Shown piece after piece: positions 1 through 64,000 of a DNA stretch of 64,000 nt. The notes beneath the pieces were generated by a model. It searched no databases. It worked only from the letters and a program-made list of their open reading frames with translations, and had not been told where the DNA came from. The stretch comes from Hydrurus foetidus (taxonomy: Eukaryota). Every line of letters begins with the position of its first letter. Within the stretch, counting starts at the first letter, position 1. The stretch is from positions 186,001 through 250,000 of the forward strand of contig UYFQ01000001.1 of assembly GCA_900617105.1 (NCBI GenBank), in the 5' to 3' direction. The translations under genes were made by a program, and so were the position numbers.

Positions 1-8
1 TGGCTGCG

Positions 9-830
9 GTGGATGCACAGGGTTGGATCACGCGCTCAGCCAATGCACGGTGGATGAACGCTTGGGGTTGGGTGCAGTGGCTGGTTCTTGCAGCGGGGGC
101 GGGCGGGGTAGCGTGGTTTGCACACCAGCACGAAAGTCATACCCAGTTGGTTTTGGATGACTCGGCGTTGACGTATCAGCCTTGGCGGGGCAAGGGCTGG
201 CAGTTTCCCTTGGTGGATTTGCGCAGCGGGGCGATTCGGGTGCTTTCCTCGGATTGGGGAGGCATCAAAACTGGCCGCCTAGCTGCCACTGGGTCTGGGC
301 CGACCGTGTCGATTGTGCCGTCGTACTGGTTTGCCGATTGTGGGGGCGATAGTTTGTGGGCTGACCCGGTAGCCCGTGAACCACAGTCCTTGTCGGACGG
401 GTGGTTTCACAAATTCAGCATGAACGAGCGCCGAGCGCAGTTTGAAGCGCTGCCTTTGGTTGTGGCTTTGCGTTCGCGTGGTGTGCCGCTGCTAGAACTG
501 CCGTCCCCGTCTGCATCGGATGAAAACGCTTACCCAGGAATGGCTATTGGCTTGGAGGCTATGGGCGGTGAACTCGGTGTCACCGTGCTTTTTCTAGATT
601 TGTTTTTTCTGTTTGCCACTACTTGGGCTTGGATTCCCTTTTTTTGCGGCTTGATCGTGGGGATTTTGACGGGTTTAGGGCTGTTCCAGTGGCTGCGTCA
701 AGAGCGTGTTGAGGGCCATGAAAGTGAACCGTTGCCGCTCAAAATCATGCGCTATCAACTGTTTGTAGCGTGCTTTTGGGGCTTTAGTGCCTTTTGTTTT
801 GCCTACGGTGCTCTTGCCGGGCTCCTTTAG
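9..830 (+). CDS. Hypothetical membrane protein (5' end may lie outside the window)
   Basis: 273-aa ORF with several hydrophobic segments; no family recognised. Confidence 0.6.
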   Translation: MDAQGWITRSANARWMNAWGWVQWLVLAAGAGGVAWFAHQHESHTQLVLDDSALTYQPWRGKGWQFPLVDLRSGAIRVLSSDWGGIKTGRLAATGSGPTVSIVPSYWFADCGGDSLWADPVAREPQSLSDGWFHKFSMNERRAQFEALPLVVALRSRGVPLLELPSPSASDENAYPGMAIGLEAMGGELGVTVLFLDLFFLFATTWAWIPFFCGLIVGILTGLGLFQWLRQERVEGHESEPLPLKIMRYQLFVACFWGFSAFCFAYGALAGLL

Positions 831-836
831 TTCTGT

Positions 837-1078
837 ATGACAGCTCCCATCCCCATCCCCTGCCTCGCCCACCTCCACGACCTCGCCCACCAAGGCAAGC
901 GCGTCATCCTCGGTTTGGTGGGCTGCCCTGGCTCTGGCAAATCGACCTTGGCGGAGGCTTTGCAGCAGGCTTTTCAGGGGCGCAGCCAAGTGGTGCCTAT
1001 GGACGGTTTTCATTTGACGCAGAGCGCGTCTGGCTGCTCGGCATGAGCGCTTTGGGCGCGACCGACAAGCGGCGCTGA
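837..1078 (+). pseudogene. Truncated P-loop nucleoside/sugar kinase (YggC/FrcK-like)
   Basis: Walker A GCPGSGKST and PMDGFHL motif, then stop at 1046; rest of domain absent. Confidence 0.7.
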
Positions 1079-1249
1079 ACTGGGTGGCGCAGACCGATGA
1101 GCCGAATGCGCTGCTGATTGAGGCGACAAAGGGGCGGGCGCATCGTATATTCCAATGGGCGGCTTAGCTGTTTTTTTGTTTTAGTTGTCACTTCTTGCCT
1201 GTGTGATTGAATTCGCCGGTTCTTTTCTTCTTCATGCCTCGTTTGCAGA

Positions 1250-2179
1250 TTGCCCATCTTGCCTCGTTCCAAACCCCACCTCTCTCACACCCAAGCCGTC
1301 GCGCTGATGGTCGCTGTCACCCTGATGTGGTCGATGGCCGGAGTCGTTAGCCGCCACTTGGAGCAGGCTCGCAGTTTCGAGATCACTTTCTGGCGCAGCT
1401 TCTTTACCGTGCTGTCGTTGCTGGTGATTTTGCCGTTATGGCGTGGTGTCGCCGTCTTCAAAACCCTGCCTTGGCGCAGCACGGTGTTTTGGCTCTCTGG
1501 TCTGTGCTGGAGCGTGATGTTCACCGCCTTCATGCTGGCGTTGACGCTTACCAGCGTGGCCAATGTGCTGGTCACGATGTCGGTCGGGCCGTTGCTCACC
1601 GCCTTGTTTTCTCGGATCTTCATCGGTCACCGCCTCGCACCTCGTACCTGGGGGGCAATTGGTGTTGCCGGTTTTGGCATTGCTTACATGCAGTCCGCCA
1701 ACCTCAGCATGGCGAACACGCAGGCTGCTGAAGGGGCTTGGGTAGGGTTTTTGGTGGCCGCTTGCGTGCCGATTGCCGGGGCTTTGCAGTGGACGCTGAT
1801 GCAGCACAGCCAAAAAGCGAGTCAACAGGCGGTCAAGCTGGATTTGGTGCCTTGCGTGCTGGTGGGGGCCGTGTTGTCTACTCTGGTCACGCTGCCCTTG
1901 GCTTTCCCGTTTCAGGCGACGGCGCACGATGTGGGGCTGCTGGCCTTGCTCGGTTTGGTGCAGTTGGCGGTGCCCTGTGTGCTGTCAGTGCAGTGTGCTA
2001 CCGTGCTGAAGGCTCCCGAGTTGTCTTTGCTGCAATTGCTGGAGGTGATCTTCGGTATTTTGTTGGTGTGGATCGGTGCAGGGGAAGCCCCCAGTGCCAC
2101 CGTGCTGACCGGTGGCGTGCTGGTCATCGGTGCGTTGGTAAGCAATGAAATTTTGGCTTGGAGACTTAAAAATGGCTGA
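1250..2179 (+). CDS. DMT/EamA family transporter
   Basis: About 10 TM segments, EamA-like pattern. Confidence 0.85.
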   Translation: MPILPRSKPHLSHTQAVALMVAVTLMWSMAGVVSRHLEQARSFEITFWRSFFTVLSLLVILPLWRGVAVFKTLPWRSTVFWLSGLCWSVMFTAFMLALTLTSVANVLVTMSVGPLLTALFSRIFIGHRLAPRTWGAIGVAGFGIAYMQSANLSMANTQAAEGAWVGFLVAACVPIAGALQWTLMQHSQKASQQAVKLDLVPCVLVGAVLSTLVTLPLAFPFQATAHDVGLLALLGLVQLAVPCVLSVQCATVLKAPELSLLQLLEVIFGILLVWIGAGEAPSATVLTGGVLVIGALVSNEILAWRLKNG

Positions 2180-3326
2180 TGCCTTGAATACTGTGGTAAT
2201 GGAAGTTCAGGGGCGAATGGGCTTGGTGACGCTGAACCGTCCCCAAGCGCTCAACGCTTTGAGCTTGGACATGATCCGCCAACTGACCACGGGCCTGCTG
2301 GCGTGGCGCGACGACCGCCAAGTGCTGGCTGTGGCCATACGTGGCATGGGCAAAGCCACTGACGGCAACCCTGCGGGCATACCCTTTGGTGCATTTTGTG
2401 CGGGGGGTGATATCCGCTTTTTCCACCAAGCTGCGCTCGCAGGTGATCCTGTGCTGGAGGATTTTTTCACCGAGGAATACACCCTCAACCATCTGATACA
2501 CACCTACCCCAAACCCTTCATGGCAGTGATGGACGGCATTGTGATGGGCGGGGGCATGGGCTTGGCCCAAGGGGCCAGCCTGCGCATCGTGACCGAGCGC
2601 ACCAAGATGGCCATGCCTGAGGCTGCGATTGGCCTGTTCCCTGACGTGGGTGGAGGCTACTTTTTAAGCCGTGCCCCAGGCCGCATTGGCGAGTATTTGG
2701 GCCTCACAGGCAGTGTCATCACAGGGCGCCAAGCGGTGGCCTGGGGTTTGGCGGACGGCTATATGGAATCCCAGCAACTGGTCAATATCTGGGCCAAGAT
2801 TGCCAGCTCACCCTTTGAGACCGGGGATGCTGCTGAGCATTGGTTTGCTACTCAATTCATAGCTGACCATGCGCATAAACCCAGCAGCAGAGGCCAAATT
2901 GATGCTGTTTTTAGCCTCGATACCGTAGCCGCTATGCTGCAAGCGTTGGATGCGATCGCTGATGCGGGCGACGCGACCCCAGCTGGTAGCTGCGCAGGCG
3001 CAGCCTGGGCCAAGGCCACGGCCACCGTCTTGCGCCAGCGCAGCCCGTTGATGCTGCATGTGGTGTTGGAGCACATTCGCCGCGCCCGTCACATCGGTTT
3101 GGCCGACGATTTGCGCATGGAGCGTGACATGGTGCGCCACTGCTTTCAGCTGCGCCCAGGGCTGGCCAGTGAAACGGTGGAAGGCATTCGTGCGTTGGCC
3201 GTGGACAAAGACCACAGCCCGAAGTGGAACCCTGCGCAACTTGAAGCGGTAACGCCTGACATGGTGTCCCCGTTTTTCGTCAGCCCCTGGCCTTCTCACG
3301 CGCATCCGCTGCGGCATTTGGGCTGA
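2172..3326 (+). CDS. Enoyl-CoA hydratase / 3-hydroxyisobutyryl-CoA hydrolase family
   Basis: LNRPQALNAL, FCAGGD, MGGGMG, MPEAAIGLFPDVG, EGIRALAVDKD motifs. Confidence 0.9.
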   Translation: MADALNTVVMEVQGRMGLVTLNRPQALNALSLDMIRQLTTGLLAWRDDRQVLAVAIRGMGKATDGNPAGIPFGAFCAGGDIRFFHQAALAGDPVLEDFFTEEYTLNHLIHTYPKPFMAVMDGIVMGGGMGLAQGASLRIVTERTKMAMPEAAIGLFPDVGGGYFLSRAPGRIGEYLGLTGSVITGRQAVAWGLADGYMESQQLVNIWAKIASSPFETGDAAEHWFATQFIADHAHKPSSRGQIDAVFSLDTVAAMLQALDAIADAGDATPAGSCAGAAWAKATATVLRQRSPLMLHVVLEHIRRARHIGLADDLRMERDMVRHCFQLRPGLASETVEGIRALAVDKDHSPKWNPAQLEAVTPDMVSPFFVSPWPSHAHPLRHLG

Positions 3327-3378
3327 GTGGGCAGAACGCCTTCCTCCTTTGGGGGAAGGTTGGGATGGGGGCTTTAAC

Positions 3379-3822
3379 TCAGTCGCGCCCTGCATCTGGC
3401 GACAGCATCGCCAGTACAAAATCAGGCAGCTGAGGTGTCTTCAATGCGGTAGCCAGTACCGTGCCCAGCGATACCAGCCGCCAAGGCCGCAACAGCACCG
3501 TTGCCACGCCCACGCCTGCTGCAATGCCTACCAGCTTCACGGGGTGTTCTTGGGCGAATTGGCTGAGCACGGGACGGGCAATGCCCAGGGCCAAGTTCAC
3601 GGGGTGGTGTTGCCACCACGTGCGTGCTGCATGTTGAAGGATGTGCCACGTTGCATTGGCGGTGCTGTGGTGCTGAGCCGCTGCAGCATCGTCGTCAAAA
3701 TCATCGGTTTCTGAAGCGTAGGCGGGCTGTGCTGCCCGTTTGTCGCGCGTCATGTGCTTGACCATCGCCTTGCGGCTGATCGCCAAGCGCTGTTGGGGGG
3801 TGAGGTGGGCGGTGTTGACCAT
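3379..3822 (-). CDS. YqjK-like hypothetical protein
   Basis: Third gene of an elaB/yqjE-like trio; C-terminal hydrophobic segment. Confidence 0.6.
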   Translation of the reverse strand: MVNTAHLTPQQRLAISRKAMVKHMTRDKRAAQPAYASETDDFDDDAAAAQHHSTANATWHILQHAARTWWQHHPVNLALGIARPVLSQFAQEHPVKLVGIAAGVGVATVLLRPWRLVSLGTVLATALKTPQLPDFVLAMLSPDAGRD

Positions 3823-3832
3823 GCCTGTACCT

Positions 3833-4198
3833 CTAGCGTACCTCGCGCAAGGCGCGGGTGTCGTTGTCAATTTGGGCGCTCAACTCCGGGAAGCGTTCGC
3901 TGCTCAAAGGCTTGCGGGCCGCCATGTACGCGATAAGCGTCAATAGCAGTGCACAACCCGGCACGGCCACCAAGATCCAGTGGAATTGGTTGTGCATCAC
4001 ACCGAACATCAGCGCAGTGCCTGCCAGCCCTAAAAATACCACCGCAGCCAACGCCGTCAGCAGCCAGGCTACCGTGCGGCTTAGCAGTTCAACCCCTGCG
4101 CTGGACGCTTCTTGTCGGAACAACGCGGCATAAGCTGAGAGGTGGTCAACGACCAGATCAGGGCGGTGAATCAGCGTTGAAAAAAGAGGGTGCAGCAT
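3833..4198 (-). CDS. YqjE / phage-holin-like two-TM membrane protein
   Basis: Two TM helices, downstream of a DUF883-like gene. Confidence 0.7.
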   Translation of the reverse strand: MLHPLFSTLIHRPDLVVDHLSAYAALFRQEASSAGVELLSRTVAWLLTALAAVVFLGLAGTALMFGVMHNQFHWILVAVPGCALLLTLIAYMAARKPLSSERFPELSAQIDNDTRALREVR

Positions 4199-4209
4199 GG
4201 GGCTGGATG

Positions 4210-4587
4210 TCAGTAGCGGTTGCGGTTGCGTGAGGCAGAAACGGCCAGAGCAACAGCAGCTCCTACAGCGGCTGCTATCAAAATGGAGCGCACAGGTTGC
4301 TCGGACACATAGCGGGTGGTGACTCCGGCAGCGCGGGTCAGCGATTGTTGGGCACGGTCTTTGGCTTCAGAGGCCAGATCCAGGCTTTGGCGGGCCAGGG
4401 CTTGGGCTTTTTCAGTCAGCATTTCAACCATCGGGTCAACGCGACCACGCAGGTTGCGCAGGTTGTGCTCAGCTTTGTCGAGGGCATCGTTGGCGTGCTC
4501 ACGGATCGACGCGACGGAATGGGTGGTCGTTTCTGCTGCGCTATCGACAGTGGTTTGGATCGCAGCGGTGTTGGCAGATGAGTTCAT
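4210..4587 (-). CDS. ElaB/YqjD (DUF883) family membrane-anchored protein
   Basis: C-terminal YVSEQPVRSILIAAAVGA tail anchor. Confidence 0.8.
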   Translation of the reverse strand: MNSSANTAAIQTTVDSAAETTTHSVASIREHANDALDKAEHNLRNLRGRVDPMVEMLTEKAQALARQSLDLASEAKDRAQQSLTRAAGVTTRYVSEQPVRSILIAAAVGAAVALAVSASRNRNRY

Positions 4588-4772
4588 GGTGTTCCCTTAT
4601 CTTATGGAATGAGATTGTGAAAATGTGGCGCGTTCGGAAAACTTCAGCAACACCGTACGGTAAGGTGGGTGTCAGCGTCATTCTCCCTTATGCAAACCTC
4701 GCTAAAGGCTTGCCAATGCCATAACGGCAGAAATGATGCAAAAAACGCATGCTGGAGGTTCTTTTGCCGGTG

Positions 4773-5483
4773 TCAAACCCGCTCGAACACCACATCCCAC
4801 ACGCCGTGCCCGAGTTTGATGCCTCGGTTCTCGAACTTGGTCAAAGGCCGGTAGGCCGGTTGTGCGGCATAGCCATCCGCGTTGGTGGCGGTATTGCGCA
4901 GCAAGGGCTCAGCGCTCAGCACTTCCAGTATTTGCTCTGCATAGGGCTGCCAGTCTGTCGCGCAATGCAGGTAGCCACCGGGTTTCAGGCGGGCCGCCAG
5001 CTTGGCGACGAGGGGCGGCTGCACCAAGCGGCGCTTGTTATGGCGGGCTTTGTGCCACGGGTCGGGGAAGAAAATATGCACGCCATCAATGCTTTGCAGC
5101 GGCAGCATGTGGTCGATCACCTCCACCGCATCGTGTTGCAGGATGCGGATGTTGCCCAAACTCTGCTCGTCAATGCGCTTGAGCAAGGCACCGACACCGG
5201 GGGGGTGTACCTCGCAGCACAAGAAATTTTTCTCCGGCATCAGCGCGGCGATATGCGCAGTGGCTTCACCCATGCCAAAGCCAATTTCAAGCACCGTGCT
5301 TGTCTGGCGGGCGTAGGTAGCTACAAAATCAATAGTGGATGCGGTGTACGGCAAGATGAAGCGCGGGCCCAAGTCGGCCAGCGCCTTGGTTTGGCCGGTG
5401 GTGGTGCGCCCGGTGCGCAGCACGTAGCTGCGTTGGGGGCGACGAATCGGCTCTGGGGTAGGGGCAAGGGTGGGGGTGTTCAC
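4773..5483 (-). CDS. trmB: tRNA (guanine-N7)-methyltransferase
   Basis: [31 protein letters not shown] motifs. Confidence 0.97.
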
Positions 5484-5540
5484 GGGGCAAGATTGTAGGT
5501 GGGGTACGTGGTCGCGTGAACCACACTGACAGGAGGAGGC

Positions 5541-6080
5541 TCAGTGCCTTAAATAGCGTCTGCGAAGCAGGGGCCACAGCCACAGCAGTTGTACTGTGGC
5601 ATAGGTCAACGTTGCCAGAACCAACGCCAAAAGGGGAAGGCCAACGGCCAAGGGTAAGCCCAGTGTTTGTACCCAGCTCCACAGGGCCGAGAACCAATCT
5701 GTGGCGCTGCCTGCGAATGCGGGTAACTGAGGCAAAGGGTGATCGCCTGGCAATAGCCATTGCCCCAACTGGAACGCCACCATATAGAGCGGGCCAATGG
5801 TCAAGGGGTTGGTGTAGCAGGTCGCCAGGGCACCCGCTATCACATTGCCACGCCACCATGCGCAGGTGACGAACGTACCCACTATTTGCAGTGGCCCTGG
5901 GATGAGGCCACAAAATACGCCTAAGGCTGCACCGCGAGCCAGGGCTTCGCGGTGCAGCTTGAATACACCGCGCGCCTCAAACCAGGGCTGAAATCGACGC
6001 AGCAGTGGGCCTTGCTGCATACGCGCCATGTGTGGCGCTAGCCGATGGAACATGTGTCGAAATTGCCTTGTTTTGAACAT
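5541..6080 (-). CDS. DUF2062 family membrane protein
   Basis: ALARGAALGVFCGLIP and TNPLT motifs. Confidence 0.85.
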   Translation of the reverse strand: MFKTRQFRHMFHRLAPHMARMQQGPLLRRFQPWFEARGVFKLHREALARGAALGVFCGLIPGPLQIVGTFVTCAWWRGNVIAGALATCYTNPLTIGPLYMVAFQLGQWLLPGDHPLPQLPAFAGSATDWFSALWSWVQTLGLPLAVGLPLLALVLATLTYATVQLLWLWPLLRRRYLRH

Positions 6081-6086
6081 GAATGG

Positions 6087-7043
6087 TTAGTTGTGGTGTG
6101 TTTTACGGGTGGTGAGCACAGAGGCAATCATGGAGCCTGCGATCAGGCTGGCCGTCACGCCCAGAGCCACGCCAATCGGGATTTTGTACACGTCGATGAG
6201 CAACATCTTCGTGCCAATAAAACCCAGTACCAGCGCCAAACCGTAAGCCAGCAGGTGAAAGCGATCTGCCAAATCGGCCAGCAAAAAGTACAGCGCCCGC
6301 AATCCCAAAATCGCAAAAATGTTGGCTGTCAATACGATGAAGGGGTCGCTGGTGATGGCAAAAATGGCCGGAATACTGTCCACCGCAAAAATCACATCGG
6401 TGACACCAATCATCACCAAAACCACAAACAGTGGGGTGTAGGCGCGCACACCATTGAGCGAGGTGACAAGCTTTTCGCCGTCAAACTGGGGCGTGATGTT
6501 GATGCGCTTTTGCAGCAACTTGAGCACCGGGTTGTTGGCAATGTCAGGCTCTTTGCCTGCAGCCAGCCACATTTTGATGCCTGTACCGACCAGGAACAGC
6601 CCAAACACATAGAGCAGCCAGTGGAAACTGGCCAGCAGCCATGCTCCAGCCAAGATCAACACCGCCCGCAGCACGATGGCCCCGATGATGCCTGTGATGA
6701 GGGCCCGTTTTTGGTATTCCGCCGGGACTTTGAAGTAGCTGAAAATCATCAAAAAGACAAAGATGTTGTCGATGGATAAGCTCTTTTCCACCAAGTAGCC
6801 GGTGATGAACTGCATCGACACAGTGTTTGCCGTCGCCCGACCTTGTGTGCCATCGACGTACCACCACAGCAGTCCCACAAACACAAAAGCCAGTGAGAAC
6901 CACAGCACGCTCCAGCCTGCGGCTTCCTTCATGCTGACTTTGTGCGCACCTTGTTTTTCCATGACCCAAAGGTCAATGCCGATGGCGACCAAGACAAAGG
7001 CCACAAAGCCTAGCCACATCCACCACGTACCTATTGTTTCCAT
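6087..7043 (-). CDS. TerC/Alx family membrane protein
   Basis: EKSLSIDNIFVF, DVIFAVDSIPAIFAIT, NIFAILGLRALYF. Confidence 0.95.
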   Translation of the reverse strand: METIGTWWMWLGFVAFVLVAIGIDLWVMEKQGAHKVSMKEAAGWSVLWFSLAFVFVGLLWWYVDGTQGRATANTVSMQFITGYLVEKSLSIDNIFVFLMIFSYFKVPAEYQKRALITGIIGAIVLRAVLILAGAWLLASFHWLLYVFGLFLVGTGIKMWLAAGKEPDIANNPVLKLLQKRINITPQFDGEKLVTSLNGVRAYTPLFVVLVMIGVTDVIFAVDSIPAIFAITSDPFIVLTANIFAILGLRALYFLLADLADRFHLLAYGLALVLGFIGTKMLLIDVYKIPIGVALGVTASLIAGSMIASVLTTRKTHHN

Positions 7044-7070
7044 ATCTGCTCGTTTCTGTGTTGTTTCACG

Positions 7071-7949
7071 TTATGGGCTGACACTGGCTTGCAGCGCCGC
7101 AATCCGCGCTTCAATCGGGGGATGCGTGCTGAACAGCTTGCCAATACCGCCCGCAATGCCCATCGCTGCCACGCTTTGCGGCAGGGCACCCGTGTGCAGC
7201 CCACCCAAGCGGGCCAAGGCGTTCACCATCGGTTGCTTGCGGCCCATGAGCTGCGCAGCACCCGCGTCAGCCCGGAACTCGCGGTGGCGGCTGAACCAGG
7301 CTACCACCATGTGCGCCGCAAAGCCCAGTACGATGTCGAGCACCAAGGTCGTCACCATGTAGCCTATGCCAGGGCCGCTGCTGTTTTCATCGTTCTTGCG
7401 CAAAAAGCTGTCCACGGCGTAGCCGATCACCCGGCTCAGGAATACCACAAAGGTGTTCATCACGCCTTGAATCAGCGTCATCGTCACCATGTCACCGTTG
7501 GCGATGTGGGCCACCTCATGGCCCAGCACGGCTTCGATTTCTTCGCGCGTCATGCCTTGCAGCAAGCCTGTGGAAACCGCCACCAGTGCCGAGTTTTTGA
7601 AAGCACCGGTGGCGAAGGCGTTGGGTTCGCCGTCAAAAATACCGACTTCGGGCATGCCGATACCGGCTTTTTCGGACAGGCGACGCACCGTGTCGACTAT
7701 CCAAGCTTCGTCAGCATTGCCAGGCTGCGCAATCACCCGCACCCCGGAAGTCCATTTGGCCATCGGCTTGCTGATGAGCAGCGAGATCAGGGCGCCGCCA
7801 AAACCCATCACCAGCGCAAAACCCAGCAAGGCGCCCAAGTTAAGGCCGCTGCTGGTCAGGTAGCGGTTGACACCCAGCAGGCTGGCGACCAGACCCAGCA
7901 CGGCGACCACCGCGACGTTGGTCAAGACGAATAACAAAATGCGTTTCAT
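7071..7949 (-). CDS. htpX: Membrane zinc protease HtpX
   Basis: PNAFATG, HEVAH zinc motif, REFRAD, STHPP. Confidence 0.95.
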
Positions 7950-8087
7950 AAAGGGCTTTCAAAAAGTGAGGCCAGAATTAAAGCCTCAAGTGGCTCAACA
8001 ATAGCACCCTTAATGCCTTTTAAAAAGCAGATAATTTTTGTCAATAACTTCGGTAAAACAGAACAATATGTCAGCTGTGAACGCTCT

Positions 8088-8972
8088 ATGAGCACCACCT
8101 TTAACTACCGCCATCTCTACTACTTCTGGGTCGTCGCCAAAGAAGGTGGCATGGCCCGTGCCGCTGACCGTTTGGGCATGGCGGTACAAACTATCAGTAC
8201 CCAGGTGCGCGAACTGGAGCGTGATTTGGGTTGCGCCTTGCTCAAGCCGCAAGGGCGCGGTGTGGTGCTCACCGAAGCAGGCGCAGCGGCCCTGCACCAG
8301 GCTGACCAAATATTCCAACTTGGTGAGCTGCTGCCCGCTCTGGTGCGCGATGCCATCAGCGCCCCCTCGGTGCGGCTGGCGGTGGGCATTTCAGACGGTG
8401 TACCCAAACTGGTTGTGCGCCGCCTGATGCAACCCGTCATAGATGAGCCAAATTTGCGGTTGCTCGCGCATGAAGACGAGTTTGCAGGTTTGCTGGCCGA
8501 TTTGGCCTTGCATCGCTTGGATGTGGTGCTGTCAGACCGCCCTGCGCCGGTCAACCCCAACCTCAAGGTCTACAGCCATGCGCTGGGCGTGTCCCCGGTG
8601 CATTGGTACGCGCCTGCGACATTGGCCGTCGCTGCATTGCAAAAATTCCCACAGAGCTTGGCCCATGTGCCAGTGCTTTTACCGACCCCTCACTCCGCCA
8701 TGCGGGCACGCTTGGACGCTTGGTTTGAGCGCTTCGGTATCCGGCCCCGTGTGGTGGGTGAGTTTGAAGACAGCGCTTTGTTGGCGACCTTTGGTGCCGG
8801 GGGCATGGGCATTTTTCCTGCTGCGCAATGGATTGAAGAGGAGTTGATCGAGCGTTACAGCCTGGTGTGCATCGGCGAATGCACCGGCGTTGAAGAGCAC
8901 TTCTTCGCCATTGGCACCGAGAAAAAAGTGCTGCACCCGCTGGTGCAGCGGTTGTTGCCTGCTCGGATTTGA
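8088..8972 (+). CDS. nhaR: NhaR-like LysR regulator, divergent from htpX-terC
   Basis: FNYRHLYYFWVVAKEG N-terminus; VGEFEDSALL. Confidence 0.85.
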   Translation: MSTTFNYRHLYYFWVVAKEGGMARAADRLGMAVQTISTQVRELERDLGCALLKPQGRGVVLTEAGAAALHQADQIFQLGELLPALVRDAISAPSVRLAVGISDGVPKLVVRRLMQPVIDEPNLRLLAHEDEFAGLLADLALHRLDVVLSDRPAPVNPNLKVYSHALGVSPVHWYAPATLAVAALQKFPQSLAHVPVLLPTPHSAMRARLDAWFERFGIRPRVVGEFEDSALLATFGAGGMGIFPAAQWIEEELIERYSLVCIGECTGVEEHFFAIGTEKKVLHPLVQRLLPARI

Positions 8973-9225
8973 GCGACGTAAGGGTTAGGAGTCTGGGCGG
9001 CAGAAACTAGGGTTGCCACAGATAACTTGATTTGAGGGGGCGCGTTAATGTGGGATGAGCACCAGCTACGTTCCTTATCAGCCCGCTCGGCTGGAAGTGC
9101 GTCAACGCCCGCACGAGTCAGCCCATAGGAGCGCCTCTGGCTATTCACCCGCCCAAGACAGTCGATCAGACTGGTGATGACGCTGCCCAGGCCTTTGGCA
9201 CTTGGCAAGTCAGCACCGGCGCGCC

Positions 9226-10842
9226 TCAGGATAGAGAGGCTCCTGCCAATGACTGGCGGATCAGGTCGGCTGCTCGCTCAGCAACCATGATGATGGGCGC
9301 ATTGGTATTGCCAGACACGATGCGAGGCATGATTGCACCATCCACAACCCGCAGTCCCTGCACGCCGTGCACCCGCAGCTGGGCATCCACTACGGCTGCT
9401 GCGTCTGTTTGCGGCCCCATGGCACAAGTACCCACTGGGTGAAAGATGCTGCCCGAACGCTGACGTACCCAAGCCAAAATTGCGACGTCAGTGCTAAGGT
9501 CTGCGCCGGGCTCGTGCTCTTGAACTATGTAGCGTGCCAGCGGCTGTGCCCGCGCAATGTCACGCATCTTCCTTACCAATCGAACCGCCAATGCTTGGTC
9601 AGCGTGCGCCGTCAAATAGCCAGGACGAATGCTCGGAGCCACCAAAGGGTCGATCGACTGAATTTCAATCGAACCACGGCTTTCGGGACGCAGCAAACAG
9701 GCTGACAGCGTAATGCCTGAAAACGCATGGGGTGGCTGGTGCGGGCGATCAAAGCTGACCAGACCAAAGTGACACTGCGCCTCTGGCCATGAAGCCGACG
9801 CCTCATCACAAGAAAAAAATGCCCCTGCACGGTATACGCCGGTGTTAAGCGCGCCGCTGCGTGAAGCCATGTATTTGAGGCCTTCACGCAAACTCAACCA
9901 CCGACTGTGCGCGATGTCATTGAGTGTTTCAACGCCAGTGCAGCGGTAAGTGGGGCGTACTTGCAAATGGTCTTGCAGGTTGTGCCCTACGCCTTCTAGA
10001 GCGGCAACCACGTCAATGCCGAATCGCCCCAAAAGCGCTGCAGGCCCGACACCAGAGAGTTGCAGCAGTTGTGGTGATTGAACCGCACCTGCGCATAAAA
10101 CGACTTGCTGCCTCGCCCGCAAATGCTGTGCCTGTCCGGCCTGAACATAGTCCACGCCAACCGCGTGCGTTCCCTCGAAACGCACGCGAGTTGCCTGCGC
10201 GCCAGTCAGAACCGTCAGGTTTGACCGTCCACGCGCCGGCTGCAAATAGGCCCGCGCGGTGCTCATGCGTCGCCCCCGTTGAGTAGTCATTTGAAAATAT
10301 GATGCCCCAGCGTTGTTGCCGCCATTGAAGTCTGCAATGGTAGGAATACCCACGGCGCGTGCTGACGCAATAAAAGCATCCGATAGCGGGTCTCTCGGCA
10401 GGTTAGACACCCACAGCGGGCCACCCGTTCCATCGTGCTCTTGGGGGGCATGTGCTCGGTGCATTGAGCGCTGAAAATAGGGCAGCACACTGTCCCAGTC
10501 CCAGCCAGGATTGCCCAGCTCGGCCCACTGGTCGTAGTCGCGACTATGTCCACGCAGATACAACATGCCATTGATGAGGCTAGAGCCGCCCAGCCCTTTG
10601 CCACGCGGCCAAGGTAAGCGCCGCCCGCCCATCGCATCGTCAGCGTCGGTCTCGAATCGCCAATCAAATCGCGCGTCGCCGACCGTCTTGAAATACCCAA
10701 TCGGGACGTCTACCCACGGCGAACGGCTGGGCTCACCCGCTTCAAGCAAGGTCACCTTGAGTGCGGGGTCTTCGCTCAGACGCGCGGCCAATACGCAACC
10801 CGCTGAGCCTGCGCCCACAATAATGATGTCAGTTGATTGCAT
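9226..10842 (-). CDS. GMC family oxidoreductase (choline dehydrogenase-like)
   Basis: GAGSAG, GKGLGGSSLING, HPVGTC, SGNTNAP. Confidence 0.95.
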   Translation of the reverse strand: MQSTDIIIVGAGSAGCVLAARLSEDPALKVTLLEAGEPSRSPWVDVPIGYFKTVGDARFDWRFETDADDAMGGRRLPWPRGKGLGGSSLINGMLYLRGHSRDYDQWAELGNPGWDWDSVLPYFQRSMHRAHAPQEHDGTGGPLWVSNLPRDPLSDAFIASARAVGIPTIADFNGGNNAGASYFQMTTQRGRRMSTARAYLQPARGRSNLTVLTGAQATRVRFEGTHAVGVDYVQAGQAQHLRARQQVVLCAGAVQSPQLLQLSGVGPAALLGRFGIDVVAALEGVGHNLQDHLQVRPTYRCTGVETLNDIAHSRWLSLREGLKYMASRSGALNTGVYRAGAFFSCDEASASWPEAQCHFGLVSFDRPHQPPHAFSGITLSACLLRPESRGSIEIQSIDPLVAPSIRPGYLTAHADQALAVRLVRKMRDIARAQPLARYIVQEHEPGADLSTDVAILAWVRQRSGSIFHPVGTCAMGPQTDAAAVVDAQLRVHGVQGLRVVDGAIMPRIVSGNTNAPIIMVAERAADLIRQSLAGASLS

Positions 10843-10849
10843 AAGCGCC

Positions 10850-11833
10850 TCAGTCCGCTTTAATGTTGGCCGCACGGCCAATACGCAGCCACTTCACGGA
10901 TTCGGACTCGATGACCTGACGGAATTGCGCGGGCTCCATGGGATCAGTCTCCAACGCCAGCGCTGCAAAGCGCTGGCGCAATTCGGGCTGTGCGAGTGCC
11001 TTGTTGAGTTCCTTGTTGAGGCGCTCGACAATCTCTTGAGGTGTGCCACTTCGCACGGTCATTCCATCAAAGGAGCGCAGTACGAAATGGGGGTATCCCT
11101 CTTCAGTCATTGTTGGCACTGCGGGTAAAGCGGGCAAGCGCTTGGCTCCGGTCACCGCCATCGCGCGCAATTTTCCACCCTGAATTTGCGGAATCGCGGC
11201 CGATGCGGTTAAAAACATGAACTGCGTCCGCCCGGCGACCAAGTCGCCAATGGCCATGGGAAACTGACTGTACGGTACATGCACCATGGCCCCACCAGTT
11301 TGCTGCTTGAACAACTCTCCTGCCAGGTGGGCAGGCGTGCCGTTACCCCCAGACGGAAAAGACAAGGTGTCAGGCTTAGCCTTGGCCAGTGCGACCAGTT
11401 CTTGAGGGGTGTTCACCGCGCTGCCCACAGGAGTCACGAGGACGTTGTAGCTCCACGCCATGTGGCCAATGGGTTCGAGCACCTTTGCAAAATCAGGGGC
11501 ATTGGCTGGGTACAACAGTGGTGCAGTGAGCGAGGCAGACGACAGCATGTACACGGTGTAGCCATCGGCAGGATGGCGAAGTACCTCTGCCAGCCCAATG
11601 GTGCCACTGGCGCCGGGTTTGTTTTCCACAAATATGTTTTGTCCCATGCCGGTCGTCATGCGCTCGGCGACAAGACGGCCGGCCACATCGGCTGGTGTGC
11701 CAGCGGGCCACGGCACCACCAAGCGGATGGGTTTTGTTGGATAAGCTTGCGCAATAGCCATCGTCGATGTGGCCCCCAGCAGCGCAGCCATTGCCAAGAG
11801 AATCAGGGTGTGCCGTTTTTTGAAGTGACGCAT
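10850..11833 (-). CDS. Bug/TctC tripartite tricarboxylate transporter substrate-binding protein
   Basis: YPTKPIRLVVPWPAG, ENKPGASG, VHVPY; signal peptide. Confidence 0.93.
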   Translation of the reverse strand: MRHFKKRHTLILLAMAALLGATSTMAIAQAYPTKPIRLVVPWPAGTPADVAGRLVAERMTTGMGQNIFVENKPGASGTIGLAEVLRHPADGYTVYMLSSASLTAPLLYPANAPDFAKVLEPIGHMAWSYNVLVTPVGSAVNTPQELVALAKAKPDTLSFPSGGNGTPAHLAGELFKQQTGGAMVHVPYSQFPMAIGDLVAGRTQFMFLTASAAIPQIQGGKLRAMAVTGAKRLPALPAVPTMTEEGYPHFVLRSFDGMTVRSGTPQEIVERLNKELNKALAQPELRQRFAALALETDPMEPAQFRQVIESESVKWLRIGRAANIKAD

Positions 11834-11940
11834 TTTTTTGCCTTCCGTTGGTTGGTGTGGTCGCCATTTTTGCGAAATTTAGCGGTTTCTGACAAATGAC
11901 AAATTTTCCGCCACTCATTCCATTTTTGATATAAATAGCC

Positions 11941-12864
11941 ATGTTGTCACTTTTGCAAAGAACGATCACCCTGCGTCAGTTGCGACTGTTGAGCGTGCTC
12001 GGGAAAACGCTCAATTTGAGCCAGTGTGCGCAATTGCTGCATACCACGCAGCCTGCCGCCTCACGCACATTGGCTCAAGTAGAGGCATTGATGCAAACCA
12101 AGCTGTTTGTCCGTACCACCAAACGAATCGTGCCTACCCCAGCAGGTTTGGCGATAGTGATGCATGCCGAGCGAATTTTGAGCGAGTTGCAGCTTGCCGA
12201 AGATGCCCTCAAGGACTTGCAGGGCGGCTTCAGCGCAGAGTTGCGCGTGGGTACATTTGCCGCATTCTCAACGCAGCGCCTTGCGCAGGCGATGCGTCGT
12301 GTGGGTGACATATTGCCGCAAGTTCGCCTGAGCGTTCAAACGCACGATGTTTCTGAGCTCTACACGGCCTTGCTTGATCGACGCATTGACTTGATGCTGG
12401 CACACGCCGAACTCACTGTTGACTTGAACCTCGTGGAAATCGTGGTACTGTATGAAGAATTCAGCCGCATCGTGGCAGCGCCTGGGCACCGTCTTGCCAA
12501 GCGTAGGCGCTTGGCATGGGCCGATGTGGCGAACGAGTCTTGGGTTTTGCCGCCGCCTCATACCCCGCTGCGCCCCAAGTTGGATCGCATGCTGTCAGTG
12601 CATCGGCAAGCTGAACCTAAGCCGCGTGCTGACATGCAAACCGATAGTGCGGCACTGGCTTTAGCACTGGTGGGCGGTGGCAACATGCTGTGGGCAATTG
12701 CCAACCAAAATGCAATGGACTATGAGCAAGCTGGCCTGGTGCGCTGCCTCGTCATGCCCGGTGATCTGCTGCGCGGACCTATGTGTGCTTTTCGCTTGCG
12801 CGAAGAGGCGATAACACCACCAAGCCGAATTCTTTTGGACTGCTTAAAAGCTGTCGCGGCGTAG
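11941..12864 (+). CDS. LysR family regulator
   Basis: HTH with TQPAASR; divergent from the Bug gene. Confidence 0.92.
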   Translation: MLSLLQRTITLRQLRLLSVLGKTLNLSQCAQLLHTTQPAASRTLAQVEALMQTKLFVRTTKRIVPTPAGLAIVMHAERILSELQLAEDALKDLQGGFSAELRVGTFAAFSTQRLAQAMRRVGDILPQVRLSVQTHDVSELYTALLDRRIDLMLAHAELTVDLNLVEIVVLYEEFSRIVAAPGHRLAKRRRLAWADVANESWVLPPPHTPLRPKLDRMLSVHRQAEPKPRADMQTDSAALALALVGGGNMLWAIANQNAMDYEQAGLVRCLVMPGDLLRGPMCAFRLREEAITPPSRILLDCLKAVAA

Positions 12865-13054
12865 CATCAGTGCTCAAGGCCGTCAAAGAGAATACCGGGT
12901 CACCTGCGGCGCAGGTGTTGGCCGATGGGCTACCGCATCGAAGCGGTGATGTCTGAATTGGTTGTGTACCACCCCGAAACCGAACTGGTGATTGCCTTGG
13001 GTCGCGAGGGCAAAGTACTGGCGAAGCCCCAGGATGCACAGCGGCTGTAGCCGG

Positions 13055-14032
13055 TCAGTATGGTGCGTGGCTATGGGTATTGCCGTAACGTACACGCCAT
13101 GCTGCAACACCCCAAGCCAGCTGCGCACTGACAGTTGGGTTTGTTGCTGGCGTTTTCCCCAGACCCAGGGTGTGCAACGCGGCTGACAGCGCTTGCCCAG
13201 GGTCACGCAAATCCAACGCCGCTGCCCCGTTTTGCTTAGAGAGTTTTTCGCCATCCAGCCCCAGCACCAGCGGCGTGTGAAGGTACTGCGGCGTGGGCAA
13301 GCCCAAAGCGCGTTGCAGCAGGATTTGCCGGGCCGTGTTGTCGGCCAAGTCCGCACCACGCACGATGTGGGTGATGCCTTGTGCACCGTCGTCCACCACC
13401 ACGGCGAGCTGGTAGGCCCACAGGCCATCAGATCTTTGGAGCACGAAATCACCCGCATCGTTCGCTACGTCTTGGGTTTGCGGCCCGAGGCGGCGGTCAT
13501 ACCAGTGCAGTTTTGCTACAGTTTCAGGAGCTGGTATAGCACATCTTGATTGCGGTGCAAGCGGATTACCTTCAAAACTCTCTACCTTGAACGCCACGTT
13601 AAAGCGCCAAGCCCGTGCTGCACGGCCATTCAGCCCGTGGCGGCAGGTGCCGGGGTAGACCGGCTCGGCGTGGCGTTGGTGCGCCGCGCCAAGAGCTGCC
13701 AAAGCGGTGGCAATGTCTTTGCGCGAACAAGCGCAGCCGTAGGTTTGTTGGGTGGCAATGAGGTGGTCTAGCGCGGCTTGGTAAAGCGGGTTGCGCTGTG
13801 ATTGGCAGACCGGGGTTTCATCGGGCACCAAGCCACAGGCTGCAAGCTGTTGAAGAATGGTTTGCGCCGCACCGGGGATGCAGCGCGGCGTGTCCACGTC
13901 TTCGATACGCACCAGCCACCGCCCACCGTGTACGCGGGCATCGAGCCAACTGGCCAGCGCCGCCACCAGCGAGCCCGCGTGCAGCGGGCCGGTGGGGGAG
14001 GGGGCAAAGCGACCTGTGTACGCTGTGCCTAT
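13055..14032 (-). CDS. gluQ: Glutamyl-Q tRNA(Asp) synthetase (start uncertain)
   Basis: [37 protein letters not shown]; no anticodon-binding domain. Confidence 0.92.
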
Positions 14033-15099
14033 TTCACCACCGCCAGCGCCAATTCCAGCCCCGACACAAAAGCGTCTTCCACCCGGTGGCCGATACACCA
14101 GTCGCCTGCAACCCCGATGCCTGAGCGGGCATCCCACAGGTGGGTTTTGCCCAAGGGTTTGAAGGTTTTCGCGTAACGCCAGCGGTGCACGGTGGCAAAG
14201 CTGGGTTCGGCGCGAATCCCGGTGACTTCGCCAAAGGCTTTGAGCAGCTTGGCCTGGATGCGGGGCGCGTCGTCTTCTAGGTGCTCTTGCGACCACGCAG
14301 GACTGGCCTGTACCGTCCAGCGCTCTATCGACGAGCGGCCGGGTTTGGACGATTCGCGGGCCACCCAGGCGATGCGGTGGTGGGTGCTGAGTGCGGCGTT
14401 CCACTGCGGCCCCAGGTGTGCCATGTTGGGCTGGGTGGCGTTGGGGAAGGCCAGCATCAGCGTCCAGCACGGGGCGACTTCTACGGCTTCAATTTGTTTG
14501 GACAACGCCGCCGCCAGCTTAGAGGCTTTCAGCAAGCTGTGCGCTTGCACGCTGGGGATGGCCAGGATCACCTTGTCAAACCCCGAGTACACATGGCTGC
14601 TGTCGCCTGCACCCGTGGTGCGCAGTTGCCAGCGTTGGGCGTTCAGCGGGTCGCGCTCAATTTTGGCAACGGTGGTTTCCAGCACCACAGCCTCGGCGTG
14701 GCCGGCTTGCTGCGCCAGCGGTGTCGACCAGGCTTTCACCAGGCCATTCATGCCGGGTGTGGCCACCCAGTGTTGCTGGGGCGTAGGCAGTGCGGCTTCT
14801 GCCACGCGGCCCAGTGCATCGAGCACGCGGATGGCGTTAGCGCTCCAGGGTTTGCAGATCTTGGGCGTGGTTTTCAGCGCCGTGGCAAAGCGGTCATCGC
14901 GCACGGTGAAGTACTGCGCACCGTGGTCAAACGAACCAAACGACGTGCTGCGGGTGGACATGCGCCCACCTACTTCACGGCTCTTTTCAAAAACGGTCAC
15001 TTGGTGCCCGGCTTGAACCAGGGTACGGGCACAGGTGATACCGGCCATACCGGCACCGATGATGGCAATGTGTTGGCCAGTGTGCGTGCTTTTGGGCAT
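14029..15099 (-). CDS. Renalase-like NAD(P)/FAD-dependent oxidoreductase
   Basis: [37 protein letters not shown]. Confidence 0.9.
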
Positions 15100-15542
15100 G
15101 AGGATGTTCCTTGTGGTGTGTTGTGGATTCAGCGAAGGGGTGACGTTGCCGGTAACGCTTGCAGTGACGCTTCCCGTGACGGCTTCGTGACAATCGCCAT
15201 ATGTGGCACTGTACACGGCAAGTCGATGTGCGGGTCTCAACATAAACCCCGCTACAGGGCGGTGCGGCCTTCAGCAAAAAATCAGCGCCAGCATCGCCGC
15301 ATCATCCACCCAGTTCAGCAGCGCATATCCCGAGATGCGGTAGGCGAGGGCGATGGCTTTTTCGGTCAGGTCGTGGGTGGTCATCTTGCGAAGGCGATGG
15401 TCTTTGGTGGGGATTCGAGGATTGTCGTCGCTTGGGCGTTTGGCAGATTGACATACCCACAGCGCGTTCGCGGCAAAATACAGCCTTCTCAAGCGAACTG
15501 TTCACGTGAACAACTTACGTGAACGACACACGTCCATTTTCT

Positions 15543-16277
15543 ATGCATAAAACTGCCCTCGTCCTTTTCTCTGGAGGCCAAGACTCCACGACCTGCCTTG
15601 CACTCGCGCTTTCGAAATATGACCGCGTCGAAACCATCGCGTTCGACTATCGCCAGCGCCACAGCGTAGAGCTGCAAGCTCGGTTGGCGGTGTTGGCTGC
15701 GTTTAAAACCCAATTTCCCATCTGGGCCAGCAAGCTCGGTGACGATCACTTGCTCGATTTGGCCGTGTTGGGCCATGTCAGTGAAACCTCGTTGACCCGC
15801 GACACCGCTTTCAAAATGGAAAGCTCAGGCCTGCCCAACACCTTTGTGCCGGGCCGTAACCTGCTGTTTTTGACGCTAGCCGCCGCGCTGGCCTACCGCC
15901 GGGGTTTGGACGTGATCGTCACCGGCGTGTGCGAAACCGATTTTTCAGGCTATCCCGATTGCCGCGACGACACCATGAAAGCCATGCAACTCGCGCTCAG
16001 CCTGGGCATGGACAAGCGCTTTCTGATCGAAACCCCGCTGATGTGGATCGACAAAGCCGCGACATGGCAGATGGCGTTTGATTTAGGAGAGAAAGCTGAG
16101 ACGGCACAGGGCGGTGGTCAAGCCCTGGTGGATTTGATCGTCGAACACACCCACACCTGCTACCTTGGCGACCGCGAACACCGCCACGCCTGGGGCTACG
16201 GCTGCGGCACTTGTCCGGCGTGCGAGTTGCGGGCGAACGGGTGGGCGAAGTGGCAAGGTGCCGCGTTGACGGGTTAA
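15543..16277 (+). CDS. queC: 7-cyano-7-deazaguanine synthase
   Basis: SGGQDS, TFVPGRN, SGYPDCR, CGTCPAC. Confidence 0.97.
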
Positions 16278-16322
16278 TCTGCCTAAGCTGTGTCGCCCGC
16301 CCCTGTGCAACAATAATTCACC

Positions 16323-17798
16323 ATGCTTGCGACTCTCAAACGCCTCCGATTCTGGCTATTGGCCTGGGCCGTGCTCTCTACACTCAGCTGTGTGTTTATC
16401 GCCCGCAAGGAGTTGGCACGCCAGCAGGATGCGTTTGACACCAATGCCCGTATCGTGCACCGGCTGCTGAGCCAGCGGGTGGTGCAACACGATGCCATTT
16501 TGGCCACGCTGGCGCTGCTGCGCAGTGGCACGGCCACAGACCGGCCTGAGCAACGCCTGCCCGCGCTGTACACCCAGATTGCAGCTGCTGCCCACCGGGG
16601 CCCGAATGAGGTTTGGCCCACCGCATCGCTCACCGCCGCTGAGAACGAGTCCCGCAGCCTGAAACGCGCCGTGCTGGCCGATGTGGACTTACAAAAAGGC
16701 ACTTACCAATTGGTGCTGGCCGCACAGCCCGACAGCTACGCGCTGACCATTGCCATGCGCAACATGGTGCCCTGGACAGAGTGGCCCATGGCAGCGCAAA
16801 CCAGCCCTGTGCAAGTGCGTTTGCAACTGGCACAGGCCAGTTACGTGGTGCAGGCCGGGCGCGCCTTTGCGCCTGACGACGTGGGCTGGACTTTTGAAGC
16901 CCGCAAAGTGCTGGCCGCTGAGAGCCAGCCCTTTGAAGTCGTATCGCAATTGCACCTGGGTTGGGTTGCGCTGCCATGGGCCTGGATGCTGGTGAGTGCG
17001 GGTGCTATCGCCCTGATCCTGATGCGAGCGCATCGGTTGACACAACAGCGTGTGCAGCAGCGTCGTGAGGAAGAACGCCAGCGCGTGGGCCAACTCACGC
17101 GGCTGAACACGCTGGGCGAGTTGGCCGCAGGCATGGCGCATGAAATCAACCAACCCCTGACCGCCATCCTGGCCAATACCCAGGCCGCCAGCCGCATGCT
17201 GGACGACGCCGAGCCCGACTTGCTCGCTGCGCGCAACGCCATGCACATGGCGGTGCAGCAGGCACGCCGGGCATCCGACGTGGTTGAGCGGTTGCGTCGC
17301 ACGGTAGAACGCCCTGACCGTGGCGCGGCCGTGCAAAGCGTTAACCTGCACAGCGCCTGCCGCCACGCGCTGTACCTGTTGGAACCCGAGCTGCAGCGCA
17401 GCCAATGTACCCACACCGTGACCATGGACTGCGCCCCGTTCGAGGTGCTGGTCGACCCGGTGGCGCTGGAGCAAATCATCCACAACCTGCTGACCAACGC
17501 ACTGCAGGCCATGGCGCTCGTGCCCCCGCAAAATCGCAGGCTGCAACTGGTGCTGACGCGCACCACCACCCATGGCGTGCTGCAGGTGCAAGACACTGGG
17601 CCCGGCATACAGCCCGACGCGCTGGCCAAGGTGTTTGAGCCTTTCTTTTCTACCCGCGAAGGCGGATTGGGTCTGGGCTTGAGCCTGTGCGAAACCCTGG
17701 CCGTGGGTATGGGCGCACGCCTGAGTGCCGCCAACCGAGCGCCGCACGGTGCTGAGTTCACCTTGCAGATTCCACTGGCCCACACGGTGGCAGCATGA
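16323..17798 (+). CDS. Sensor histidine kinase
   Basis: AHEINQPL H-box; N, G1 and G2 boxes; two TM segments. Confidence 0.93.
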   Translation: MLATLKRLRFWLLAWAVLSTLSCVFIARKELARQQDAFDTNARIVHRLLSQRVVQHDAILATLALLRSGTATDRPEQRLPALYTQIAAAAHRGPNEVWPTASLTAAENESRSLKRAVLADVDLQKGTYQLVLAAQPDSYALTIAMRNMVPWTEWPMAAQTSPVQVRLQLAQASYVVQAGRAFAPDDVGWTFEARKVLAAESQPFEVVSQLHLGWVALPWAWMLVSAGAIALILMRAHRLTQQRVQQRREEERQRVGQLTRLNTLGELAAGMAHEINQPLTAILANTQAASRMLDDAEPDLLAARNAMHMAVQQARRASDVVERLRRTVERPDRGAAVQSVNLHSACRHALYLLEPELQRSQCTHTVTMDCAPFEVLVDPVALEQIIHNLLTNALQAMALVPPQNRRLQLVLTRTTTHGVLQVQDTGPGIQPDALAKVFEPFFSTREGGLGLGLSLCETLAVGMGARLSAANRAPHGAEFTLQIPLAHTVAA

Positions 17799-18433
17799 CC
17801 CTACCTCCCTCTCCCCTTTCCCCCCTGATCCATCTGATTGACGATGACGAGGCGGTACGAAACAGCCTGGCCTTGCTAATTGGTACCGTGGGGCTGCGCG
17901 TGCAGCCGTGGGCAGACCCGCAAGCTTTTTTGCAGACGTTTGACCGTGAAAGCATTGGTGCCATCGTGCTGGATGTGCGCATGCCTGGCATCAGTGGGCT
18001 CACCGTGTTAGACACCCTGGTGGCGCAAAAGGTAGACCAACCGGTCATCCTGCTCACCGGCCACGGCACCATCGACATGTGCCGGCGCGCCTTCAAGGCC
18101 GGGGCCACCGAGTTTTTGGAAAAACCGGTGGATGACGAACGTCTGCTCGAAGCACTGCAAGCTGCCGTGCGCCAACATGTGCAGTCACGCCACCGCAACC
18201 AGGCCGACCGGCAGACGCGCCAACGCTACGCGCAGCTCTCTGAGCGCGAACGCGAGGTGCTGGGCCTGATCGTGGCGGGGCTAACCAACAAGGAAATTGG
18301 CCGCGCACTCAACGTGTCTCCCCGCACCATCGAAACCCATCGCGCCAACCTGTTTGCCAAGCTGGAGATTGACGCACTGGCGCAGCTGGTGCGCCAGTAT
18401 GCTGCGCTGGTGGACGAAGACACGGCCACCTGA
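17795..18433 (+). CDS. FixJ/LuxR family response regulator
   Basis: REC domain (LDVRMPG) plus LuxR HTH. Confidence 0.95.
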   Translation: MTLPPSPLSPLIHLIDDDEAVRNSLALLIGTVGLRVQPWADPQAFLQTFDRESIGAIVLDVRMPGISGLTVLDTLVAQKVDQPVILLTGHGTIDMCRRAFKAGATEFLEKPVDDERLLEALQAAVRQHVQSRHRNQADRQTRQRYAQLSEREREVLGLIVAGLTNKEIGRALNVSPRTIETHRANLFAKLEIDALAQLVRQYAALVDEDTAT

Positions 18434-18445
18434 CTTCGTCACCTT

Positions 18446-18463
18446 CTCCGTAGTTCTACGGAG
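18446..18463. promoter_or_regulatory. Perfect inverted repeat CTCCGTAG-TT-CTACGGAG, probable response regulator operator
   Basis: 8-bp arms about 100 bp upstream of the GlcG/HbpS gene; related weaker site GCGTA-N4-TACGC at 18470-18483. Confidence 0.55.
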
Positions 18464-18562
18464 GTGCGGGCGTAGCGGTACGCATGGGCAAATCCGCCTC
18501 GAGTTTTTACAGTACCTGCACGGTTGATTGAACCGCTTGTACCCAGATTTTCGGAGCCCCCC

Positions 18563-19051
18563 ATGCGTAAATTTCATCTTGCCGCCCTGGTCTTGTCCAC
18601 CCTAGCCACTGCCGCCAGTGCGCAAGCCGTGCGTACTGAACACAATATGTCGCTCGATCTGGCCAACCAGATTGCCGCTGCCACTGTCGCCACCTGCGCC
18701 GCCAATGGCTACGCCGTGACCGCCACCGTGGTGGACCGTGCTGGCAGCGTGCGTGCCGTGCAACGTGCAGACAACGCAGGCCCACACACACTGGGTGCCA
18801 GCCAGCAAAAGGCATTCACCTCCGCCTCCGCCAAAAACGCCACGCTGGCCATGATGGAAGGCGCTCAGAAGAACCCCGCAGCCGCCAATTTGGTCTACAT
18901 CCCCGGCTTTTTGTTGCTGGGCGGTGGTGTGCCGGTGAAGGTGGGCAATGAAGTCATTGGTGCCGTCGGCGTAGGCGGCGCACCTGGTGGCCACCTGGAC
19001 GAGCAGTGCGCTATGGCTGGAATCGATAAAGTGAAAGAATTTTTGAAGTAA
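18563..19051 (+). CDS. Secreted GlcG/HbpS family heme-binding protein
   Basis: Signal peptide; VVDRAG, KAFTSAS, GGGVP, GAVGVGGAPGGHLDEQC. Confidence 0.9.
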   Translation: MRKFHLAALVLSTLATAASAQAVRTEHNMSLDLANQIAAATVATCAANGYAVTATVVDRAGSVRAVQRADNAGPHTLGASQQKAFTSASAKNATLAMMEGAQKNPAAANLVYIPGFLLLGGGVPVKVGNEVIGAVGVGGAPGGHLDEQCAMAGIDKVKEFLK

Positions 19052-19123
19052 ATTGGCCTGTAGGCAAGGCTTTTATTGTGTAAAAAGCTATTATTTTGAT
19101 AGCTAATTGAAAAGAAAAACAGC

Positions 19124-19837
19124 ATGAAAAACGCACAACCCCAGCCTGCATTGCGGGTCATTCGCACGATCTGGATGGTTGTGGGTTTGCTGGCTGTCTC
19201 GCTGACCCATGCCCAGGTTGCTCCGTCGCCCGCCGAGGCGGCTGCCTACCGGGGCTTGCATGCCGCTGCGGCGCATGGCGATGTCGCCAAAATTGAGCAG
19301 CTTGCTGCGGCCAAAGCAGACCTGAACGCCCGCGACATTCATGGCCGCACACCCCTGCATGTGGCGACTTTCGCCAAGCAGCGCGCGGCAGTACGCGCCC
19401 TGATGCTGGCGGGCGCCGACAAGAGTGCGCTGGAAAATGACCGCTACGATGCCGTCACCATTGCCGCTGTGGCTGATGACGAAGAAACCCTGCGCACGCT
19501 GCTGAGCCTAGGTGCCAGTGCCAAACTGGTGACCAGCCGCTACGACGGCACGGCGCTGATTGCAGCCGCGCACCTGGGGCACGATGGCGTGGTACGCCAG
19601 CTCATCGCGGCAGGTGCTCCGCTGGACCATGTGAACAACCTGCACTGGACGGCCGCTATCGAATCCATCGTTCTTGGCAATGGCGGTGCACGGCATCAAG
19701 CCACACTGAGGGCGTTGGCGGAGGCGGGCGCCAATTTGCAAATTGCTGACCGCCACGGCAAAACACCGCTGGTGTTAGCTTTGAGTTACGGCTTTGCGGA
19801 GATGGCGCAAACATTGGAGAAAGCCGGTGCACGTTAG
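19124..19837 (+). CDS. Ankyrin repeat protein with signal peptide
   Basis: Repeated GxTPLH / TALIAAA ankyrin motifs. Confidence 0.9.
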   Translation: MKNAQPQPALRVIRTIWMVVGLLAVSLTHAQVAPSPAEAAAYRGLHAAAAHGDVAKIEQLAAAKADLNARDIHGRTPLHVATFAKQRAAVRALMLAGADKSALENDRYDAVTIAAVADDEETLRTLLSLGASAKLVTSRYDGTALIAAAHLGHDGVVRQLIAAGAPLDHVNNLHWTAAIESIVLGNGGARHQATLRALAEAGANLQIADRHGKTPLVLALSYGFAEMAQTLEKAGAR

Positions 19838-19871
19838 CATCGTCCGAGCCCTATCCGTTGGCGCAGTTTTT

Positions 19872-19946
19872 TCACCCTGCAGGCGATTGCGAAATTGCCG
19901 TGAACCTGATTTCCAATTCTTGCCGTAATTGCTTGCGTACGACCGC
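19872..19946 (-). repeat. Copy of the last 75 bp of the acyl-CoA thioesterase gene (25615-25689)
   Basis: Manual alignment, 70/75 identical, includes the stop codon. Confidence 0.9.
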
Positions 19947-20491
19947 GCCGCACTGGAGCGGCTGTTGCGGTACTGCGCCCGCCCACCCTTGCTATGGACC
20001 GCCTTCGCAAAGAGGGCGCTGCCCTGGTGTACCGCTGCACCAAACAGCATAGCGAGCCAAGCAGTGACAAGCGTGGCGCCAAGGTCAACGAACTGCACCT
20101 CACGCCGCTGGCGCTGATAGCCCGCATTGCAGCGCTGGTGCCACTGCTAGGCCATGCGATGCCACCCCCGCCAGAACCTGCGCCACCCAAGCGTTCACAG
20201 GCGCATTACCTGTGGGCGGTGTTGATCGCTCGTATTTACGAAGTGTTCCCGCTGTGTGGTGGGCAGATGCGCCTGATCGCATTCATTACCGAGGGTACGC
20301 AGATCAGGCGGATTTTGGAGCACATCGGTGTCGACTCGCAGCCACCACACATATCCCCGGCACCCGGGCCACCGCTGTGGGATGACTGCGATGCGCAGAT
20401 GGATGACGGGGCGCAAATCGAGCCAGCAGACTGGGATCTGGCGGCGCAACCGGCACCCGACTACGAGGTCGATCAGCGCATCAGTTGGTGA
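19941..20491 (+). mobile_element. IS91/ISCR-type transposase C-terminal remnant
   Basis: DRAALERLLRYCARPP, LTPLALIARIAALVP, WAVLIARIYEVFPL, MRLIAFIT, IRRILEHIG; frameshifted and internally deleted. Confidence 0.8.
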
Positions 20492-20672
20492 ATGGTTGAT
20501 GCGGCGATTTTGACTTACCGCTGGGTAGGCCTGCGCGGCCCACCGCAAATGACCCTGTCATCAGGCGAATTTTGATGATGGCCAGCCCAGGAATCGCGCT
20601 GTAGCGAGAACCACGAAGGTTTTTGCCTGGGGTGGTGGCCGATCCGTTTTTGACCTTCGTTTTGCTGGCCCT

Positions 20673-20834
20673 GGCCGCCCGGTTGGCAGCTTCAAAGCAG
20701 ACCCCAAGCGGCCCGTCACTATGCGCTTTGATTCAGATGTGCTGGAGTCTTTTAAGGCCACTGGCAAAGGCTGGCAGACCCGCATGAATGACGCTTTGCG
20801 GGACTGGTTGCGCACACATTCACCCTTGGCGTAA
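20673..20834 (+). pseudogene. BrnA antitoxin (DUF4415) C-terminal fragment
   Basis: Manual translation GRPVGS...VTMRFDSDVLESFKATGKGWQTRMNDALRDWL; no plausible start, no toxin. Confidence 0.8.
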
Positions 20835-21065
20835 TGGGGGAGTGGCTTGATTGCTTGCTGGGCATCAAGGCCATTGAAGCTGCCGGGGCTGCTTAAGATA
20901 AAAGGCCCCGTCAGACCGTAGGTTCACCTGCGTTGTGCAGAAACTGCGTCTGCGACTCGCCATGGGGCGATCTGCGAGTACTCAAGCTGAAAAGGCCAGG
21001 GGCCTTCCAAAGCCCAAATACCGTGCCACCAATGACCTCAAGCGGTTGAGCTTGCCAGTCGCCTC

Positions 21066-21983
21066 TCAATTGCGAGAGGCAGGCACGACAGGCACGCCAT
21101 TGTTCAGCAGAAACTCTACAAAGGTTGCCGTGTTGCGCGCCAGCCATTGGCGGGCCGGAAACACCGCATGAATCGGCGGGCCGGGCGGGAGTTGGTAGTC
21201 CGGCAGCAACTCTATCAATTCACCACTCGCCAACTCGTGCGTTGCCAACAGGCGGTCGAGCACCGTGATACCGGCACCGCTGCAGGCACTGGCCACCAGT
21301 GCCATGCCGTCGTTGATGCAAATGCGGCCCTGCACGCGCACCCGCGTGGTGACGTTGCCTCGCGACAGCGGCCACTCGTCAAACACCCGGTTGTTTTGTG
21401 TCCACAACACACACTCGTGATCAGCCAGTTGATCTGGCGTGCTCGGCGTGCCGGCACGCGCGAGGTAGCTGGGTGCGGCGACCAGCACGCGCGGGTTGTC
21501 GGTCAACTTGCGCGCCACCAGCGTCGAGTCCTCCAGGTGCGCCATGCGGATAGCGACATCAATTTGCTCGGTAACCAAATCCATCAAGCGGTCTTCCACC
21601 AAAAGGGTGATTTTCACCAGAGGGTGAAGGCGGACAAATTCGGTGATCAATGGCACCAGATGGAGTTGCCCAAGTGGACGCGGGCAGGCCACACGCAAAG
21701 GCCCGCGCACCTCCTTTTGTGCCTCCCCAGAAATGTGGGCCACGTTGCTCACGGCGCGTTCAATGTGCTGCGCCTGCGCCAGCACGACTTTGCCGACTTC
21801 CGTCAGGCTCAGCTTACGCGTGGTGCGTTGCACCAGCCGCATGCCAAGCTCGGCCTCCAAGCGTGCCAGCTGGCGTGAGACGACTGATTTTCCGACGCCC
21901 AGACTCCCCGCAGCGGCGCTGATGCTGCCCGTGCTGACGACAGTCGAAAAGGTGAGAAGCAATTGGGGATTGATCGCAGACAT
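21066..21983 (-). CDS. LysR family regulator (DmlR/CrgA-like)
   Basis: HTH followed by RTTRKLSLTEVG; DVAIR. Confidence 0.93.
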   Translation of the reverse strand: MSAINPQLLLTFSTVVSTGSISAAAGSLGVGKSVVSRQLARLEAELGMRLVQRTTRKLSLTEVGKVVLAQAQHIERAVSNVAHISGEAQKEVRGPLRVACPRPLGQLHLVPLITEFVRLHPLVKITLLVEDRLMDLVTEQIDVAIRMAHLEDSTLVARKLTDNPRVLVAAPSYLARAGTPSTPDQLADHECVLWTQNNRVFDEWPLSRGNVTTRVRVQGRICINDGMALVASACSGAGITVLDRLLATHELASGELIELLPDYQLPPGPPIHAVFPARQWLARNTATFVEFLLNNGVPVVPASRN

Positions 21984-22228
21984 TGCTCTATTGTTGCATC
22001 TGAGTCAACACAGAAGTGCCCTATTGGCTCTTTTCATATTGAGAAATACTCTCTACAGTCCATGCCATTCCCACCTGCGGGTGCCCCCAATACTTCACCA
22101 TCTTTAATCCAACTTAAATCTAAGGAGAACCTTATGCCCAAAATTTGAATACTGCACAAGAGCGCGCTCAAAAATGGTTGGAGATTATTGAAAACCCTAA
22201 AAAAGCGTTTTTTAACTTTGGAGAAAAA

Positions 22229-22786
22229 ATGATTACAGCACTTTTTAATACACTAAAAAAATATACAAATGGCCGAGTAATGCTAGTATTTTTAGCATTA
22301 AATATTCTGTTTAATATGCTAATCGCGCCAATCATAGGAGGTAAATTAGAAGAAAATTCTGGTGGCACTGGTCCAATTGATTTATTATTTTCTTATACAC
22401 CTGAAAAAGTATATTCTATGATCGAGTCTTACGGCGATGAAGCGCGTAACATGTACCGCACATACGCTTTGACAGGCGATATTATCTATCCTATCGTTTA
22501 TTCAGTATTCTTTGGTCTGCTGATTACTTGGCTTTTTCAACGTGCCTTTGCACCTAACAGTAAAATGCAAATGTTGAATATTATCCCTTTTGGTGCAGGT
22601 TTGTTTGATTGGCTAGAAAATATAAATATCGCGACAATGTTATCGCTATATCCCTCTAAACCAACCATCGTTGCACAATTGTCGTCATCCTGTACAAGCA
22701 TCAAATGGAGTTTATGCGGTGTGAGTATTGCACTCGTACTTATAGGGTTTGTGATGGCTTTGAAAAACGGATTTAAGAAGCAATAA
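22229..22786 (+). CDS. AT-rich hypothetical membrane protein, horizontally acquired
   Basis: Four TM segments, DIIYP and FDWLEN motifs; strongly AT-rich versus flanks. Confidence 0.8.
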   Translation: MITALFNTLKKYTNGRVMLVFLALNILFNMLIAPIIGGKLEENSGGTGPIDLLFSYTPEKVYSMIESYGDEARNMYRTYALTGDIIYPIVYSVFFGLLITWLFQRAFAPNSKMQMLNIIPFGAGLFDWLENINIATMLSLYPSKPTIVAQLSSSCTSIKWSLCGVSIALVLIGFVMALKNGFKKQ

Positions 22787-22797
22787 AAACATGGAAG

Positions 22798-22838
22798 CCG
22801 GGGTCAGATACCGTCTTGAAAGTCAACAGTTCTGACTG
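22798..22838 (-). mobile_element. Relic right end of a second copy of the IS110 element, with its target half-site
   Basis: 40/41 identical to 23022-23062. Confidence 0.9.
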
Positions 22839-23014
22839 GCTTTGTTGCACAAATACGTTGCAGGCCAAGGTTACCCCAGCCCCAGGCGAGGCTACGCCAC
22901 AGCGACCGTCACAGGACGCCCCAACTTGGTAAAGCGGTTGAGTACCGCCGCTAGCACTTGCAACTCCACGACTTGACTCTTAAAGGTTCGCGCCATGACA
23001 CGTTCGCCCAAACA
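22838..23014 (-). mobile_element. IS5 family (IS903 group) 3' remnant with terminal IR
   Basis: Translates LGERVMARTFKSQVVELQVLAAVLNRFTKLGRP; IS903-like end GGCTTTGTTGCACAAAT at 22838-22854. Confidence 0.8.
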
Positions 23015-23027
23015 CAAGAATCCGGGA

Positions 23028-24113
23028 TCAGATACCGTCTTGAAAGTCAACAGTTCTGACTGAAAATTTGACGGAATCTGCCATCAAGGTGGCGGTATTT
23101 TTAGCCCAGTTTGGATCAAACGGTTTGCGCGTTTTCAAAACGCCGTAGATCAAATGCAGCAATTTATGCATCGCCGCAGCAATGATGGCCTTGGGGGCCA
23201 TGCCTTTTGCTCTCAAGCGCAGCGCCATTTCCTGAACCAGCGGGTTGTAACGAAGTGCCACCATGCCAGGCATGTACAGCGAACGGCGCAAATCCTCATG
23301 CCCACGCCTGCTGATCATGCCGCGCCCCTTTACGCTGGTGCCTGACAGCCGTTGCTGAGGGCATACACCGGCAAAAGCACTGAGGGCCTTTGCACTGGTA
23401 AATCGCTCTACATTGCCCGCATAAGCCATGACTTTGGCAAGCGTCACTGCCCCTATGCCTGGGATACTGGCGAGCAACTGGGCATCACTGTGCAATTGAG
23501 GCTCGCCCGCAATGTGGTCGTCAATGGCCTTTTGCAGTGTCTTGATCGCGGCCTCCAGATAGACCACATGCTCGCGAATGTAGGTCTGCGTTAGCTTGTC
23601 GCCCGTTGCATGAGCTGCTTCCATGCGGTTGACTTCTTGCTGGTGCATGTCTTTGAGCGCTTGCAGCCGCTCTACCAAGCTGCGCAGTTGGCGAATGGCC
23701 ATGCTGGGTGGACACCATGGTTCGGGCGCAAGCGCGGCGCAAAACCGTGCAATCAAGGCGGCGTCTGCTTTGTCAGTTTTGTTCCGTGTCAGCTCGCTTT
23801 GGGCAAATCCCTTCACACGGGCTGGATTGACCACACTGATTCGCCATCCAGCATCACACAGCCAAACGGCCAATGCTTCGCTGTAGGGGCCTGTGGCTTC
23901 TAAACACAGGTGCGCTTGGCTGAGCGTCACGCCATCTTCAAGTAGCCACGCTACAAGTGCTTTGAACCCTGCAACATTGTTACTGAACACCTTGCTTCGA
24001 AACTTCCCATGCCGCAGGCGTGCGACATCAAGTTTGAGCTTGGATACATCGATACCCACATGCACGTCAGTCGTTGCCAAAATGCTTGATTCAGAAGCTT
24101 CGTTACCATTCAT
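23028..24113 (-). CDS. IS110 DEDD recombinase/transposase
   Basis: GIDVSK, LEATG, KTDKADA (DEDD), SIPGIG, SGTSV (catalytic Ser region), LYMP. Confidence 0.97.
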   Translation of the reverse strand: MNGNEASESSILATTDVHVGIDVSKLKLDVARLRHGKFRSKVFSNNVAGFKALVAWLLEDGVTLSQAHLCLEATGPYSEALAVWLCDAGWRISVVNPARVKGFAQSELTRNKTDKADAALIARFCAALAPEPWCPPSMAIRQLRSLVERLQALKDMHQQEVNRMEAAHATGDKLTQTYIREHVVYLEAAIKTLQKAIDDHIAGEPQLHSDAQLLASIPGIGAVTLAKVMAYAGNVERFTSAKALSAFAGVCPQQRLSGTSVKGRGMISRRGHEDLRRSLYMPGMVALRYNPLVQEMALRLRAKGMAPKAIIAAAMHKLLHLIYGVLKTRKPFDPNWAKNTATLMADSVKFSVRTVDFQDGI

Positions 24114-24310
24114 GATCCACCTCGTATGCGGGCTCACCAGCACAAGGCAGCGGCCCAAGTTACCGTTCGATCTTTGATGGAACGAATAATGGATCGGGGG
24201 ACTTATCTGACCCATGAGCTTCAATGCTCAAAGTCTTGCCAGCCTCTCCCGACCCAGCCTGTTCAATCAAACAATTCAAGCTTAACTGCTCGGCAGATTG
24301 AATATACGAG
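23030..24310 (-). mobile_element. Complete IS110 family element (IS621-like) bounded by CT cores
   Basis: Left end CT-CGTATATT, right end ACGGTAT-CT on the minus strand; no TIR or TSD; long non-coding left end. Confidence 0.92.
24114..24296 (-). ncRNA. Predicted bridge RNA (target- and donor-binding loops); ends approximate
   Basis: Guides LTG 24231-24239, RTG 24207-24213, LDG 24158-24166, RDG 24121-24127 match target and donor; each pair is separated by a hairpin. Confidence 0.85.
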
Positions 24311-24548
24311 GTCTTGCAATGACGCATCCACGATGCTGATCTATGCGTCCTGTCCGAAATAACCCCTTAGCCGCTCATTCCTTGGGCGCGACTAGCTACA
24401 GAATAGATAGCATCTAAAGCGTAAAAGCTACCCGCCACCCCTTAGCCGTTGGCTGGGGTTTGGGGGGCCGCAGCTTGCGCAGAGATGGGTCAGTTCTTTC
24501 ATCGCAACATTAAAACCACGCCACTGAATCCCCCTCTAAAATTTCCCC

Positions 24549-25457
24549 ATGCAGTTCCTGAACCCTCGCACCGACTTCGCCTTCAAGAAAATCTTTGGCT
24601 CTGACCACAGCCACGGCATTTTATTGTCGTTCCTGAACGCGGTGCTGGCATTGCCCTCGCCCATAGAGTCCGTCGTCATCCTCGACCCCTACCAAGCCCC
24701 TGCCATCTTGGGCCGTAAAAACACATTCGTCGATGTACGGGCCAAAGACACCACGGGCCGACAGTTCATCATCGAAATGCAGGTACTTAACGTCCCCGAT
24801 ATCGAAAAGCGCGTCCTCCTCAACGCCTGCAAAAGCTACGCCAACCAACTCGCCATTGGTCAAACCTACGCTGCACTCAGCAGCGTCATCGCACTCACCA
24901 TCACCGACTTCATCATGTTCGATGACCAGCCGGACAGGGTGCACCGCATCAAACTGCGCAACGACCACGGCGATACCTACAGCGACGACATCGAACTGGT
25001 CTTTGTAGAACTGCCTAAATTCACCAGCACCGAGGACGAACTCACTACCCTGGCGGACAAATGGCTGTACTTCCTTAAAAATGCCTAAGACCTGCAAGTC
25101 GTCCCCACCGCGCTCCAGAGCGACCCCCAGATCCAGCACGCCTTTGAGATTGCCAACCGCGCTAGCCTGACCAAGGAAGAGGAAGAAGAACAGTTTCAGC
25201 GCGAGATGTACATCGACACCATGCGTCGCTTCATGGCGGCCGTGGAGGCGCAAGAAAGCAGGGAAGTAAAAAGCAAGGCGGAAGGCCTTCATCAAGGAGA
25301 GACGCAGGCTTTGATAAAGCTGCTCGGCAAGCGTTTTGGTGCCATCCCCGCAGACCTGTTAGAAACAATAGAGCACGCCGATCTGACTCAAATCAGTGCG
25401 TGGTTTGACTTGGCGATAGATGCAACCAGCCTGCAGCAGGTATTTGGCGGCGCGTAG
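24549..25457 (+). pseudogene. Rpn family PD-(D/E)XK nuclease with in-frame stop at 25086-25088; C-terminal DUF4351-like ORF 25206-25457 intact
   Basis: TDFAFKKIFG, DVRAKD, IIEMQV, FVELPKF, KWLYFLK; same frame continues after TAA. Confidence 0.88.
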
Positions 25458-25517
25458 AGATTTGCTCCTAAAGTAATAGCTGCTACAGCACATTCACAAA
25501 GTACTACAGCCTCATTG

Positions 25518-25610
25518 TTTTCGGGCTACCCCGATTGCCGCGACGACACCATGAAAGCTATGAACCTCGCGCTCAGTCTGGGCAAGGACAAGCGCTTTTT
25601 TATCGAAACC
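25518..25610 (+). repeat. Copy of an internal queC segment (15942-16034)
   Basis: Manual alignment 84/93 identical; encodes [14 protein letters not shown]. Confidence 0.9.
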
Positions 25611-25614
25611 TTGC

Positions 25615-26103
25615 TCACCCTACAGGCGATTGCGAAATTGCCGTAAACCTGATTTCCAACTCTTGCCGCAATTGCTTGCGTACCACCGCTGCGTGGTGGC
25701 GGCGTTTTTCATCAGGGGTGAAGGGGCGCAGGGGGGCAACGGGGACTGGCTTGTGGTTGTCGTCTACGGCAACCATCGTGAAGAAGCAGCTGTTCGCGTG
25801 CCTGACCACCTGGGTTCGAATGTTTTCGGCCAGCACCTTGATACCTACCTCCATTGACGAGGTGCCCGTGTGGTTGACGGACGCTAAAAACGTCACCAAC
25901 TCGCCCACATGCACAGGCTGGCGAAACATGACGCGGTCGACGGACAGCGTGACCACGTAGTGTCCGGCGTAGCGGCTGGCGCAGGCGTAGGCAACTTGAT
26001 CGAGCAGCTTCAGGATGTTGCCACCGTGGACATTGCCAGAGAAGTTGGCCATATCGGGTGTCATCAGCACCGTCATCGTGAGTTGGTGGGCGGGCATGGT
26101 CAT
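25615..26103 (-). CDS. Acyl-CoA thioesterase (YciA-like hotdog fold)
   Basis: [18 protein letters not shown]. Confidence 0.93.
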
Positions 26104-26208
26104 AAGTGTGGTGTTTCTGGGGGCGTTAAAAGTCGCATTTTGGCCTGTGCGAGCCAGGGGTTTCTGGCTGGCACAAAATAACAATCATTTCAGCCAATGA
26201 CCGGCAAT

Positions 26209-27051
26209 TTAATCGCCACCACTGTCTCCACCGTCGTGGCCACCACCGCCGAGCAAACCGCCCAACATCGCACCGCCTGCCAGCCCGCTGAACAGTCCAC
26301 CGCTTTCTTCTTTGCTTCCACCTGCTTGCGGTGCCGCTGCAAACACCCGACTGGCCAGACGTGAGAACGGCAGGCTTTGCAACCACACCTGCCCAGGGCC
26401 GGTGAGTTTGGCAAAGAACAGGCCTTCGCCGCCGAACAGCGCGGTTTTGATTTTGCCGACATACTGAATTTCAAAATTGACACCCGTGGTGTAGGCCACC
26501 ACGCAGCCGGTATCGACCATCAGGTGTTCCCCGGCTTGCAGGTCGCGCCGCACTACGGTGCCACCTGCGTGGACGAAGGCCATGCCGTCGCCGTCGAGCT
26601 TTTGCATCACAAAGCCTTCACCGCCGAAAAAGCCTACGCTCAGCTTCTTTTGGAAGGCAATGCCCAGGCTGACACCGCGTGCTGCGCACAAAAAAGCGTC
26701 TTTTTGGCAAATCAAGGTGCCGCCCAGCTGGCGTAAATCCATAGGCAAAATTTTGCCGGGGTAGGGCGCCGCAAAGGCCAGCTTGCGCTTCACACGGTCT
26801 TGGTTGGTGTAGACCGTGGTGAAAAGCGATTCGCCGGTGATGAGGCGTTTGCCCGCCCCCAGCAGCTTGCCAAAAATGCCGCCACTTTGCGAGGTTGCAC
26901 CATCGCCAAACACGGTGTCCATCGTGACACCTGCTTCCATGTACATCATGCTGCCAGCTTCGCCTATCGCGGCTTCGTTGGGGTCGAGTTCCACCTCAAC
27001 AAACTGCATTTCAGATCCGACGATGCGGTAGTCAATCACGTCCATAGCCAT
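26209..27051 (-). CDS. AIM24/TIGR00266 family protein
   Basis: EAGSMMYM, TGESLF, FGGEG repeated, GPGQVWLQSLP. Confidence 0.92.
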   Translation of the reverse strand: MAMDVIDYRIVGSEMQFVEVELDPNEAAIGEAGSMMYMEAGVTMDTVFGDGATSQSGGIFGKLLGAGKRLITGESLFTTVYTNQDRVKRKLAFAAPYPGKILPMDLRQLGGTLICQKDAFLCAARGVSLGIAFQKKLSVGFFGGEGFVMQKLDGDGMAFVHAGGTVVRRDLQAGEHLMVDTGCVVAYTTGVNFEIQYVGKIKTALFGGEGLFFAKLTGPGQVWLQSLPFSRLASRVFAAAPQAGGSKEESGGLFSGLAGGAMLGGLLGGGGHDGGDSGGD

Positions 27052-27146
27052 AAAAATTCTCCAGAAGGGGTATTTGAAAAAAGGAATAGGCACTGCAAAA
27101 GGCTATTGTGCTGTAGGCCTATTCGCCTAGGCTTTAAAGTGTGGCT

Positions 27147-28547
27147 ATGAAATCATTTTTCCAGCGGGTTTTGCCCCAAGTTTTTAGCGTACCTTCGCCT
27201 GCAGAGACTTCTACAGCGCCCGCCTTTGGTGTCCCAGCGGCCAAGCTGCCTGAAGTCGTGCCTCCCAAAGCACCGGCGGTAATGACTGTTCGTCGACCGT
27301 TGATTTCTGTCAACGGTGACGTGGCCGGATTTGAATTTCGCGTCGATAGCGAAGCGCTGAAGTTATTGCAAAAAAGTGCTGATGTGCAAGTAATATCATC
27401 GTATGTTGCTACTATATTAATAGCGGCAAGATTGGTGGCAATGGAAGGCCGCATTGGTTTTGCCCGACTGCCAGCCGCGTGGTGGGTGCATGCCGCAGTG
27501 CCTAAAAACGAGTCGGGTACATGGATGGGCTTGGAGTCCGAGGCCGGTGAGCTTTTGGCCCCTGACGTGCAGCTTGCCGTGGCGGGCGTGATGCAGCAGT
27601 TTCGCGCTGCGGGAGCCAAACTGGCTTGGGAGCCTTCACTGGATTTGGGCGCGGCAGAGTTGTTGCCCGATTTCTTGTTGCTGGGGCTGACTACCCATGC
27701 GATGACGACATTGCTGGACAGTGTCAAAACCAGTCCACCCGCACTGCGGCACCTGCCCATCATCTTGACCGACATTGCCAACGTTGAAGACTTAGAACTG
27801 GCTCTGCAAAGCGGTGTCAGCTACGCCAGCGGGGTGATGGCTGCAGCAGCGCCTGTGCCTGTTGCCTCGGGTCATGCCGGGGGGGATGACGCAGTCACCA
27901 AAGGCATGGGGGATGCACAGCCCCTGCCGCCCGAAGTCAGCCGCGTGGCTCAACTGTTGCACCAGCTCAGCTCAGGCGCGGATACTGAGTTGATCGTCAG
28001 TGCCATCAAGGGCGATATCGGTTTGTCGTTCCGCTTGTTGCAGCGTATTAACAGCGCCAGTTTTGCACAATTAGGCGCAGCGGCCAGCATCGACCAAGCT
28101 GTGCTGATGTTGGGGCGCAACGAGTTACAGCGCTGGCTTTCGTTGATGCTGATGCAGTTCACAGGCATGCGCAAAGCCGGATCAGCGCTGCAAGAAATTG
28201 CGCTTTGGCGCTCGCGGCTGGTGGAGTTACTGGCTATCGAGCAGGGCGAAGCCGAGCCAGGGCAATTCTTCACGCTCGGGCTGGCGTCCATGCTGGGCAT
28301 GTTGCTCAACACCACCACGGCGGAGGTGGTGAAGATTTTGAGCTTGCCACCGCTGGCCGCGCAGGCGCTGCTGGAACACACCGGGCCTTGGCATGTCTAC
28401 TTGCGCACCGCTGCACAGGTGGAGGCGCAAAAAGTGACTGAAGCCCAAGTTATTGCCGATGGTTTCGCCAGCGCGGCGCGGGTGATGGAAATTTCTAACG
28501 ACGCTTGGGCTTGGGCTGCGGCGAACTCAGACCGAAGCAAGCGCTGA
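27147..28547 (+). CDS. Degenerate EAL plus HDOD domain signalling protein
   Basis: C-terminal HDOD (LSFRLLQRINSA, SIDQAVLMLG); EAL catalytic motifs absent. Confidence 0.8.
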   Translation: MKSFFQRVLPQVFSVPSPAETSTAPAFGVPAAKLPEVVPPKAPAVMTVRRPLISVNGDVAGFEFRVDSEALKLLQKSADVQVISSYVATILIAARLVAMEGRIGFARLPAAWWVHAAVPKNESGTWMGLESEAGELLAPDVQLAVAGVMQQFRAAGAKLAWEPSLDLGAAELLPDFLLLGLTTHAMTTLLDSVKTSPPALRHLPIILTDIANVEDLELALQSGVSYASGVMAAAAPVPVASGHAGGDDAVTKGMGDAQPLPPEVSRVAQLLHQLSSGADTELIVSAIKGDIGLSFRLLQRINSASFAQLGAAASIDQAVLMLGRNELQRWLSLMLMQFTGMRKAGSALQEIALWRSRLVELLAIEQGEAEPGQFFTLGLASMLGMLLNTTTAEVVKILSLPPLAAQALLEHTGPWHVYLRTAAQVEAQKVTEAQVIADGFASAARVMEISNDAWAWAAANSDRSKR

Positions 28548-28554
28548 GATCTGG

Positions 28555-28574
28555 ATTCCCGCCTTCGCGGGAAT
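28555..28574. repeat. REP-like palindrome ATTCCCGC-CTTC-GCGGGAAT between convergent genes
   Basis: Perfect 8-bp stem. Confidence 0.65.
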
Positions 28575-28625
28575 GACAGGACTGCCAGTGATTTGGAGTG
28601 TCCCTGGCGGATAACTCTTGGCTAA

Positions 28626-29819
28626 TTAAGCGTGCAGCACCACCGGCACCTGCGTCGCCGGTGGCGTGTTGCGGCTGCGCTCGCAGCGAACGATACCGTC
28701 GATCATCACCATGCCGATGCCGGGCAGATCGCCCAATTGCACGCTGTCGAGCAGGTTACGCCCGGCGGAATGTTGGGCTTTGTCCATGAACACAAAATCG
28801 GCGGCGCGGCCTACCTCGATCAGGCCGCAGTTCAAGTTGCGGATGCGTGCGGTGTTGCCGGTGGCGAAGCAAAACACCAGTTCTGCTGGGATATTACCCA
28901 AGCTGGAGAGCAGCGCCACCATGCGCAGCATGCCCAGCGGCTGCACGCCTGAGCCTGCCGGGCCGTCAGTGCCCAAAATCACGCGGTGCGGGCATTTGAG
29001 TTGCAGGGCGGCTTGGGCGGCAGCAATGGCGACGCGCTCGTTGCCGTTGTGGACGATCTCAATGGCGCGTGACGATTTCTCGCACAGCTCGCACACATGG
29101 GCTTCTGAGAGGGAGGTGTGGCCACCGTTGATGTGGCCGATCACGTCGGCATCGGCTTCCAGCACCACGTCTTTGTCGATCAAACCTGAGCCAGGGATGG
29201 ATGGGCCCCCGGTGTGGATGGTGCTCTGGATGCCATATTTACGTGCCCAAGCGACCATCTCTTTGGCTTCATAACCTGCTTTCACCGAGCCTAGGCCCAC
29301 TTCGCCCAAGAGCGTGACCCCGGCATCGGCCAAGTCTTTGAAGTCTTGCTCGACCATGCCTTTTTCGATGATGGGTGCCCCGGCGATGACTTTCACGCCA
29401 CCGGGGCGGAAGTTGTCGAACGAGCGTTGGGCGGTGATGGCCAGTGCTTTTAGGCCCACGATGTCTTTGGGGCGGCCCGGCAGGTGGACTTCGCCGGCTG
29501 AGACCATCGTGGTGACACCGCCGTTCATGGTGGAGTCGATCCAGCCGATTTGGTTTTGGCGGGGCGTCCAGTCGCCGAAGACGGGGTGGACATGGCTGTC
29601 GATCAGGCCGGGGGCGACGCAGGTTTGGCGCACGTCGATGACGGTGCGGGCGTTAGCCGTGTCGCAGTCTTTTTCGCGCCCCACGGCGACGATCAAACCG
29701 TCCATGACGACGATGGTGTCCGCGTCCAAAATCGGCTGGTCAATGTCGCCCGAGAGCAGCAAGCCGATATTTTTGAGGACGACTTTGCCGGATTTACCGC
29801 CGGTAACTGCTTCTGCCAT
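28626..29819 (-). CDS. Amidohydrolase, enamidase-like
   Basis: PGLIDSHVH, GTDGPAGSG; context with Hnr. Confidence 0.85.
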   Translation of the reverse strand: MAEAVTGGKSGKVVLKNIGLLLSGDIDQPILDADTIVVMDGLIVAVGREKDCDTANARTVIDVRQTCVAPGLIDSHVHPVFGDWTPRQNQIGWIDSTMNGGVTTMVSAGEVHLPGRPKDIVGLKALAITAQRSFDNFRPGGVKVIAGAPIIEKGMVEQDFKDLADAGVTLLGEVGLGSVKAGYEAKEMVAWARKYGIQSTIHTGGPSIPGSGLIDKDVVLEADADVIGHINGGHTSLSEAHVCELCEKSSRAIEIVHNGNERVAIAAAQAALQLKCPHRVILGTDGPAGSGVQPLGMLRMVALLSSLGNIPAELVFCFATGNTARIRNLNCGLIEVGRAADFVFMDKAQHSAGRNLLDSVQLGDLPGIGMVMIDGIVRCERSRNTPPATQVPVVLHA

Positions 29820-29854
29820 GAGGTGCTTTCTGAGGTGGGGGATTATTTGAATCG

Positions 29855-30580
29855 CTAACGTGCAGCTACGGTGCGCAAGACCGCGTCCATCACAAACGTT
29901 TCCCAATGCGCCAGCGCGTCGGGGGTTTCCAGGTTTTCACCCAAAAAGGCGGACAGGGTGTAGCGGTTCGAGAGGTAAAAGTAGCCCATCGACGCGATCA
30001 GCAAGTAAACATCGCGGGCTTGCAAGTCGGCTCGAAACAGCTTTTGCGCTGTGCCACTGACCAAAATTTGCCCGATGACGGCAATGGCGGGCGAGGAATA
30101 GTCTTTCGCGCGCAGGCTTTTGGCGATGTGCCTGCCTTTGTGCAGGTTTTCGGTGTTCAGCAGGGTGATGAATTCGGGGTGGCGGCGGTAGTAGTTCAGC
30201 ACAAAGCGGATCACCGCGCTCAACGCCTCTACCGGGTGCGCCACGTCCAAGGTCAGCTTGGATTCCGCTTCGTTCATTTGGCGGTAAATACCTTCCAGAA
30301 CCTCAATATACAAGCCTTCTTTGCTACCAAAGTAGTAGTAAATCATGCGGTCATATGACTGGGCTGCGGTGGATATTTGGCCCACGCTGCCGCCGTCGTA
30401 GCCGTGTTTGGCAAAAATTTTGGTGGCCGCTTTGAGGATGCCGTCGCGCGTGGCTTGCGCACCCTGTTCGCGGATGCCGGGTTTAGCGGACTTGGTGGCC
30501 GATTTTGCTGATTTCACCGCCTTGCCACCCGGCGAGGCAGCCACCACGGGGTGGCGTTTGGGCTTGGCGGTGGTGGACAT
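29855..30580 (-). CDS. TetR family regulator (RutR/NicS-like)
   Basis: RMIYYYFGSKEGLY HTH; LLNTENL. Confidence 0.9.
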   Translation of the reverse strand: MSTTAKPKRHPVVAASPGGKAVKSAKSATKSAKPGIREQGAQATRDGILKAATKIFAKHGYDGGSVGQISTAAQSYDRMIYYYFGSKEGLYIEVLEGIYRQMNEAESKLTLDVAHPVEALSAVIRFVLNYYRRHPEFITLLNTENLHKGRHIAKSLRAKDYSSPAIAVIGQILVSGTAQKLFRADLQARDVYLLIASMGYFYLSNRYTLSAFLGENLETPDALAHWETFVMDAVLRTVAAR

Positions 30581-30592
30581 GGTCAAAAAAGC

Positions 30593-31369
30593 TTACTGCT
30601 CAGCAAACGCCCGTTCGATCACGAAATCGCCAGGGCGGGTGGTGTTGCCCTCTTTGAAGCCGCTTTGCTCCAGGCTGTGTTTCAAATCGCGCAGCATGGC
30701 GGGGCTGCCGCAGATCATGGCGCGGTCAACCGCTGGGTCAAGGTCAGGCAGGCCCAAATCTTTGGCGAGTTGGCCGTTTTCGATGATGTCGGTGATGCGC
30801 CCCATCGTGTGGAAGGCTTCGCGCGTCACGGTGGGGTAGTAGCGCAGTTGCTTGGTGATCATCTCGCCCAAAATTTCATGCTGGGGCAAATGCTCGGTCA
30901 GCAGCTCGTGGTAAGCGAGTTCTTCGACTTGGCGCACGCCGTGAACCAAGATGACTTCTTCAAACTTCTCGTAAGTGGCCGGGTCACGGATCACGCTCAT
31001 GAAGGGGGCCAAGCCGGTACCGGTGGAAAACATGAAAAGGCGTTTGCCGGGCAGCAGGTAATCAATCAGCAGCGTGCCTGTGGGTTTGCGGCCTACCACG
31101 ATGCTGTCGCCCACTTGGATGTGCTGCAAGCGCGAGGTCAACGGGCCGTCCGGCACCTTGATGCTCAAAAACTCAAGATGCTCTTCGTAGTTGGCACTGA
31201 CGATGCTGTACGCACGCAGCAAGGGTTTACCGGTTTCGTTGCGCAGGCCAATCATGGTGAAGTGGCCGTTGGAAAAGCGCAGCGACGGGTCGCGCGTGGT
31301 GGTGAACGTGAACAGTTTGTCAGTCCAGTGGTGCACGCTCAGCACGCGCTCGTCATTAAAGGCACTCAT
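30593..31369 (-). CDS. fpr: Ferredoxin-NADP+ reductase
   Basis: RAYSI, GPLTSRL, TGTGLAPF, MICGSP, ERAF. Confidence 0.95.
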   Translation of the reverse strand: MSAFNDERVLSVHHWTDKLFTFTTTRDPSLRFSNGHFTMIGLRNETGKPLLRAYSIVSANYEEHLEFLSIKVPDGPLTSRLQHIQVGDSIVVGRKPTGTLLIDYLLPGKRLFMFSTGTGLAPFMSVIRDPATYEKFEEVILVHGVRQVEELAYHELLTEHLPQHEILGEMITKQLRYYPTVTREAFHTMGRITDIIENGQLAKDLGLPDLDPAVDRAMICGSPAMLRDLKHSLEQSGFKEGNTTRPGDFVIERAFAEQ

Positions 31370-31512
31370 GGGCAGAAATGTGAAGTTGGAATTCGGCGGA
31401 ATTCAGGTGGCAGGAGTGAAGGCAGTGAACCTTCGCGTTAACCCTCTATTGTCCAAGAAACTACCTGTTGCTTCAGGCATATGCTTATGCTAAATTCTGA
31501 ATCATTAATTTA

Positions 31513-31552
31513 ATGTAGCAATTACAACATTTTTATTAAGTGTATGCTACAT
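31513..31552. promoter_or_regulatory. Inverted repeat ATGTAGCA...TGCTACAT in the AT-rich divergent promoter (candidate TetR operator)
   Basis: Arms at 31513-31520 and 31545-31552. Confidence 0.45.
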
Positions 31553-31586
31553 AAAAATATCTAAATTGATCGAACTACTCCCATGA

Positions 31587-33206
31587 ATGTCCATGACTGA
31601 ACACACGAAAACCGATGGCTTGCCCGGCCTGGATGGTGGCGTTTCTTTCCAGGGTGCGGCGCATGCCAGTCCTCGCAACGAGCGCATGGGTGTCGCTAAG
31701 GTGGCTTGCAATGCCTGTCCCGTGCTGTGTCAAATTTCCGAAGGCCGCTCTGGGGCGTGTGACCGCTACGCCAACGCGGCAGGTGTTTTAGTGCGGGTTG
31801 ATCCGGTCGTCTTGCTGCGCCGTACCGTGTCGGATGCAGTGATGCCGCAGGTGTCACTGGTTCCTTTTTCATCGCCTGAATCCTCGTCTGAAGAAGCCTC
31901 TGTCAACGACTGGAATGGCGATTTGCTGCTCGCCGATGAAGTTTTCGTGACCGGCGTGGGCAGTTCCACCACCTATCCCGACTACAAACCAGCACCCTTC
32001 ATCGTCGCCTCGCAAGCCCAAGGCGTGGACATGGTGACGGTGGTGACAGAGGGCATCTTCAGCTATTGCAGCTTCAAAATCAAAATCGACACCGACCGCT
32101 ATTTGGGCCCGGAACAAGCGAACGTGCGCTGCAAGGGCGAGGTGGTTGGCCATGTCACCACCGCAGAATACGGCTCTCAGATGCTGTCGCTGGGCGGCGT
32201 TCACCACCTCACCGGGGGCAGCAAAAAAGAAGGCCGCATTGCGGTGCAAATGATGGAAGCCTTGGGCAATAAGCAGGCGGTGGAAATCACCATCGACGGT
32301 GGCTCGCAGGTGGTGATCCAAGCCGGGCGCGCGCCCATCGTCAACGGCGTGGCTGAGCAGCGCATGCGCGTAGGCTGTGGTTCCGCCGCCGTGGGTATCT
32401 TTGCCAAACAGTTTTGTAGCGAGGCTGACGAGGTGGTGGTGGTGGACGACCACATCACCGGCGTGCTGACCGAACACCAAGCCGGGCGTTGCCTGGACAT
32501 GCCGCGCTCAGGTATCCAAATGCGGGGGCGCAAGTCCACGCCGGGCCGCTACTTCCAGGTCGCCAACCCCGGCACCGGGTGGGGGGGCACCGACATTGAC
32601 GACCCCTTGTCCATCATCGAAGGCTGGGATGCCGGTGTGGCCCGCCCCGGTCTGCGTCTGTTGATGACCTCCACCACCGGAGAACACGCCGCGTGGTACG
32701 TGCTCAACGACGCACTGGAACCTGTAGCCCAGCCCATGCCTGCCGCCGTGCAGCGCATCATCGACCGCATCGGTGAAAACTGCGAGCCTTCGCTGTGTAC
32801 TGTGCTGTTTTTGGGTGGGGCAGGGGGCAGCTTGCGGGCGGGTGTCACCGACAACCCCGTGCTGTTGACCCGCGCCATCAAGCAGGCGCTGGTGAACGTC
32901 ACTTGTGGCGGCGCACCAGCCTATGTGTGGCCAGGTGGCGGCATCACGGTGATGGTCGATGTGATGCGGATGCCAGACAAAAGCTTTGGCACCGTACCCA
33001 CCCCTGCCATCGTCGCGCCCATTGAATTCAGCATGACGCTGGCTGATTACCAGCGCTTGGGTGGCCACACCGACCACATGCGCAGCTTGGCGCAGGTGCT
33101 CAAGAGCGGCGCGTGGCACAACGACGGTGCGCCTGTGTCGCGCTTGTGGGTGCAAAACCCGGCCGCGAACCCCTGGCCTCTGGGTCAACCTCCACTGCTG
33201 GGCTGA
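31587..33206 (+). CDS. 6-hydroxynicotinate reductase-like Fe-S protein
   Basis: CNACPVLC...GACDRY, TYPDYKPAPFIV, MRVGCGSA; nicotinate cluster context. Confidence 0.85.
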   Translation: MSMTEHTKTDGLPGLDGGVSFQGAAHASPRNERMGVAKVACNACPVLCQISEGRSGACDRYANAAGVLVRVDPVVLLRRTVSDAVMPQVSLVPFSSPESSSEEASVNDWNGDLLLADEVFVTGVGSSTTYPDYKPAPFIVASQAQGVDMVTVVTEGIFSYCSFKIKIDTDRYLGPEQANVRCKGEVVGHVTTAEYGSQMLSLGGVHHLTGGSKKEGRIAVQMMEALGNKQAVEITIDGGSQVVIQAGRAPIVNGVAEQRMRVGCGSAAVGIFAKQFCSEADEVVVVDDHITGVLTEHQAGRCLDMPRSGIQMRGRKSTPGRYFQVANPGTGWGGTDIDDPLSIIEGWDAGVARPGLRLLMTSTTGEHAAWYVLNDALEPVAQPMPAAVQRIIDRIGENCEPSLCTVLFLGGAGGSLRAGVTDNPVLLTRAIKQALVNVTCGGAPAYVWPGGGITVMVDVMRMPDKSFGTVPTPAIVAPIEFSMTLADYQRLGGHTDHMRSLAQVLKSGAWHNDGAPVSRLWVQNPAANPWPLGQPPLLG

Positions 33207-33210
33207 ACCT

Positions 33211-34185
33211 GTGGCTGCCACCCGCGCTCCTTTGTCCGATGGCCGCTGGCATTTCCAGCATGGCCCGATTGACCTGGTGATCGGTGCTTTTGGCGACGCT
33301 TGCGCCACCGCACTGGCCCATGAGGCGGCGTGGCAGCGGTTTGAGGCCGTGCTGCCAGAGCTGGTTGCTGAACTCACTGTGCTGCGCCAGCCTTTGCCGC
33401 TGGCCGGTGAGGTGATGGAGGCAGACAAGCGTTTATCCGGCCCAATCGCTCAGCGCATGTGGCAGGCTTGCGCGCCCTACCGTGCCAGCTTTATCACGCC
33501 GATGGCTGCCGTGGCGGGTGCTGTCGCGCAAGAGATCATCGCCTGCTACCAGTGCCCTGGCATTCAGCGTGCCTGGGTGAACAACGGTGGGGATATTGCT
33601 TTCCATTTAACGCCAGGGGCCATGCTGCGCGTAGGCCTGTTCGCTGATTTGGGCGCTCTCCCACACGCATTGAACTACCCCTTGAACTCCCCGTTAGCTA
33701 TGCCCACCGATGCCCAATGCGAACTGCACTTCGATTCGCCCGTGCGCGGCATCGCCACCAGCGGTTGGCAGGGACGCAGCTTTTCACGCGGCATTGCCGA
33801 CAGCGTGACCGTGCTGGCCGCGACCGCTGCTGGAGCCGACGCTGCTGCCACGGTGATCGCCAATGCGGTGAACGTGCTTCACCACGATATCGTGCGGCAA
33901 CCCGCCTGCGAGGTCAAAGACGACAGTGACCTCGGTGCCCTGCTTGTCACCGTGGATGTCCCCCACTTGCCCTATGCCGCCGTGCGCCATGCCTTGCTGG
34001 CAGGGTTCGCCAAAGCGCAAGCCTTGCAAGAACAGGGTTTGATCGTGTCTGCCACCCTGGTTTGCCAAGGGCAGTGGTGCGAGACCAACTCGTCTTTATC
34101 GCGGCTGACTCGATCGCCATCATCACCACCACTGCAGCCTCTTAACGTCACTGCGCCACCCCAAGTTGGTTCAGTATTTGCTTAA
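33211..34185 (+). CDS. UPF0280 / ApbE-like protein
   Basis: HGPIDL, TPMAAVAGAVA, NNGGDIA, ATSGWQGRSFSRGIADSVTV. Confidence 0.88.
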   Translation: MAATRAPLSDGRWHFQHGPIDLVIGAFGDACATALAHEAAWQRFEAVLPELVAELTVLRQPLPLAGEVMEADKRLSGPIAQRMWQACAPYRASFITPMAAVAGAVAQEIIACYQCPGIQRAWVNNGGDIAFHLTPGAMLRVGLFADLGALPHALNYPLNSPLAMPTDAQCELHFDSPVRGIATSGWQGRSFSRGIADSVTVLAATAAGADAAATVIANAVNVLHHDIVRQPACEVKDDSDLGALLVTVDVPHLPYAAVRHALLAGFAKAQALQEQGLIVSATLVCQGQWCETNSSLSRLTRSPSSPPLQPLNVTAPPQVGSVFA

Positions 34186-34209
34186 CAAAAACATGAGTTC
34201 CCCAACCGC

Positions 34210-34851
34210 ATGATTACCCTTCGCCGCACCTTCACCCATGTCGAAGAAATTCGCCATGAATTCGGCCCCATCGCCGCCGTTCCACTCATTCGCGGGGCCA
34301 TTGGTGTGGTGTTGACCAATCCGTTCGCGGGCCGCTACGAGCCGAACATCTTGCCCATGATGGATGCATTGCAAGACGTGGGCCTCGACATGGCACGCAA
34401 GCTCTTGGTGGCCATGAATTTGCCGATGGAGCGCATGGCCAGCTACGGCAAGGGGGCTGTTGTCGGTGCGGCTGGCGAGCTGGAGCACGGTGCGCTGTGG
34501 CATGTGCCCGGCGGCTACGCTATGCGTGAATTGTTGGGCTGGAAGGGCGACCGCAACGCCTATAAACAAGGTCAGGGCGAAGAGAAAACCGGCCAGCCTG
34601 GGAATGCGCTTTCCATCGTGCCTTCCACCAAAAAAGTAGGTGCACCCGGCACAGCCCTCGATGTGCCGCTGACCCACATCAACGCCAGCTACGTGCGCAG
34701 CCATTTCGATGCCATCGAGGTGCGCGTCCCCGGTGCGCCGCTGGCCGATGAGATCGTCTACATCCTTGCGATGAGCACCGGTGCCCGCGTCCACGCCCGT
34801 GTCGGTGGCCTAGAGCCCGAAGGCATTGCCCGTTGGGATGGCCTGCGCTGA
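34210..34851 (+). CDS. Amino acid synthesis (DUF1185) family protein
   Basis: NPFAGRY, SYGKGAVVG, GELEH, RSHFD. Confidence 0.85.
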   Translation: MITLRRTFTHVEEIRHEFGPIAAVPLIRGAIGVVLTNPFAGRYEPNILPMMDALQDVGLDMARKLLVAMNLPMERMASYGKGAVVGAAGELEHGALWHVPGGYAMRELLGWKGDRNAYKQGQGEEKTGQPGNALSIVPSTKKVGAPGTALDVPLTHINASYVRSHFDAIEVRVPGAPLADEIVYILAMSTGARVHARVGGLEPEGIARWDGLR

Positions 34852-34892
34852 GCTACCTTTTTCAATATCCCTACCGCCCTAAGGAATCCTTC

Positions 34893-35477
34893 ATGTCCGC
34901 CAACATCCGCAAAATCATCGTCCAAGTCGATGAAGTCCGCATCGAGATGGGCCAGCCCGTCAACCCGCCCACCCGCCGCGCTCTGGCGATGGCCGTGATC
35001 GCCAACCCCTACGCCGGTCGGTATGCCGAAAATTTAGACGAGTTGATCGCCATTGGTGAAGAACTCGGTGGTTTGTTGGGTGACAAGTGCATCCAAGCAT
35101 TGGGTATCAGCCCTAGCGATGCCCAAAGCTATGGCAAAGCCGCCATCGTGGGCGAAGCCGGTGAGCTGGAGCACGCCGCCGCTGTTCTCCACCCCAAGCT
35201 GGGCGCACCCCTGCGCAAAGCCGTTGAAAAAGGCGCTGCTTTGGTGCCCTCCGCCAAGAAAATGGGTGGCTTGGGTGCTGCCATTGACGTGCCACTGGGC
35301 CACAAAGATGCGGCTTTCGTGCGCAGTCATTTCGACGCGATGGAAGCCCGAGTGTCCGATGCGCCCCGCGCCAACGAAATCGTCGTCGCCGTGGTCGTCA
35401 CTGACAGTGGCCGCCCTTTGGCCCGCATCGGGGGCTTGCAAATCGGTGACATCGTGGGCACCGATGGCCTGCGCTAG
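34893..35477 (+). CDS. Amino acid synthesis (DUF1185) family protein, paralog
   Basis: NPYAGRY, SYGKAAIVG, GELEH, RSHFD. Confidence 0.88.
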   Translation: MSANIRKIIVQVDEVRIEMGQPVNPPTRRALAMAVIANPYAGRYAENLDELIAIGEELGGLLGDKCIQALGISPSDAQSYGKAAIVGEAGELEHAAAVLHPKLGAPLRKAVEKGAALVPSAKKMGGLGAAIDVPLGHKDAAFVRSHFDAMEARVSDAPRANEIVVAVVVTDSGRPLARIGGLQIGDIVGTDGLR

Positions 35478-35555
35478 ACCTCACAATCGCAGTGCTTACT
35501 TTTCGACACCGTTACGTTAAGCCTCTTCTTTTCTGAACCTTCAGGAGCTATTTTC

Positions 35556-36782
35556 ATGACTATTTCACGCACCCCCTCAAGCACGCTTTACCGCGCCACC
35601 GTCACCGCCACGCTGCTGATGGTGTCTGCCGCTGTGTCCACTGCCTACGCGCAGGGCGTGATCAAAATCGGTGAAGTCAACAGCTACAAAGCCCAGCCCG
35701 CCTTCTTGGAACCCTACAAAAAAGGCATGGAGCTGGCTGTGGAAGAGATCAATGCCGCAGGTGGTGTGAACGGCAAAAAACTTGAACTCATCACCCGTGA
35801 CGACAACGCCAATCCAGGTGACGCAGTGCGCGTGGCCGAAGAGTTGATTTCCCGCGAAAAGATTGATGTGCTGACCGGCACCTTCCTTTCCAACACCGGC
35901 TTGGCGATGACCGATTTCGCCAAGCAAAAGAAATTCTTCTTCCTCGCCGGTGAGCCACTCACCGACAAAATCATCTGGGGCAGTGGCAACAAATACACCT
36001 ACCGCCTGCGCCCTGGCACTTACATGCAGGCCGCGATGCTGGTGCCTGAAGCCGTGAAGATGAAGAAAAAGCGTTGGGCCATCGTGTACCCCAACTACGA
36101 ATACGGCCAATCGGCTGTCGCTGCCTTCAAAACCCTGCTGAAAGCCGCTCAACCGGATGTGGAATTCGTGGTGGAACAAGCCTCCCCCTTGGGCAAGCTG
36201 GATGCGGGCAGCGTGGTGCAGGCGCTGGCCGATGCCAAGCCTGATGCGATTTTCAACGTGCTGTTTGGCGCTGATTTGTCCAAGTTCGTGCGCGAAGGCA
36301 ATACCCGTGGTTTGTTCCAAGGCCGTGAAGTCGTGAGCGTCTTGACCGGTGAGCCCGAGTACCTCGATGCGCTGAAAGACGAAGCCCCTAACGGCTGGGT
36401 CGTCACCGGTTACCCCTGGTATGGCATCCAAACGCCTGAGCACAAAGCCTTTTTCTTGGCCTACCACGGCAAGTACAAAGATTACCCACGCCTTGGCTCT
36501 GTGGTTGGCTATACTGCTATTAAATCTATAGCAGCCGGCCTGAAAAAAGCCAAGAGCAGTGAAACCGAAAAACTCGCCGCTGCCTTTTCGGGCCTGCAAG
36601 TGGACAGCCCGTTTGGCAAGATCACCTACCGCGCCCAAGACCACCAGTCCACGATGGGGGCGTATGTGGGGAAAACCAAAAACGAAGGTGGCAAGGGCGT
36701 GATGGTGGATTACAGCTACTTTGACGGTGCGAAGTATTTGCCCAGCGATGCGGAAGTGAAAAAACTCCGCGCACCTGACTGA
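35556..36782 (+). CDS. ABC transporter substrate-binding protein (LivK-like)
   Basis: Signal peptide; EINAAGGVNGKKLELITRDD. Confidence 0.92.
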   Translation: MTISRTPSSTLYRATVTATLLMVSAAVSTAYAQGVIKIGEVNSYKAQPAFLEPYKKGMELAVEEINAAGGVNGKKLELITRDDNANPGDAVRVAEELISREKIDVLTGTFLSNTGLAMTDFAKQKKFFFLAGEPLTDKIIWGSGNKYTYRLRPGTYMQAAMLVPEAVKMKKKRWAIVYPNYEYGQSAVAAFKTLLKAAQPDVEFVVEQASPLGKLDAGSVVQALADAKPDAIFNVLFGADLSKFVREGNTRGLFQGREVVSVLTGEPEYLDALKDEAPNGWVVTGYPWYGIQTPEHKAFFLAYHGKYKDYPRLGSVVGYTAIKSIAAGLKKAKSSETEKLAAAFSGLQVDSPFGKITYRAQDHQSTMGAYVGKTKNEGGKGVMVDYSYFDGAKYLPSDAEVKKLRAPD

Positions 36783-36808
36783 CATTGACTGAGGTTGAGG
36801 GCATCCCT

Positions 36809-38728
36809 ATGAGTTTTTCAGGCTTTATCGTCCAGTTGCTGAACGGGCTGGCGGGCGCTTCATCGCTGTTTTTGGTGGCAGCGGGTCTCTCGCTGATCTT
36901 TGGCGTGACGCGCATCGTCAACTTTGCCCACGGCTCGTTCTTCATGGTGGGGATTTACATCGCCTACAGCTTGGTCGAGCACCTGGGCACCGGCCTGGGC
37001 TTTTGGCCTGCGCTGTTGTTGGCGGCGTTGGCCGTGGGGGTGTTCGGTGGTTTGCTGGAGATGTTGCTGCTGCGGCGCATCTACAAAGCGCCTGAGCTGT
37101 TTCAGTTGCTCGCCACTTTTGCGCTGGTGCTGGTCATCAAGGACGCGGTGCTGTGGCTCTGGGGGCCGGACGAGCTGCTGGGGCCACGGGCGCCTGGCTT
37201 TTCGGGGGCGGTGTCGATTTTGGGGCGGCAGTTTCCGTCGTATGACTTGTTTTTGATCGTTGTCGGCCCCGTGGTGCTGGGCCTGCTGTGGTTGCTGCTG
37301 ACGCGCACCCGTTGGGGCACGCTGGTGCGTGCTGCCACGCAAGACCGCGAAATGGTGAGCGCCTTGGGTGTCAATCAAGCGTGGCTGTTCACGGCGGTGT
37401 TCGCGCTGGGGGCCATGCTTGCTGGTTTGGGCGGTGCCTTGCAACTGCCCCGCGAACCGGCCACGCTGGACATGGACTTGAACACCATCGGTGCTGCCTT
37501 TGTGGTGGTGGTGGTGGGTGGTATGGGTTCCATCCCCGGTGCTTACGTTGCTGCGCTGCTGATCGCCGAGATCAAGGCCGTGTGCATCTGGCTGGGCGTG
37601 GTGGATATTTTGGGCTTCAGCATTTCGTTTTCCAAGTTGACGCTGGTGGTTGAATTTTTGGTGATGGCGGTCGTGCTGGTGGTGCGTCCCTGGGGGCTGC
37701 TGGGCAAACCGCAAGCCGCCAGCCGCTATGTGGGCATGCCCGAAGAGCCTTTGCGCCGCGCTGGCAAGCCGTACCTGATGATGGCCGCTGCGCTGGGTGT
37801 GGCCTTGCTGGCCTTGCCGCTGGTGACGGCCGATTCCCCCTACACCACGGTGCTGATGATTGACCTGCTGGTGGCCGCCTTGTTCGCCGCCAGCCTGCAC
37901 TTTTTGATGGGGCCAGCGGGCATGCACTCGTTTGGTCACGCGGCCTACTTTGGTCTGGGTGCTTATGGTGCGGCGCTGCTGGTGCGGGCCAGCGGGATGC
38001 CGATGGAGATGGCCTTGGTCGCAGCGCCTTTGGTGGCTGCGCTGGGCGCATTGGTCTACGGCTGGTTCGCGGTGCGCTTATCGGGCGTGTATTTGGCGAT
38101 GCTGACCTTGGCTTTCGCACAAATCACCTGGGCCATCACCTACCAGTGGGATGCGTTCACGGGTGGCAGCAATGGCCTGACGGGCGTTTGGCCGTCGGAA
38201 TGGTTGTCGGACAAACGCAGTTACTACTACCTCACGCTGGTGCTGGTGACGTTGGGTGTGCTGTTTCTGCGCCGCGTGCTGTTTTCGCCCTTCGGCTACA
38301 GCCTGCGGGCCGGGCGCGATTCGGTGCTGCGGGCGGACGCGATTGGTATCGACGTGAAGCGGATGCAGTGGGCGGCCTTCGTCATCGCTGGCTCGGTAGC
38401 AGGTCTGGCTGGAGCGTTGTATGCGTTCTCTAAAGGCAGCATTTCACCCGAAACACTGAGCGTCGGTAAATCGGTGGACGGTTTGGTGATGGTGCTGCTT
38501 GGGGGCATACAGACGCTTGCTGGGCCTGTGGTGGGTGCTATCACTTTCACATGGTTGCACGACACCGTGGCACGCAATACCGACTACTGGCGGGCCATGC
38601 TGGGTGCGATTATTTTGCTGTTGGTGCTGCTGTTCCCGCAGGGGATTGCAGGCTTTGTGAAGCAGTTTGCTGACCGCCGCAATGACCGTCAGCGCGAAGC
38701 CCAAGCCATGACGGAGGTCAAGGTATGA
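36809..38728 (+). CDS. Fused LivH-LivM type ABC permease
   Basis: GLSLIFGVTRIVNFAHG and SFGHAAYFGLGAY in one ORF. Confidence 0.92.
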   Translation: MSFSGFIVQLLNGLAGASSLFLVAAGLSLIFGVTRIVNFAHGSFFMVGIYIAYSLVEHLGTGLGFWPALLLAALAVGVFGGLLEMLLLRRIYKAPELFQLLATFALVLVIKDAVLWLWGPDELLGPRAPGFSGAVSILGRQFPSYDLFLIVVGPVVLGLLWLLLTRTRWGTLVRAATQDREMVSALGVNQAWLFTAVFALGAMLAGLGGALQLPREPATLDMDLNTIGAAFVVVVVGGMGSIPGAYVAALLIAEIKAVCIWLGVVDILGFSISFSKLTLVVEFLVMAVVLVVRPWGLLGKPQAASRYVGMPEEPLRRAGKPYLMMAAALGVALLALPLVTADSPYTTVLMIDLLVAALFAASLHFLMGPAGMHSFGHAAYFGLGAYGAALLVRASGMPMEMALVAAPLVAALGALVYGWFAVRLSGVYLAMLTLAFAQITWAITYQWDAFTGGSNGLTGVWPSEWLSDKRSYYYLTLVLVTLGVLFLRRVLFSPFGYSLRAGRDSVLRADAIGIDVKRMQWAAFVIAGSVAGLAGALYAFSKGSISPETLSVGKSVDGLVMVLLGGIQTLAGPVVGAITFTWLHDTVARNTDYWRAMLGAIILLLVLLFPQGIAGFVKQFADRRNDRQREAQAMTEVKV

Positions 38729-39552
38729 GTGCATTTCCTTTATTGAAAGTTACAGGTCTGGGTAAATCCTTTGGCGGCGTGAAAGCGGTGGACGGCATCC
38801 ACTTTGAGCTGAAAGCCGGTGAATTGCTCGCCCTGATTGGCCCCAACGGCGCAGGCAAGTCCACTACCTTCAACATGGTGAACGGCCAGCTCAAAGCCGA
38901 TGCGGGTTCCATCCAGCTCAACGGCCAAGAGCTGGTGGGCCGCAAGCCACGCGACATTTGGCGCAGGGGCGTGAGCCGCACCTTCCAGATCGCCGAAACC
39001 TTTGCCAGCCTGACCGTGGTGGAAAACGTGCAGATGGCGCTCTTGTCGCAAGACGGACTTTTGTTTTCCATCTGGCGGCGTGCCGCTGACCACAAGCGCG
39101 ACGAGGCGCTCAGCCTGCTGGCTCAAGTCGGCATGCGTGCCCAAGCCGATCGCCCGTGCAATGTGCTGGCCTATGGCGATGTGAAGCGCGTTGAGTTGGC
39201 GATAGCGATGGCGAACAGCCCCCAACTGTTGCTGATGGACGAACCCACCGCCGGCATGGCCCCCAAAGAACGCAACGACCTGATGGCGCTGACCAAGCAA
39301 CTGGTGATCGAGCGCGGCATGGCCGTGCTGTTTACCGAGCACAGCATGGACGTGGTCTTCGCCTACGCTGACCGGATGATCGTGCTGGCACGCGGGCGGC
39401 TGATTGCCGAGGGCAAACCGCTGGAGATTCGGGACCATCCCAAGGTGCAAGAGGTGTACTTTGGGAGTGGAAAAACCTTTGAAAAGAACGCTGAAAAAAG
39501 TGGCCAAAAAATGGGCAATAGCGCCATTGAAACTGTCAAGGAGGTGGCGTGA
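38725..39552 (+). CDS. ABC ATPase (LivG-like)
   Basis: GPNGAGKST, LLMDEPTAG. Confidence 0.93.
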   Translation: MSAFPLLKVTGLGKSFGGVKAVDGIHFELKAGELLALIGPNGAGKSTTFNMVNGQLKADAGSIQLNGQELVGRKPRDIWRRGVSRTFQIAETFASLTVVENVQMALLSQDGLLFSIWRRAADHKRDEALSLLAQVGMRAQADRPCNVLAYGDVKRVELAIAMANSPQLLLMDEPTAGMAPKERNDLMALTKQLVIERGMAVLFTEHSMDVVFAYADRMIVLARGRLIAEGKPLEIRDHPKVQEVYFGSGKTFEKNAEKSGQKMGNSAIETVKEVA

Positions 39553-40286
39553 TGGCTGCTCAGCAAACCCTGCTCGATGCCAAAGGCTTGTGCGCTTGGT
39601 ACGGTGCTGCGCAAATCTTGTACGACGTGGATTTGAACGTCCAGCGCGGTGAAGTCGTAGCCCTGATGGGGCGCAATGGGGCGGGCAAGTCCACCACGCT
39701 CAAAGCGCTGATCGGGATGCTGACCAAGCGCAAAGGCACCGTCACTTTCCTGGGCCAAGACATCTCCAAGAGCGAGCCCCACCACGCCGCCCGCCTGGGC
39801 CTGGGTTTCGTCCCTGAAGACCGCCGCGTGTTCACCGATCTCACGGTGATGGAAAACCTGAGCGTCGGCCAGCAGCCCCCACGCCGCTGGGCCGATGGCA
39901 GCGATGCCCCCTTGTGGACACCCGAGCGCCTGTTCAAACTCTTCCCCAATCTGGGCGAAATGCCGAACCGTCCCGGTGGCCGAATGAGCGGTGGCGAGCA
40001 GCAAATGCTGACCGTCGCCCGCACGCTGATGGGTAACCCGTATCTGGTGCTGCTCGATGAACCTTCCGAGGGCGTTGCGCCGGTCATCGTCGAGCAAATG
40101 GCGAACATGATTTTGGCGCTGAAGGCCCAAGGCGTGAGCATCTTGCTGTCAGAGCAAAACATGCACTTCGCCGAATTGGTGTCCGACCGCGCCTACGTGC
40201 TTGAAAAAGGCCAGATTCGCTACCAGGCGAGCATGGCGGAGCTGGCGGCGAACGACGAGGTGCGCCGGGCTTATTTGAGTGTTTAG
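39549..40286 (+). CDS. ABC ATPase (LivF-like)
   Basis: GRNGAGKST, MSGGEQQM, LLDEPSEG. Confidence 0.93.
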   Translation: MMAAQQTLLDAKGLCAWYGAAQILYDVDLNVQRGEVVALMGRNGAGKSTTLKALIGMLTKRKGTVTFLGQDISKSEPHHAARLGLGFVPEDRRVFTDLTVMENLSVGQQPPRRWADGSDAPLWTPERLFKLFPNLGEMPNRPGGRMSGGEQQMLTVARTLMGNPYLVLLDEPSEGVAPVIVEQMANMILALKAQGVSILLSEQNMHFAELVSDRAYVLEKGQIRYQASMAELAANDEVRRAYLSV

Positions 40287-40342
40287 ATGAGGGTAAGTGT
40301 TAACCGTTGACCGTGTTTTTTAACCTTGACTGGAGTTTTGCC

Positions 40343-41068
40343 ATGAACGCTTCTTCGCGCCGCCTGCTGTTGAAATCCACGACCCTGGGCCTGTTGGGCT
40401 TGGGGCTGTCTCGCCATGGCTTTGCCGCCAGCAAAATCAAACCCACTACCAACGCTGCGTTGATCGTGGTGGATGTGCAAAACTGCTTTGTCGAAGGTGG
40501 CACGCTGCCGGTGGGCAAGGGGGCTGAGGTGGTGCCGGTCATCAACAAACTCTCTGGCGCGTTCGAGAACATCGTCGTCACCCAAGACTGGCACACCCCA
40601 GGGCACGCCTCGTTTGCCAGCACTTACCCAGGCAAAAAACCATTTGAGACAACCAAGCTGTCTTATGGCACGCAGGTGCTGTGGCCTGACCATTGCGTGC
40701 AGGGTACGGACGACGCGGCGTTGCACAAAGACCTCAAGCTGCCCACCGCACAAATCATTGTGCGCAAAGGCTTTCATAAGCACATGGACAGCTACTCGGC
40801 CTTTGAAGAGGCTGACCATAAGTCGGCGACGGGCTTGGCGGGCTACCTGAAGCAACGTGGCATCAAGACCGTTTTCGTCACCGGCTTGGCCACCGATTTT
40901 TGCGTCGCCTGGACGGCGATGGACGCCCGCAAGCTGGGTTTTGAGGTCTACGTGATCGAAGATGCGACAAGAGGCATCGATCTGAATGGTTCGCTGGCTG
41001 CGGCGTGGAAGCAAATGGCGGCCAAGGGCGTTAAGCGCATTCAGTCCGGGGATGTTGATGCCGCTTGA
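40343..41068 (+). CDS. pncA: Nicotinamidase with predicted Tat signal
   Basis: VVDVQN, QDWH, WPDHC, DSYSAF, GLATDFCV. Confidence 0.93.
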   Translation: MNASSRRLLLKSTTLGLLGLGLSRHGFAASKIKPTTNAALIVVDVQNCFVEGGTLPVGKGAEVVPVINKLSGAFENIVVTQDWHTPGHASFASTYPGKKPFETTKLSYGTQVLWPDHCVQGTDDAALHKDLKLPTAQIIVRKGFHKHMDSYSAFEEADHKSATGLAGYLKQRGIKTVFVTGLATDFCVAWTAMDARKLGFEVYVIEDATRGIDLNGSLAAAWKQMAAKGVKRIQSGDVDAA

Positions 41069-42242
41069 TGCCGATGAGGTTATCCGCTTGAGTTTGAATT
41101 TCCCCATCAACCGCCGTGCTGTGTTGGCGGCTGGCGCGTTGGGTTTGGCTGTACCTGTTGCGCAGGCCGAAACCGGTGTTACCGACAACCGCATTCGCAT
41201 CGGTCAATCGGCGGTGTTCAGCGGTGTGGCGCAAGACTTTGGCATCGACTACCGCGCCGGTATCTTGCTGGCGTTTTCGCGTACTAACAAGGCCGGTGGC
41301 GTGCTTGGCCGTAAGCTAGAGCTGGTCTCTTACGACGATGCGTACGACCCCAAACGCACCGCTGACAACACCCTCAAGCTGATTGATGCCGATCAGGTGT
41401 TTGCGCTGATGGGCTATGTCGCCACCGGAAACCTTGTCGCGGCTTTGCCTATCGCAGAAAGATCAGGCGTGCCGATGTTCGCGCCGCTGGTGGGCACCAG
41501 CTCGTTTCGCACCACGTTCAACCCGCTGTTGTTCCATGTGCGTGCTAGCTATGAGCAAGAGCTGCGCAAAATCATCAGTCACTTGGCGACGCTGGGTATC
41601 CACGACATTGCCGTGGTGTACCAAAACAGCGCGTTTGGCAAATCGAACATGGAAACCTGTGTGCAGATTGCGCAGACCTTGTCTGTGGCCGTGAAGCAAA
41701 CCTTGCCGATGGAGATCACCGCCACCGATGCCAAAACCCAGACCACCGCGTTGCTTGCGGCCCCGCCAGGCGCGGTGGTGATGGTGATGGCAGGCCGCAT
41801 GGTGGAGGTGTTTTTGAACGACTACCGTGGGGCCAAGGGGGCCGCCCCGATTTACACGCTGTCGGTGGGTATCACGGATGCGGCCGGGTCGGCCAAGCGG
41901 CTCAATGGAAAGCTCGAAGGTGTGGTCACGGCCAGCATCGTGCCTGGTACCCAGCAAAAGCGTTTTGGCGTGGTCACTGAGTACCAGCAAGACCGGGCCG
42001 AATTCAGCGAGGCCATTGACAGCGCCACGGCTTTGGAAGGCTACATCGCTGGTCGCGTGTTCACCGAGGGCTTGCGCCGTGCGGGTAAAGCGTTAACGCG
42101 GGAAGGTTTTATGCGAGCGATAGAAGGCATGGGCACCACCAAGCTGGCTGATTTTCCGGTCAGCTACGGCCCCAAAAACCACAACGGCTCTAACTTCGTC
42201 AACCTGGAGATGTACGGCAAAGATGGCAACCTTGTCCGTTGA
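41058..42242 (+). CDS. Periplasmic substrate-binding protein (LivK-like)
   Basis: NRRAVL Tat-like signal, GQSA, YDDAYDP. Confidence 0.85.
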   Translation: MPLDADEVIRLSLNFPINRRAVLAAGALGLAVPVAQAETGVTDNRIRIGQSAVFSGVAQDFGIDYRAGILLAFSRTNKAGGVLGRKLELVSYDDAYDPKRTADNTLKLIDADQVFALMGYVATGNLVAALPIAERSGVPMFAPLVGTSSFRTTFNPLLFHVRASYEQELRKIISHLATLGIHDIAVVYQNSAFGKSNMETCVQIAQTLSVAVKQTLPMEITATDAKTQTTALLAAPPGAVVMVMAGRMVEVFLNDYRGAKGAAPIYTLSVGITDAAGSAKRLNGKLEGVVTASIVPGTQQKRFGVVTEYQQDRAEFSEAIDSATALEGYIAGRVFTEGLRRAGKALTREGFMRAIEGMGTTKLADFPVSYGPKNHNGSNFVNLEMYGKDGNLVR

Positions 42243-42801
42243 TGTTTCTTCGAGCACAAACGCCTGCGAGGGGCTTACCGTCAACGGCCAGCACGTGGTG
42301 TTGCCTCGGCAAGGCAGCGCGACGTTGCTGCATGTTTTGCGCAACGATGTGGGGCTGAACGGCCCTAAATACGGCTGCGGTCTAGGCCAATGCGGCGCGT
42401 GTACGGTGCTGGTAGACGGCGTGGCGGCACGGGCCTGTGTGATTCCAGCGAAAGGCGTTGCAGGCCGTGCCATCACCACGCTGGAGGGTTTGCAAACCAG
42501 CGCTGCTTTGCACCCTGTGCAGCAGGCTTTTCTCGACACCCAGGCGGCCCAATGTGGCTATTGCCTCAATGGCATGGTGATGATGACTGTCGCGCTGTTG
42601 CAGCACACGCCGCAGCCTACGGAGGCGCAAATTCGCAGCCAGCTTTCGCATAACCTTTGCCGCTGTGGCACGCATGTGGAAATCATGCGGGCGGTGCAGC
42701 GGGCGGCGGTGCTGATGGCGCAAGTGCAAGTGCAAACACCCTCTCCCCAACCCTCTCCCGCGAGCGGTAGAGGGGGTAAGACTGGCGGGGCTGAGGGATG
42801 A
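42223..42801 (+). CDS. 2Fe-2S subunit of nicotinate dehydrogenase (NicA-like)
   Basis: GCGLGQCGAC, QCGYC, NLCRC. Confidence 0.9.
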   Translation: MATLSVDVSSSTNACEGLTVNGQHVVLPRQGSATLLHVLRNDVGLNGPKYGCGLGQCGACTVLVDGVAARACVIPAKGVAGRAITTLEGLQTSAALHPVQQAFLDTQAAQCGYCLNGMVMMTVALLQHTPQPTEAQIRSQLSHNLCRCGTHVEIMRAVQRAAVLMAQVQVQTPSPQPSPASGRGGKTGGAEG

Positions 42802-45800
42802 GCGAGAACACGGTTTTTCGACGTGCCAGCAGTGCCTTGAGCCGTGCGGATTTCCATGCGGCTACGGGGGTGTTGCTGGTGGTTCGTGAACCGTCTCCTG
42901 CGGCCATCCCAACACCCGGTCAACCCACTGCTGTGTCCGCCAATCCCGCAGAGGGGGTTGAAATTCTGCTTGCTGTGTGGGACGACGGCAGTGTCACCGC
43001 TTTGCATGGTCACGTCGATTTAGGCACCGGCCTGCGCACCGCGTTGGCGCAAATCGTGGCGGAGGAGTTGGAGGTGGCTGTGGCCGACATCACCGTGGTG
43101 ATGGGCAACACCGCCAGTGCGCCCAACCAAGGGGCCACCATCGCCAGCGCGTCGATCCAGGTGCATGGTGAGCCGCTACGCAGGGCTGCGGCACAGGCGC
43201 GGGCTTGGTTGTTGGCGCAAGGGGGGGATTTGGGGCATCCCAGCACCTTGAGCGGTCAGCATGTCGCGTTACAGCTCGACTTGCAAACCCCCGTCAAGAA
43301 GCCGCAGGATTACCACACCGTGGGCCAGTCCGTTCCCCGCGTGGACATGCACGACAAGCTCACCGGCAATCTGGTGTTCGTCCATGACATGCGTGTCCCC
43401 GGTATGTTGCATGGCCGCGTGGTGCGCCCGCCCTATGCGGGGGCTGACCACGGCGAGTTCATTGGCAACACGCTGGAATCCGTCGATAAAACCTCCATAG
43501 CCCACATCCCCGGCATCCGCGCCGTGGTGGTGATCCGTGATTTCGTGGGCATCGTGGCCGAGCGCGAAGAGCAGGCGGAACAAGCCCTGCGGGAACTGCG
43601 TGTGCAGTGGAAGCCCTGGCCAGGGATGCCCGATGTGCAGGACTTGGCTCAAGCGCTGCGCAACAACCCTTCAACGAAGCGCCAACTGGTGGACGAGGGC
43701 GATGTTGACGCGGCCATGGCCCGTATCAACGCAGGCGCGGGCACCGCCATGCCGCGCACCTATGTCTGGCCCTACCAAATGCACGCCTCTATCGGGCCGT
43801 CTTGCGCGGTGGCTGATTGGAGGGGTGAAGCCATGAATGTCTGGGCGGGGACGCAAAACCCCCATGTCCTGCGCTTTGATTTGTCCCGCCTGATGGGCCT
43901 GCCCGATGTGGCGATCAACGTGATCCGCATGGAGGCCGCAGGCTGCTATGGCCGCAATGGCGCGGACGATGTGGCGGCTGATGCTGCACTGCTTTCCCGC
44001 GCTGTGGGGGCACCCGTGCGCGTGCAGCTGACCCGCGAGCAAGAGCACCTGTGGGAACCCAAAGGCGCGGCGCAACTGATGGAGGTGCAGGGCGGTTTGA
44101 CACCCGAGGGGGAGGTGGCTGCTTACGATTTTCAAACCTCTTACCCTTCCAACGGAGCACCCACGCTGGCGCTGCTGTTGACGCGCACTGTAGAGCCGGT
44201 CGCCCAAGCCTTTGAGATGGGCGACCGCACCGCCCGCCCGCCTTACGGCTACACCAACCTGCGCGTCAGCGTGAACGACATGCCGCCGCTGGTGCGGGCT
44301 TCGTGGCTGCGCGGTGTGTCCGCACTGCCCAATTCGTTCGCACACGAGTCCTACATTGACGAATTGGCTACCGCAGCGGGCGTTGACCCGGTGGACTTCC
44401 GTCTGCGGTACTTGAACGACCCGCGTGCCGTCGAGCTGGTGCAAGCCACGGTGCAAAAAGCCGGTTGGAAGCCCCACACCCAAGCGCAACTTCAGCCCGC
44501 TGAGGGGGATATCCTCCACGGCCAGGGCTTTGCATATGCCCGCTACGTCCACAGCAAATGGCCCGGTTTCGGGGCGGCGTGGGCGGCGTGGGTGGCCGAT
44601 GTGGAGGTCAACCGCCGCACCGGCGAAGTCCATGTGCGGCGCGTGGTGGTGGGGCACGATGCGGGCATGGTGGTCAACCCGGCAGGGGTGGAGCACCAAA
44701 TCCACGGCAACGTGCTGCAAGCCACCAGCCGCAGCCTGAAAGAGCGTGTGCCGTTCACGCCCGGCACGAACACCGTTGCCACCCAAGAGTGGGGCAGCTA
44801 CCCCATCCTGAGTTTTCGTGATGTGCCCGTCATCGAGATCATGCACATGCCCCGCCAGGGCGAGCCGGCGCTGGGGGCGGGGGAATCGTCGTCGGTGCCG
44901 GGTACAGCCGCCATCGCCAACGCCATTTTTGATGCCACCGGCGTGCGTTTTCGCGAGCCACCCTTCACGCCTGAGGTGGTGCGGGCTGCGTTGAATCCAG
45001 AAAACTCATCCAATACGCCTTCATTGCATATTCCATCAGTGGGGGTGGCTATCAATAGCGTAGCGATGGAGTCTGAGTTAGCTGCCTTGCCTTGGCCGCA
45101 GCGCCGCTCGTTTTGGGGCAAAACGGGGACGTTGGTGGTGGGCGTGTTGGGCTTATTGGGTTTGGGGGCGGCACTGCTGGGCTGGCGCTCGTCCATCGCC
45201 CCCTTGGTGCCTGCCACGGCCCCATTGCAGCCGTCCATCTACACCGCCGCCACCGTAGAGCGGGGCCGTCAGCTCGCCGCTGTGGGCGATTGTGCTGTTT
45301 GCCACACCGCCGCCGGAGGCGCTGCAAATGCTGGTGGGCAGCCGCTGCACACGCCTTTTGGCACCGTCTACAGCACCAACCTCACGCCGGACGTTGAAAC
45401 CGGACTCGGGTCGTGGTCGCTCGCGGCCTTCCAGCGGGCCATGCGCGAAGGCATCTCCCGCGATGGCCACCACCTTTACCCCGCCTTCCCCTACACCGCC
45501 TTTGCCAAAACCAGCGACGACGACCTGACCGCGCTGTACGCCTACCTGATGGCGCAACCGGCAATCAAAGCCGCCACGCCCCCAGCGCAAATGCGCTTCC
45601 CGTTCAACCTGCGTCCATTGATGGCGGGCTGGAATGCGCTGTTCCACGATGCCACGCCTGCACAGCCTGTACCGAGTCAATCCGCAGAATGGATGCGTGG
45701 GGCCAGTTTGGTCAACGGACTGGGCCATTGCGGTGCCTGCCACACGCCGCGCAACGCCTTGGGTGCGGAGCAAGGCGGACGTGCGTACTTGTCCGGTGCC

Positions 45801-46436
45801 CTGGTCGATGGCTGGGAAGCCCCAGCGCTTACCGCCTTGTCGAAATCCCCCGTGCCCTGGACGGCAGACGCGCTCTACAGCTACCTGCGCCACGGCCATG
45901 CGCCCGAGCACGGCAGCGCCGCTGGCCCTATGGCCCCAGTGGTGCGCGAGCTGGCCGCTGTGCCCGATGCCGATATCCGTGCTATGGCTACGTATTTGGC
46001 CTCATTTCAGAATTCATCACAGGATCAAAAACAGGCTGTACCGCATGCTGATAGCGCTACAAATGCTATTAATAACAAAGCGAATGAATCCCTTCTTTCA
46101 TCTCTCCTACCTGGTGCCACCCAACGCCTGTTCACCGGTGCATGTGGAGCCTGCCACCACGACGGCGACGGTCCGCGTCTGCTGGGGTTGAATATCCCGC
46201 TGGGCCTCAGCAGCAAGCTCCACAGCGACAGGCCCGACAATTTGCTGCGGGTGATGCTGGACGGCATTCAGCAACCCGCTGGGCCACAGGTGGGTTTCAT
46301 GCCCGCGTTCAGGCACAGCCTGTCGGATGCACAGATCGCCGAATTGGCGGGCTACCTGCGCCAGCGCTATGCGCCGGGCAGGGCGGCTTGGTCTGATTTG
46401 GTGGAGGCCGTGGCACGGGTGCGGGGCTTGGACTGA
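42798..46436 (+). CDS. Molybdopterin subunit fused to three cytochrome c domains (NicB-like)
   Basis: Xanthine dehydrogenase-type Mo domains plus CAVCH, CGACH, CGACH. Confidence 0.9.
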   Translation: MSENTVFRRASSALSRADFHAATGVLLVVREPSPAAIPTPGQPTAVSANPAEGVEILLAVWDDGSVTALHGHVDLGTGLRTALAQIVAEELEVAVADITVVMGNTASAPNQGATIASASIQVHGEPLRRAAAQARAWLLAQGGDLGHPSTLSGQHVALQLDLQTPVKKPQDYHTVGQSVPRVDMHDKLTGNLVFVHDMRVPGMLHGRVVRPPYAGADHGEFIGNTLESVDKTSIAHIPGIRAVVVIRDFVGIVAEREEQAEQALRELRVQWKPWPGMPDVQDLAQALRNNPSTKRQLVDEGDVDAAMARINAGAGTAMPRTYVWPYQMHASIGPSCAVADWRGEAMNVWAGTQNPHVLRFDLSRLMGLPDVAINVIRMEAAGCYGRNGADDVAADAALLSRAVGAPVRVQLTREQEHLWEPKGAAQLMEVQGGLTPEGEVAAYDFQTSYPSNGAPTLALLLTRTVEPVAQAFEMGDRTARPPYGYTNLRVSVNDMPPLVRASWLRGVSALPNSFAHESYIDELATAAGVDPVDFRLRYLNDPRAVELVQATVQKAGWKPHTQAQLQPAEGDILHGQGFAYARYVHSKWPGFGAAWAAWVADVEVNRRTGEVHVRRVVVGHDAGMVVNPAGVEHQIHGNVLQATSRSLKERVPFTPGTNTVATQEWGSYPILSFRDVPVIEIMHMPRQGEPALGAGESSSVPGTAAIANAIFDATGVRFREPPFTPEVVRAALNPENSSNTPSLHIPSVGVAINSVAMESELAALPWPQRRSFWGKTGTLVVGVLGLLGLGAALLGWRSSIAPLVPATAPLQPSIYTAATVERGRQLAAVGDCAVCHTAAGGAANAGGQPLHTPFGTVYSTNLTPDVETGLGSWSLAAFQRAMREGISRDGHHLYPAFPYTAFAKTSDDDLTALYAYLMAQPAIKAATPPAQMRFPFNLRPLMAGWNALFHDATPAQPVPSQSAEWMRGASLVNGLGHCGACHTPRNALGAEQGGRAYLSGALVDGWEAPALTALSKSPVPWTADALYSYLRHGHAPEHGSAAGPMAPVVRELAAVPDADIRAMATYLASFQNSSQDQKQAVPHADSATNAINNKANESLLSSLLPGATQRLFTGACGACHHDGDGPRLLGLNIPLGLSSKLHSDRPDNLLRVMLDGIQQPAGPQVGFMPAFRHSLSDAQIAELAGYLRQRYAPGRAAWSDLVEAVARVRGLD

Positions 46437-46603
46437 CGGCCAGGCATAAAGCTTTTTGCGCAACTTTTGAGCCAAGCAAAGGGTGCTATGCGTACAGTCT
46501 GCGTAGGGTTTTTCAGCGTACGCTTTTCGCTAGCTCTGCTAGAGTCTAGAGTGGGTATCCCTGTTCAACAAACCTTATGGAGCTGCGTCTCTCGCTACAC
46601 CTT

Positions 46604-48421
46604 ATGGATGATGATCTTCTGGAGTTCACCGACGCCGAACCTGCTGAGTTGAGCCTAGGCGATAAGCTTGATCCTTGGCGGATTTTGGTGGTGGATGATG
46701 ACCCGGATGTGCATGAAAGTACCGCCTACGGTTTGCGCGGGCTCGACATTGAAGGACGTGGGTTGCACTTGCTGCATGCGCATTCCGGTGCGGATGCGCT
46801 GAGCATTTTGCGCCACGAGCCTGATGTGGCTGTAGTGTTGCTCGATGTGGTGATGGAAACCGATGACGCGGGATTGGCTACGGTGACGGCCATTCGGGGT
46901 GAGCTGGGCATGAGCCATATACGCATCATTTTGCGTACAGGTCAACCGGGTCAAGCGCCTGAGATCGACACCATCCGTCGCTACGACATCAATGATTACA
47001 AAACCAAAAGCGAGCTGACCCGTACCAAGTTGTACACGGTACTCACCACGTCCATCCGCTCTTATGACCAATTGCGCCGTCTGGATGACTTGTACGCCAC
47101 CAATTTGAAGTTAGTGACGCGCCTGCAAGAATTCGCGTTTGAAGACAGCTTGCTGGGCTTACCCAACCGTACCGCCTTTGTGCAGCATTTGGACGATGCC
47201 TGCCACAACGGCACTTCTGCAGGTCAAGCGATTGGGTTGATGGACGTAGACCAGTTTGCGGAAACCAACGACATGTTTGGTCATGTCTACGGGGACTTGC
47301 TGCTGGCCGCTATTGCGCGGCGCTTGGCCGAGGTACACGCTGGGCGTGGCTTGTTGGCACGGGTCGCGGGTGACACTTTTGCCTTGTTTGGGGATGCGAC
47401 CTGGGTTAATCCCGAGGTGTTGCGTGCCGCTTTTGAGCAACCGTTTGAAATTGAAGGGGTACAGCGGCCTGTGTCGATTTGCATGGGCTTTATGCAATGC
47501 GCTGCCAGCACACCCGTTGGTACCCTCACGACGGGGCTGGATCTGCTCAAAAATGCCTCGATTGCGCTCAAGCGTGCCAAAGAATTAGGCCAAGGCCGCA
47601 GCGCGCACTACTCGGTGGAAGTCGGCGTGGCCACGCGCGAGCGCACGCGCTTGCTGCACGGTTTGCAAAAAGCCTTTGCCCGCGAGCGGCTGTTCGTGGT
47701 CTACCAACCGCAGGTATCGCTGCAAACCGGGCTACCGATTGGCGTGGAGGCACTGGTGCGCTGGCGCACCGAAGACGGCCAGTTTGTGCCGCCTGACCAC
47801 TTTATCCCCGTTGCCGAACAATCCGGCTTGATTGTGGCAATGGGGGCGTGGGTGCTGCGCACCTCGTTGCACGCCATGGGCCAGCTGCGCGCCAAAGGTC
47901 TCAGCGGCATTCGGATGGCAGTGAACGTGTCGTCGGTGCAGTTTGCGCAAGTGCAGTTTTTGGCGATGGTGGACGAGGCGCTGCGCGATACCGGCATGCC
48001 ACCGGATTGTTTAGAGCTGGAGATCACCGAGTCGGTGGCCGTGATGGGCATGGTGCGGGTGGCGGCACTGCTGCGCGAGATCAAGGCGCGTGGCATTGCC
48101 GTGGCGATCGACGATTTCGGCACCGGGTTTTCTTCGCTGTCATACCTTGATCAGTTGCCCGCAGACCGCCTCAAGATTGACCGTGCCTTCGTCACTTCGT
48201 TGGACTCTGGTCGTCTGGGTGCACGCATCGCCGAGATGATCGTGCCGTTGGGGCACCAATTGGGCATGTTGGTGCTGGCCGAAGGGGTAGAAACCGAAGC
48301 CCAGGCCAACATCTTGCGTGACTTGGGGTGTGACGAAGCGCAGGGCTATTTGTATGCCAAACCGATGCCGATTGACGATCTGCTGCCCTGGCTGGTGCAG
48401 CGCTTGGGCACGGCATCGTGA
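46604..48421 (+). CDS. REC-GGDEF(degenerate)-EAL c-di-GMP phosphodiesterase
   Basis: LLDVVME; AGDTF in place of GGDEF; EAL, ELEITE, DDFGTG, EGVE intact. Confidence 0.92.
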   Translation: MDDDLLEFTDAEPAELSLGDKLDPWRILVVDDDPDVHESTAYGLRGLDIEGRGLHLLHAHSGADALSILRHEPDVAVVLLDVVMETDDAGLATVTAIRGELGMSHIRIILRTGQPGQAPEIDTIRRYDINDYKTKSELTRTKLYTVLTTSIRSYDQLRRLDDLYATNLKLVTRLQEFAFEDSLLGLPNRTAFVQHLDDACHNGTSAGQAIGLMDVDQFAETNDMFGHVYGDLLLAAIARRLAEVHAGRGLLARVAGDTFALFGDATWVNPEVLRAAFEQPFEIEGVQRPVSICMGFMQCAASTPVGTLTTGLDLLKNASIALKRAKELGQGRSAHYSVEVGVATRERTRLLHGLQKAFARERLFVVYQPQVSLQTGLPIGVEALVRWRTEDGQFVPPDHFIPVAEQSGLIVAMGAWVLRTSLHAMGQLRAKGLSGIRMAVNVSSVQFAQVQFLAMVDEALRDTGMPPDCLELEITESVAVMGMVRVAALLREIKARGIAVAIDDFGTGFSSLSYLDQLPADRLKIDRAFVTSLDSGRLGARIAEMIVPLGHQLGMLVLAEGVETEAQANILRDLGCDEAQGYLYAKPMPIDDLLPWLVQRLGTAS

Positions 48422-49548
48422 TGGCTTTGCGCAGCGTCTGCCAATGGCAGGGGGCGATAGTGCTTGTGTTGTTTGGCGCGTTGCCGATGCTTATCGCTTG
48501 CAGCCCCCAAACACCTGTTTACATCGGTTTCATGGGGGGGCTAACCGACCGCACCTCAGACACGGCAGAGGCGGGGCGCAATGGGTTGATGTTGGCGGTA
48601 GAGCAGCGCAATCTTGCGGGCGGTATCCATGGCCGTCGCCTGGAGATCGTGTTTCGAGATGATGGCCAAAACGCAGACATGGCAGGCATCGCCATCGCAG
48701 CGTTGGTGGCTGCCCAAGTGGATGTGGTGATCGGCCCTTTCACCAGCGCCATGGCTAAAGTAGCCTTGCCGATCGCTGACGAAGCGCAACTCACGCTGAT
48801 CAGCCCAGTGGTGACATCGCTCGACTTTCTTGGCAAAGACGATTCCCTGATACGCCTCAGCAGCAGCACCCGAGACAACGGGCAGGACTACGCGCAGCAC
48901 CTGCTGGCGCGGGGGCAGCGGCGTGTGGCTGTGGCCTATGACATTCGCAACCGCAGTTATTCGGAATCGTGGCTCAAGGCGTTCACGCAGGCGTATACAG
49001 CGCAAGGTGGTGTGGTGTGCGTTGCACTGCCCTTTGAGTCGCAGGCTAACATGGGTTTTGGCGATGTGATTCGCACCCTGCTGACACCTCAGCCGGACAG
49101 CCTGCTTTTTGTGGCCAGTGCCATTGATGTGGCGCGACTGGCCCAGCAGGCCAGCAAGCTCGCCCCCGAGCTGCCCCAAAGTGCCGCAGAATGGGCGGCC
49201 ACCGAGACCTTGATTGAGCTCGGCGGCAATGAGGTCAATGGGATGGTGCTGGCGCAGTCCTACGACCGCACGGACAAGTCTGCGCGGCATCTTGAGTTTC
49301 GCGATGCTTATGTGAACCGGTTTGCACGGGTACCCAGTTTTGTCTCTGTCGCGGCTTACGACACAGCCACGGTGTTGTTTCAAGCGTTGGAGCGGCGGCA
49401 ACCGGGCGAGTCGGTGAAGGCGGCTGTACTTAACCGCGGCCCTTACCAAGGTGTGCAGCAGCGCATTGTGTTTGACCGCTTTGGTGACACGGTACGCGAT
49501 ATGTATTTCACCGAGATTCGTGGTGGTCAGTTTGTGCCTGTGAAATGA
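48418..49548 (+). CDS. Periplasmic ligand-binding protein (probable lipoprotein)
   Basis: LIAC lipobox-like; LivK-like motifs; overlaps both neighbours by 4 bp. Confidence 0.85.
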   Translation: MMALRSVCQWQGAIVLVLFGALPMLIACSPQTPVYIGFMGGLTDRTSDTAEAGRNGLMLAVEQRNLAGGIHGRRLEIVFRDDGQNADMAGIAIAALVAAQVDVVIGPFTSAMAKVALPIADEAQLTLISPVVTSLDFLGKDDSLIRLSSSTRDNGQDYAQHLLARGQRRVAVAYDIRNRSYSESWLKAFTQAYTAQGGVVCVALPFESQANMGFGDVIRTLLTPQPDSLLFVASAIDVARLAQQASKLAPELPQSAAEWAATETLIELGGNEVNGMVLAQSYDRTDKSARHLEFRDAYVNRFARVPSFVSVAAYDTATVLFQALERRQPGESVKAAVLNRGPYQGVQQRIVFDRFGDTVRDMYFTEIRGGQFVPVK

Positions 49549-51836
49549 TGCGCACAGGTTGGCTTCGCAGCTATTTGGCGACGCTGCTTGTCATCACTGT
49601 GCTGGTGACGTTTGCGGTGGTAGGTGCCACTTTGTTGCTGGTGCGCGTGCCCCAAATCGAGCAAAACAACAAAGACGAAGTAGCCCGCGACACCGAGGAA
49701 CTTGCGCAGCGTGTTGCGCTGTTGCTGGGTTCGCTGGAGTCACGTGTTGAGGTGCTGGGTCAGGTGCTGGAGACTCTGCCTTTGGAGCAAGCCAATGCTT
49801 TGCTCGACCGCGCCGCTTGGGCTGGGCGAGATTTTCGGGCGCTGTACCTGATCTCTAACCCCGGTGTGGTGCTGGCAGCGGGCACGGCTTCTACCTTGCG
49901 AGAGCACCGTGCTGACGTGCTGGACAGCGATTTATCAGGCAATGCCTTGCTCAACGCCGTACTTTCCAGCCGACGAACCGTATGGAGCGACAAGTACCTG
50001 TCAGCGCTCAGCGGTTCCGTGACGGTAGGATTGGCGACCCCGGTTGGGCATGACCGTATCTTGCTGGCTGAAGTCCCCTTGGAATACGTGCTGAACACCG
50101 TACGGGTGGCTGCTGGCAAGCGGGTCTCAACGGTTTGGCTGCTCGATGAGTACGGCGAGGTACTGGCCAATACCCAAGACGCACACAGCGTAGGTACAGA
50201 AAATTTTCTGAACTTGCCGCTGGTGCAGGCGGCGCGCAAAAACCAGGCTGTACCTGCACTGTTTCAGGTGCATGGGCGCACGTTCCACCCAGCGGTAGCA
50301 CGCTCAGTGGCCTTGAACTGGTACTTCATAGGCGGCATACCTGCTGGCTTTGAAAACCACGAGGTGCAGGGAGCTTTCGCTTTGGTGGCTGTGAGCCTTC
50401 TCGGTGCTGTGGTAGTTGCCCTGCTGATGGCACCCTTTTGGGCCACTTGGTTGACTTTGCCCTTGAGCCGCATTGTGGCCAGCGCCAGACAAATCACGCT
50501 GGGCGCAGAGGTGAAGGCATGGCCACGCAGCCGTATCAAGGAGTTCAACAACCTCTCTGCTGATCTCGAAAAAATGTCGGCCACGCTGCAAGAGCGCGAG
50601 CTGAAATTCCAAGCGATTTTCAACGCCTCGCCGGTGCCGATGACCGTGACCGATGTTGACCGTCAGTTTGTGCTGCTGGACGTGAATGACGCTTGGTGTC
50701 GGGCCTTTGGTTACCAGCGTGAGCGTGTGCTGGGTCGTACTTCCATTGCCATTGGCATGATGTCCTCTACCGATAGACGCAATACCGCCATGAAGAACAT
50801 GCAGGGTGACAGTTTGCTCACCGAAGGTACGTTGCTGAAGGTTGACGGTTCACCGGTGCTGTGCCAAGTTTATGGGCGAAAGGTGCAAATTGGGTCGGTC
50901 AATTTGATGGTTTGGGCCTTGATTGATATCGGGGAATCGCGCCGCATCAGCAATGAGTTGAGCGTACTCAACACCGAGCTCGAAGCCCGCGTGGAACTTA
51001 GAACGCAAGCGCTGGCTATGGCCAATGAAGAACTGTCAGGCACCATCTCCGTGCTGCGTGAAACCCAAGGTGAGCTGGTACGGGTCGAAAAAATGGCGGC
51101 ACTGGGCGGACTGGTAGCGGGTGTCGCGCATGAGTTGAACACGCCGCTGGGAAACGGCCTGATGGCCGTGACGACGCTGGCTGATGAGGTGCGCCAATTC
51201 CGCGAGTCGATGCAGGCTGGTTTGCGCCGCGCCGCGCTGGACAATCTACTGCTCAGCGTAGAGCAGGCCACCCACATCACCACGCGCAACCTGCATCGAG
51301 CGTCTGATTTGGTGAGCAGCTTTAAGCAAGTGGCGGCAGACCAAACCAGCTCGCAGCGCAGGCCCTTTGATTTGCGCGAGGTTGTCGATGAAATGGTTGT
51401 CAGTTTGCGTCCTTCCTTCAGCCGCACGCCCTACTGCATTGAGGTTGATGTGGCCGAGGGGCTGCGCTTGGACAGCTACCCCGGCCCGCTGGGGCAAGTC
51501 ATCGGGAATTTGATGAACAACGCAATGTTGCACGGTTTTGAGGGGCGCTCATACGGCACCATTCGCATGACCGGAACGCAAGAAGACGGTGTCATCGTGC
51601 TGCGCGTGGCCGATGATGGCCAAGGTATTCCTGAGGGGCTGATTGTACGTATTTTTGATCCCTTCATGACCACCAAAATGGGCCGTGGCGGTACGGGCCT
51701 GGGCTTGCACATTGCCTACAACGTTGTGACCAATCTGCTAGGTGGCAGCCTCACAGTTAACAGTGTGGAGGGCGAAGGGGCAACTTTTGAGCTGCGTTTG
51801 CCGCGCATCGCACCTACGGCGAGCGTGGTCGTCTAG
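49545..51836 (+). CDS. Cache-HAMP-PAS sensor histidine kinase
   Basis: AHELNTPLG, NAMLHGF, DDGQG, GGTGLGL. Confidence 0.92.
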   Translation: MMRTGWLRSYLATLLVITVLVTFAVVGATLLLVRVPQIEQNNKDEVARDTEELAQRVALLLGSLESRVEVLGQVLETLPLEQANALLDRAAWAGRDFRALYLISNPGVVLAAGTASTLREHRADVLDSDLSGNALLNAVLSSRRTVWSDKYLSALSGSVTVGLATPVGHDRILLAEVPLEYVLNTVRVAAGKRVSTVWLLDEYGEVLANTQDAHSVGTENFLNLPLVQAARKNQAVPALFQVHGRTFHPAVARSVALNWYFIGGIPAGFENHEVQGAFALVAVSLLGAVVVALLMAPFWATWLTLPLSRIVASARQITLGAEVKAWPRSRIKEFNNLSADLEKMSATLQERELKFQAIFNASPVPMTVTDVDRQFVLLDVNDAWCRAFGYQRERVLGRTSIAIGMMSSTDRRNTAMKNMQGDSLLTEGTLLKVDGSPVLCQVYGRKVQIGSVNLMVWALIDIGESRRISNELSVLNTELEARVELRTQALAMANEELSGTISVLRETQGELVRVEKMAALGGLVAGVAHELNTPLGNGLMAVTTLADEVRQFRESMQAGLRRAALDNLLLSVEQATHITTRNLHRASDLVSSFKQVAADQTSSQRRPFDLREVVDEMVVSLRPSFSRTPYCIEVDVAEGLRLDSYPGPLGQVIGNLMNNAMLHGFEGRSYGTIRMTGTQEDGVIVLRVADDGQGIPEGLIVRIFDPFMTTKMGRGGTGLGLHIAYNVVTNLLGGSLTVNSVEGEGATFELRLPRIAPTASVVV

Positions 51837-52752
51837 GCCGTGCCCGCACCGCAACGGGGTCATTGCGGTAGCTTTCCACCCCATCCCAGCGTAAATTGCA
51901 GATGCGGTCAGCCCTGGCCGCAGCGGCTTGCGAGTGCGTCACCAACACCACCGAGGTGCCGTGTTCTCGGGCTTGGGCGCTCAGCACGTCCATCACCTTC
52001 GCGGCGGTAGTGGGGTCTAAATTGCCGGTGGGTTCATCGGCCAGCAGCAGCTTGGGGCGGTGAATCAGTGCCCTGGCGATGGCCACGCGCTGGAGCTGCC
52101 CGCCCGAGAGTTGCTGCGGCAGGCGCTGGCCCAGACCTTCCAGGCCCACGGCGGCCAGCATCTCTGCCACGCGCGGGTCTTGCGACCACGGCGTTTTGCT
52201 TTTGAACGCGGTGCCCTCGTTCAGCAGCATCAGCGGCAGCGCGATATTTTGCGCCACATCCAAATGCGGCAGAACGTGGAAAGCTTGGAACACAAAACCC
52301 ACAGCGCTGCGGCGCAGCAAGGCGCGAGCGGTGTCGTCCATCGCACCCAAATCAGCCCCGGCCAGCAGCACGCTGCCCTCGTCCCAGCAGTCCAGGCCCG
52401 CCATGCAATTCAGTAAAGTGGATTTGCCCACGCCAGATTCGCCCACGATGGCGACAAACTCGCCCGGCTCGACGCGCAGGTTGACGTTAGAAAACACAGC
52501 CGTGTCGCCATAGCGCTTGGTCAGCCCCGATATGCGCAATGTCAGCGGGGGGAGGACTGAAGCGGCGGGCGTTGGGGATTCAAGCTGTTCAATAGGCTGA
52601 ACTGCCGCTGGAATCGGGGGCTGAGCCTGACCTCGTGGCGACGACGAGGGGGCCGGTGGTGGCCCCGCGCTATCGAACGGGTGTTCTTGGCTGTAGGGGG
52701 TGTAGGGTGGCGGATTGGGGTCAATCCGCCGGGTGCCGGGCAGTGGGTGCAT
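51814..52752 (-). CDS. LolD/YbbA-like ABC ATPase with Pro-rich N-terminal extension (start uncertain)
   Basis: GESGVGKST, LSGGQLQR, ADEPTGNLD. Confidence 0.88.
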   Translation of the reverse strand: MHPLPGTRRIDPNPPPYTPYSQEHPFDSAGPPPAPSSSPRGQAQPPIPAAVQPIEQLESPTPAASVLPPLTLRISGLTKRYGDTAVFSNVNLRVEPGEFVAIVGESGVGKSTLLNCMAGLDCWDEGSVLLAGADLGAMDDTARALLRRSAVGFVFQAFHVLPHLDVAQNIALPLMLLNEGTAFKSKTPWSQDPRVAEMLAAVGLEGLGQRLPQQLSGGQLQRVAIARALIHRPKLLLADEPTGNLDPTTAAKVMDVLSAQAREHGTSVVLVTHSQAAAARADRICNLRWDGVESYRNDPVAVRARPRRPRSP

Positions 52753-52806
52753 GGGTGAATGATAGCCCGGCCTGTCGGTGGTGGTGGCTGTGGGGCTGGA
52801 CGTGGA

Positions 52807-54267
52807 TCAGTCCTTGCGCCACTTGGCCAGCCAGTGTTCCATCAGCTTGCCAGCGGCTTCGCGCCCACCCAGGCCAAACGACAGCGCCACGGCCACGGCC
52901 ACCGCGCCAAAGGTCAGGCCAAACGCCATTTGCACGATCTCATTGGCAATGCCCATCGCCCGCAGGCCCATCGCAATCACCAAGCCCAAAATCGCCAGCC
53001 GGGCGATGCCCGCCAAGCCTGCGCTGTGGGTGCTGTCGGCCCGTGCGATGGCACCATAGGTCAAGTTCGAGAGCCACACACCAATTACCATGATGGCGCT
53101 GCCCAGCAGAATGTCGCCACCAAACTTGATGAACGCCGTCACGACATCACGCACTTGACCAAAGCCGAGTTGGTCCGCAGCTTCGGTGGTGGCGAACAGC
53201 ATGGCAAAGAACGTGACCAACCAAGCGGCCAGCTGTGAAGGGCGGCTGTCGCCCGACATCGCTTCACCAATGCCCAGCTTTTGCGGCAAGCTGTCCACGC
53301 CCGCGCTTTCCAATAGCGACGACAGCAGGCGGGAGGCAAAGCGGGCCACGTACCACGTCAGCAGCAAAATCACCGTAGCCGCCACGATTTGCGGCACAGC
53401 AGAGAGGATTTGCGTCAGCATTTGCGTGGCAGGGCGCGAGATGGCTTCAATCTTGAGCGAATCCAGCGCCGCAATCAGCGAAGGGATGAAAACAAAGATG
53501 AACGCCAAATTGCCTGCCAGTGCGGAGAGGCGCACCGCGTTGTCCAGCCCTACGCGCTCGTTCAGGCGATCCGTGCCCGCAGCGGCCAGCAGGTTCGTGA
53601 CCAAACCGCGCAGCACCCGCGCCACCAAGTAACCCACGCCGCCAATCAGCAAGGCGCCCACGCCGTTGGGCACCATGTCGAGCAGCTTGTCCACCATGTG
53701 GGTGACGGGCTGCAACAGGCCGTTCAGACGGAAGGCGTTCAGGATGGCGGGCAGGAACATCAAAATCACGATCCAAAACAGCACATTGCCCGCATTGCGG
53801 CTCATCGGTGCCATGCCTGCCTCGGTGGAGAGTTTTTCGTCCAAATTCGTCGCGCTCAAGGCCCGCACTGCCAGCGCCCGCAGTACCGTGGCCAGCAACC
53901 AGCCCACCAGCGACAGCACCACGCCCGCGAGCAAGCTGGGCAGGTAGCCCATCACATCGCCCATCAGCTTGGCAAACGGGTTGCTGATGAGAGAGAGGTT
54001 CAGCACATTGAGCACGGCAATCAGCGTGCCCAGCAGCACCAGCCAAAACACGCCCACCGCCACTGGGGATTCGGCATCCAGCCGCGCCCCGGTGCTTTCT
54101 TCGATGCGGGTGTTGACTTTGAGCAGTGTCAGCATGCGCTTGACGCCTGCGCGGGCTGCAACAGCGATCAACCAGCCAAGCACCAACACGGCGACAGCGC
54201 CCAGTATTTGGGGGATATGCGTACCCAGCGAGCTTTGCAGGGCCGTGGCAAAAGCGGAAAGATCCAT
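52807..54267 (-). CDS. CmpX-like TM-helix repeat / mechanosensitive channel-associated membrane protein
   Basis: Repeated xPxxxxAxxxLxxGW helices; FGLGGREAA C-terminus. Confidence 0.85.
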   Translation of the reverse strand: MDLSAFATALQSSLGTHIPQILGAVAVLVLGWLIAVAARAGVKRMLTLLKVNTRIEESTGARLDAESPVAVGVFWLVLLGTLIAVLNVLNLSLISNPFAKLMGDVMGYLPSLLAGVVLSLVGWLLATVLRALAVRALSATNLDEKLSTEAGMAPMSRNAGNVLFWIVILMFLPAILNAFRLNGLLQPVTHMVDKLLDMVPNGVGALLIGGVGYLVARVLRGLVTNLLAAAGTDRLNERVGLDNAVRLSALAGNLAFIFVFIPSLIAALDSLKIEAISRPATQMLTQILSAVPQIVAATVILLLTWYVARFASRLLSSLLESAGVDSLPQKLGIGEAMSGDSRPSQLAAWLVTFFAMLFATTEAADQLGFGQVRDVVTAFIKFGGDILLGSAIMVIGVWLSNLTYGAIARADSTHSAGLAGIARLAILGLVIAMGLRAMGIANEIVQMAFGLTFGAVAVAVALSFGLGGREAAGKLMEHWLAKWRKD

Positions 54268-54500
54268 GGGAAGTCCTCCTAAAAGAAGTGGTTGGTGTGA
54301 ATGCGCTTGTCAACGCGAGGGCACTTGGCTCACGCGAAGGCGCATGCAATTCTTACACCAGCCTGTGACAGATTCAAGCTAGGGAAAGCACAGGTTTTCT
54401 GCCATGAATGTGTTGGCGAAGTGTGTTGGATGGGCGCTGTTTGCGGAATGCAGCCATGCATAGCGCTTATTTTCTGACCCGTGCCAGCGGTAGCTGATGC

Positions 54501-54797
54501 TTACAAAAAATCTTGTTCTCGGAAGTGCCTTATCCGCAGAATGATGACAACGTCACCGCCCTTTTCGTGCTGGTAGCGCACAAGGTAGCCCGAAGCGCCG
54601 AATTTGATTTTCAGGTCGTATTGAAAGGGGCGATCTTCTACAGGTTTGTGAATCCCGGCTTTGGTGGCGAGGGCGCTTATCTCCATTTGAATGGCTTTCG
54701 TCGCACGTGCCCATGCTTCGGGATTTTTTCCGATCAAAAATTCCCGAACATGCTCAAGATCATGAAGAGACTCGGGGGTAAAGGCTATACGTGGCAT
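54501..54797 (-). CDS. ParE/RelE family toxin
   Basis: FTPESLHDL, FGASGYLVRY, ILRIRHFRE. Confidence 0.85.
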   Translation of the reverse strand: MPRIAFTPESLHDLEHVREFLIGKNPEAWARATKAIQMEISALATKAGIHKPVEDRPFQYDLKIKFGASGYLVRYQHEKGGDVVIILRIRHFREQDFL

Positions 54798-55076
54798 GGT
54801 GGCTTGGGCAATTCGTTCGGCGTGCCCCAAGAGTCAAGCCATGCAAAGACCTCTGCCTGGGTAGCGTGCAGTCCTGTTTCTTGGTAGTTTTGCCAAGCGT
54901 CGTCCGCATCACGATTGAACTGAATACGTGCAAGTTCCGTTTGCACATAGTGCTCCACAGCCTCACGAACGAGTGCATGGGCATGGTCGCTTTTTGATGC
55001 TCGCCAATGACTTGAGATTCTCTCGGACGGCACTTGAGAGTTTGAGCGACATAGGCGCGGTTGCAGTGATGGCCAT
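54785..55076 (-). pseudogene. CopG/RHH antitoxin with a +1 frameshift near 54985
   Basis: MAITATAPMSLKLSSAVRENLKSLASIKKR in one frame, AHALVREAV...WLDSWGT in the next; 292 bp total. Confidence 0.8.
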
Positions 55077-55326
55077 AAGGTGAAGACGCTGGTGAAAGGT
55101 AATACCCAGTATCTCGAAGCACGCCTAAAGTCGCACAATGTACAACTGTCTAAGCCAGCCCGTTGCAGCAGCCAGCGTCGCTCAGGCGGTGGTCGTGGAA
55201 ACGCTCCGTCTCGCAGCCGCTAAATTAATACTTCGCCTCTACGGCAGTTGCAAAAGCCGTAGAGGCAGCGTGGTCAGCACGCTCGGCATGACTGCGCTAG
55301 TTAAGGTGCCAACCTCGTTCAATAAC

Positions 55327-56034
55327 CTATTCCCAGGCCTTATGAAGGGTGAACGTCAGCGAGTTTGCGGTGTATGCCATAACGTTAAGAATCACGCCGT
55401 TCAGTGAAATTTGTGCTGGAACTGCATCGACTTTTGCCAGCAAGGGCTTCGCCTTGCTGGGTGAATCCAATGAAATTTCATAAAGCTTTTCGGTGAAAAA
55501 GAGGTTGCCGTTTTGTGAACCCTCAAAAACTAACTCTCTCTTGAGCGGCTTACCACCAGCAATCACCGGCACTTCCGTGCCAACATAGTCAATGGGTGGG
55601 GTTAAGTCTTTCGTAAACCAATAAGACCCAGGCGCAGCTTTGATCTGGCCAAACTTTCCTTTTTCTGCTGGAACAAAGCATGCCTTAGCAAGTGGCCCCG
55701 TCAATGGATCGGAATATACGTTGCGAAGTGTGCAGAAGGTGTTTCCACCATCCAAATCGGCTTCTGCCAGTGCGTCTTCGGTCGACACGTTGATTTTGCC
55801 AAGCATAAATCCCATGGATAAAGGCCGTGTCAATCGAAACGCGAAGCGACTCATGTAGTCTGCACGCAAGTGAACCAACCCACCGTTCACAACATGAATT
55901 TGCTGGCCTTCCTTGGGAAAGGTCACGTTTTTTTGTTGTGGGGCGCTATCGCCCTTGACTATCGGTTTGGCCGCGCAGCCCGCTAGGACTGCAATGCTGG
56001 TAACGATGATCAGGGTTGAGATCGATGTTTTCAT
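55327..56034 (-). CDS. Hypothetical lipoprotein
   Basis: MKTSISTLIIVTSIAVLAGC lipobox; lower GC than backbone. Confidence 0.8.
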   Translation of the reverse strand: MKTSISTLIIVTSIAVLAGCAAKPIVKGDSAPQQKNVTFPKEGQQIHVVNGGLVHLRADYMSRFAFRLTRPLSMGFMLGKINVSTEDALAEADLDGGNTFCTLRNVYSDPLTGPLAKACFVPAEKGKFGQIKAAPGSYWFTKDLTPPIDYVGTEVPVIAGGKPLKRELVFEGSQNGNLFFTEKLYEISLDSPSKAKPLLAKVDAVPAQISLNGVILNVMAYTANSLTFTLHKAWE

Positions 56035-56491
56035 TTTTCGACTGTTCCTTCCATTTGTAGACATGAATTTTTTTCGAGTGTCATAAGCCCCACTCCCGGC
56101 ACACGGCAATTGACGTTAATGCCTGTGAGTTCATTGCTAACTACTGCACCTTCAGGTGCTTGAGAAATTGCACTGAGTTTTTTCAAAAACTGAAGCTTAT
56201 CCATTGCGCAATGTCCAACCGGTGCAGGGACAACTCCAGGCAACGTTACGCATTGCCCAATCGGGCGCGTAAATTCGTCGCCAGACTCGATCCGGACTTC
56301 CTTTATTTGCCCATCTAATGTGCGAATTCCATAGTTGAAAAGGAATCTGCTTGTAGGGCTTGAGTCTAGGCTTGAGCCAAGAAGTGCACCAAGCAATCCT
56401 GCTCCAAGTTGGGTCGTCGCGGAGTAGTTGTTTCTTGACCCACTGAAGGCCTTATCTATGTACATCGTTTGAGCCAAGGCACCGCCTAGCG
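56031..56491 (-). pseudogene. 5'-truncated glycine-zipper protein
   Basis: LGAGLLGALLGS zipper; 5' end cut at the IS end. Confidence 0.6.
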
Positions 56492-57900
56492 CATCTCGTT
56501 ATACACAAATCCCCTGAGCCAGAAGCTCCCGTGAGAACCTGATCCCAGCAGCGAAGTCAATGATGCGCTGCATACCCAGCCAGATGGTTTTGACACCCGG
56601 CTCCCCATCCCCTTTGCGTGCCAAGAAACCACCCAGACGAGCGACCAGTCGAACCACTTCATTCAGGGTGGGCGGCTTGTCCGGTATCTTTTCTTTGTTC
56701 AGGATGTAGGCGGCCTTCCATTCATCCGCCTCAAACATGAGTGCCGCATCCATTTCCGGGCAACTGCGCCCCAGTCGCATCAGCCGCGCAATACGCCACG
56801 CGACGATCATGTACATCACCACCGCACGCTCGATCCTGTCAATGTCGCCCAGCTGCAATGCCTCCACGTGGCAACCGTTCTTGAGGACATGGAAGAACAT
56901 CTCTATCTCCCAGCGGGCGCGGTACCAGTCGATCATCTCGGTGGCCTGTGCCAGTGTGGCCACGTCCCGGTTGGTCAGCAGTCGCCATTCGATGGCCGTC
57001 TGTCCCGCTGGTGGTGTCATCTCGCGTGCCACGATGCAGCTGGCTGTGACAAAGCCGCCTTTGCCGTCGCGCAGTTGCACGGTTTTAGCCCACACCTGTT
57101 GCTCTACCTCGCGGGTGGCTTTGCCCTGTCGCGCAGGCATGGTGAAACGGATCGTGCCCAGGGCTTGGGTGGCCGTTACTTGGGGCCACAGTTTGGCTCC
57201 CGCCCCCAGTGCGCGGTTGTGTTTGGAGCGCACCAGCCAGTCCACCGGGGTTTGGAGTTCGCGGGCACGCACCATTAACTCCATGATGTCGGCCTCGCGG
57301 TCTGCCAAGTACACCAGTCGGGTAAGGGGCAGCAGCGGGGCTATCTCGGCCAGGCGTTCGTAGCCTTCTGTCCAGCGCAAACTCTCGCTGACTCCGGGGC
57401 GTGTGCCGTCAGCATTTTTTGCCTTGCGTGCCCACATCCATGCGTCCAGCACGCCCAGCGGTTCGCGGGTGGTAGAAATGGCGTAGGTGGGGTGCAGGTA
57501 CATGCCGCGCTGTGGGGCGTAGCTCAGGGGTCCCAGTCCCGCAGCTTGTTGGCCGTTGAAGTCGAGTTCGGTGGTGTCTTGGATGCACAGCACGACGGGG
57601 TGCGCCGCCATACGGGTCATGCTGCTTTGGACGTGGGGCTCCAAGATGTCAGTCCATTCGAAGGCATCGTTGTCGAAGAAGCGGTACGCCCCCAAGGTGT
57701 CGGCCCAGTCCCCGCAGGCTTGGGGATGCTACCGGTGGGCATCGCGCTGAAGCCTTCCATCATCTTGATTGCACGTTTGTTGCGCCTCTTGTCGCCCAAA
57801 TCCATCGTCTCAAACTCCCTTTTTGCCCAGTTCACTTGTGTTTCATGCTATTAAATTCGCAGCATACCTTAGGCTCGGGAGAGTTGTGTATAACGAGATG
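56492..57900 (-). mobile_element. IS4 family (IS50/Tn5-like) element, transposase frameshifted near 57720
   Basis: Perfect 17-bp IR CATCTCGTTATACACAA; LGDKRRNKR, IQDTTEL, ADREAD, YRARWEIEMFFHVLK. Confidence 0.92.
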
Positions 57901-58108
57901 GGTTGAGCCTACGCTTCGCAAGGAAATTGCCACTTCTTATGCTTTATGGCTTTACCAGCAAGATCGGGTGACTTTGGCCAAGGCTGCAGAACTGGCTGGG
58001 CTGGATCTTTATGACTTCATGCAGGTCTGCAAACAAAATCGCATTGCGGTTATTGACGTTAGTCGAATGGATTTGGAAGAAGAGCTCAGCGGGTTCACGG
58101 CAGCATGA
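57901..58108 (+). pseudogene. 5'-truncated UPF0175 family antitoxin
   Basis: LYQQDRVTLAKAAELAGL; begins at the IS end. Confidence 0.75.
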
Positions 58109-58245
58109 TTCTGATAGCCGATACATCTGCTTTGATCGCCTTGTCAGCATGCGACAGCCTTGCCCTGCTGGATGGTATTTTCAGTGAGGTGTGGGTGTCG
58201 GAGGCGGTACGCGCTTCTTCAAACGGCTCTCGATTCGGCTGGTGA
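58105..58245 (+). pseudogene. N-terminal fragment of DUF3368 / PIN-domain toxin
   Basis: Manual translation MILIADTSALIALSACDSLALLDGIFSEVWVSEAV, then early stop; ATGA overlap with UPF0175. Confidence 0.75.
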
Positions 58246-58292
58246 ATGAGGGAGCATTTCGGGCAGAGGCCGAGGGGAGCCTTTACCGTGCG

Positions 58293-59264
58293 TCATCCGT
58301 AGCTGTGAAGTCCAGCCCAATCCGTTGCAGCAGCCAGCACATCCTCACCATCGCACGCCACCACATGCCGCTCGGGCATGGAGCGCAGCCAAGTGATTTG
58401 GCGTTTGGCGAGTTGACGGGTGGCGATGATGCCGCGTTCGCGCAGCTCGGCCATGGGCAAGCTGCCGTCGAGCGCTTCCCAGGCTTGGCGGTAGCCTACG
58501 CAGCGCATGGACGGCAAATCGGGGTGCAGATCGCCACGTTGGCGCAGCGCTTTGACTTCGTCCATGAAGCCTGAATCCAGCATTGCGTCAAAGCGTTGGG
58601 CGATGCGCTGGTGCAGCCATGCACGGTCTGTGGGTTCTAAAGAAATAAGCCGGTATGCGCAGGCTGTATCTGCATCAGCAGCTATGGTTTTTACAGTGAA
58701 AAAACTGGACATGGGCTGACCGGTCAGCAAATAGACCTCCAGTGCCCGCTGAATGCGTTGGCTGTCATTAGGGGGCAAGCGGGCGGCGGTGGGGGGGTCT
58801 ACGCGGGCCAGCTCGGCGTGCAGGGCGGGCCAGCCCTCGGCGAGGCCACGGGCACTCAGCGTGGCACGCAGGGTGGCGTCGGCACGGGGCAGGTCGTCGA
58901 TACCGTCCATCAGCGCTTTGAAGTACAGCATGGTGCCACCCACCAGCAAGGGGATGGCACCTCGGGCGCGGATCTCGGCGATCAGGCGCTGTGCATCGGC
59001 CACAAATTCGGCGGCGCTGTAGGCTTGCAGCGGGTCGCGGATGTCGATCAGGTGGTGGGGCACGTCGTGCATCTCTTGGGCGCTGGGTTTGGCGGTGCCA
59101 ATGTCCATGTGCCGGTAGACCAGGGCGGAATCGACGCTGATGATTTCGGTTTTCAGGCCGCGTGCCGCCCAGTGCGCGGCCAGTGCCATAGACAACGCTG
59201 ATTTGCCGCTGGCGGTGGGGCCGGCAATGCCCAACCAAGGGTGTTTGGGGGGTGTTTTTACCAT
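58293..59264 (-). CDS. miaA: tRNA dimethylallyltransferase
   Basis: [35 protein letters not shown]. Confidence 0.97.
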
Positions 59265-59278
59265 CGTCTCGTCATTTT

Positions 59279-60529
59279 TTATCGTTGTGTTGGCGCATTA
59301 CCGCTTATGGGGTGTGCTACGGCAGCTATTGTTTTAGGAGTTGCTCCGTACTTGCCCACCAGCACCCAGGCAGAGAACGCGATGCAGGCGCTCCAGAACC
59401 AGATACCCAGCACCAGCGGCCACACGGTGCCGTCGATATGGGTGCCCAGCCAGCCACCCATCGCGAAGGCGGCCAGCATCATGATGAAGCCGTTCAGCGC
59501 CGATGCGGTGCCTGCTGCGTGGGGGAAAGGCCCCACCGCGCCACTTTGGCTGCACGGCTGGTGGATGCCGTGGCCCAGCATGAACAGGAAAAGCGGCAGC
59601 ATGATGGCCCAACCGTTGTGCAACCCCGCGTAAGCCAGCGCCGCCATCACGCTGCCCCCCGTCAGGCTCAGCACGCCCGCTACTGCCACCGCACGCGGCA
59701 CGCCCAAACGGGGCACCAGTCGCCGGCACAGCAGGGTGCCCAGGATGTAGACGAACGACATGGAAAACATCACCAGCCCGTACTGTGTCTTGCTGTACCC
59801 CAGCACCTTGATGAAGACGAACGAGGACGATGCCAAGAACGTGAACAGCCCTCCATACGAGGACGCTGCCAAGGCCGAGAACGCCAAAAACGTGGGGTTG
59901 GCCATGATGGCTCGCCATTGCCGCGCCAAGCGCAGTGGCTCCAGCGCCTGGGGGTTCACGGCCCGGATGCTTTCTTTGAACTTGAGCGCGATCAGCCCCA
60001 GCGTACCGGCCCCGAACACCGCCAGCGTCAGCATCGCCACCCGCCAGCCCAGCAAATCGGACAGCAACCCGCCCAGCGGCGCGCTCAGGCAGGCAATCAC
60101 GCCCAGACCAGAGAGCCCTTTGGACATGGCATTGGCCCCGGCCACCGGTTCGTACAAATCGCGTACCAGCGCCCGCGCGCACATCACGCCCGCGCCCATC
60201 GCGATGCCCTGCACCACGCGAACGCCAATCAGCCACGGCATGGACGGCGCAAACACAATGGCGATGGACGCGAGCGTGTACAGCCCCATGCCCCACAGCA
60301 ACACCGGGCGGCGGCCAAAGCGGTCAGACAGCGGCCCCCACACCAGCTGCGAGAGGCCAAACGCCAGCAGCAGGGCCGTCAGCGTGAGCTGCGTTTGCGC
60401 CATGCTGGCCCCAAAGCCTTCGCTCAAAGCGGGCAGAGCAGGCAGGTAGAAATCGGTGGTGATAGGTTGTAAGCCGAGCAGCAGTGCGAGGATCAAGACG
60501 ACGAGAGAGGTTGGCATGGGGTAGGTCAT
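59279..60529 (-). CDS. Bcr/CflA family MFS efflux transporter
   Basis: [21 protein letters not shown]. Confidence 0.93.
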
Positions 60530-60581
60530 TGTTTCGGGTGAGGGCAAAGGTGGTGGTGACCGACATAAGAGCGATGTTGAT

Positions 60582-62501
60582 CTACCGCCCCCGCATAAAC
60601 AAGCCATCCAACTCGCGCACGCTCATTTGCCGCCAAGTGGGCCGCCCGTGGTTGCATTGGTCAGAGCGGTCGGTGGCTTCCATTTGGCGCAGTAAGGCGT
60701 TCATTTCTTCGAGGGTCAGTTTGCGGTTGGCCCGCACCGCGCCGTGGCAGGCCATCGTACCCAGCAGCTCGTTGCGGGCGCGTTGGATCACGGTGCTGGC
60801 CTCGTGCATGCCGAGTTCGGCCAGCACGCTGCGGGCGAGTTCTACCGGGTCGCCATGGAACAGGCTGGTGGGCACGGCCCGCACAGCCAGGGTTTTGGGC
60901 GAAAAGGGCGTGACCTCCAAGCCCAGGGTGTGAAGGGTGTCCACATGGGCCTCAGCAGTGGCGACTTCTTGCGGGGATGCCGCAAAGGTGGCCGGGATCA
61001 GCAGCGGCTGGCTGGTTATGCTGTCCCCGTCGAGCTGTGTTTTAAGCCGCTCGTAGACGATGCGCTCGTGCGCTGCGTGCATGTCCACAATCACCAGCCC
61101 CTGCGCGTTTTCAGCCAAGATGTAAATACCGTGGAGCTGCGCTACGGCACGGCCCAACGGCCAGACGCTTTCTGTTGCTGATGGCTGAGCCACCGCGATG
61201 GCCTCATCTTCACTCCCTCTCCCCCTGGGAGAGGGCTGGGGGGAGGGCACCCCCCGCACCGGCCACATCGCCTCAAAATCCGCCAACTTGTCCGACACCC
61301 GATGCCCCGCTTCTGCAACTCCTAAAGGCATAGCGGTCTGCGCCCATCGCATCTGCGGTAAAGCCTGTTTGGGTTCCGAAATAACCGGCCCCGCTACCGG
61401 CATATCCAACAGCGCCGCGCCCTGGCTGCTGCGCGGCACCGCCAGCGCGTTTTCCACCGCGTGCCGCACCGCTTGATGCACCTCGCGCCCATCGCGAAAG
61501 CGCACCTCAATCTTGGTGGGGTGGACGTTCACATCCACCCGCGTCGGGTCGATCTCCACGTAGAGCACGTACACCGGTTGCCGCCCGCCGTGCAGCACGT
61601 CCTCATAGGCCGCCCGCGCCGCGTGGCTGATGACCTTGTCGCGCACAAACCGGCCATTCACGTAGGCGAACTGCTGGTCAGCCCGCGAGCGTGCCGCGTC
61701 CGGAATCCCCACCCGGCCATGCACGCGCACCGGGCCGTGGGTGTGTTCTACAGCGACGGACTGGGCTATGAAATCCTCACCCAGCACGTCGCTCAGGCGC
61801 TGCGCTGTGGACGATGTGGCTGCAGCAGAACCCTCCACAACCACCGCCCGCCATTGCTCCACCAACTTGCCTTCACTCCAAATCGCAAAACCCACCCCCG
61901 TGCGCACCAGCGCGTGGCGGCGCACGCTGTCGATGCAGTGGGCAAGTTCCGTCGCGTCTTTCTTCAAAAACTTGCGCCTCGCCGGGGTGCTGAAAAACAG
62001 CTCGCGCACCTCCACCGTGGTGCCCTGCGCCCGTGCAGCAGGGGTGAGTTCACCCGTCAAAGATTCCAACTGGTAAGCCGTGGTTTCGCCCACAGTGCGG
62101 GACAGTAATGCAGTGTCAGCTACAGAACTGATAGCGGCCAGCGCCTCGCCGCGAAATCCCATCGTGCCGACAGACTCCAAATCGGTCAGCGAGGTGATCT
62201 TGCTGGTGGCATGGCGTTTGAAGGCCATCGGCAGCTCATCACGTGGGATGCCGCCGCCATCGTCTTCCACACGTATGCTGCGCACACCACCGGCCAGCAG
62301 TCGCACGGTGATCTGCGTGGCCCCCGCGTCCAAGGCGTTGTCCACCAGCTCACGCACCACGGCGGCGGGGCGTTCGATCACCTCACCGGCTGCGATTTGG
62401 CTGATGAGTTCGTCGGGCAGCTCCCGTATGCTTTGGCGGGTAGCGGCACGGATGCCGGTGGGTGGAGTGAGGGGCTTGGTGGTGGGGCGGGGAGAAGACA
62501 C
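60582..62501 (-). CDS. mutL: DNA mismatch repair protein MutL
   Basis: IAAGEVIERP, GFRGEAL, DMHAAHER, CNHGRP. Confidence 0.97.
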   Translation of the reverse strand: MSSPRPTTKPLTPPTGIRAATRQSIRELPDELISQIAAGEVIERPAAVVRELVDNALDAGATQITVRLLAGGVRSIRVEDDGGGIPRDELPMAFKRHATSKITSLTDLESVGTMGFRGEALAAISSVADTALLSRTVGETTAYQLESLTGELTPAARAQGTTVEVRELFFSTPARRKFLKKDATELAHCIDSVRRHALVRTGVGFAIWSEGKLVEQWRAVVVEGSAAATSSTAQRLSDVLGEDFIAQSVAVEHTHGPVRVHGRVGIPDAARSRADQQFAYVNGRFVRDKVISHAARAAYEDVLHGGRQPVYVLYVEIDPTRVDVNVHPTKIEVRFRDGREVHQAVRHAVENALAVPRSSQGAALLDMPVAGPVISEPKQALPQMRWAQTAMPLGVAEAGHRVSDKLADFEAMWPVRGVPSPQPSPRGRGSEDEAIAVAQPSATESVWPLGRAVAQLHGIYILAENAQGLVIVDMHAAHERIVYERLKTQLDGDSITSQPLLIPATFAASPQEVATAEAHVDTLHTLGLEVTPFSPKTLAVRAVPTSLFHGDPVELARSVLAELGMHEASTVIQRARNELLGTMACHGAVRANRKLTLEEMNALLRQMEATDRSDQCNHGRPTWRQMSVRELDGLFMRGR

Positions 62502-62559
62502 GGCGAGGCAGCCTGGAGAAGGAGGGCTTTGATTTTAGGCCCGGTGATAATTCACGCCT

Positions 62560-63201
62560 ATGGACATCCTTACCCTGCTTCTCGATTTCGTCTTCCACGT
62601 TGATCGCCACCTGGAAACCTTTGTCACCAACTACGGAGCGTGGGTGTATGCCCTGCTGTTTCTCATCATCTTTGTCGAAACCGGCGTCGTCGTCATGCCC
62701 TTCCTGCCCGGCGATTCTTTGCTGTTTGTGGTGGGTGCGATGTGCGGCGTGGGGCTGATGAGCTACCCCTTGAGCGTCGCCCTGCTGTTCGCCGCTGCCG
62801 TGCTGGGCAACCAATGCAACTACGCGATTGGCCGTTACCTGGGGCCCAAAGTCTTCCAGTGGGAGGATTCACGGTTTTTCAACAAGAAAGCCTTCGACCA
62901 AGCCCATGCGTTTTACGAAAAATACGGCGGCATCACCATCGTGGCCGCCCGGTTCATGCCCTTCTTGCGCACGTTTGCACCGTTTGTTGCGGGCGTTGCC
63001 AACATGACGCGCAGCAAATTCACCGCTTACGACGTGGGCGGCGGGGCACTGTGGGTGGGCGGCATCATCACCGCCGGGTACTTCATGGGCAGCATCCCGT
63101 GGGTGAAGATGAATCTGGACAAGATCATCTGGGCGATGATTTTCATACCGGGGTTGTTGATTGCGGTGGGGGCTTGGCGGGCGCGGGGGAAGAGTGCTTG
63201 A
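62560..63201 (+). CDS. dedA: DedA family membrane protein
   Basis: FVETG, PFLPGDSLLF, ARFMPFLRTFAPFVAG. Confidence 0.93.
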   Translation: MDILTLLLDFVFHVDRHLETFVTNYGAWVYALLFLIIFVETGVVVMPFLPGDSLLFVVGAMCGVGLMSYPLSVALLFAAAVLGNQCNYAIGRYLGPKVFQWEDSRFFNKKAFDQAHAFYEKYGGITIVAARFMPFLRTFAPFVAGVANMTRSKFTAYDVGGGALWVGGIITAGYFMGSIPWVKMNLDKIIWAMIFIPGLLIAVGAWRARGKSA

Positions 63202-63505
63202 GGCGAAGTGCTGCGGTGCATCCTGGCAACCCTCGTCCCGTTTTTTCGTCGCCTAGCTTAGAAATTCCAAGATAGGCGTTCAGCTACATTACTTTAGATC
63301 GCGCTTGCCGGGATCTAAACCGTTTGTTGGATGAGCCCGGGTTTGGGCGGCGGTGTCAGCCCTGCTGCAAATACCTTTTGATACCCGCCACCTCGATCCG
63401 ATCAGTGGTTCTACTGTTTCTGATCGCTACCGCTTTGCGTGCCTGGCGGCGCAGCCACAGTGGCCGCTAGAACACAAACTACTCGCATTAGCAACGGGGA
63501 GTCAG

Positions 63506-63715
63506 CTAAAGTTTTGCACCCTTCAGGGTGTTGCTGCGGGCCAGTGAAATAGCCTCGCTCAGCGTGGAGCGTTCACCGACATGATTGGACAAAATTAGCA
63601 CCAGCTTGGCCATCATGCGCTCAGCCTGGGTGTTGTCCATGTCGCGTTGGGCGTTGACCAGCTCTTCGTAAAAGCCGTCAGACTCGGGGATGTTGGGGGT
63701 CAGTATCAAACTCAT
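63506..63715 (-). CDS. DUF2783 family protein
   Basis: DGFYEELV, AKLVLILSNHVG. Confidence 0.85.
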   Translation of the reverse strand: MSLILTPNIPESDGFYEELVNAQRDMDNTQAERMMAKLVLILSNHVGERSTLSEAISLARSNTLKGAKL

Positions 63716-63730
63716 AGTCATCTCCCGTGT

Positions 63731-64000
63731 TCAAGCCAATGCCAGGCAGCGCGTCATCGCCGCCTGAACCTTGTTGCCGTCAAAGTTGCGCCAGCGAGCC
63801 GCCACGTGTTGGTCTGGACGGATCAAATACACCGTGCCGTTCTGGCCGTCGTAGCGCTCAGCGATCAGGCCCTGAACGTCAACGATGTCTGTGCCCACCT
63901 GCAGCACCTTGGCTTCTATGCCCGCAACGCTGACAGCGCTGGCGGATTTGTCACCAAAGCACAGCAAAACGAAACCCTCGCCCAGCTGGTTGAGTAGCCA
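63731..64000 (-). CDS. C-terminus of an FAD-dependent aromatic monooxygenase (runs off the window)
   Basis: VYLIRPDQHVAARW; typical neighbour of DUF2783. Confidence 0.8.
   Translation of the reverse strand, partial: WLLNQLGEGFVLLCFGDKSASAVSVAGIEAKVLQVGTDIVDVQGLIAERYDGQNGTVYLIRPDQHVAARWRNFDGNKVQAAMTRCLALA

Follow-up and report, generated by a model that had tools for sequence, protein, structure and literature searches.

Among the closest described systems are the DUS of Neisseriaceae and the USS of Pasteurellaceae which, like the element reported here, are dispersed on both strands and biased toward core DNA. The accessible parts of the two papers concerned (PMC2397512, PMC2817400) also describe them as lying in permissive coding regions and favoured reading frames, being conserved beyond their flanks and having lineage variants, and attribute some new copies to recombination. 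REP/BIME/REPIN repeats with RAYT, and TIRtrons, share other properties with the element: hundreds of chromosomal copies, a bias for convergent gaps, occasional in-frame copies and, in some genomes, a copy next to the gene of a Y1 transposase (available portions of PMC3733652, PMC6006769 and bioRxiv 10.1101/119735). None of the genera searched for is mentioned in the main text of PMC3733652. Rickettsia palindromic elements (RPE) are small repeats that invade coding regions in frame, as the element does at gluQ (PMC1166351 and PMC3733652, in part). Two repeats come from the same bacterial group as the element. The Betaproteobacterial repeat element BRE (75-91 bp, 69% GC, often tandem, at most 29 copies; available part of PMC3110155) is a different family; VeiPR1, compared by its description alone, is called unique to V. 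eiseniae in the accessible text of PMC3975124.

The sequence of the element is itself not new, since fragments of it were already listed by Tong, Schliekelman and Mrazek in 2017 (PMC5217627). In the portion of that work available to us they are unnamed spaced motif pairs with no function given: GCTTAT(N5)AAGCG of Acidovorax ebreus and ATAGCT(N22)CAAAAG of Polaromonas naphthalenivorans match columns of the 64-bp element, and core pairs are tabulated for Rhodoferax ferrireducens and, weakly, for Variovorax paradoxus. They stand there as separate pentamer pairs, not as one 64-bp unit, and that portion holds no analysis of orthologous sites, of insertion versus replacement, of silent sites or of dialects. 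A search of the literature accessible without subscription, partly in excerpts, found only these fragments as a published description.

The window, that is, the whole stretch of DNA analysed here, has a length of 64,000 nucleotides. The core GCTAY-N7-RTAGC occurs in it in seven exact copies, all seven where the sequence-only reading had placed them, whereas 100 dinucleotide shuffles yield 0.03 on average and never more than 1, so the excess claimed over a rough expectation of about 0.2 holds. When one mismatch is allowed, 20 cores are found, vs. 2.95 in the shuffles. As described earlier, the near-core copies at 5320, 13515, 25464 and 46065 carry one mismatch and those at 58681, 59325 and 61318 carry two. 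Most copies had been credited with a one-sided tail: both of its GCs are exact at the nine positions named for them (9/9), whereas the core at 36516 has no tail (score -4) and the copy at 62119 has a weak one (score 13). Thirteen copies of the window align without gaps. The unit measures about 64 bp (64 columns with rigid spacing), not the roughly 50 bp first proposed, and three further copies scoring at least 18 were found, at 30323 (TetR gene), 31503 and 57847. The original observation is thus confirmed, while its interpretation is partly supported. The copies are the following.

2847..2910, forward strand: sense copy within the 3-hydroxyisobutyryl-CoA hydrolase gene, leaving its length unchanged; exact core, score 36-40
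5273..5336, reverse strand: element copy in trmB, sense; length-neutral in the window, +10 to +14 amino acids in four relatives
13515..13578, forward strand: antisense copy within gluQ; the entire element is inserted in frame and adds about 21 codons
19040..19103, reverse strand: intergenic element copy; exact core, score 41
24348..24411, reverse strand: intergenic element copy between an IS110 gene and an Rpn-like gene; exact core, score 21
25464..25527, forward strand: intergenic copy immediately following the Rpn-like gene; one-mismatch core, score 34
27361..27424, reverse strand: element copy in an HDOD-domain ORF, antisense; exact core, score 44; ORF and domain checked
30276..30339, reverse strand: weaker copy in a TetR gene, score 21-23; new with respect to the earlier list
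31503..31566, forward strand: weaker intergenic copy, score 19.6; likewise new
36516..36532, no strand assigned: core alone, tail missing, in a solute-binding protein gene; exact core, full-matrix scores -4 and -2
45001..45064, reverse strand: element copy in a molybdopterin/cytochrome c (nicB-like) gene, antisense; exact core, score 28; evidence from a single genome
46018..46081, reverse strand: second copy in the same nicB-like gene, antisense; one-mismatch core, score 35; evidence likewise from a single genome
57800..57863, reverse strand: weaker intergenic copy beside an IS4 gene, score 18-21
58634..58697, reverse strand: sense copy within miaA, in a variable loop that is longer by about 4-5 amino acids in rich genomes
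59278..59341, reverse strand: element copy that makes up the C-terminal extension of a Bcr/CflA MFS gene; two-mismatch core
61318..61381, forward strand: antisense copy within the MutL linker; two-mismatch core
62072..62135, reverse strand: element copy in MutL, directly after the conserved GFRGEAL motif; exact core, weak tail, no indel in a codon alignment

All 11 cores claimed to be intragenic lie inside the ORFs named for them. The coding regions were evaluated on 53 listed coding sequences (55.5 kb, with the HDOD start placed after 27408), using a matrix taken from another genome and 200 synonymous-codon shuffles as control. The excess remains under these codon-preserving shuffles: 4 in-gene exact cores were counted as compared to 0.245 expected, and 8 matrix matches as compared to 0.32 (shuffled maximum 2).

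The element contains rigid dyads two helical turns apart, with a pseudo-symmetry around column 32, and phased A-tracts with a period of 10.5-11 bp. Pairing between the arms does not exceed what independent columns would give, with only weak linkage between columns 27 and 36, and this lack of hairpin covariation fits a site that is read on double-stranded DNA. The same four features speak for a cytoplasmic protein that bends or wraps DNA at these sites, for example as nucleoid organiser or topology helper. Hundreds of copies would be kept by weak selection per site, having first spread by a separate copying route; we regard this reading as possible but unlikely. Gyrase, whose wrapping was consulted in part of PMC13284261, agrees loosely at best: the best placement of the 130-bp E. 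coli Topo-Seq profile lies about 1.5 SD above background (correlation 0.35, P 0.10), and the odd symmetry of the core is unlike a 4-bp staggered cut. The histone fold PF00808 was not detected in the rich genomes searched (0 of 5). A structured RNA was rejected (0 Rfam matches, sense and antisense copies balanced, no covariation).

The statement that this is not a recent MITE is borne out. Terminal inverted repeats are not seen (inverted ends 4.34 vs. 4.32 shuffled), a target duplication is not clear (direct words 4.12 vs. 3.90; six-letter words 14 vs. 10 of 180), and none of 180 copies from 1.2 Mb of genome G222 forms a near-identical pair, the maximum identity being 80%. Identity at non-key columns among the copies of the window has a mean of 0.34 and a maximum of 0.50.

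At gluQ, the site is occupied in 12 of 13 rich genomes and in none of 13 poor ones. Filled alleles measure 49-68 amino acids, as compared to 29-37 in 12 of the 13 poor rows, and the insertion is a full 63 bp, in frame, adding 21 codons, with no target-site duplication evident at its junctions (26 of 27 loci; G257 was dropped as truncated). In trmB, a partial insertion or replacement adds 10 to 14 amino acids in four genomes (28 of 29 loci; G141 was dropped as partial). Taken together, these two cases indicate that copying from a template takes place or once did. The miaA site, occupied in 8/8 rich and 0/18 poor genomes, is bridged gap-free by contigs of a relative (sequencing runs); at the MFS copy, the same contigs lack 27 scattered bases at the far end and show no clean empty site. 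The hydrolase site is occupied in 11/12 rich and 0/11 poor genomes, and its segment has 51 amino acids in most rows, rich and poor alike, so that it is length-neutral. In MutL, the linker site is present in all 11 covered rich genomes and in 1 of 22 poor ones at a score of at least 18, and the ATPase-site segment has 46 amino acids in the window, in 10/12 rich and in 16/22 poor rows; pairwise nucleotide alignments around mutL contained too much noise in the case of distant pairs. In-frame insertion of the RPE type against empty orthologs is therefore seen at gluQ, in part at trmB and miaA, and not at the hydrolase and MutL ATPase sites. The description of a motif written into coding sequences suits the latter two, which are length-neutral; it does not suit gluQ, a whole insertion, nor trmB, partly replaced in some lineages.

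In 76 Rhodoferax ortholog pairs, fourfold-degenerate A/T bases at key columns are identical in 24 of 25 cases as compared to a background of 985 of 4598, each column being counted from both genomes, so that about half of these counts are independent. The protein regions hosting copies are variable (70% vs. 86% identity), and two favoured reading frames hold 55 of 74 in-gene copies. Copies at orthologous loci match the intergenic matrix, or dialect, of their own genome in 10 of 11 rows, and in-gene copies do so in 22/28, 19/25 and 28/34 cases, the assignment to the flat G001 matrix being partly a composition effect. Judging from the silent positions, the element is constrained at the DNA level. 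The lack of hairpin covariation fits double-stranded recognition, in agreement with the protein-binding type of site proposed earlier; the maintenance evidence fits a bending or wrapping protein equally well.

The copies might instead be neutral relics of an old MITE burst, those in genes lasting only because their peptides became fixed. Their age and divergence, the whole-element insertion at gluQ and a higher in-gene share in degenerate genomes (35/60, vs. 30/180 in homogeneous ones) would agree with it. Nevertheless, silent key bases are conserved and the spacing is rigid; the DNA pattern is retained although the peptides it encodes vary without restraint from genus to genus; the sites are missing in G263, a poor genome nested among rich Polaromonas; and neither terminal inverted repeats nor a clear target duplication was seen. 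We consider this reading very improbable and, on the conservation of silent key bases, it appears largely refuted.

The genome-wide tests concern genomes of relatives, not the window's own. Enrichment was seen in Comamonadaceae only, with a density of about one element per 4-7 kb in the bacterium and many relatives, and it follows an all-or-none pattern among lineages, 63 of the 81 Polaromonas genomes being rich and 18 poor. On four chromosomes of one contig each, with dnaA taken as origin, 127 of 243 copies lie on the leading strand and the quartiles from origin to terminus hold 53, 76, 60 and 54 copies (P 0.13); an apparent strand run in listings disappeared once tested against dnaA. The segregation-type role that had been suggested is disfavoured by the absence of strand or ori-ter pattern, and the missing gradient and strand bias also count against a bending or wrapping protein. 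Chi, KOPS, matS and SlmA sites are characterised by replichore polarity or restriction to ori or ter, and a signal of their type was rejected on the same figures. LysR-type operators of the form T-N11-A sit at the promoters of a regulon; such an operator was rejected because many sites are deep inside genes and divergent gaps are the least used. In fact, intergenic copies prefer convergent gaps (41/108) with respect to tandem (98/501) and divergent ones (11/141), a preference that would favour a bending or wrapping protein, although promoter avoidance alone could yield it. The same preference is reported for A. ebreus in the accessible part of PMC5217627.

Core DNA is enriched and acquired DNA depleted in the element. 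Plasmids gave 4 pattern matches in 1.37 Mb as compared to 28-94 per Mb on chromosomes, and low-GC3 gene neighbourhoods, a proxy for recently acquired DNA, contain it in 19 of 137 cases vs. 212 of 759. A blastn search of plasmids and phages with one copy gave two Comamonadaceae plasmids among 7 matches, and three weak phage matches. Five virus records, each chosen for at least one match, hold 25 sites in 315 kb, and the element is present in prophages. That resident plasmids are almost devoid of it again speaks against a bending or wrapping protein. Spacing in G222 is more even than random (CV 0.83 vs. 0.98, P 0.012); in two Rhodoferax stretches the CV is 0.80 and 0.91, without model comparison. 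Doublets are rare in the family.

The copying step might also belong to a selfish REP/RPE-like replicator, in which a host enzyme inserts the element and re-converts partial matches with no need for a host function. The candidate enzyme is a single-copy TIRYT tyrosine transposase beside gltB. The block insertion at gluQ, the partial replacement at trmB, the concerted dialects and the similar element-encoded peptides in unrelated Rhodoferax proteins are all compatible with such a replicator. Moreover, a copy abuts the 3' repeat of TIRYT itself in 15/25 rich and 0/24 poor genomes, and its HUH and catalytic Tyr are intact in 24/25 rich vs. 18/24 poor genomes (P 0.049); the comparison covered 49 of 50 loci, G286 giving no match, and the distance test dropped three more. 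However, the gene carries its own GGGGWSAS repeats, its alignment columns give no clean split between rich and poor genomes, the rich genome G083 has a TIRYT without the catalytic Tyr, and a Y1_Tnp match is also found in 26/31 poor genomes (36/38 rich). HUH enzymes bind hairpins, yet the arms of the element do not co-vary; no pair among the 180 copies exceeds 80% identity; and sharing across genera is even more frequent for ordinary sites, the MutL linker among them, than for the TIRYT-adjacent copy. As for other enzymes, reverse transcriptases occur in only 19/35 rich genomes (4/17 in the comparison set), and the Rpn-like protein, whose gene lies between two copies of the window, was found with this query in 0/5 rich genomes. 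A selfish replicator thus seems to us rather improbable. The IS110 beside 24395 shows no sign of targeting the element.

We tentatively prefer a templated element that is likely kept as a double-stranded recognition signal, most likely one biasing DNA uptake and then recombination, and give this uptake version somewhat less than even confidence. At gluQ and trmB copies arrive as blocks, by full 63-bp insertion in the first and partial replacement in the second, the block probably being copied from another element by some enzyme. A site then persists across genera where the family is abundant, and is missing in lineages without it, with its silent key bases conserved and its spacer letters following the dialect of the host genome. 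A single trans-acting reader at the level of the lineage may exist, whose contacts would extend over about six helical turns of bent DNA, with the pseudo-dyad at column 32. It is very likely that sites persist where the family is abundant under one such lineage-level reader, which would account for the all-or-none pattern. In the step of which we are least sure, the reader would act within the type IV pilus uptake path, and better-matching fragments would be taken up and recombined more often, as with DUS and USS.

Copies on both strands, two favoured frames, variable host regions, depletion in plasmids and low-GC3 DNA, the sites in virus records and the even spacing in G222 are counted as hallmarks of uptake sequences, as given in the parts of PMC2397512 and PMC2817400 used for comparison, and argue for an uptake signal, as does the finding of ComEC in all 38 rich genomes. 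According to the available text of PMC4212676, natural transformation occurs in two members of the Comamonadaceae, with indications of donor specificity; for the selective-uptake species V. eiseniae, the consulted part of the supplement of Tong et al. (PMC5217627) gives just one pair of motifs, unrelated to the element. Plasmid depletion and core bias, however, fit REP-like repeats and chromosome-binding sites too. Presence profiling of 38 rich and 31 poor genomes also weighs against uptake, since ComEC (38/38 rich, 28/31 poor) and a ComP_DUS-family pilin (36/38 and 30/31) are equally common in poor genomes. Canonical ComEA above the cut-off was found in 0 of the 69 genomes, the model mostly matching frames of about 800 amino acids, and pilin charge gave no clean rich/poor split. 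The co-occurring DNA-binding protein sought on the basis of the sequence-only reading was not found among the families profiled.

As an uptake signal, the element would extend this kind of sequence beyond the two families treated in the accessible parts of PMC2397512 and PMC2817400, Neisseriaceae and Pasteurellaceae, and its block insertions would bear on the origin of such signals, left open in that part of PMC2397512. If it is a chromosome-binding site, it would point to a new protein that wraps DNA, in a family common in freshwater and soil. On either reading, a pressure at the DNA level visibly shapes essential proteins, and the split inside one genus (63 vs. 18) makes the reader findable by gene-content profiling.

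With respect to REP and REPIN sequences, the element has no covarying stem, that is, no stem-loop with a 5' tetranucleotide guide, and no near-identical copies; it also departs from REP and TIRtrons in its rare doublets and its length-neutral overlay of conserved codons, and the adjacent TIRYT has its own repeats. RPEs are described, in the available accounts, as insertions, whereas the element is often length-neutral, with its DNA pattern kept at silent positions. DUS and USS have a core of 9-11 bp, while the element is 64 bp long, built of dyads and able to enter as a 63-bp block; it is also sparser (4-7 kb) than DUS, whose spacing of about 1-2 kb is linked, in the sources as accessible, to a match with the size of conversion fragments. 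We suggest, with a confidence that approaches an even chance, that Comamonadaceae may possess a third, independently evolved and much longer genome-wide self-recognition signal, seeded by blocks, driven by a reader and re-tuned in place, which would rewrite residues of MutL, TrmB, MiaA and GluQ and be switched off lineage by lineage.

The sequence-only reading had described in the window a core, GCTAY-N7-RTAGC, with a one-sided tail. The exact core was indeed found seven times, as compared to 0.03 by chance, and the core with one mismatch 20 times (2.95 expected); both GCs of the tail, reported as exact at nine positions, proved so at all nine. The enrichment persisted against the control that this reading had itself named, codon-preserving shuffles, here of the window coding sequence (8 sites vs. 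0.32 in 200 shuffles, scored with a matrix derived from a different genome). With the combined matrix, 15 copies scored at least 18, as compared to none in the reversed window; by this scoring the copy at 36516 is core only and that at 62119 has a weak tail. MutL of the window groups with Comamonadaceae, the closest being MAG G001 (82% identity). Genome-wide tests were run on relatives' genomes, and matrices were derived from G001 and G222 (400 kb per genome).

The unit has 64 columns: RCTWY, an A/T tract, RTAGC at 13-17 and GC at 25-26, followed by GCGC at 38-41 and GGCC at 46-49; columns 51-54 and 61-64 are again A/T tracts. Spacing is rigid, with a core spacer of 7 in 72 of 92 matches when 3-11 were allowed, and GCGC beginning at column 38 in 70 cases and at any other column in at most 4. 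Column 32 is the centre of a pseudo-symmetry of the unit, and three G222 copies have both arms complete. The arms show no covariation, an Rfam search gave 0 matches, in-gene copies lie in both directions, and A-tracts recur every 10.5-11 bp. From these features we infer that the element is recognised as double-stranded DNA, which is probably bent. A cytoplasmic protein wrapping the DNA on binding the element is a live alternative that we consider rather doubtful; the E. coli gyrase profile matches the element no better than any phased sequence.

At least 20 matches to the full pattern were present in 35 of 251 Comamonadaceae genomes (maximum 461) and zero in 154, and no enrichment was found in 300 other genomes sampled from the class, three of them unpublished (top count 10, control 20). 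Among 50 named genomes, the element was abundant in most Polaromonas, Rhodoferax and one Ramlibacter; Variovorax isolates had 9-45 matches, and Hydrogenophaga, Limnohabitans, Comamonas, Delftia, Pseudorhodoferax and Sphaerotilaceae were at control level or close to it. Polaromonas, the genus of G271, is bimodal: 63 of 81 genomes had at least 50 matches and 18 at most 19 (one of these poor genomes is unpublished), with none intermediate. In 1.2 Mb of G222 we counted 180 sites (reversed control 0), with pairwise identity of at most 80% and spacing more regular than a one-per-gap model (P 0.012). Gap use was highest in convergent (41/108) and lowest in divergent gaps (11/141). The strand and ori/ter check that had been proposed gave 127 of 243 sites leading and no ori-ter gradient in four single-contig chromosomes. 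Five plasmids of family members held 4 matches in 1.37 Mb, as compared to 28-94 per Mb in chromosomes. Five virus records, each picked for holding one match, contained 25 sites in 315 kb, and 89 of 120 IMG/VR matches score as genuine copies. At virus loci L163:2992 and 3943, L190:2986 and L140:3648, the element lies at the start of small ORFs and encodes hydrophobic N-termini, three of which resemble lipoprotein or secretion signal peptides.

Gene copies fall into three situations, namely length-neutral, whole insertion and partial. The gene sites treated below, by window position, are:

2847, hydrolase
5320, trmB
13515, gluQ
58681, miaA
61318, MutL linker
62119, MutL ATPase

The hydrolase site is length-neutral, the segment being 51 aa in the window and most rows, from genomes rich in the element and from those with few or no copies (poor) alike; 11 of 12 rich genomes have the element there, as compared to none of 11 poor ones, and the encoded peptides vary freely where it is present. 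The MutL ATPase site comes directly after the conserved GFRGEAL motif, and no indel accompanies it (score at least 18 in 5/12 rich and 0/22 poor genomes). In gluQ, a whole insertion, filled alleles measure 49-68 aa; of 13 poor rows, 12 have 29-37 aa and the other has 55 aa without the element. The difference between G277 and each of G265, G273 and G263 is exactly 21 codons; the rich genome G288 is empty, its close relative G274 filled. The trmB site is partial, since the window and G001 have the left part only, at unchanged length; the full element, adding 10-14 residues, is seen in four genomes. The element is absent from all 15 poor genomes and from 8 of the 13 rich ones. Genomes carrying the element at miaA have a loop extended by about 4-5 aa. 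Because inserted stretches of 30-63 bp matching the tail are not plausible by point mutation, we infer a templated copying step behind the insertions. A selfish replicator is a live alternative that seems to us unlikely. In the MutL linker (61318-61345) the element coincides with a short Q-x-x-hydrophobic-x-F/L peptide; genomes without the element keep this peptide too, and we take it to resemble a sliding-clamp motif.

When two Rhodoferax genomes were compared, A/T at fourfold-degenerate sites of key columns was identical in 24 of 25 cases vs. a 21% background, and the surrounding residues were conserved below average. The MutL linker site was seen in all 11 rich genomes covered, as compared to 1 of 22 poor ones, and the miaA site in all 8 rich and none of 18 poor genomes. 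In-gene copies are similar to the intergenic dialect of their own genome, with composition favouring the G001 matrix. These results show that sites are retained, change in concert and are switched off by lineage, so that a single trans-acting reader is the simplest explanation; that the copies are neutral relics is most improbable, and not a live alternative.

The suggested co-occurrence with a DNA-binding protein yielded one weak lead. None of the candidate families profiled discriminates rich from poor genomes, ComEC, the ComP_DUS-family pilin and Y1 transposase being common in both. Reverse transcriptase, the Rpn-like protein of the window and the histone fold do not follow the element either. 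In rich genome G011, comEC is split over three frames (C1:1836740-1837544), by frameshift or sequencing error. The Rpn-like PD-(D/E)XK gene (24549-25457) has an in-frame stop at about 25086 and an element copy on each side, tails outward. The lead is TIRYT, a single-copy tyrosine transposase upstream of gltB (in loci whose neighbour was read), marked by GGGGWSAS flanks. Its 3' repeat is joined to an element copy in 15 of 25 rich genomes and in none of the 24 poor ones, and catalytic residues are intact in 24/25 vs. 18/24. TIRYT is the only remaining lead for the reader, and a weak one, since ordinary sites are as widely shared, one rich genome lacks the Tyr and there is no hairpin signal. This TIRYT/RAYT-like gene occurs at L088:5500-6251 (G001) and 48 other loci (L273-L282, L338-L377), in most genomes tested. 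Its protein ends in a basic GRP tail, reminiscent of an AT-hook, 68-88 bp from the 3' repeat in rich and 17-112 bp in poor genomes. Apparent worn traces at the 3' site of poor genomes G003, G283, G281 and G280 (L368, L366, L370, L372) hint that the element was lost there rather than never present. At window positions 22800-22840, 23024-23063 and 24184-24213, a 40-bp direct repeat that opens with a TIRYT-type word is found at the IS110 3' end, and a second such word upstream of the gene; IS110 may lie within a TIR-type repeat.

Our preferred reading, held tentatively, is an uptake-signal-like drive: fragments that match the element better would enter and recombine more readily. Such a drive would explain the use of both strands, the preferred frames, the permissive regions, the core bias, the dialects, the presence in prophages with scarcity on plasmids, and the regular spacing in G222. 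PMC2397512 states that new DUS frequently arise by recombination. According to PMC4212676, both Acidovorax temperans and Verminephrobacter eiseniae can be transformed naturally and show signs of donor specificity. Counting against the uptake reading are the length of the element and its dyad design, the non-discriminating competence genes and the V. eiseniae row of the table of Tong et al. (2017; PMC5217627), where the motif is absent.

Tong et al. (2017) give two element fragments as potential novel motifs, with no function; their table has the core for A. ebreus and R. ferrireducens and overlapping core pairs for P. naphthalenivorans. No fuller account was found in the papers searched. New here are the clean series of insertion, partial and neutral cases across orthologous gene sites, the all-or-none retention counts with the bimodal split inside one genus, and the negative profile of named candidate readers. 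The element fits neither the MITEs nor the REPs, and it has some features of both DUS and RPE.

Follow-up and report, generated by a model that had tools for sequence, protein, structure and literature searches.

An IS621-type IS110 element with a predicted bridge RNA that likely targets TIRtron end-repeats

Results and Discussion

The window, by which we mean the whole 64,000-nt stretch of DNA analyzed here, carries an IS621-type IS110 element with four guides in its left end that match the element's own joined ends and its insertion site. Very probably, RNA-guided recombination carries it into the end-repeats, tipped with GGGGTCAG, of TIRtrons, the mobile elements of TIRYT tyrosine transposases, and into solo copies of these repeats. 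Through sequence comparison, we establish the identity of the protein, the matches between guides and DNA, the covariation of guide and target among homologues, and the sequence identity between the target and TIRtron repeats. A first-pass annotation of the region had suggested a natural RNA-guided recombinase, and protein, guides, and covariation support this proposal. All of its strings and coordinates for cores, flanks, ends, and the four guides proved exact on the minus strand. It had not included the second right end, the private A at 24215, or the overlap between the ORF's stop codon and the core. The features of the locus are summarized in Table 1.

Table 1. Features of the IS110 element and its insertion locus, in window coordinates.
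Feature	Position	Strand	Remarks
IS110 recombinase gene	23028..24113	minus	361 aa; stop TGA formed by core T and flank GA
Left CT core	24309..24310	minus	
Inner right end tip: left donor ACGGTAT and CT core (23030-23031)	23030..23038	minus	
Non-coding left end, predicted bridge RNA: 5' stem-loop, target-binding loop, donor-binding loop	24114..24308	minus	
Left target guide GCAAGACTT	24231..24239	minus	
Right target guide GGGTCAG (24207-24213) and handshake dinucleotide AT	24205..24213	minus	
Left donor guide ACGGTAACT	24158..24166	minus	
Right donor guide ATACGAG (24121-24127) and handshake dinucleotide GT	24119..24127	minus	
-10 box TATATT of predicted circle-junction promoter	24301..24306	minus	rejoined ends
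-35 box TTGACT in inner right end	23045..23050	minus	inside coding sequence
A at equivalent of IS621 G72	24215	minus	private to window copy
Left arm of insertion site, inner part of TIRtron-type terminal repeat ending GCAAGAC (left target)	24311..24328	minus	
18-nt target-like flank beginning GATCCCGG	23012..23029	minus	one mismatch to right target guide
IS5-family 3' fragment and its terminal repeat, cut at 23011	22838..23011	minus	72% to ISAte1 and others
Second (outer) right end, last 32 nt of element: -35 box, left donor, CT core	22806..22837/22838	minus	
Right arm of insertion site, GACCCCGG...	22794..22805	minus	perfect match to right target guide

Recombinase and bridge RNA

The 361-aa ORF (24113-23028) contains both PF01548 and PF02371, as identified with Pfam. 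Its only relatives of solved structure are IS621 (8WT6, E 6e-76), to which it is 45% identical, and ISCro4 (9T56, E 1.5e-74). All five catalytic residues are present (DEDD as D22/E72/D114/D117, with S257), as are the three residues of the hydrophobic wedge (Y280/M281/M284); the IS621 counterparts are D11/E60/D102/D105, S241, and Y264/M265/M268 (PMC11208160; PMC11208158). The protein is hence IS621-like and keeps the DEDD and serine residues, as annotated. We identified 5,141 homologous proteins among 7,999 candidates, with close homologues named from Thiobacillus, Methylophilus, Sulfuriferula, Nitrotoga, and Sideroxydans; a protein search of viral contigs returned none. Single-sequence structure prediction gave a pLDDT of 41.5, too low for use.

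The element is bounded by a 2-nt CT core at both ends and its non-coding left end spans 195 nt. Its rejoined ends give the donor ACGGTAT-CT-CGTAT, and its flanks read GCAAGAC on the left and GATCC at the inner right end. The left donor guide is present at its annotated place, where its match to the donor had been given as 8/9. When the left end was subjected to dinucleotide shuffling, none of 20,000 shuffles gave more than two of the four guide matches. The dinucleotides following the right guides, AT and GT, are the same as the wild-type handshake bases of IS621 (A81/U82 and G166/U167; PMC11208160; PMC11208158). Likewise, a sigma70 promoter arises across the joined right and left ends of IS621 (PMC11208160; PMC11208158), and rejoining the ends here gives TTGACT-17-TATATT, a sequence match to nine of the 12 sigma70 consensus bases. 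As expected, no promoter was detected at the left end when the linear DNA was scanned. The circle joint itself was not found among the contigs of public runs, a data type that drops rare forms.

Structural analysis of the left end points to the same layout. Its single-sequence fold has a z-score of -2.7 and contains the three expected stems. The minimum-energy structure of the naked RNA keeps the guides closed, with mutual pairing of the two target guides. The mean unpaired probability of the guides (0.33-0.58) compares with 0.38-0.60 in IS621 itself, and opening all of them costs approximately 10 kcal/mol. In the consensus structure derived from 18 aligned left ends, both target guides lie in an open internal loop. 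Of 24 stem pairs, 16 are altered on both sides in a compensatory manner, a value matched in none of 500 shuffles, with the structure being derived from the same alignment, which favors a high score. This alignment (A1) was built from 21 loci, 20 of which were parsed, and excludes L006 (left end same as L005), L288, and IS621; L285, L290, L292, and one unpublished locus fall outside the 21 loci parsed for guides. Guide matches, shuffles, and covarying stems all agree with the annotated IS621 bridge RNA layout, in which left and right target guides are followed by left and right donor guides. The annotation had also anticipated guides that are single-stranded in internal loops of a covarying fold; the stems and covariation are borne out, and the guides are closed in the naked fold, as in IS621. 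A search of Rfam with the left end gave no match.

In the IS1111 group, the guide RNA lies in the right end and there are long subterminal inverted repeats. Such an organization was not found here: left-end guides and an ORF that extends to the right core characterize the element, whose two ends share no inverted repeat.

Insertion locus

The annotated right target GATCC would require a G:T wobble with the right target guide. A direct repeat family (D1; 45 nt, 96%) locates a second right end 224 bp beyond the inner one, after which the DNA continues GACCCC and matches the guide perfectly. In the contig runs X1 and X2, the right arm is contiguous with the right end, the flanks are identical to those of the window, and the 224 bp are absent. 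As a result, we assign GATCC to the inner junction, and the site is most likely GCAAGAC-CT-GACCCC; a tolerated wobble at the window site was rejected. X1 and X2 come from one study, possibly close to the source, and so are not independent of each other. They contain several distinct flanks, the right sides of which begin GACCC among those listed. The element body in these runs has four to five times the depth of the flanks, which serves as a rough guide to copy number only.

Three explanations for the 224-bp block were considered. It may well have arisen in two steps, an IS5 element first inserting into the right end and a deletion then occurring between two IS110 copies, though we hold this at slightly under even. 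The IS5 terminal repeat marks the exact start of the outer right end, as a plain IS5 insertion predicts, and this counts against a second scenario, in which the recombinase itself made the block by adding a right-end-bearing unit at an occupied junction through half-match recombination. The expanded element could then carry the block as cargo. We regard such an origin as a credible minority reading. It draws on the doubled right ends seen 224-629 nt downstream at the window locus, L277, and L278, three of the eight clade loci for which 800 nt or more of downstream sequence were available, and on publications reporting half-match insertion and expanded IS110 loci whose repeat boundaries are left-donor-only. 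The IS5 is cut internally, and this calls for a further event. Public contigs run past 23011 into ordinary IS5 sequence.

It is also conceivable, but rather unlikely, that the block is an assembly chimera joining repeats and that the real locus is simple, as in X1 and X2. No contig bridges the 23011-23030 junction in any of seven contig runs, the X1/X2 flanks are identical to the window's, and the IS5 fragment has no depth in these runs. However, the window copy differs from the X1/X2 consensus at 13 places, which indicates that it represents another strain or copy. In addition, the 23011/23012 joint occurs in no repeat of the window, and similar doubled ends are present in independent assemblies.

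Several other features were observed around the locus. At a loose end in X1/X2 (window 22836/23060), a contig retains no more of the right end than its last 31 nt, with an inverted repeat tip ahead of it. In this contig, GGGGTCAGA and TCTGACCCC flank the right end to give a hairpin-like unit of 40 nt, which may be a hybrid mini-element combining an IS110 end with TIR tips. At another loose end (window 22818), a different contig has nothing in common with the element but the final 13 nt of the right end and GACCCC; in that sample it probably marks a second IS110 lineage whose donor and target are the same. Immediately to the left of the site (24549-25457, plus strand), an Rpn/PD-(D/E)XK gene (PF12784) is split into ORFs of 179 aa and 83 aa (DUF4351). 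Directly right of it (22145-22786, plus strand) is a low-GC, membrane-like ORF of 213 aa with no Pfam match, and the region looks like a spot for acquired DNA. A 165-aa ORF (19994-20491, plus strand), likewise with no Pfam match, presumably resembles the C-terminal part of an IS91/ISCR-type transposase.

Guides and sites across relatives

Nearly identical guides are shared by 14 of the 20 parsed elements, namely the window element and 13 relatives at 56-68% identity: the right target guide is GGGTCAG, the left donor guide ACGGTAACT, and the right donor guide ATACGAG. The right junction is visible in 11 elements of this clade, nine of which continue GACCC; the two exceptions, the window element and L277, each have a second right end that does so. 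In run X4, one contig continues CT-CATG after the right end, which is off target.

More distant elements have other guides and other flanks, and the two match. Comparison of 11 distinct left target guides with their own flanks yielded agreement at 68 of 77 positions against 42.9 when permuted (2/200,000 permutations), in a test that allowed +/-1 base for every pair and did not control for relatedness. This agreement, together with the target GCAAGAC-CT-GACCCC, upholds the suggestion that the target is unlike that of IS621. Inside the clade alone, guide-flank covariation is not significant (35/42 vs 31.7, p 0.07), and L277 and L281 match their left flank at just four and five of seven positions.

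Some clade members vary in their ends. The left core of L007, L279, and L283 is TT instead of CT, matching a TT in the left target guide, and the clade seems to accept both. Three clade right ends (L088-L090) occur within approximately 7 kb on one contig of a viral collection, with partial recombinase genes. A 12-mer left-junction pattern searched over 401 genomes gave mostly chance matches, with IS110 at one of 30 loci fetched, and a left-end DNA search of 151 family-level genomes returned only the two already known. The right-junction pattern in viral contigs had IS110 at three of 123 loci, all on one contig; this pattern is GA-biased and was excluded from counts.

TIRtron repeats as the probable target

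The reverse strand of the most likely programmed target, as read from the guides and sites, begins GGGGTCAG and fits the motif GGGGWSAS. Inverted repeats with GGGGWSAS tips flank the TIRYT genes of TIRtrons (TnpA-Y1 subclass 2.1; Di Nocera 2013 PMC3733652; Quentin 2018 PMC6006769). In two Thiobacillus genomes, the 14-mer target occurs in clustered inverted pairs, with 13 and 11 matches at up to one mismatch compared to 0 and 4 for controls. To locate TIRYT genes, we used a TIRYT-like protein from G443 containing PF01797 and a weak C-terminal HTH, which matched in 54 of 301 genomes. Thirty loci were fetched, including 26 with at least 100 nt on both sides (one being the query's own). The target was found within two mismatches on one side at 21 of these 26 loci and on both sides at 17, while the reversed-pattern control gave none. 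The repeat family in other genomes thus combines GGGGWSAS repeats, a Y1 gene, and a C-terminal HTH.

The empty site of the window, reconstructed from the left arm and the outer right flank, agrees with both repeats of the TIRtron L301 at 25 of 26 nt, which extends beyond the 14 bases read by the guides. In G373, a relative lies about 40 nt upstream of a frameshifted TIRYT gene, within the upstream repeat; nothing is inserted in the downstream one. In G443, the guide, the site of insertion, and the local repeats share the start ACAAGAC. In G333, the guide GTTAGAC and site GCTAGAC agree with the repeats of one TIRtron (TCTAGAC); another TIRtron there has TCAAGAC. As the predicted guide RNA matches TIRtron end-repeats, the element likely uses them as landing sites.

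The window itself contains no TIRYT gene, and its site is a solo arm. It contains no further exact target, two hits with two mismatches (chance level), and 15 GGGGWSAS motifs against 16 expected. A TIRYT gene was found in four of the eight host genomes checked, the completeness of all eight being unknown.

It is very unlikely that the TIRtron match is incidental, with the guide recognizing a short motif and insertion following at any occurrence of it. Such an account fits the viral contigs, where most exact 15-mer matches lie outside inverted pairs and a TIRYT hit was obtained at 0 of 77 loci, as well as several homologous sites that lack repeat likeness past the guide-read bases. Against it, a TIR profile places the 18 bases of the window site outside the guide-read part within the top 0.02% of positions in the window, and six of 13 homologous sites within the top 0.3%. 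An inverted arm with up to three mismatches is also present just upstream at four of the 13 sites, and the G373 relative is inserted directly in a TIRYT repeat.

Two further observations concern the repeats. On a 7-kb contig (L263-L267), the target repeat occurs many times in paired copies; those stretches that were examined for TIRYT yielded neither a TIRYT nor an IS110 hit. Short tandem stutters of repeat tip and flank occur to the right of the tip in L005, L197, L263, L278, and run X3, in which GACCCC often becomes GATCCC in the second copy.

Integrity of the window copy

The element had been annotated as intact, which holds for the ORF and only in part for the RNA. Position 24215 is A in the window and G in all 17 other rows of A1, and G is also found in public contigs among those listed there. 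In IS621, the equivalent G72 is a conserved syn-G that is bound and read by the Tnp domain (PMC11208158). As the A is private and the base conserved, the window copy may be impaired, and its RNA may be weakened by this change. Of the eight RNA bases that contact the protein (A43, G48, A67, G72, A116, G121, A150, G155), seven appear to be kept in A1, the equivalents being matched by motif because IS621 is not a row of A1.

A stronger version of this reading holds that family and mechanism are as described, but that the window copy is a decaying relic, in which the G72-equivalent and other private changes disable the RNA or protein, leaving it movable only with the help of sister copies. We consider this possible, with the balance somewhat against it. 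Besides the A at 24215, itself one of the 13 differences from the X1/X2 consensus, the recombinase has three private amino-acid changes relative to X1/X2 (G265, P334, K349) and the locus is rearranged on its right side. Conversely, the ORF is open, the catalytic and wedge residues, donor ends, and promoter boxes are kept, the remaining conserved A and G positions in the RNA appear to be retained, and seven of the 12 coding differences from X1/X2 examined are silent.

Predicted mechanism and target-supplied stop codon

The last residues of the ORF are QDGI, and in each of the 12 clade loci found by protein search or given (window included) that show a right junction, the TGA consists of the core T and flank GA. 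In the circle, 13 of 13 elements are predicted to have a reading frame that extends into the RNA region, by 26-78 codons overall and by 49 codons in the window element. A role for the left-donor-guide mismatch in stopping circle read-through was rejected, as its TAA is the stop in only two of 13 elements.

On the model of IS621, weak read-through would enable excision and the element would form a circle, in which the joined ends would create the TTGACT-17-TATATT promoter for transcription of the bridge RNA. A recombinase tetramer would then exchange strands at the CT cores between the donor ACGGTAT-CT-CGTAT and the target GCAAGAC-CT-GACCC. Insertion on target would supply the stop codon of the gene, whereas the circle would encode a protein 49 residues longer. 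The window copy appears to have landed in a solo repeat arm and to have gained the 224 bp later, comprising the target-like flank, IS5 fragment, and second right end. With this second right end, two circles of 1279 and 1503 bp are predicted, which would share the same donor junction.

Relationship to known systems

The mechanism of bridge recombination was published in 2024 for IS621 of E. coli (Durrant 2024 PMC11208160; Hiraizumi 2024 PMC11208158). The window element resembles IS621 in its domains, DEDD/Ser/wedge residues, CT core, and left-end bridge RNA with target (LTG-RTG) and donor (LDG-RDG) loops, as well as in its AU and GU handshake, predicted junction promoter, and likely use of a repeat family as natural target. 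It differs in its 45% identity, its donor ACGGTAT-CT-CGTAT, its TIRtron terminal repeat target (a GTAG REP in IS621), its right target guide of 7 nt compared to 4 nt, and the lack of a non-coding right end, its ORF running to the core. ISCro4 / IS622 belongs to the same recombinase family (E 1.5e-74; Perry 2025, 10.1101/2025.05.14.653916; PDB 9T56); it is 88% identical to IS621, whereas the window element falls in a separate betaproteobacterial group.

ISPpu9 and ISPpu10 of Pseudomonas putida are IS110-group elements that also insert in a dispersed repeat, and in ISPpu9 repeated end boxes give rise to alternative circles, which parallels the prediction made here (PMC12288879; 10.64898/2026.03.19.712850). 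Unlike the window element, both target REPs and ISPpu9 forms no junction promoter; ISPpu10 requires a stem-loop in its target (same sources). Expanded IS110 loci (10.64898/2026.08.14.744561; 10.64898/2026.08.31.748434) have extra units beside the transposase with a left-donor-only boundary, as in the window, but the extra unit here is 224 bp long and includes an IS5 fragment, with no intact cargo gene. For TIRtrons (TIRYT), the GGGGWSAS repeat tip is the target here, the flanked genes carry PF01797 and a weak C-terminal HTH, and the TIRtron is the host element (PMC3733652; PMC6006769); the available portions of these two papers make no mention of IS110 insertions in the repeats.

Bridge recombination and the targeting of REP repeats by IS110 are thus already known, and TIRtron repeats as a target class are little documented. 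Our literature search, with subscription journals and ISfinder outside its scope, found no paper naming IS110 targeting of TIRtron repeats; the 72 orthologues of Perry 2025 may include the clade. In the searched part of the Durrant 2024 supplements, the same donor is present and about ten listed targets read CT-GACCC without a label, while the exact target and left guide are absent.

Significance

The present findings leave the known mechanism of bridge recombination unchanged. For genome-editing screens, the element offers a useful group of orthologues that share just 45% identity with IS621 and have a right target guide that is longer by nature, and the target-supplied stop provides a simple testable idea of how insertion might feed back on the recombinase. 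More tentatively, and with real doubt, the betaproteobacterial bridge-recombinase clade could be a specialized parasite of TIRtrons: its target guide would track the local repeat variant, its gene would end only via a target-supplied stop so that insertion and circle proteins differ, and its doubled right ends would pick up neighboring DNA. TIRtron end-repeats probably represent an added natural target class for bridge recombinases. As the TIRtron's own enzyme is uncharacterized, the IS110 element and the TIRtron may be studied together as a host-parasite pair of mobile elements.

What the first reader, a model, noticed from the sequence alone, without database searches (positions are those of the whole stretch)
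23028..23050. IS110 recombinase stop codon is supplied by the target; promoter forms only in the circle
Seen: the ORF ends GAC GGT ATC TGA, where T is the core and GA is target DNA specified by the right target guide. In the excised circle the frame would read 49 more codons through the bridge RNA to a TAA inside the left donor guide, at its single mismatch to the donor. The circle junction reads TTGACT-17 bp-TATATT, a near-consensus sigma70 promoter. Junction promoters are established for IS110. A longer circle-specific isoform, possibly affecting directionality, is inference.
Basis: partly seen in the sequence, partly recalled or inferred. Interest (0 to 1): 0.7.

Follow-up and report, generated by a model that had tools for sequence, protein, structure and literature searches.

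The report
Jumping gene borrows its stop codon
A whole lineage of RNA-guided jumping genes has no stop codon of its own and takes one from the DNA it lands in, so its excised circle would make a longer enzyme, and the reading frame for that predicted extra tail stays open in all 21 relatives examined, which likely means selection maintains it.

Summary
Confirmed and much more general than one element. This IS621-like IS110 (minus strand, 24310-23030) has a 361-aa recombinase that reads through its right end. Its stop is core T plus target GA, the two bases the right target guide pairs with. The circle junction gives TTGACT-17-TATATT and 49 extra codons.

It is not a private loss. 119 of 120 homologs end in the same register. 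All 34 DNA right ends read in this frame get a target stop (32 TGA, 2 TAA with matching guide change). They form one clade; sister elements mostly stop on the TGA in their -35 box.

New here: the circle frame is open for 26-56 codons in 21 of 21 left ends, against 6 of 22 controls. All five length classes keep frame; neutral simulation P is 0.0015-0.009. The amino-acid sequence is not conserved, and the stop in the donor guide is used in only 3 of 21.

The tail is likely a spacer rather than a domain; a directionality role is unsupported. No circle or transcript was seen. A second right end lies 224 bp downstream. Target-supplied stops are known in IS5/IS481; I found no report for IS110.

The parts
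24311..24317 (-). left half of the target site (REP-like repeat), matches the left target guide 7 of 7
24309..24310 (-). left CT core; first element base is 24308
   Evidence: contigs of runs X1, X2, X3, X4, X9, X10, X11 end or leave the window's flank at 24309-24327
24301..24306 (-). -10 box TATATT of the junction promoter (no -35 in the linear form)
24114..24295 (-). predicted bridge RNA: 5' stem-loop, target-binding loop, donor-binding region
   Evidence: -67.2 kcal/mol, z -2.5; same fold in relatives
24231..24239 (-). left target guide
   Evidence: co-varies with the left flank across relatives
24207..24213 (-). right target guide, complementary to core CT plus the GA that completes the stop
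   Evidence: IS621 RTG pairs target positions 8-11 (PMC11208158)
24158..24166 (-). left donor guide; holds the TAA (24162-24160) ending the circle frame in this element
24121..24128 (-). right donor guide
24160..24309 (-). frame that continues the recombinase across the circle junction: 49 codons plus TAA, overlapping the bridge RNA
   Evidence: open 26-56 codons in 21 of 21 left ends
23028..24113 (-). IS110 recombinase, 361 aa; D22/E72/D114/D117 and S257; residues 346-361 low-confidence in the model
23045..23050 (-). -35 box TTGACT inside the coding tail
23028..23030 (-). stop codon: T of the right core (23031-23030) plus target GA
22838..23011 (-). 3' fragment and end of an IS5-family element
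   Evidence: 72% to IS5-family transposase ends; other runs continue it as a different sequence beyond 23011
22800..22838 (-). second right end (core 22807-22806) with a GACCCC flank that matches the right guide perfectly and also spells TGA
   Evidence: the same flank abuts a right end in runs X1 and X2

Best explanation
This IS621-like IS110 element belongs to one clade whose recombinase frame runs through the right end and takes its stop from the core T plus two target bases, so the excised circle would yield a recombinase 26-56 residues longer, and selection likely keeps that frame open as a spacer rather than as a folded domain. Inferred history: relatives stop on the TGA inside the -35 box; a frameshift in the low-confidence tail moved the frame, which was tolerated because the programmed target supplies T-GA. 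The clade has since retargeted its left guide freely, but the first two right-target bases stay GA or AA, and the -35 box lost the A in 22 of 34. Inferred function: on circle transcripts that run round the junction, the ribosome moves through the 5' stem-loop to about the left target guide (12 of 21 stop at or in it). That puts at least 41 residues behind the folded core, enough to clear the exit tunnel, so the nascent recombinase could fold and load the downstream bridge RNA in cis, or the ribosome could shield or remodel that RNA. Shown in sequence: stop source, junction promoter, open frame, frame-keeping indels. Not shown: circles, transcripts across the junction, the isoform, its function.
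For:: 119 of 120 listed homologs end DGI (116), DGN (2) or GGI (1); of 97 distinct recombinase-adjacent right ends with this donor, 34 are read in this frame and all 34 get a target stop (32 TGA, 2 TAA); 40 stop at the -35 position; 21 stop elsewhere internally; 2 run past the core in another frame; the two TAA cases carry the matching guide change; target-stop rows plus one frameshifted member form one branch (SH-aLRT 94, quick tree, 58 rows); frame open 26-56 codons in 21 of 21 left ends, four of them (L332, L338, L383, L386) found after the pattern was noticed; the other two frames reach 25 codons in 3 of 21 and 1 of 21; same frame in internal-stop elements 6 of 22. Core-to-guide distances 59/62/65/74/77 all keep frame, while spacers downstream of the guide take all residues mod 3. 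Neutral simulations: all other tips stop-free in 5, 14 and 19 of 3400; 5 and 29 of 3400 without the two host-gene cases; 4.25 stops expected by column shuffle, 0 seen. P0153 is a database protein reading QDGI straight into this tail (88% identical); residues 346-361 have pLDDT under 50; no terminator-like site between the -35 box and the core.
Against: One clade means one origin, so 34 of 34 is not 34 independent events. pN/pS in the tail is 0.62-0.89, no lower than in shifted frames (0.70-0.95), so no protein sequence is conserved. The simulation ignores base pairing and rests on a short alignment; four in-frame indels alone give only about 1 in 81. Length varies from 26 to 56. P0153's junction follows a solo right end, so it is probably a chromosomal donor-like insertion, not a circle. 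One contig (run X4, depth 5.6) has a right flank that gives no stop. P0120 ends otherwise; L151 and L173 are frameshifted and L167 has a premature stop. L163 has the same target but stops at the -35 box. IS621 and the -35-stop relatives lack such a tail, so it is not essential. Weak terminator-like sites lie at 23087-23068 and 24292-24277. In this window the distal right end could give a circle without the tail.
Confidence: 0.58

Rival explanations
1. The target-supplied stop is a frozen accident. The circle tail is tolerated junk and the open frame is a by-product of shared ancestry and RNA-structure constraint.
For: Single origin; no amino-acid constraint beyond other frames; conserved tail residues coincide with the target-loop stem (folds); variable length; low-confidence C-terminus.
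Against: The region has about 7.3 substitutions per site of tree length yet no stop; freezing the columns that are at least 80% conserved still gives 19-29 of 3400. RNA structure has no reason to favour multiples of three, and downstream spacers do not show them. Four later-found left ends fit.
Confidence: 0.22
2. The frame is kept open for host genes. The element inserts at host stop codons, takes the stop for its recombinase, and lets the host ORF read into the left end to a replacement stop after the left guide; the circle tail is a by-product.
For: 24 of 26 hits to the tail profile are unrelated proteins ending in this tail, 21 of the AACCC-target type (GNAT, HD, MAPEG, HNH). L028 and L054 have 244 and 121 open codons upstream in this frame. 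Because the left guide copies the target in frame, the host's last two residues are restored.
Against: That search can only find in-frame fusions. In the GACCCC-targeting majority the upstream frame is short (100 or more codons in 0 of 17), and only 1 of 12 empty sites ends a long ORF. The stop-free signal holds without L028 and L054. The AACCC pair is nested in the clade. A host gene would gain from a short tail, not a long one.
Confidence: 0.12
3. The circle isoform is a directionality switch: the long form favours insertion and the short form excision, with the donor-guide mismatch kept to supply the stop.
For: Each DNA form would encode its own isoform; the frame is under apparent constraint.
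Against: No conserved peptide. The donor-guide TAA is the stop in 3 of 21 and in frame in 9 of 21; position 7 also mismatches in 7 of 23 internal-stop elements and is mismatch-tolerant in IS621 (PMC11208160). IS621's bias to insertion is explained without isoforms (PMC13626964).
Confidence: 0.08

Closest known systems
IS621 (E. coli) and ISCro4/IS622 bridge recombinases (PDB 8wt6, 9t56; PMC11208160, PMC11208158, PMC13626964, passages or named sections read)
   Same: DEDD plus serine recombinase (E 6e-76; about 46% identity), CT core, left-end bridge RNA with four guides, repeat target, sigma70 promoter formed at the right-left junction.
   Different: IS621 stops inside the element (TAA followed by non-coding sequence, L147). 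Here the frame runs through the -35 box and donor, ends on target bases, and continues into the bridge RNA in the circle.
IS110 elements with the same donor that stop on the TGA of their -35 box (40 of 97 right ends)
   Same: Same donor motif and 17-bp junction spacing.
   Different: Frame shifted; diverse right-target bases (stop-forming in 2 of 40); frame past the junction usually closes early.
ISPsp10 (IS5 family, IS427 group; PMC4133298) and ISLxc2/ISLxx4 (IS481 family; PMC2516522), passages read
   Same: Transposase lacks its own stop and takes it from the insertion site.
   Different: DDE transposases using a target duplication; no RNA guide programs the stop; no circle extension is described in the passages read.
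IS900 hed gene (IS110 family; recalled, not retrieved, one search found 0 papers)
   Same: An IS110 ORF said to need host signals, including a termination codon, gained on insertion.
   Different: An antisense ORF, not the recombinase; unverified here.

Membership tests
IS110 family, IS110 group (IS621-like bridge system) | DEDD RuvC-like domain plus Transposase_20 domain with catalytic serine | tested here: met
   Pfam PF01548 and PF02371; D22/E72/D114/D117/S257 align with IS621
IS110 family, IS110 group (IS621-like bridge system) | CT core at both ends | tested here: met
   flanks of other runs diverge just outside the cores
IS110 family, IS110 group (IS621-like bridge system) | Long non-coding left end folding as a bridge RNA with guides matching target and donor | tested here: met
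   left guide matches the left flank at 6-7 of 7 in 16 of 21; right guide co-varies
IS110 family, IS110 group (IS621-like bridge system) | Sigma70 promoter formed at the circle junction | tested here: met
   sequence only: TTGACT-17-TATATT; 17-bp spacing in 35 of 35 complete elements; activity untested
IS110 family, IS110 group (IS621-like bridge system) | Circular intermediate and expressed bridge RNA | tested here: inconclusive
   no joint in contigs of 8 runs; no RNA holder listed
IS110 family, IS110 group (IS621-like bridge system) | RNA-guided recombination activity | not testable with these tools
   several distinct flanks in runs X1 and X2 indicate past mobility
IS1111 group (seekRNA) | Guide RNA downstream of the transposase and sub-terminal inverted repeats | tested here: not met
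   guides lie upstream of the ORF and the ORF reaches the right end
attC-targeting element (only for the AACCC subgroup, L028/L054) | Target is an attC site with both core sites and a hairpin | tested here: inconclusive
   flank fits the recalled RYYYAAC motif, but no distal core site was found in L028 or L054; 2 of 23 empty-motif hits had one

The most novel reading that the evidence does not exclude
A clade of bridge recombinases is two-state at the protein level. The integrated copy makes a short enzyme ended by a stop that its own guide RNA selects in the target; the circle makes a long enzyme whose tail is encoded by the bridge RNA's own DNA, and that tail tethers the nascent enzyme for cis loading or changes its activity. 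The bridge RNA locus would be dual-coding and recombination itself would switch the isoform.
Probability: 0.33. Interest if true: 0.85.

Novelty: new variant of a known kind. Interest (0 to 1): 0.63.

Why it matters
If true, DNA recombination toggles the C-terminus of an RNA-guided recombinase, and a guide RNA doubles as coding sequence, a layer of control not found in the IS110 papers I read. It ties two guide positions to the genetic code (the right target must start GA, AA or AG), which limits natural retargeting. Practically, ortholog screens clone the annotated linear CDS; for this clade the form acting at insertion would be longer, and retargeting in cis would remove the stop. It is testable with one stop-codon mutant.

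Tried and rejected
No whole genome is held. Rfam: 0 hits.

Circles: no joint in contigs of 8 runs; contigs drop rare forms, so this is no evidence of absence.

Second right end: runs X1 and X2 hold both window flanks but have no cover over 22868-23001. This suggests, but does not prove, that the IS5 piece and one right end are strain-specific or an assembly join.

Full-length recombinase plus tail: none among 120 near-length homologs, 26 longer hits or 39 representatives; only the short junction peptide P0153. The profile hits are biased to open frames and were not counted as a test.

Protein-level selection: pN/pS not better than shifted frames. Antisense ORF as the cause: antisense frames stop-free in 7, 10 and 10 of 17, rejected. 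Donor-guide TAA as a designed stop: rejected. The 'TAAinframe' column was miscomputed and replaced.

Low-yield scans: searches (4 loci) gave few or no new left ends. The class-wide sample had 1 true match (G001 itself) in 401 genomes.

The careful tree did not finish; the quick tree is cited.

Literature: searches found no report of a target-derived stop or circle extension for an IS110 recombinase; 'stop' occurs 0 times in the main texts of PMC11208160 and three preprints. No supplements were read, ISfinder was not available, and most subscription papers are not held.

Full report
Observation. The window holds an IS110 recombinase on the minus strand (Pfam DEDD_Tnp_IS110 and Transposase_20; best solved matches IS621 and ISCro4). 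From ATG 24113 it is 361 aa and ends GAC GGT ATC TGA at 23030-23028. CT cores lie at 24310-24309 and 23031-23030. The 195-nt left end folds into a 5' stem-loop and a target loop (z -2.5) and carries four guides matching target and donor. Joining the ends gives TTGACT-17-TATATT and 49 further codons to a TAA in the left donor guide, whose last base is the guide's single mismatch. In IS621 the right target guide pairs target positions 8-11 (PMC11208158, passages), which here are the core and the GA.

One complication. A second right end with a perfect GACCCC flank lies 224 bp downstream, behind an IS5-family 3' fragment. Runs X1 and X2 have that flank abutting a right end and share the window's left flank, so it is probably the original flank. 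Both ends spell TGA. A circle cut at the distal end would retain the stop.

Is it private? No. Of the 120 best homologs listed (of 5462), 119 end in the same register; stop identity is not visible there. In DNA, I classified 97 distinct right ends with this donor lying within 330 nt of an IS110 C-terminus. 34 are read in this frame and all 34 end on T plus target (32 TGA, 2 TAA); none in this frame lacks a stop. 40 stop at the TGA position of the -35 box, 21 elsewhere inside, and 2 run past the core in another frame. Among the 63 others the flank would give a stop in 10, five of which are second ends or broken clade members. The two TAA elements carry the complementary guide change. The target-stop elements form one branch (SH-aLRT 94, quick tree of the 58 longer rows), so this is one origin. 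The -35 box has lost the A of TGA in 22 of 34, as expected once it no longer ends the gene. Against: one contig of run X4 shows a flank without a stop, P0120 ends differently, and L163 shares the target but stops at the -35 box.

The circle frame. In 21 of 21 clade left ends the continuation is open for 26-56 codons; the other two frames reach 25 codons in 3 and 1 of 21, and the same frame in internal-stop elements does so in 6 of 22. Four of the 21 were found after the pattern was noticed. Distances from core to the left guide fall in five classes (59, 62, 65, 74, 77), all in frame, whereas spacers beyond the guide take every residue mod 3. Neutral simulations on the tree left all other tips stop-free in 5-19 of 3400 runs, and in 5 and 29 of 3400 when the two host-gene cases were removed. 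But pN/pS is 0.62-0.89, no lower than in shifted frames: openness is kept, sequence is not. Twelve of 21 stop at or in the left target guide, 6 further on, and only 3 at the donor-guide TAA, which is in frame in 9 of 21. A database protein, P0153, reads QDGI directly into an 88%-identical tail, showing that such junction DNA exists, though probably in a chromosome. No circle joint or RNA run was seen.

A second source of ribosomes. A tail profile found 24 unrelated proteins ending in this tail among 26 hits, 21 from the AACCC-target subgroup. There the element sits on host stop codons, and the left guide restores the last two residues before a new stop. For the repeat-targeting majority, upstream frames are short and 1 of 12 empty sites ends a long ORF, so host read-through does not explain them.

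Mechanism. Shown in sequence: stop source, junction promoter, open and frame-preserving tail. From the literature: junction promoters and circles in IS110 (PMC11208160 and PMC12288879, passages), and read-through transcription supporting excision (PMC13626964, section 5). Inferred: a circle mRNA must cross the junction to reach any stop, so the long form is made. The native tail is low-confidence in the model. In most members the folded core ends 15 codons before the core dinucleotide, so at least 41 residues follow it, more than the 30-40 held in the ribosome tunnel (recalled figure). I favour a spacer that lets the enzyme fold and take the downstream bridge RNA in cis, or a ribosome effect on that RNA, at 0.58 for the whole account; a frozen accident 0.22, host-gene rescue 0.12, a directionality switch 0.08. 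IS621 has no such tail, and its bias to insertion is explained by complex geometry and handshake guides (PMC13626964, abstract and discussion).

Comparison and novelty. It meets the sequence-level features of the IS110 group and not those of IS1111. Target-supplied stops are described for ISPsp10 (PMC4133298, passage) and IS481-family elements (PMC2516522, passages). Ten searches found none for an IS110 recombinase and no circle-specific extension. Also seen: passages of bioRxiv 2024.04.26.591405, 2025.05.14.653916, 2025.10.25.684509, 2026.08.14.744561 and PMC3196728, and the abstract of bioRxiv 2026.08.31.748434. Supplements and ISfinder were not seen and may note the missing stop. Verdict: new variant of a known kind, interest 0.63.

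Noticed in passing
L184:2494 and 2735; L185:2506 and 3135; L157; G187 (11 right-end matches, 1 left-end match): Duplicated or solo right ends, each with its own target flank, recur beside elements of this clade, like the second end in the window.
   Followed up: partly
L028, L054; proteins P0122-P0144: A subgroup with an AACCC right target inserts at host stop codons of short cassette-like genes and gives them a tail of about 27 aa ending in the same two residues; possibly attC-targeting by an IS110-group element (label recalled, test inconclusive).
   Followed up: partly
40 loci: In many IS110 elements with this donor the recombinase stop is the TGA inside the -35 box of the junction promoter.
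   Followed up: partly
L215 (G187:C25, near 93926): A right end is joined to the reverse complement of a bridge RNA's right donor guide, apparently an insertion into another copy's guide by donor-like matching.
   Followed up: no
L129: Two right ends joined head to head at their cores.
   Followed up: no
window 24215: The base two positions 5' of the right target guide differs from all 7 runs that cover it; it may touch the handshake region of this copy.
   Followed up: no
window 24549-25457: Rpn/PD-(D/E)XK nuclease family gene split into two ORFs (PDDEXK_2 and a weak DUF4351 hit).
   Followed up: no
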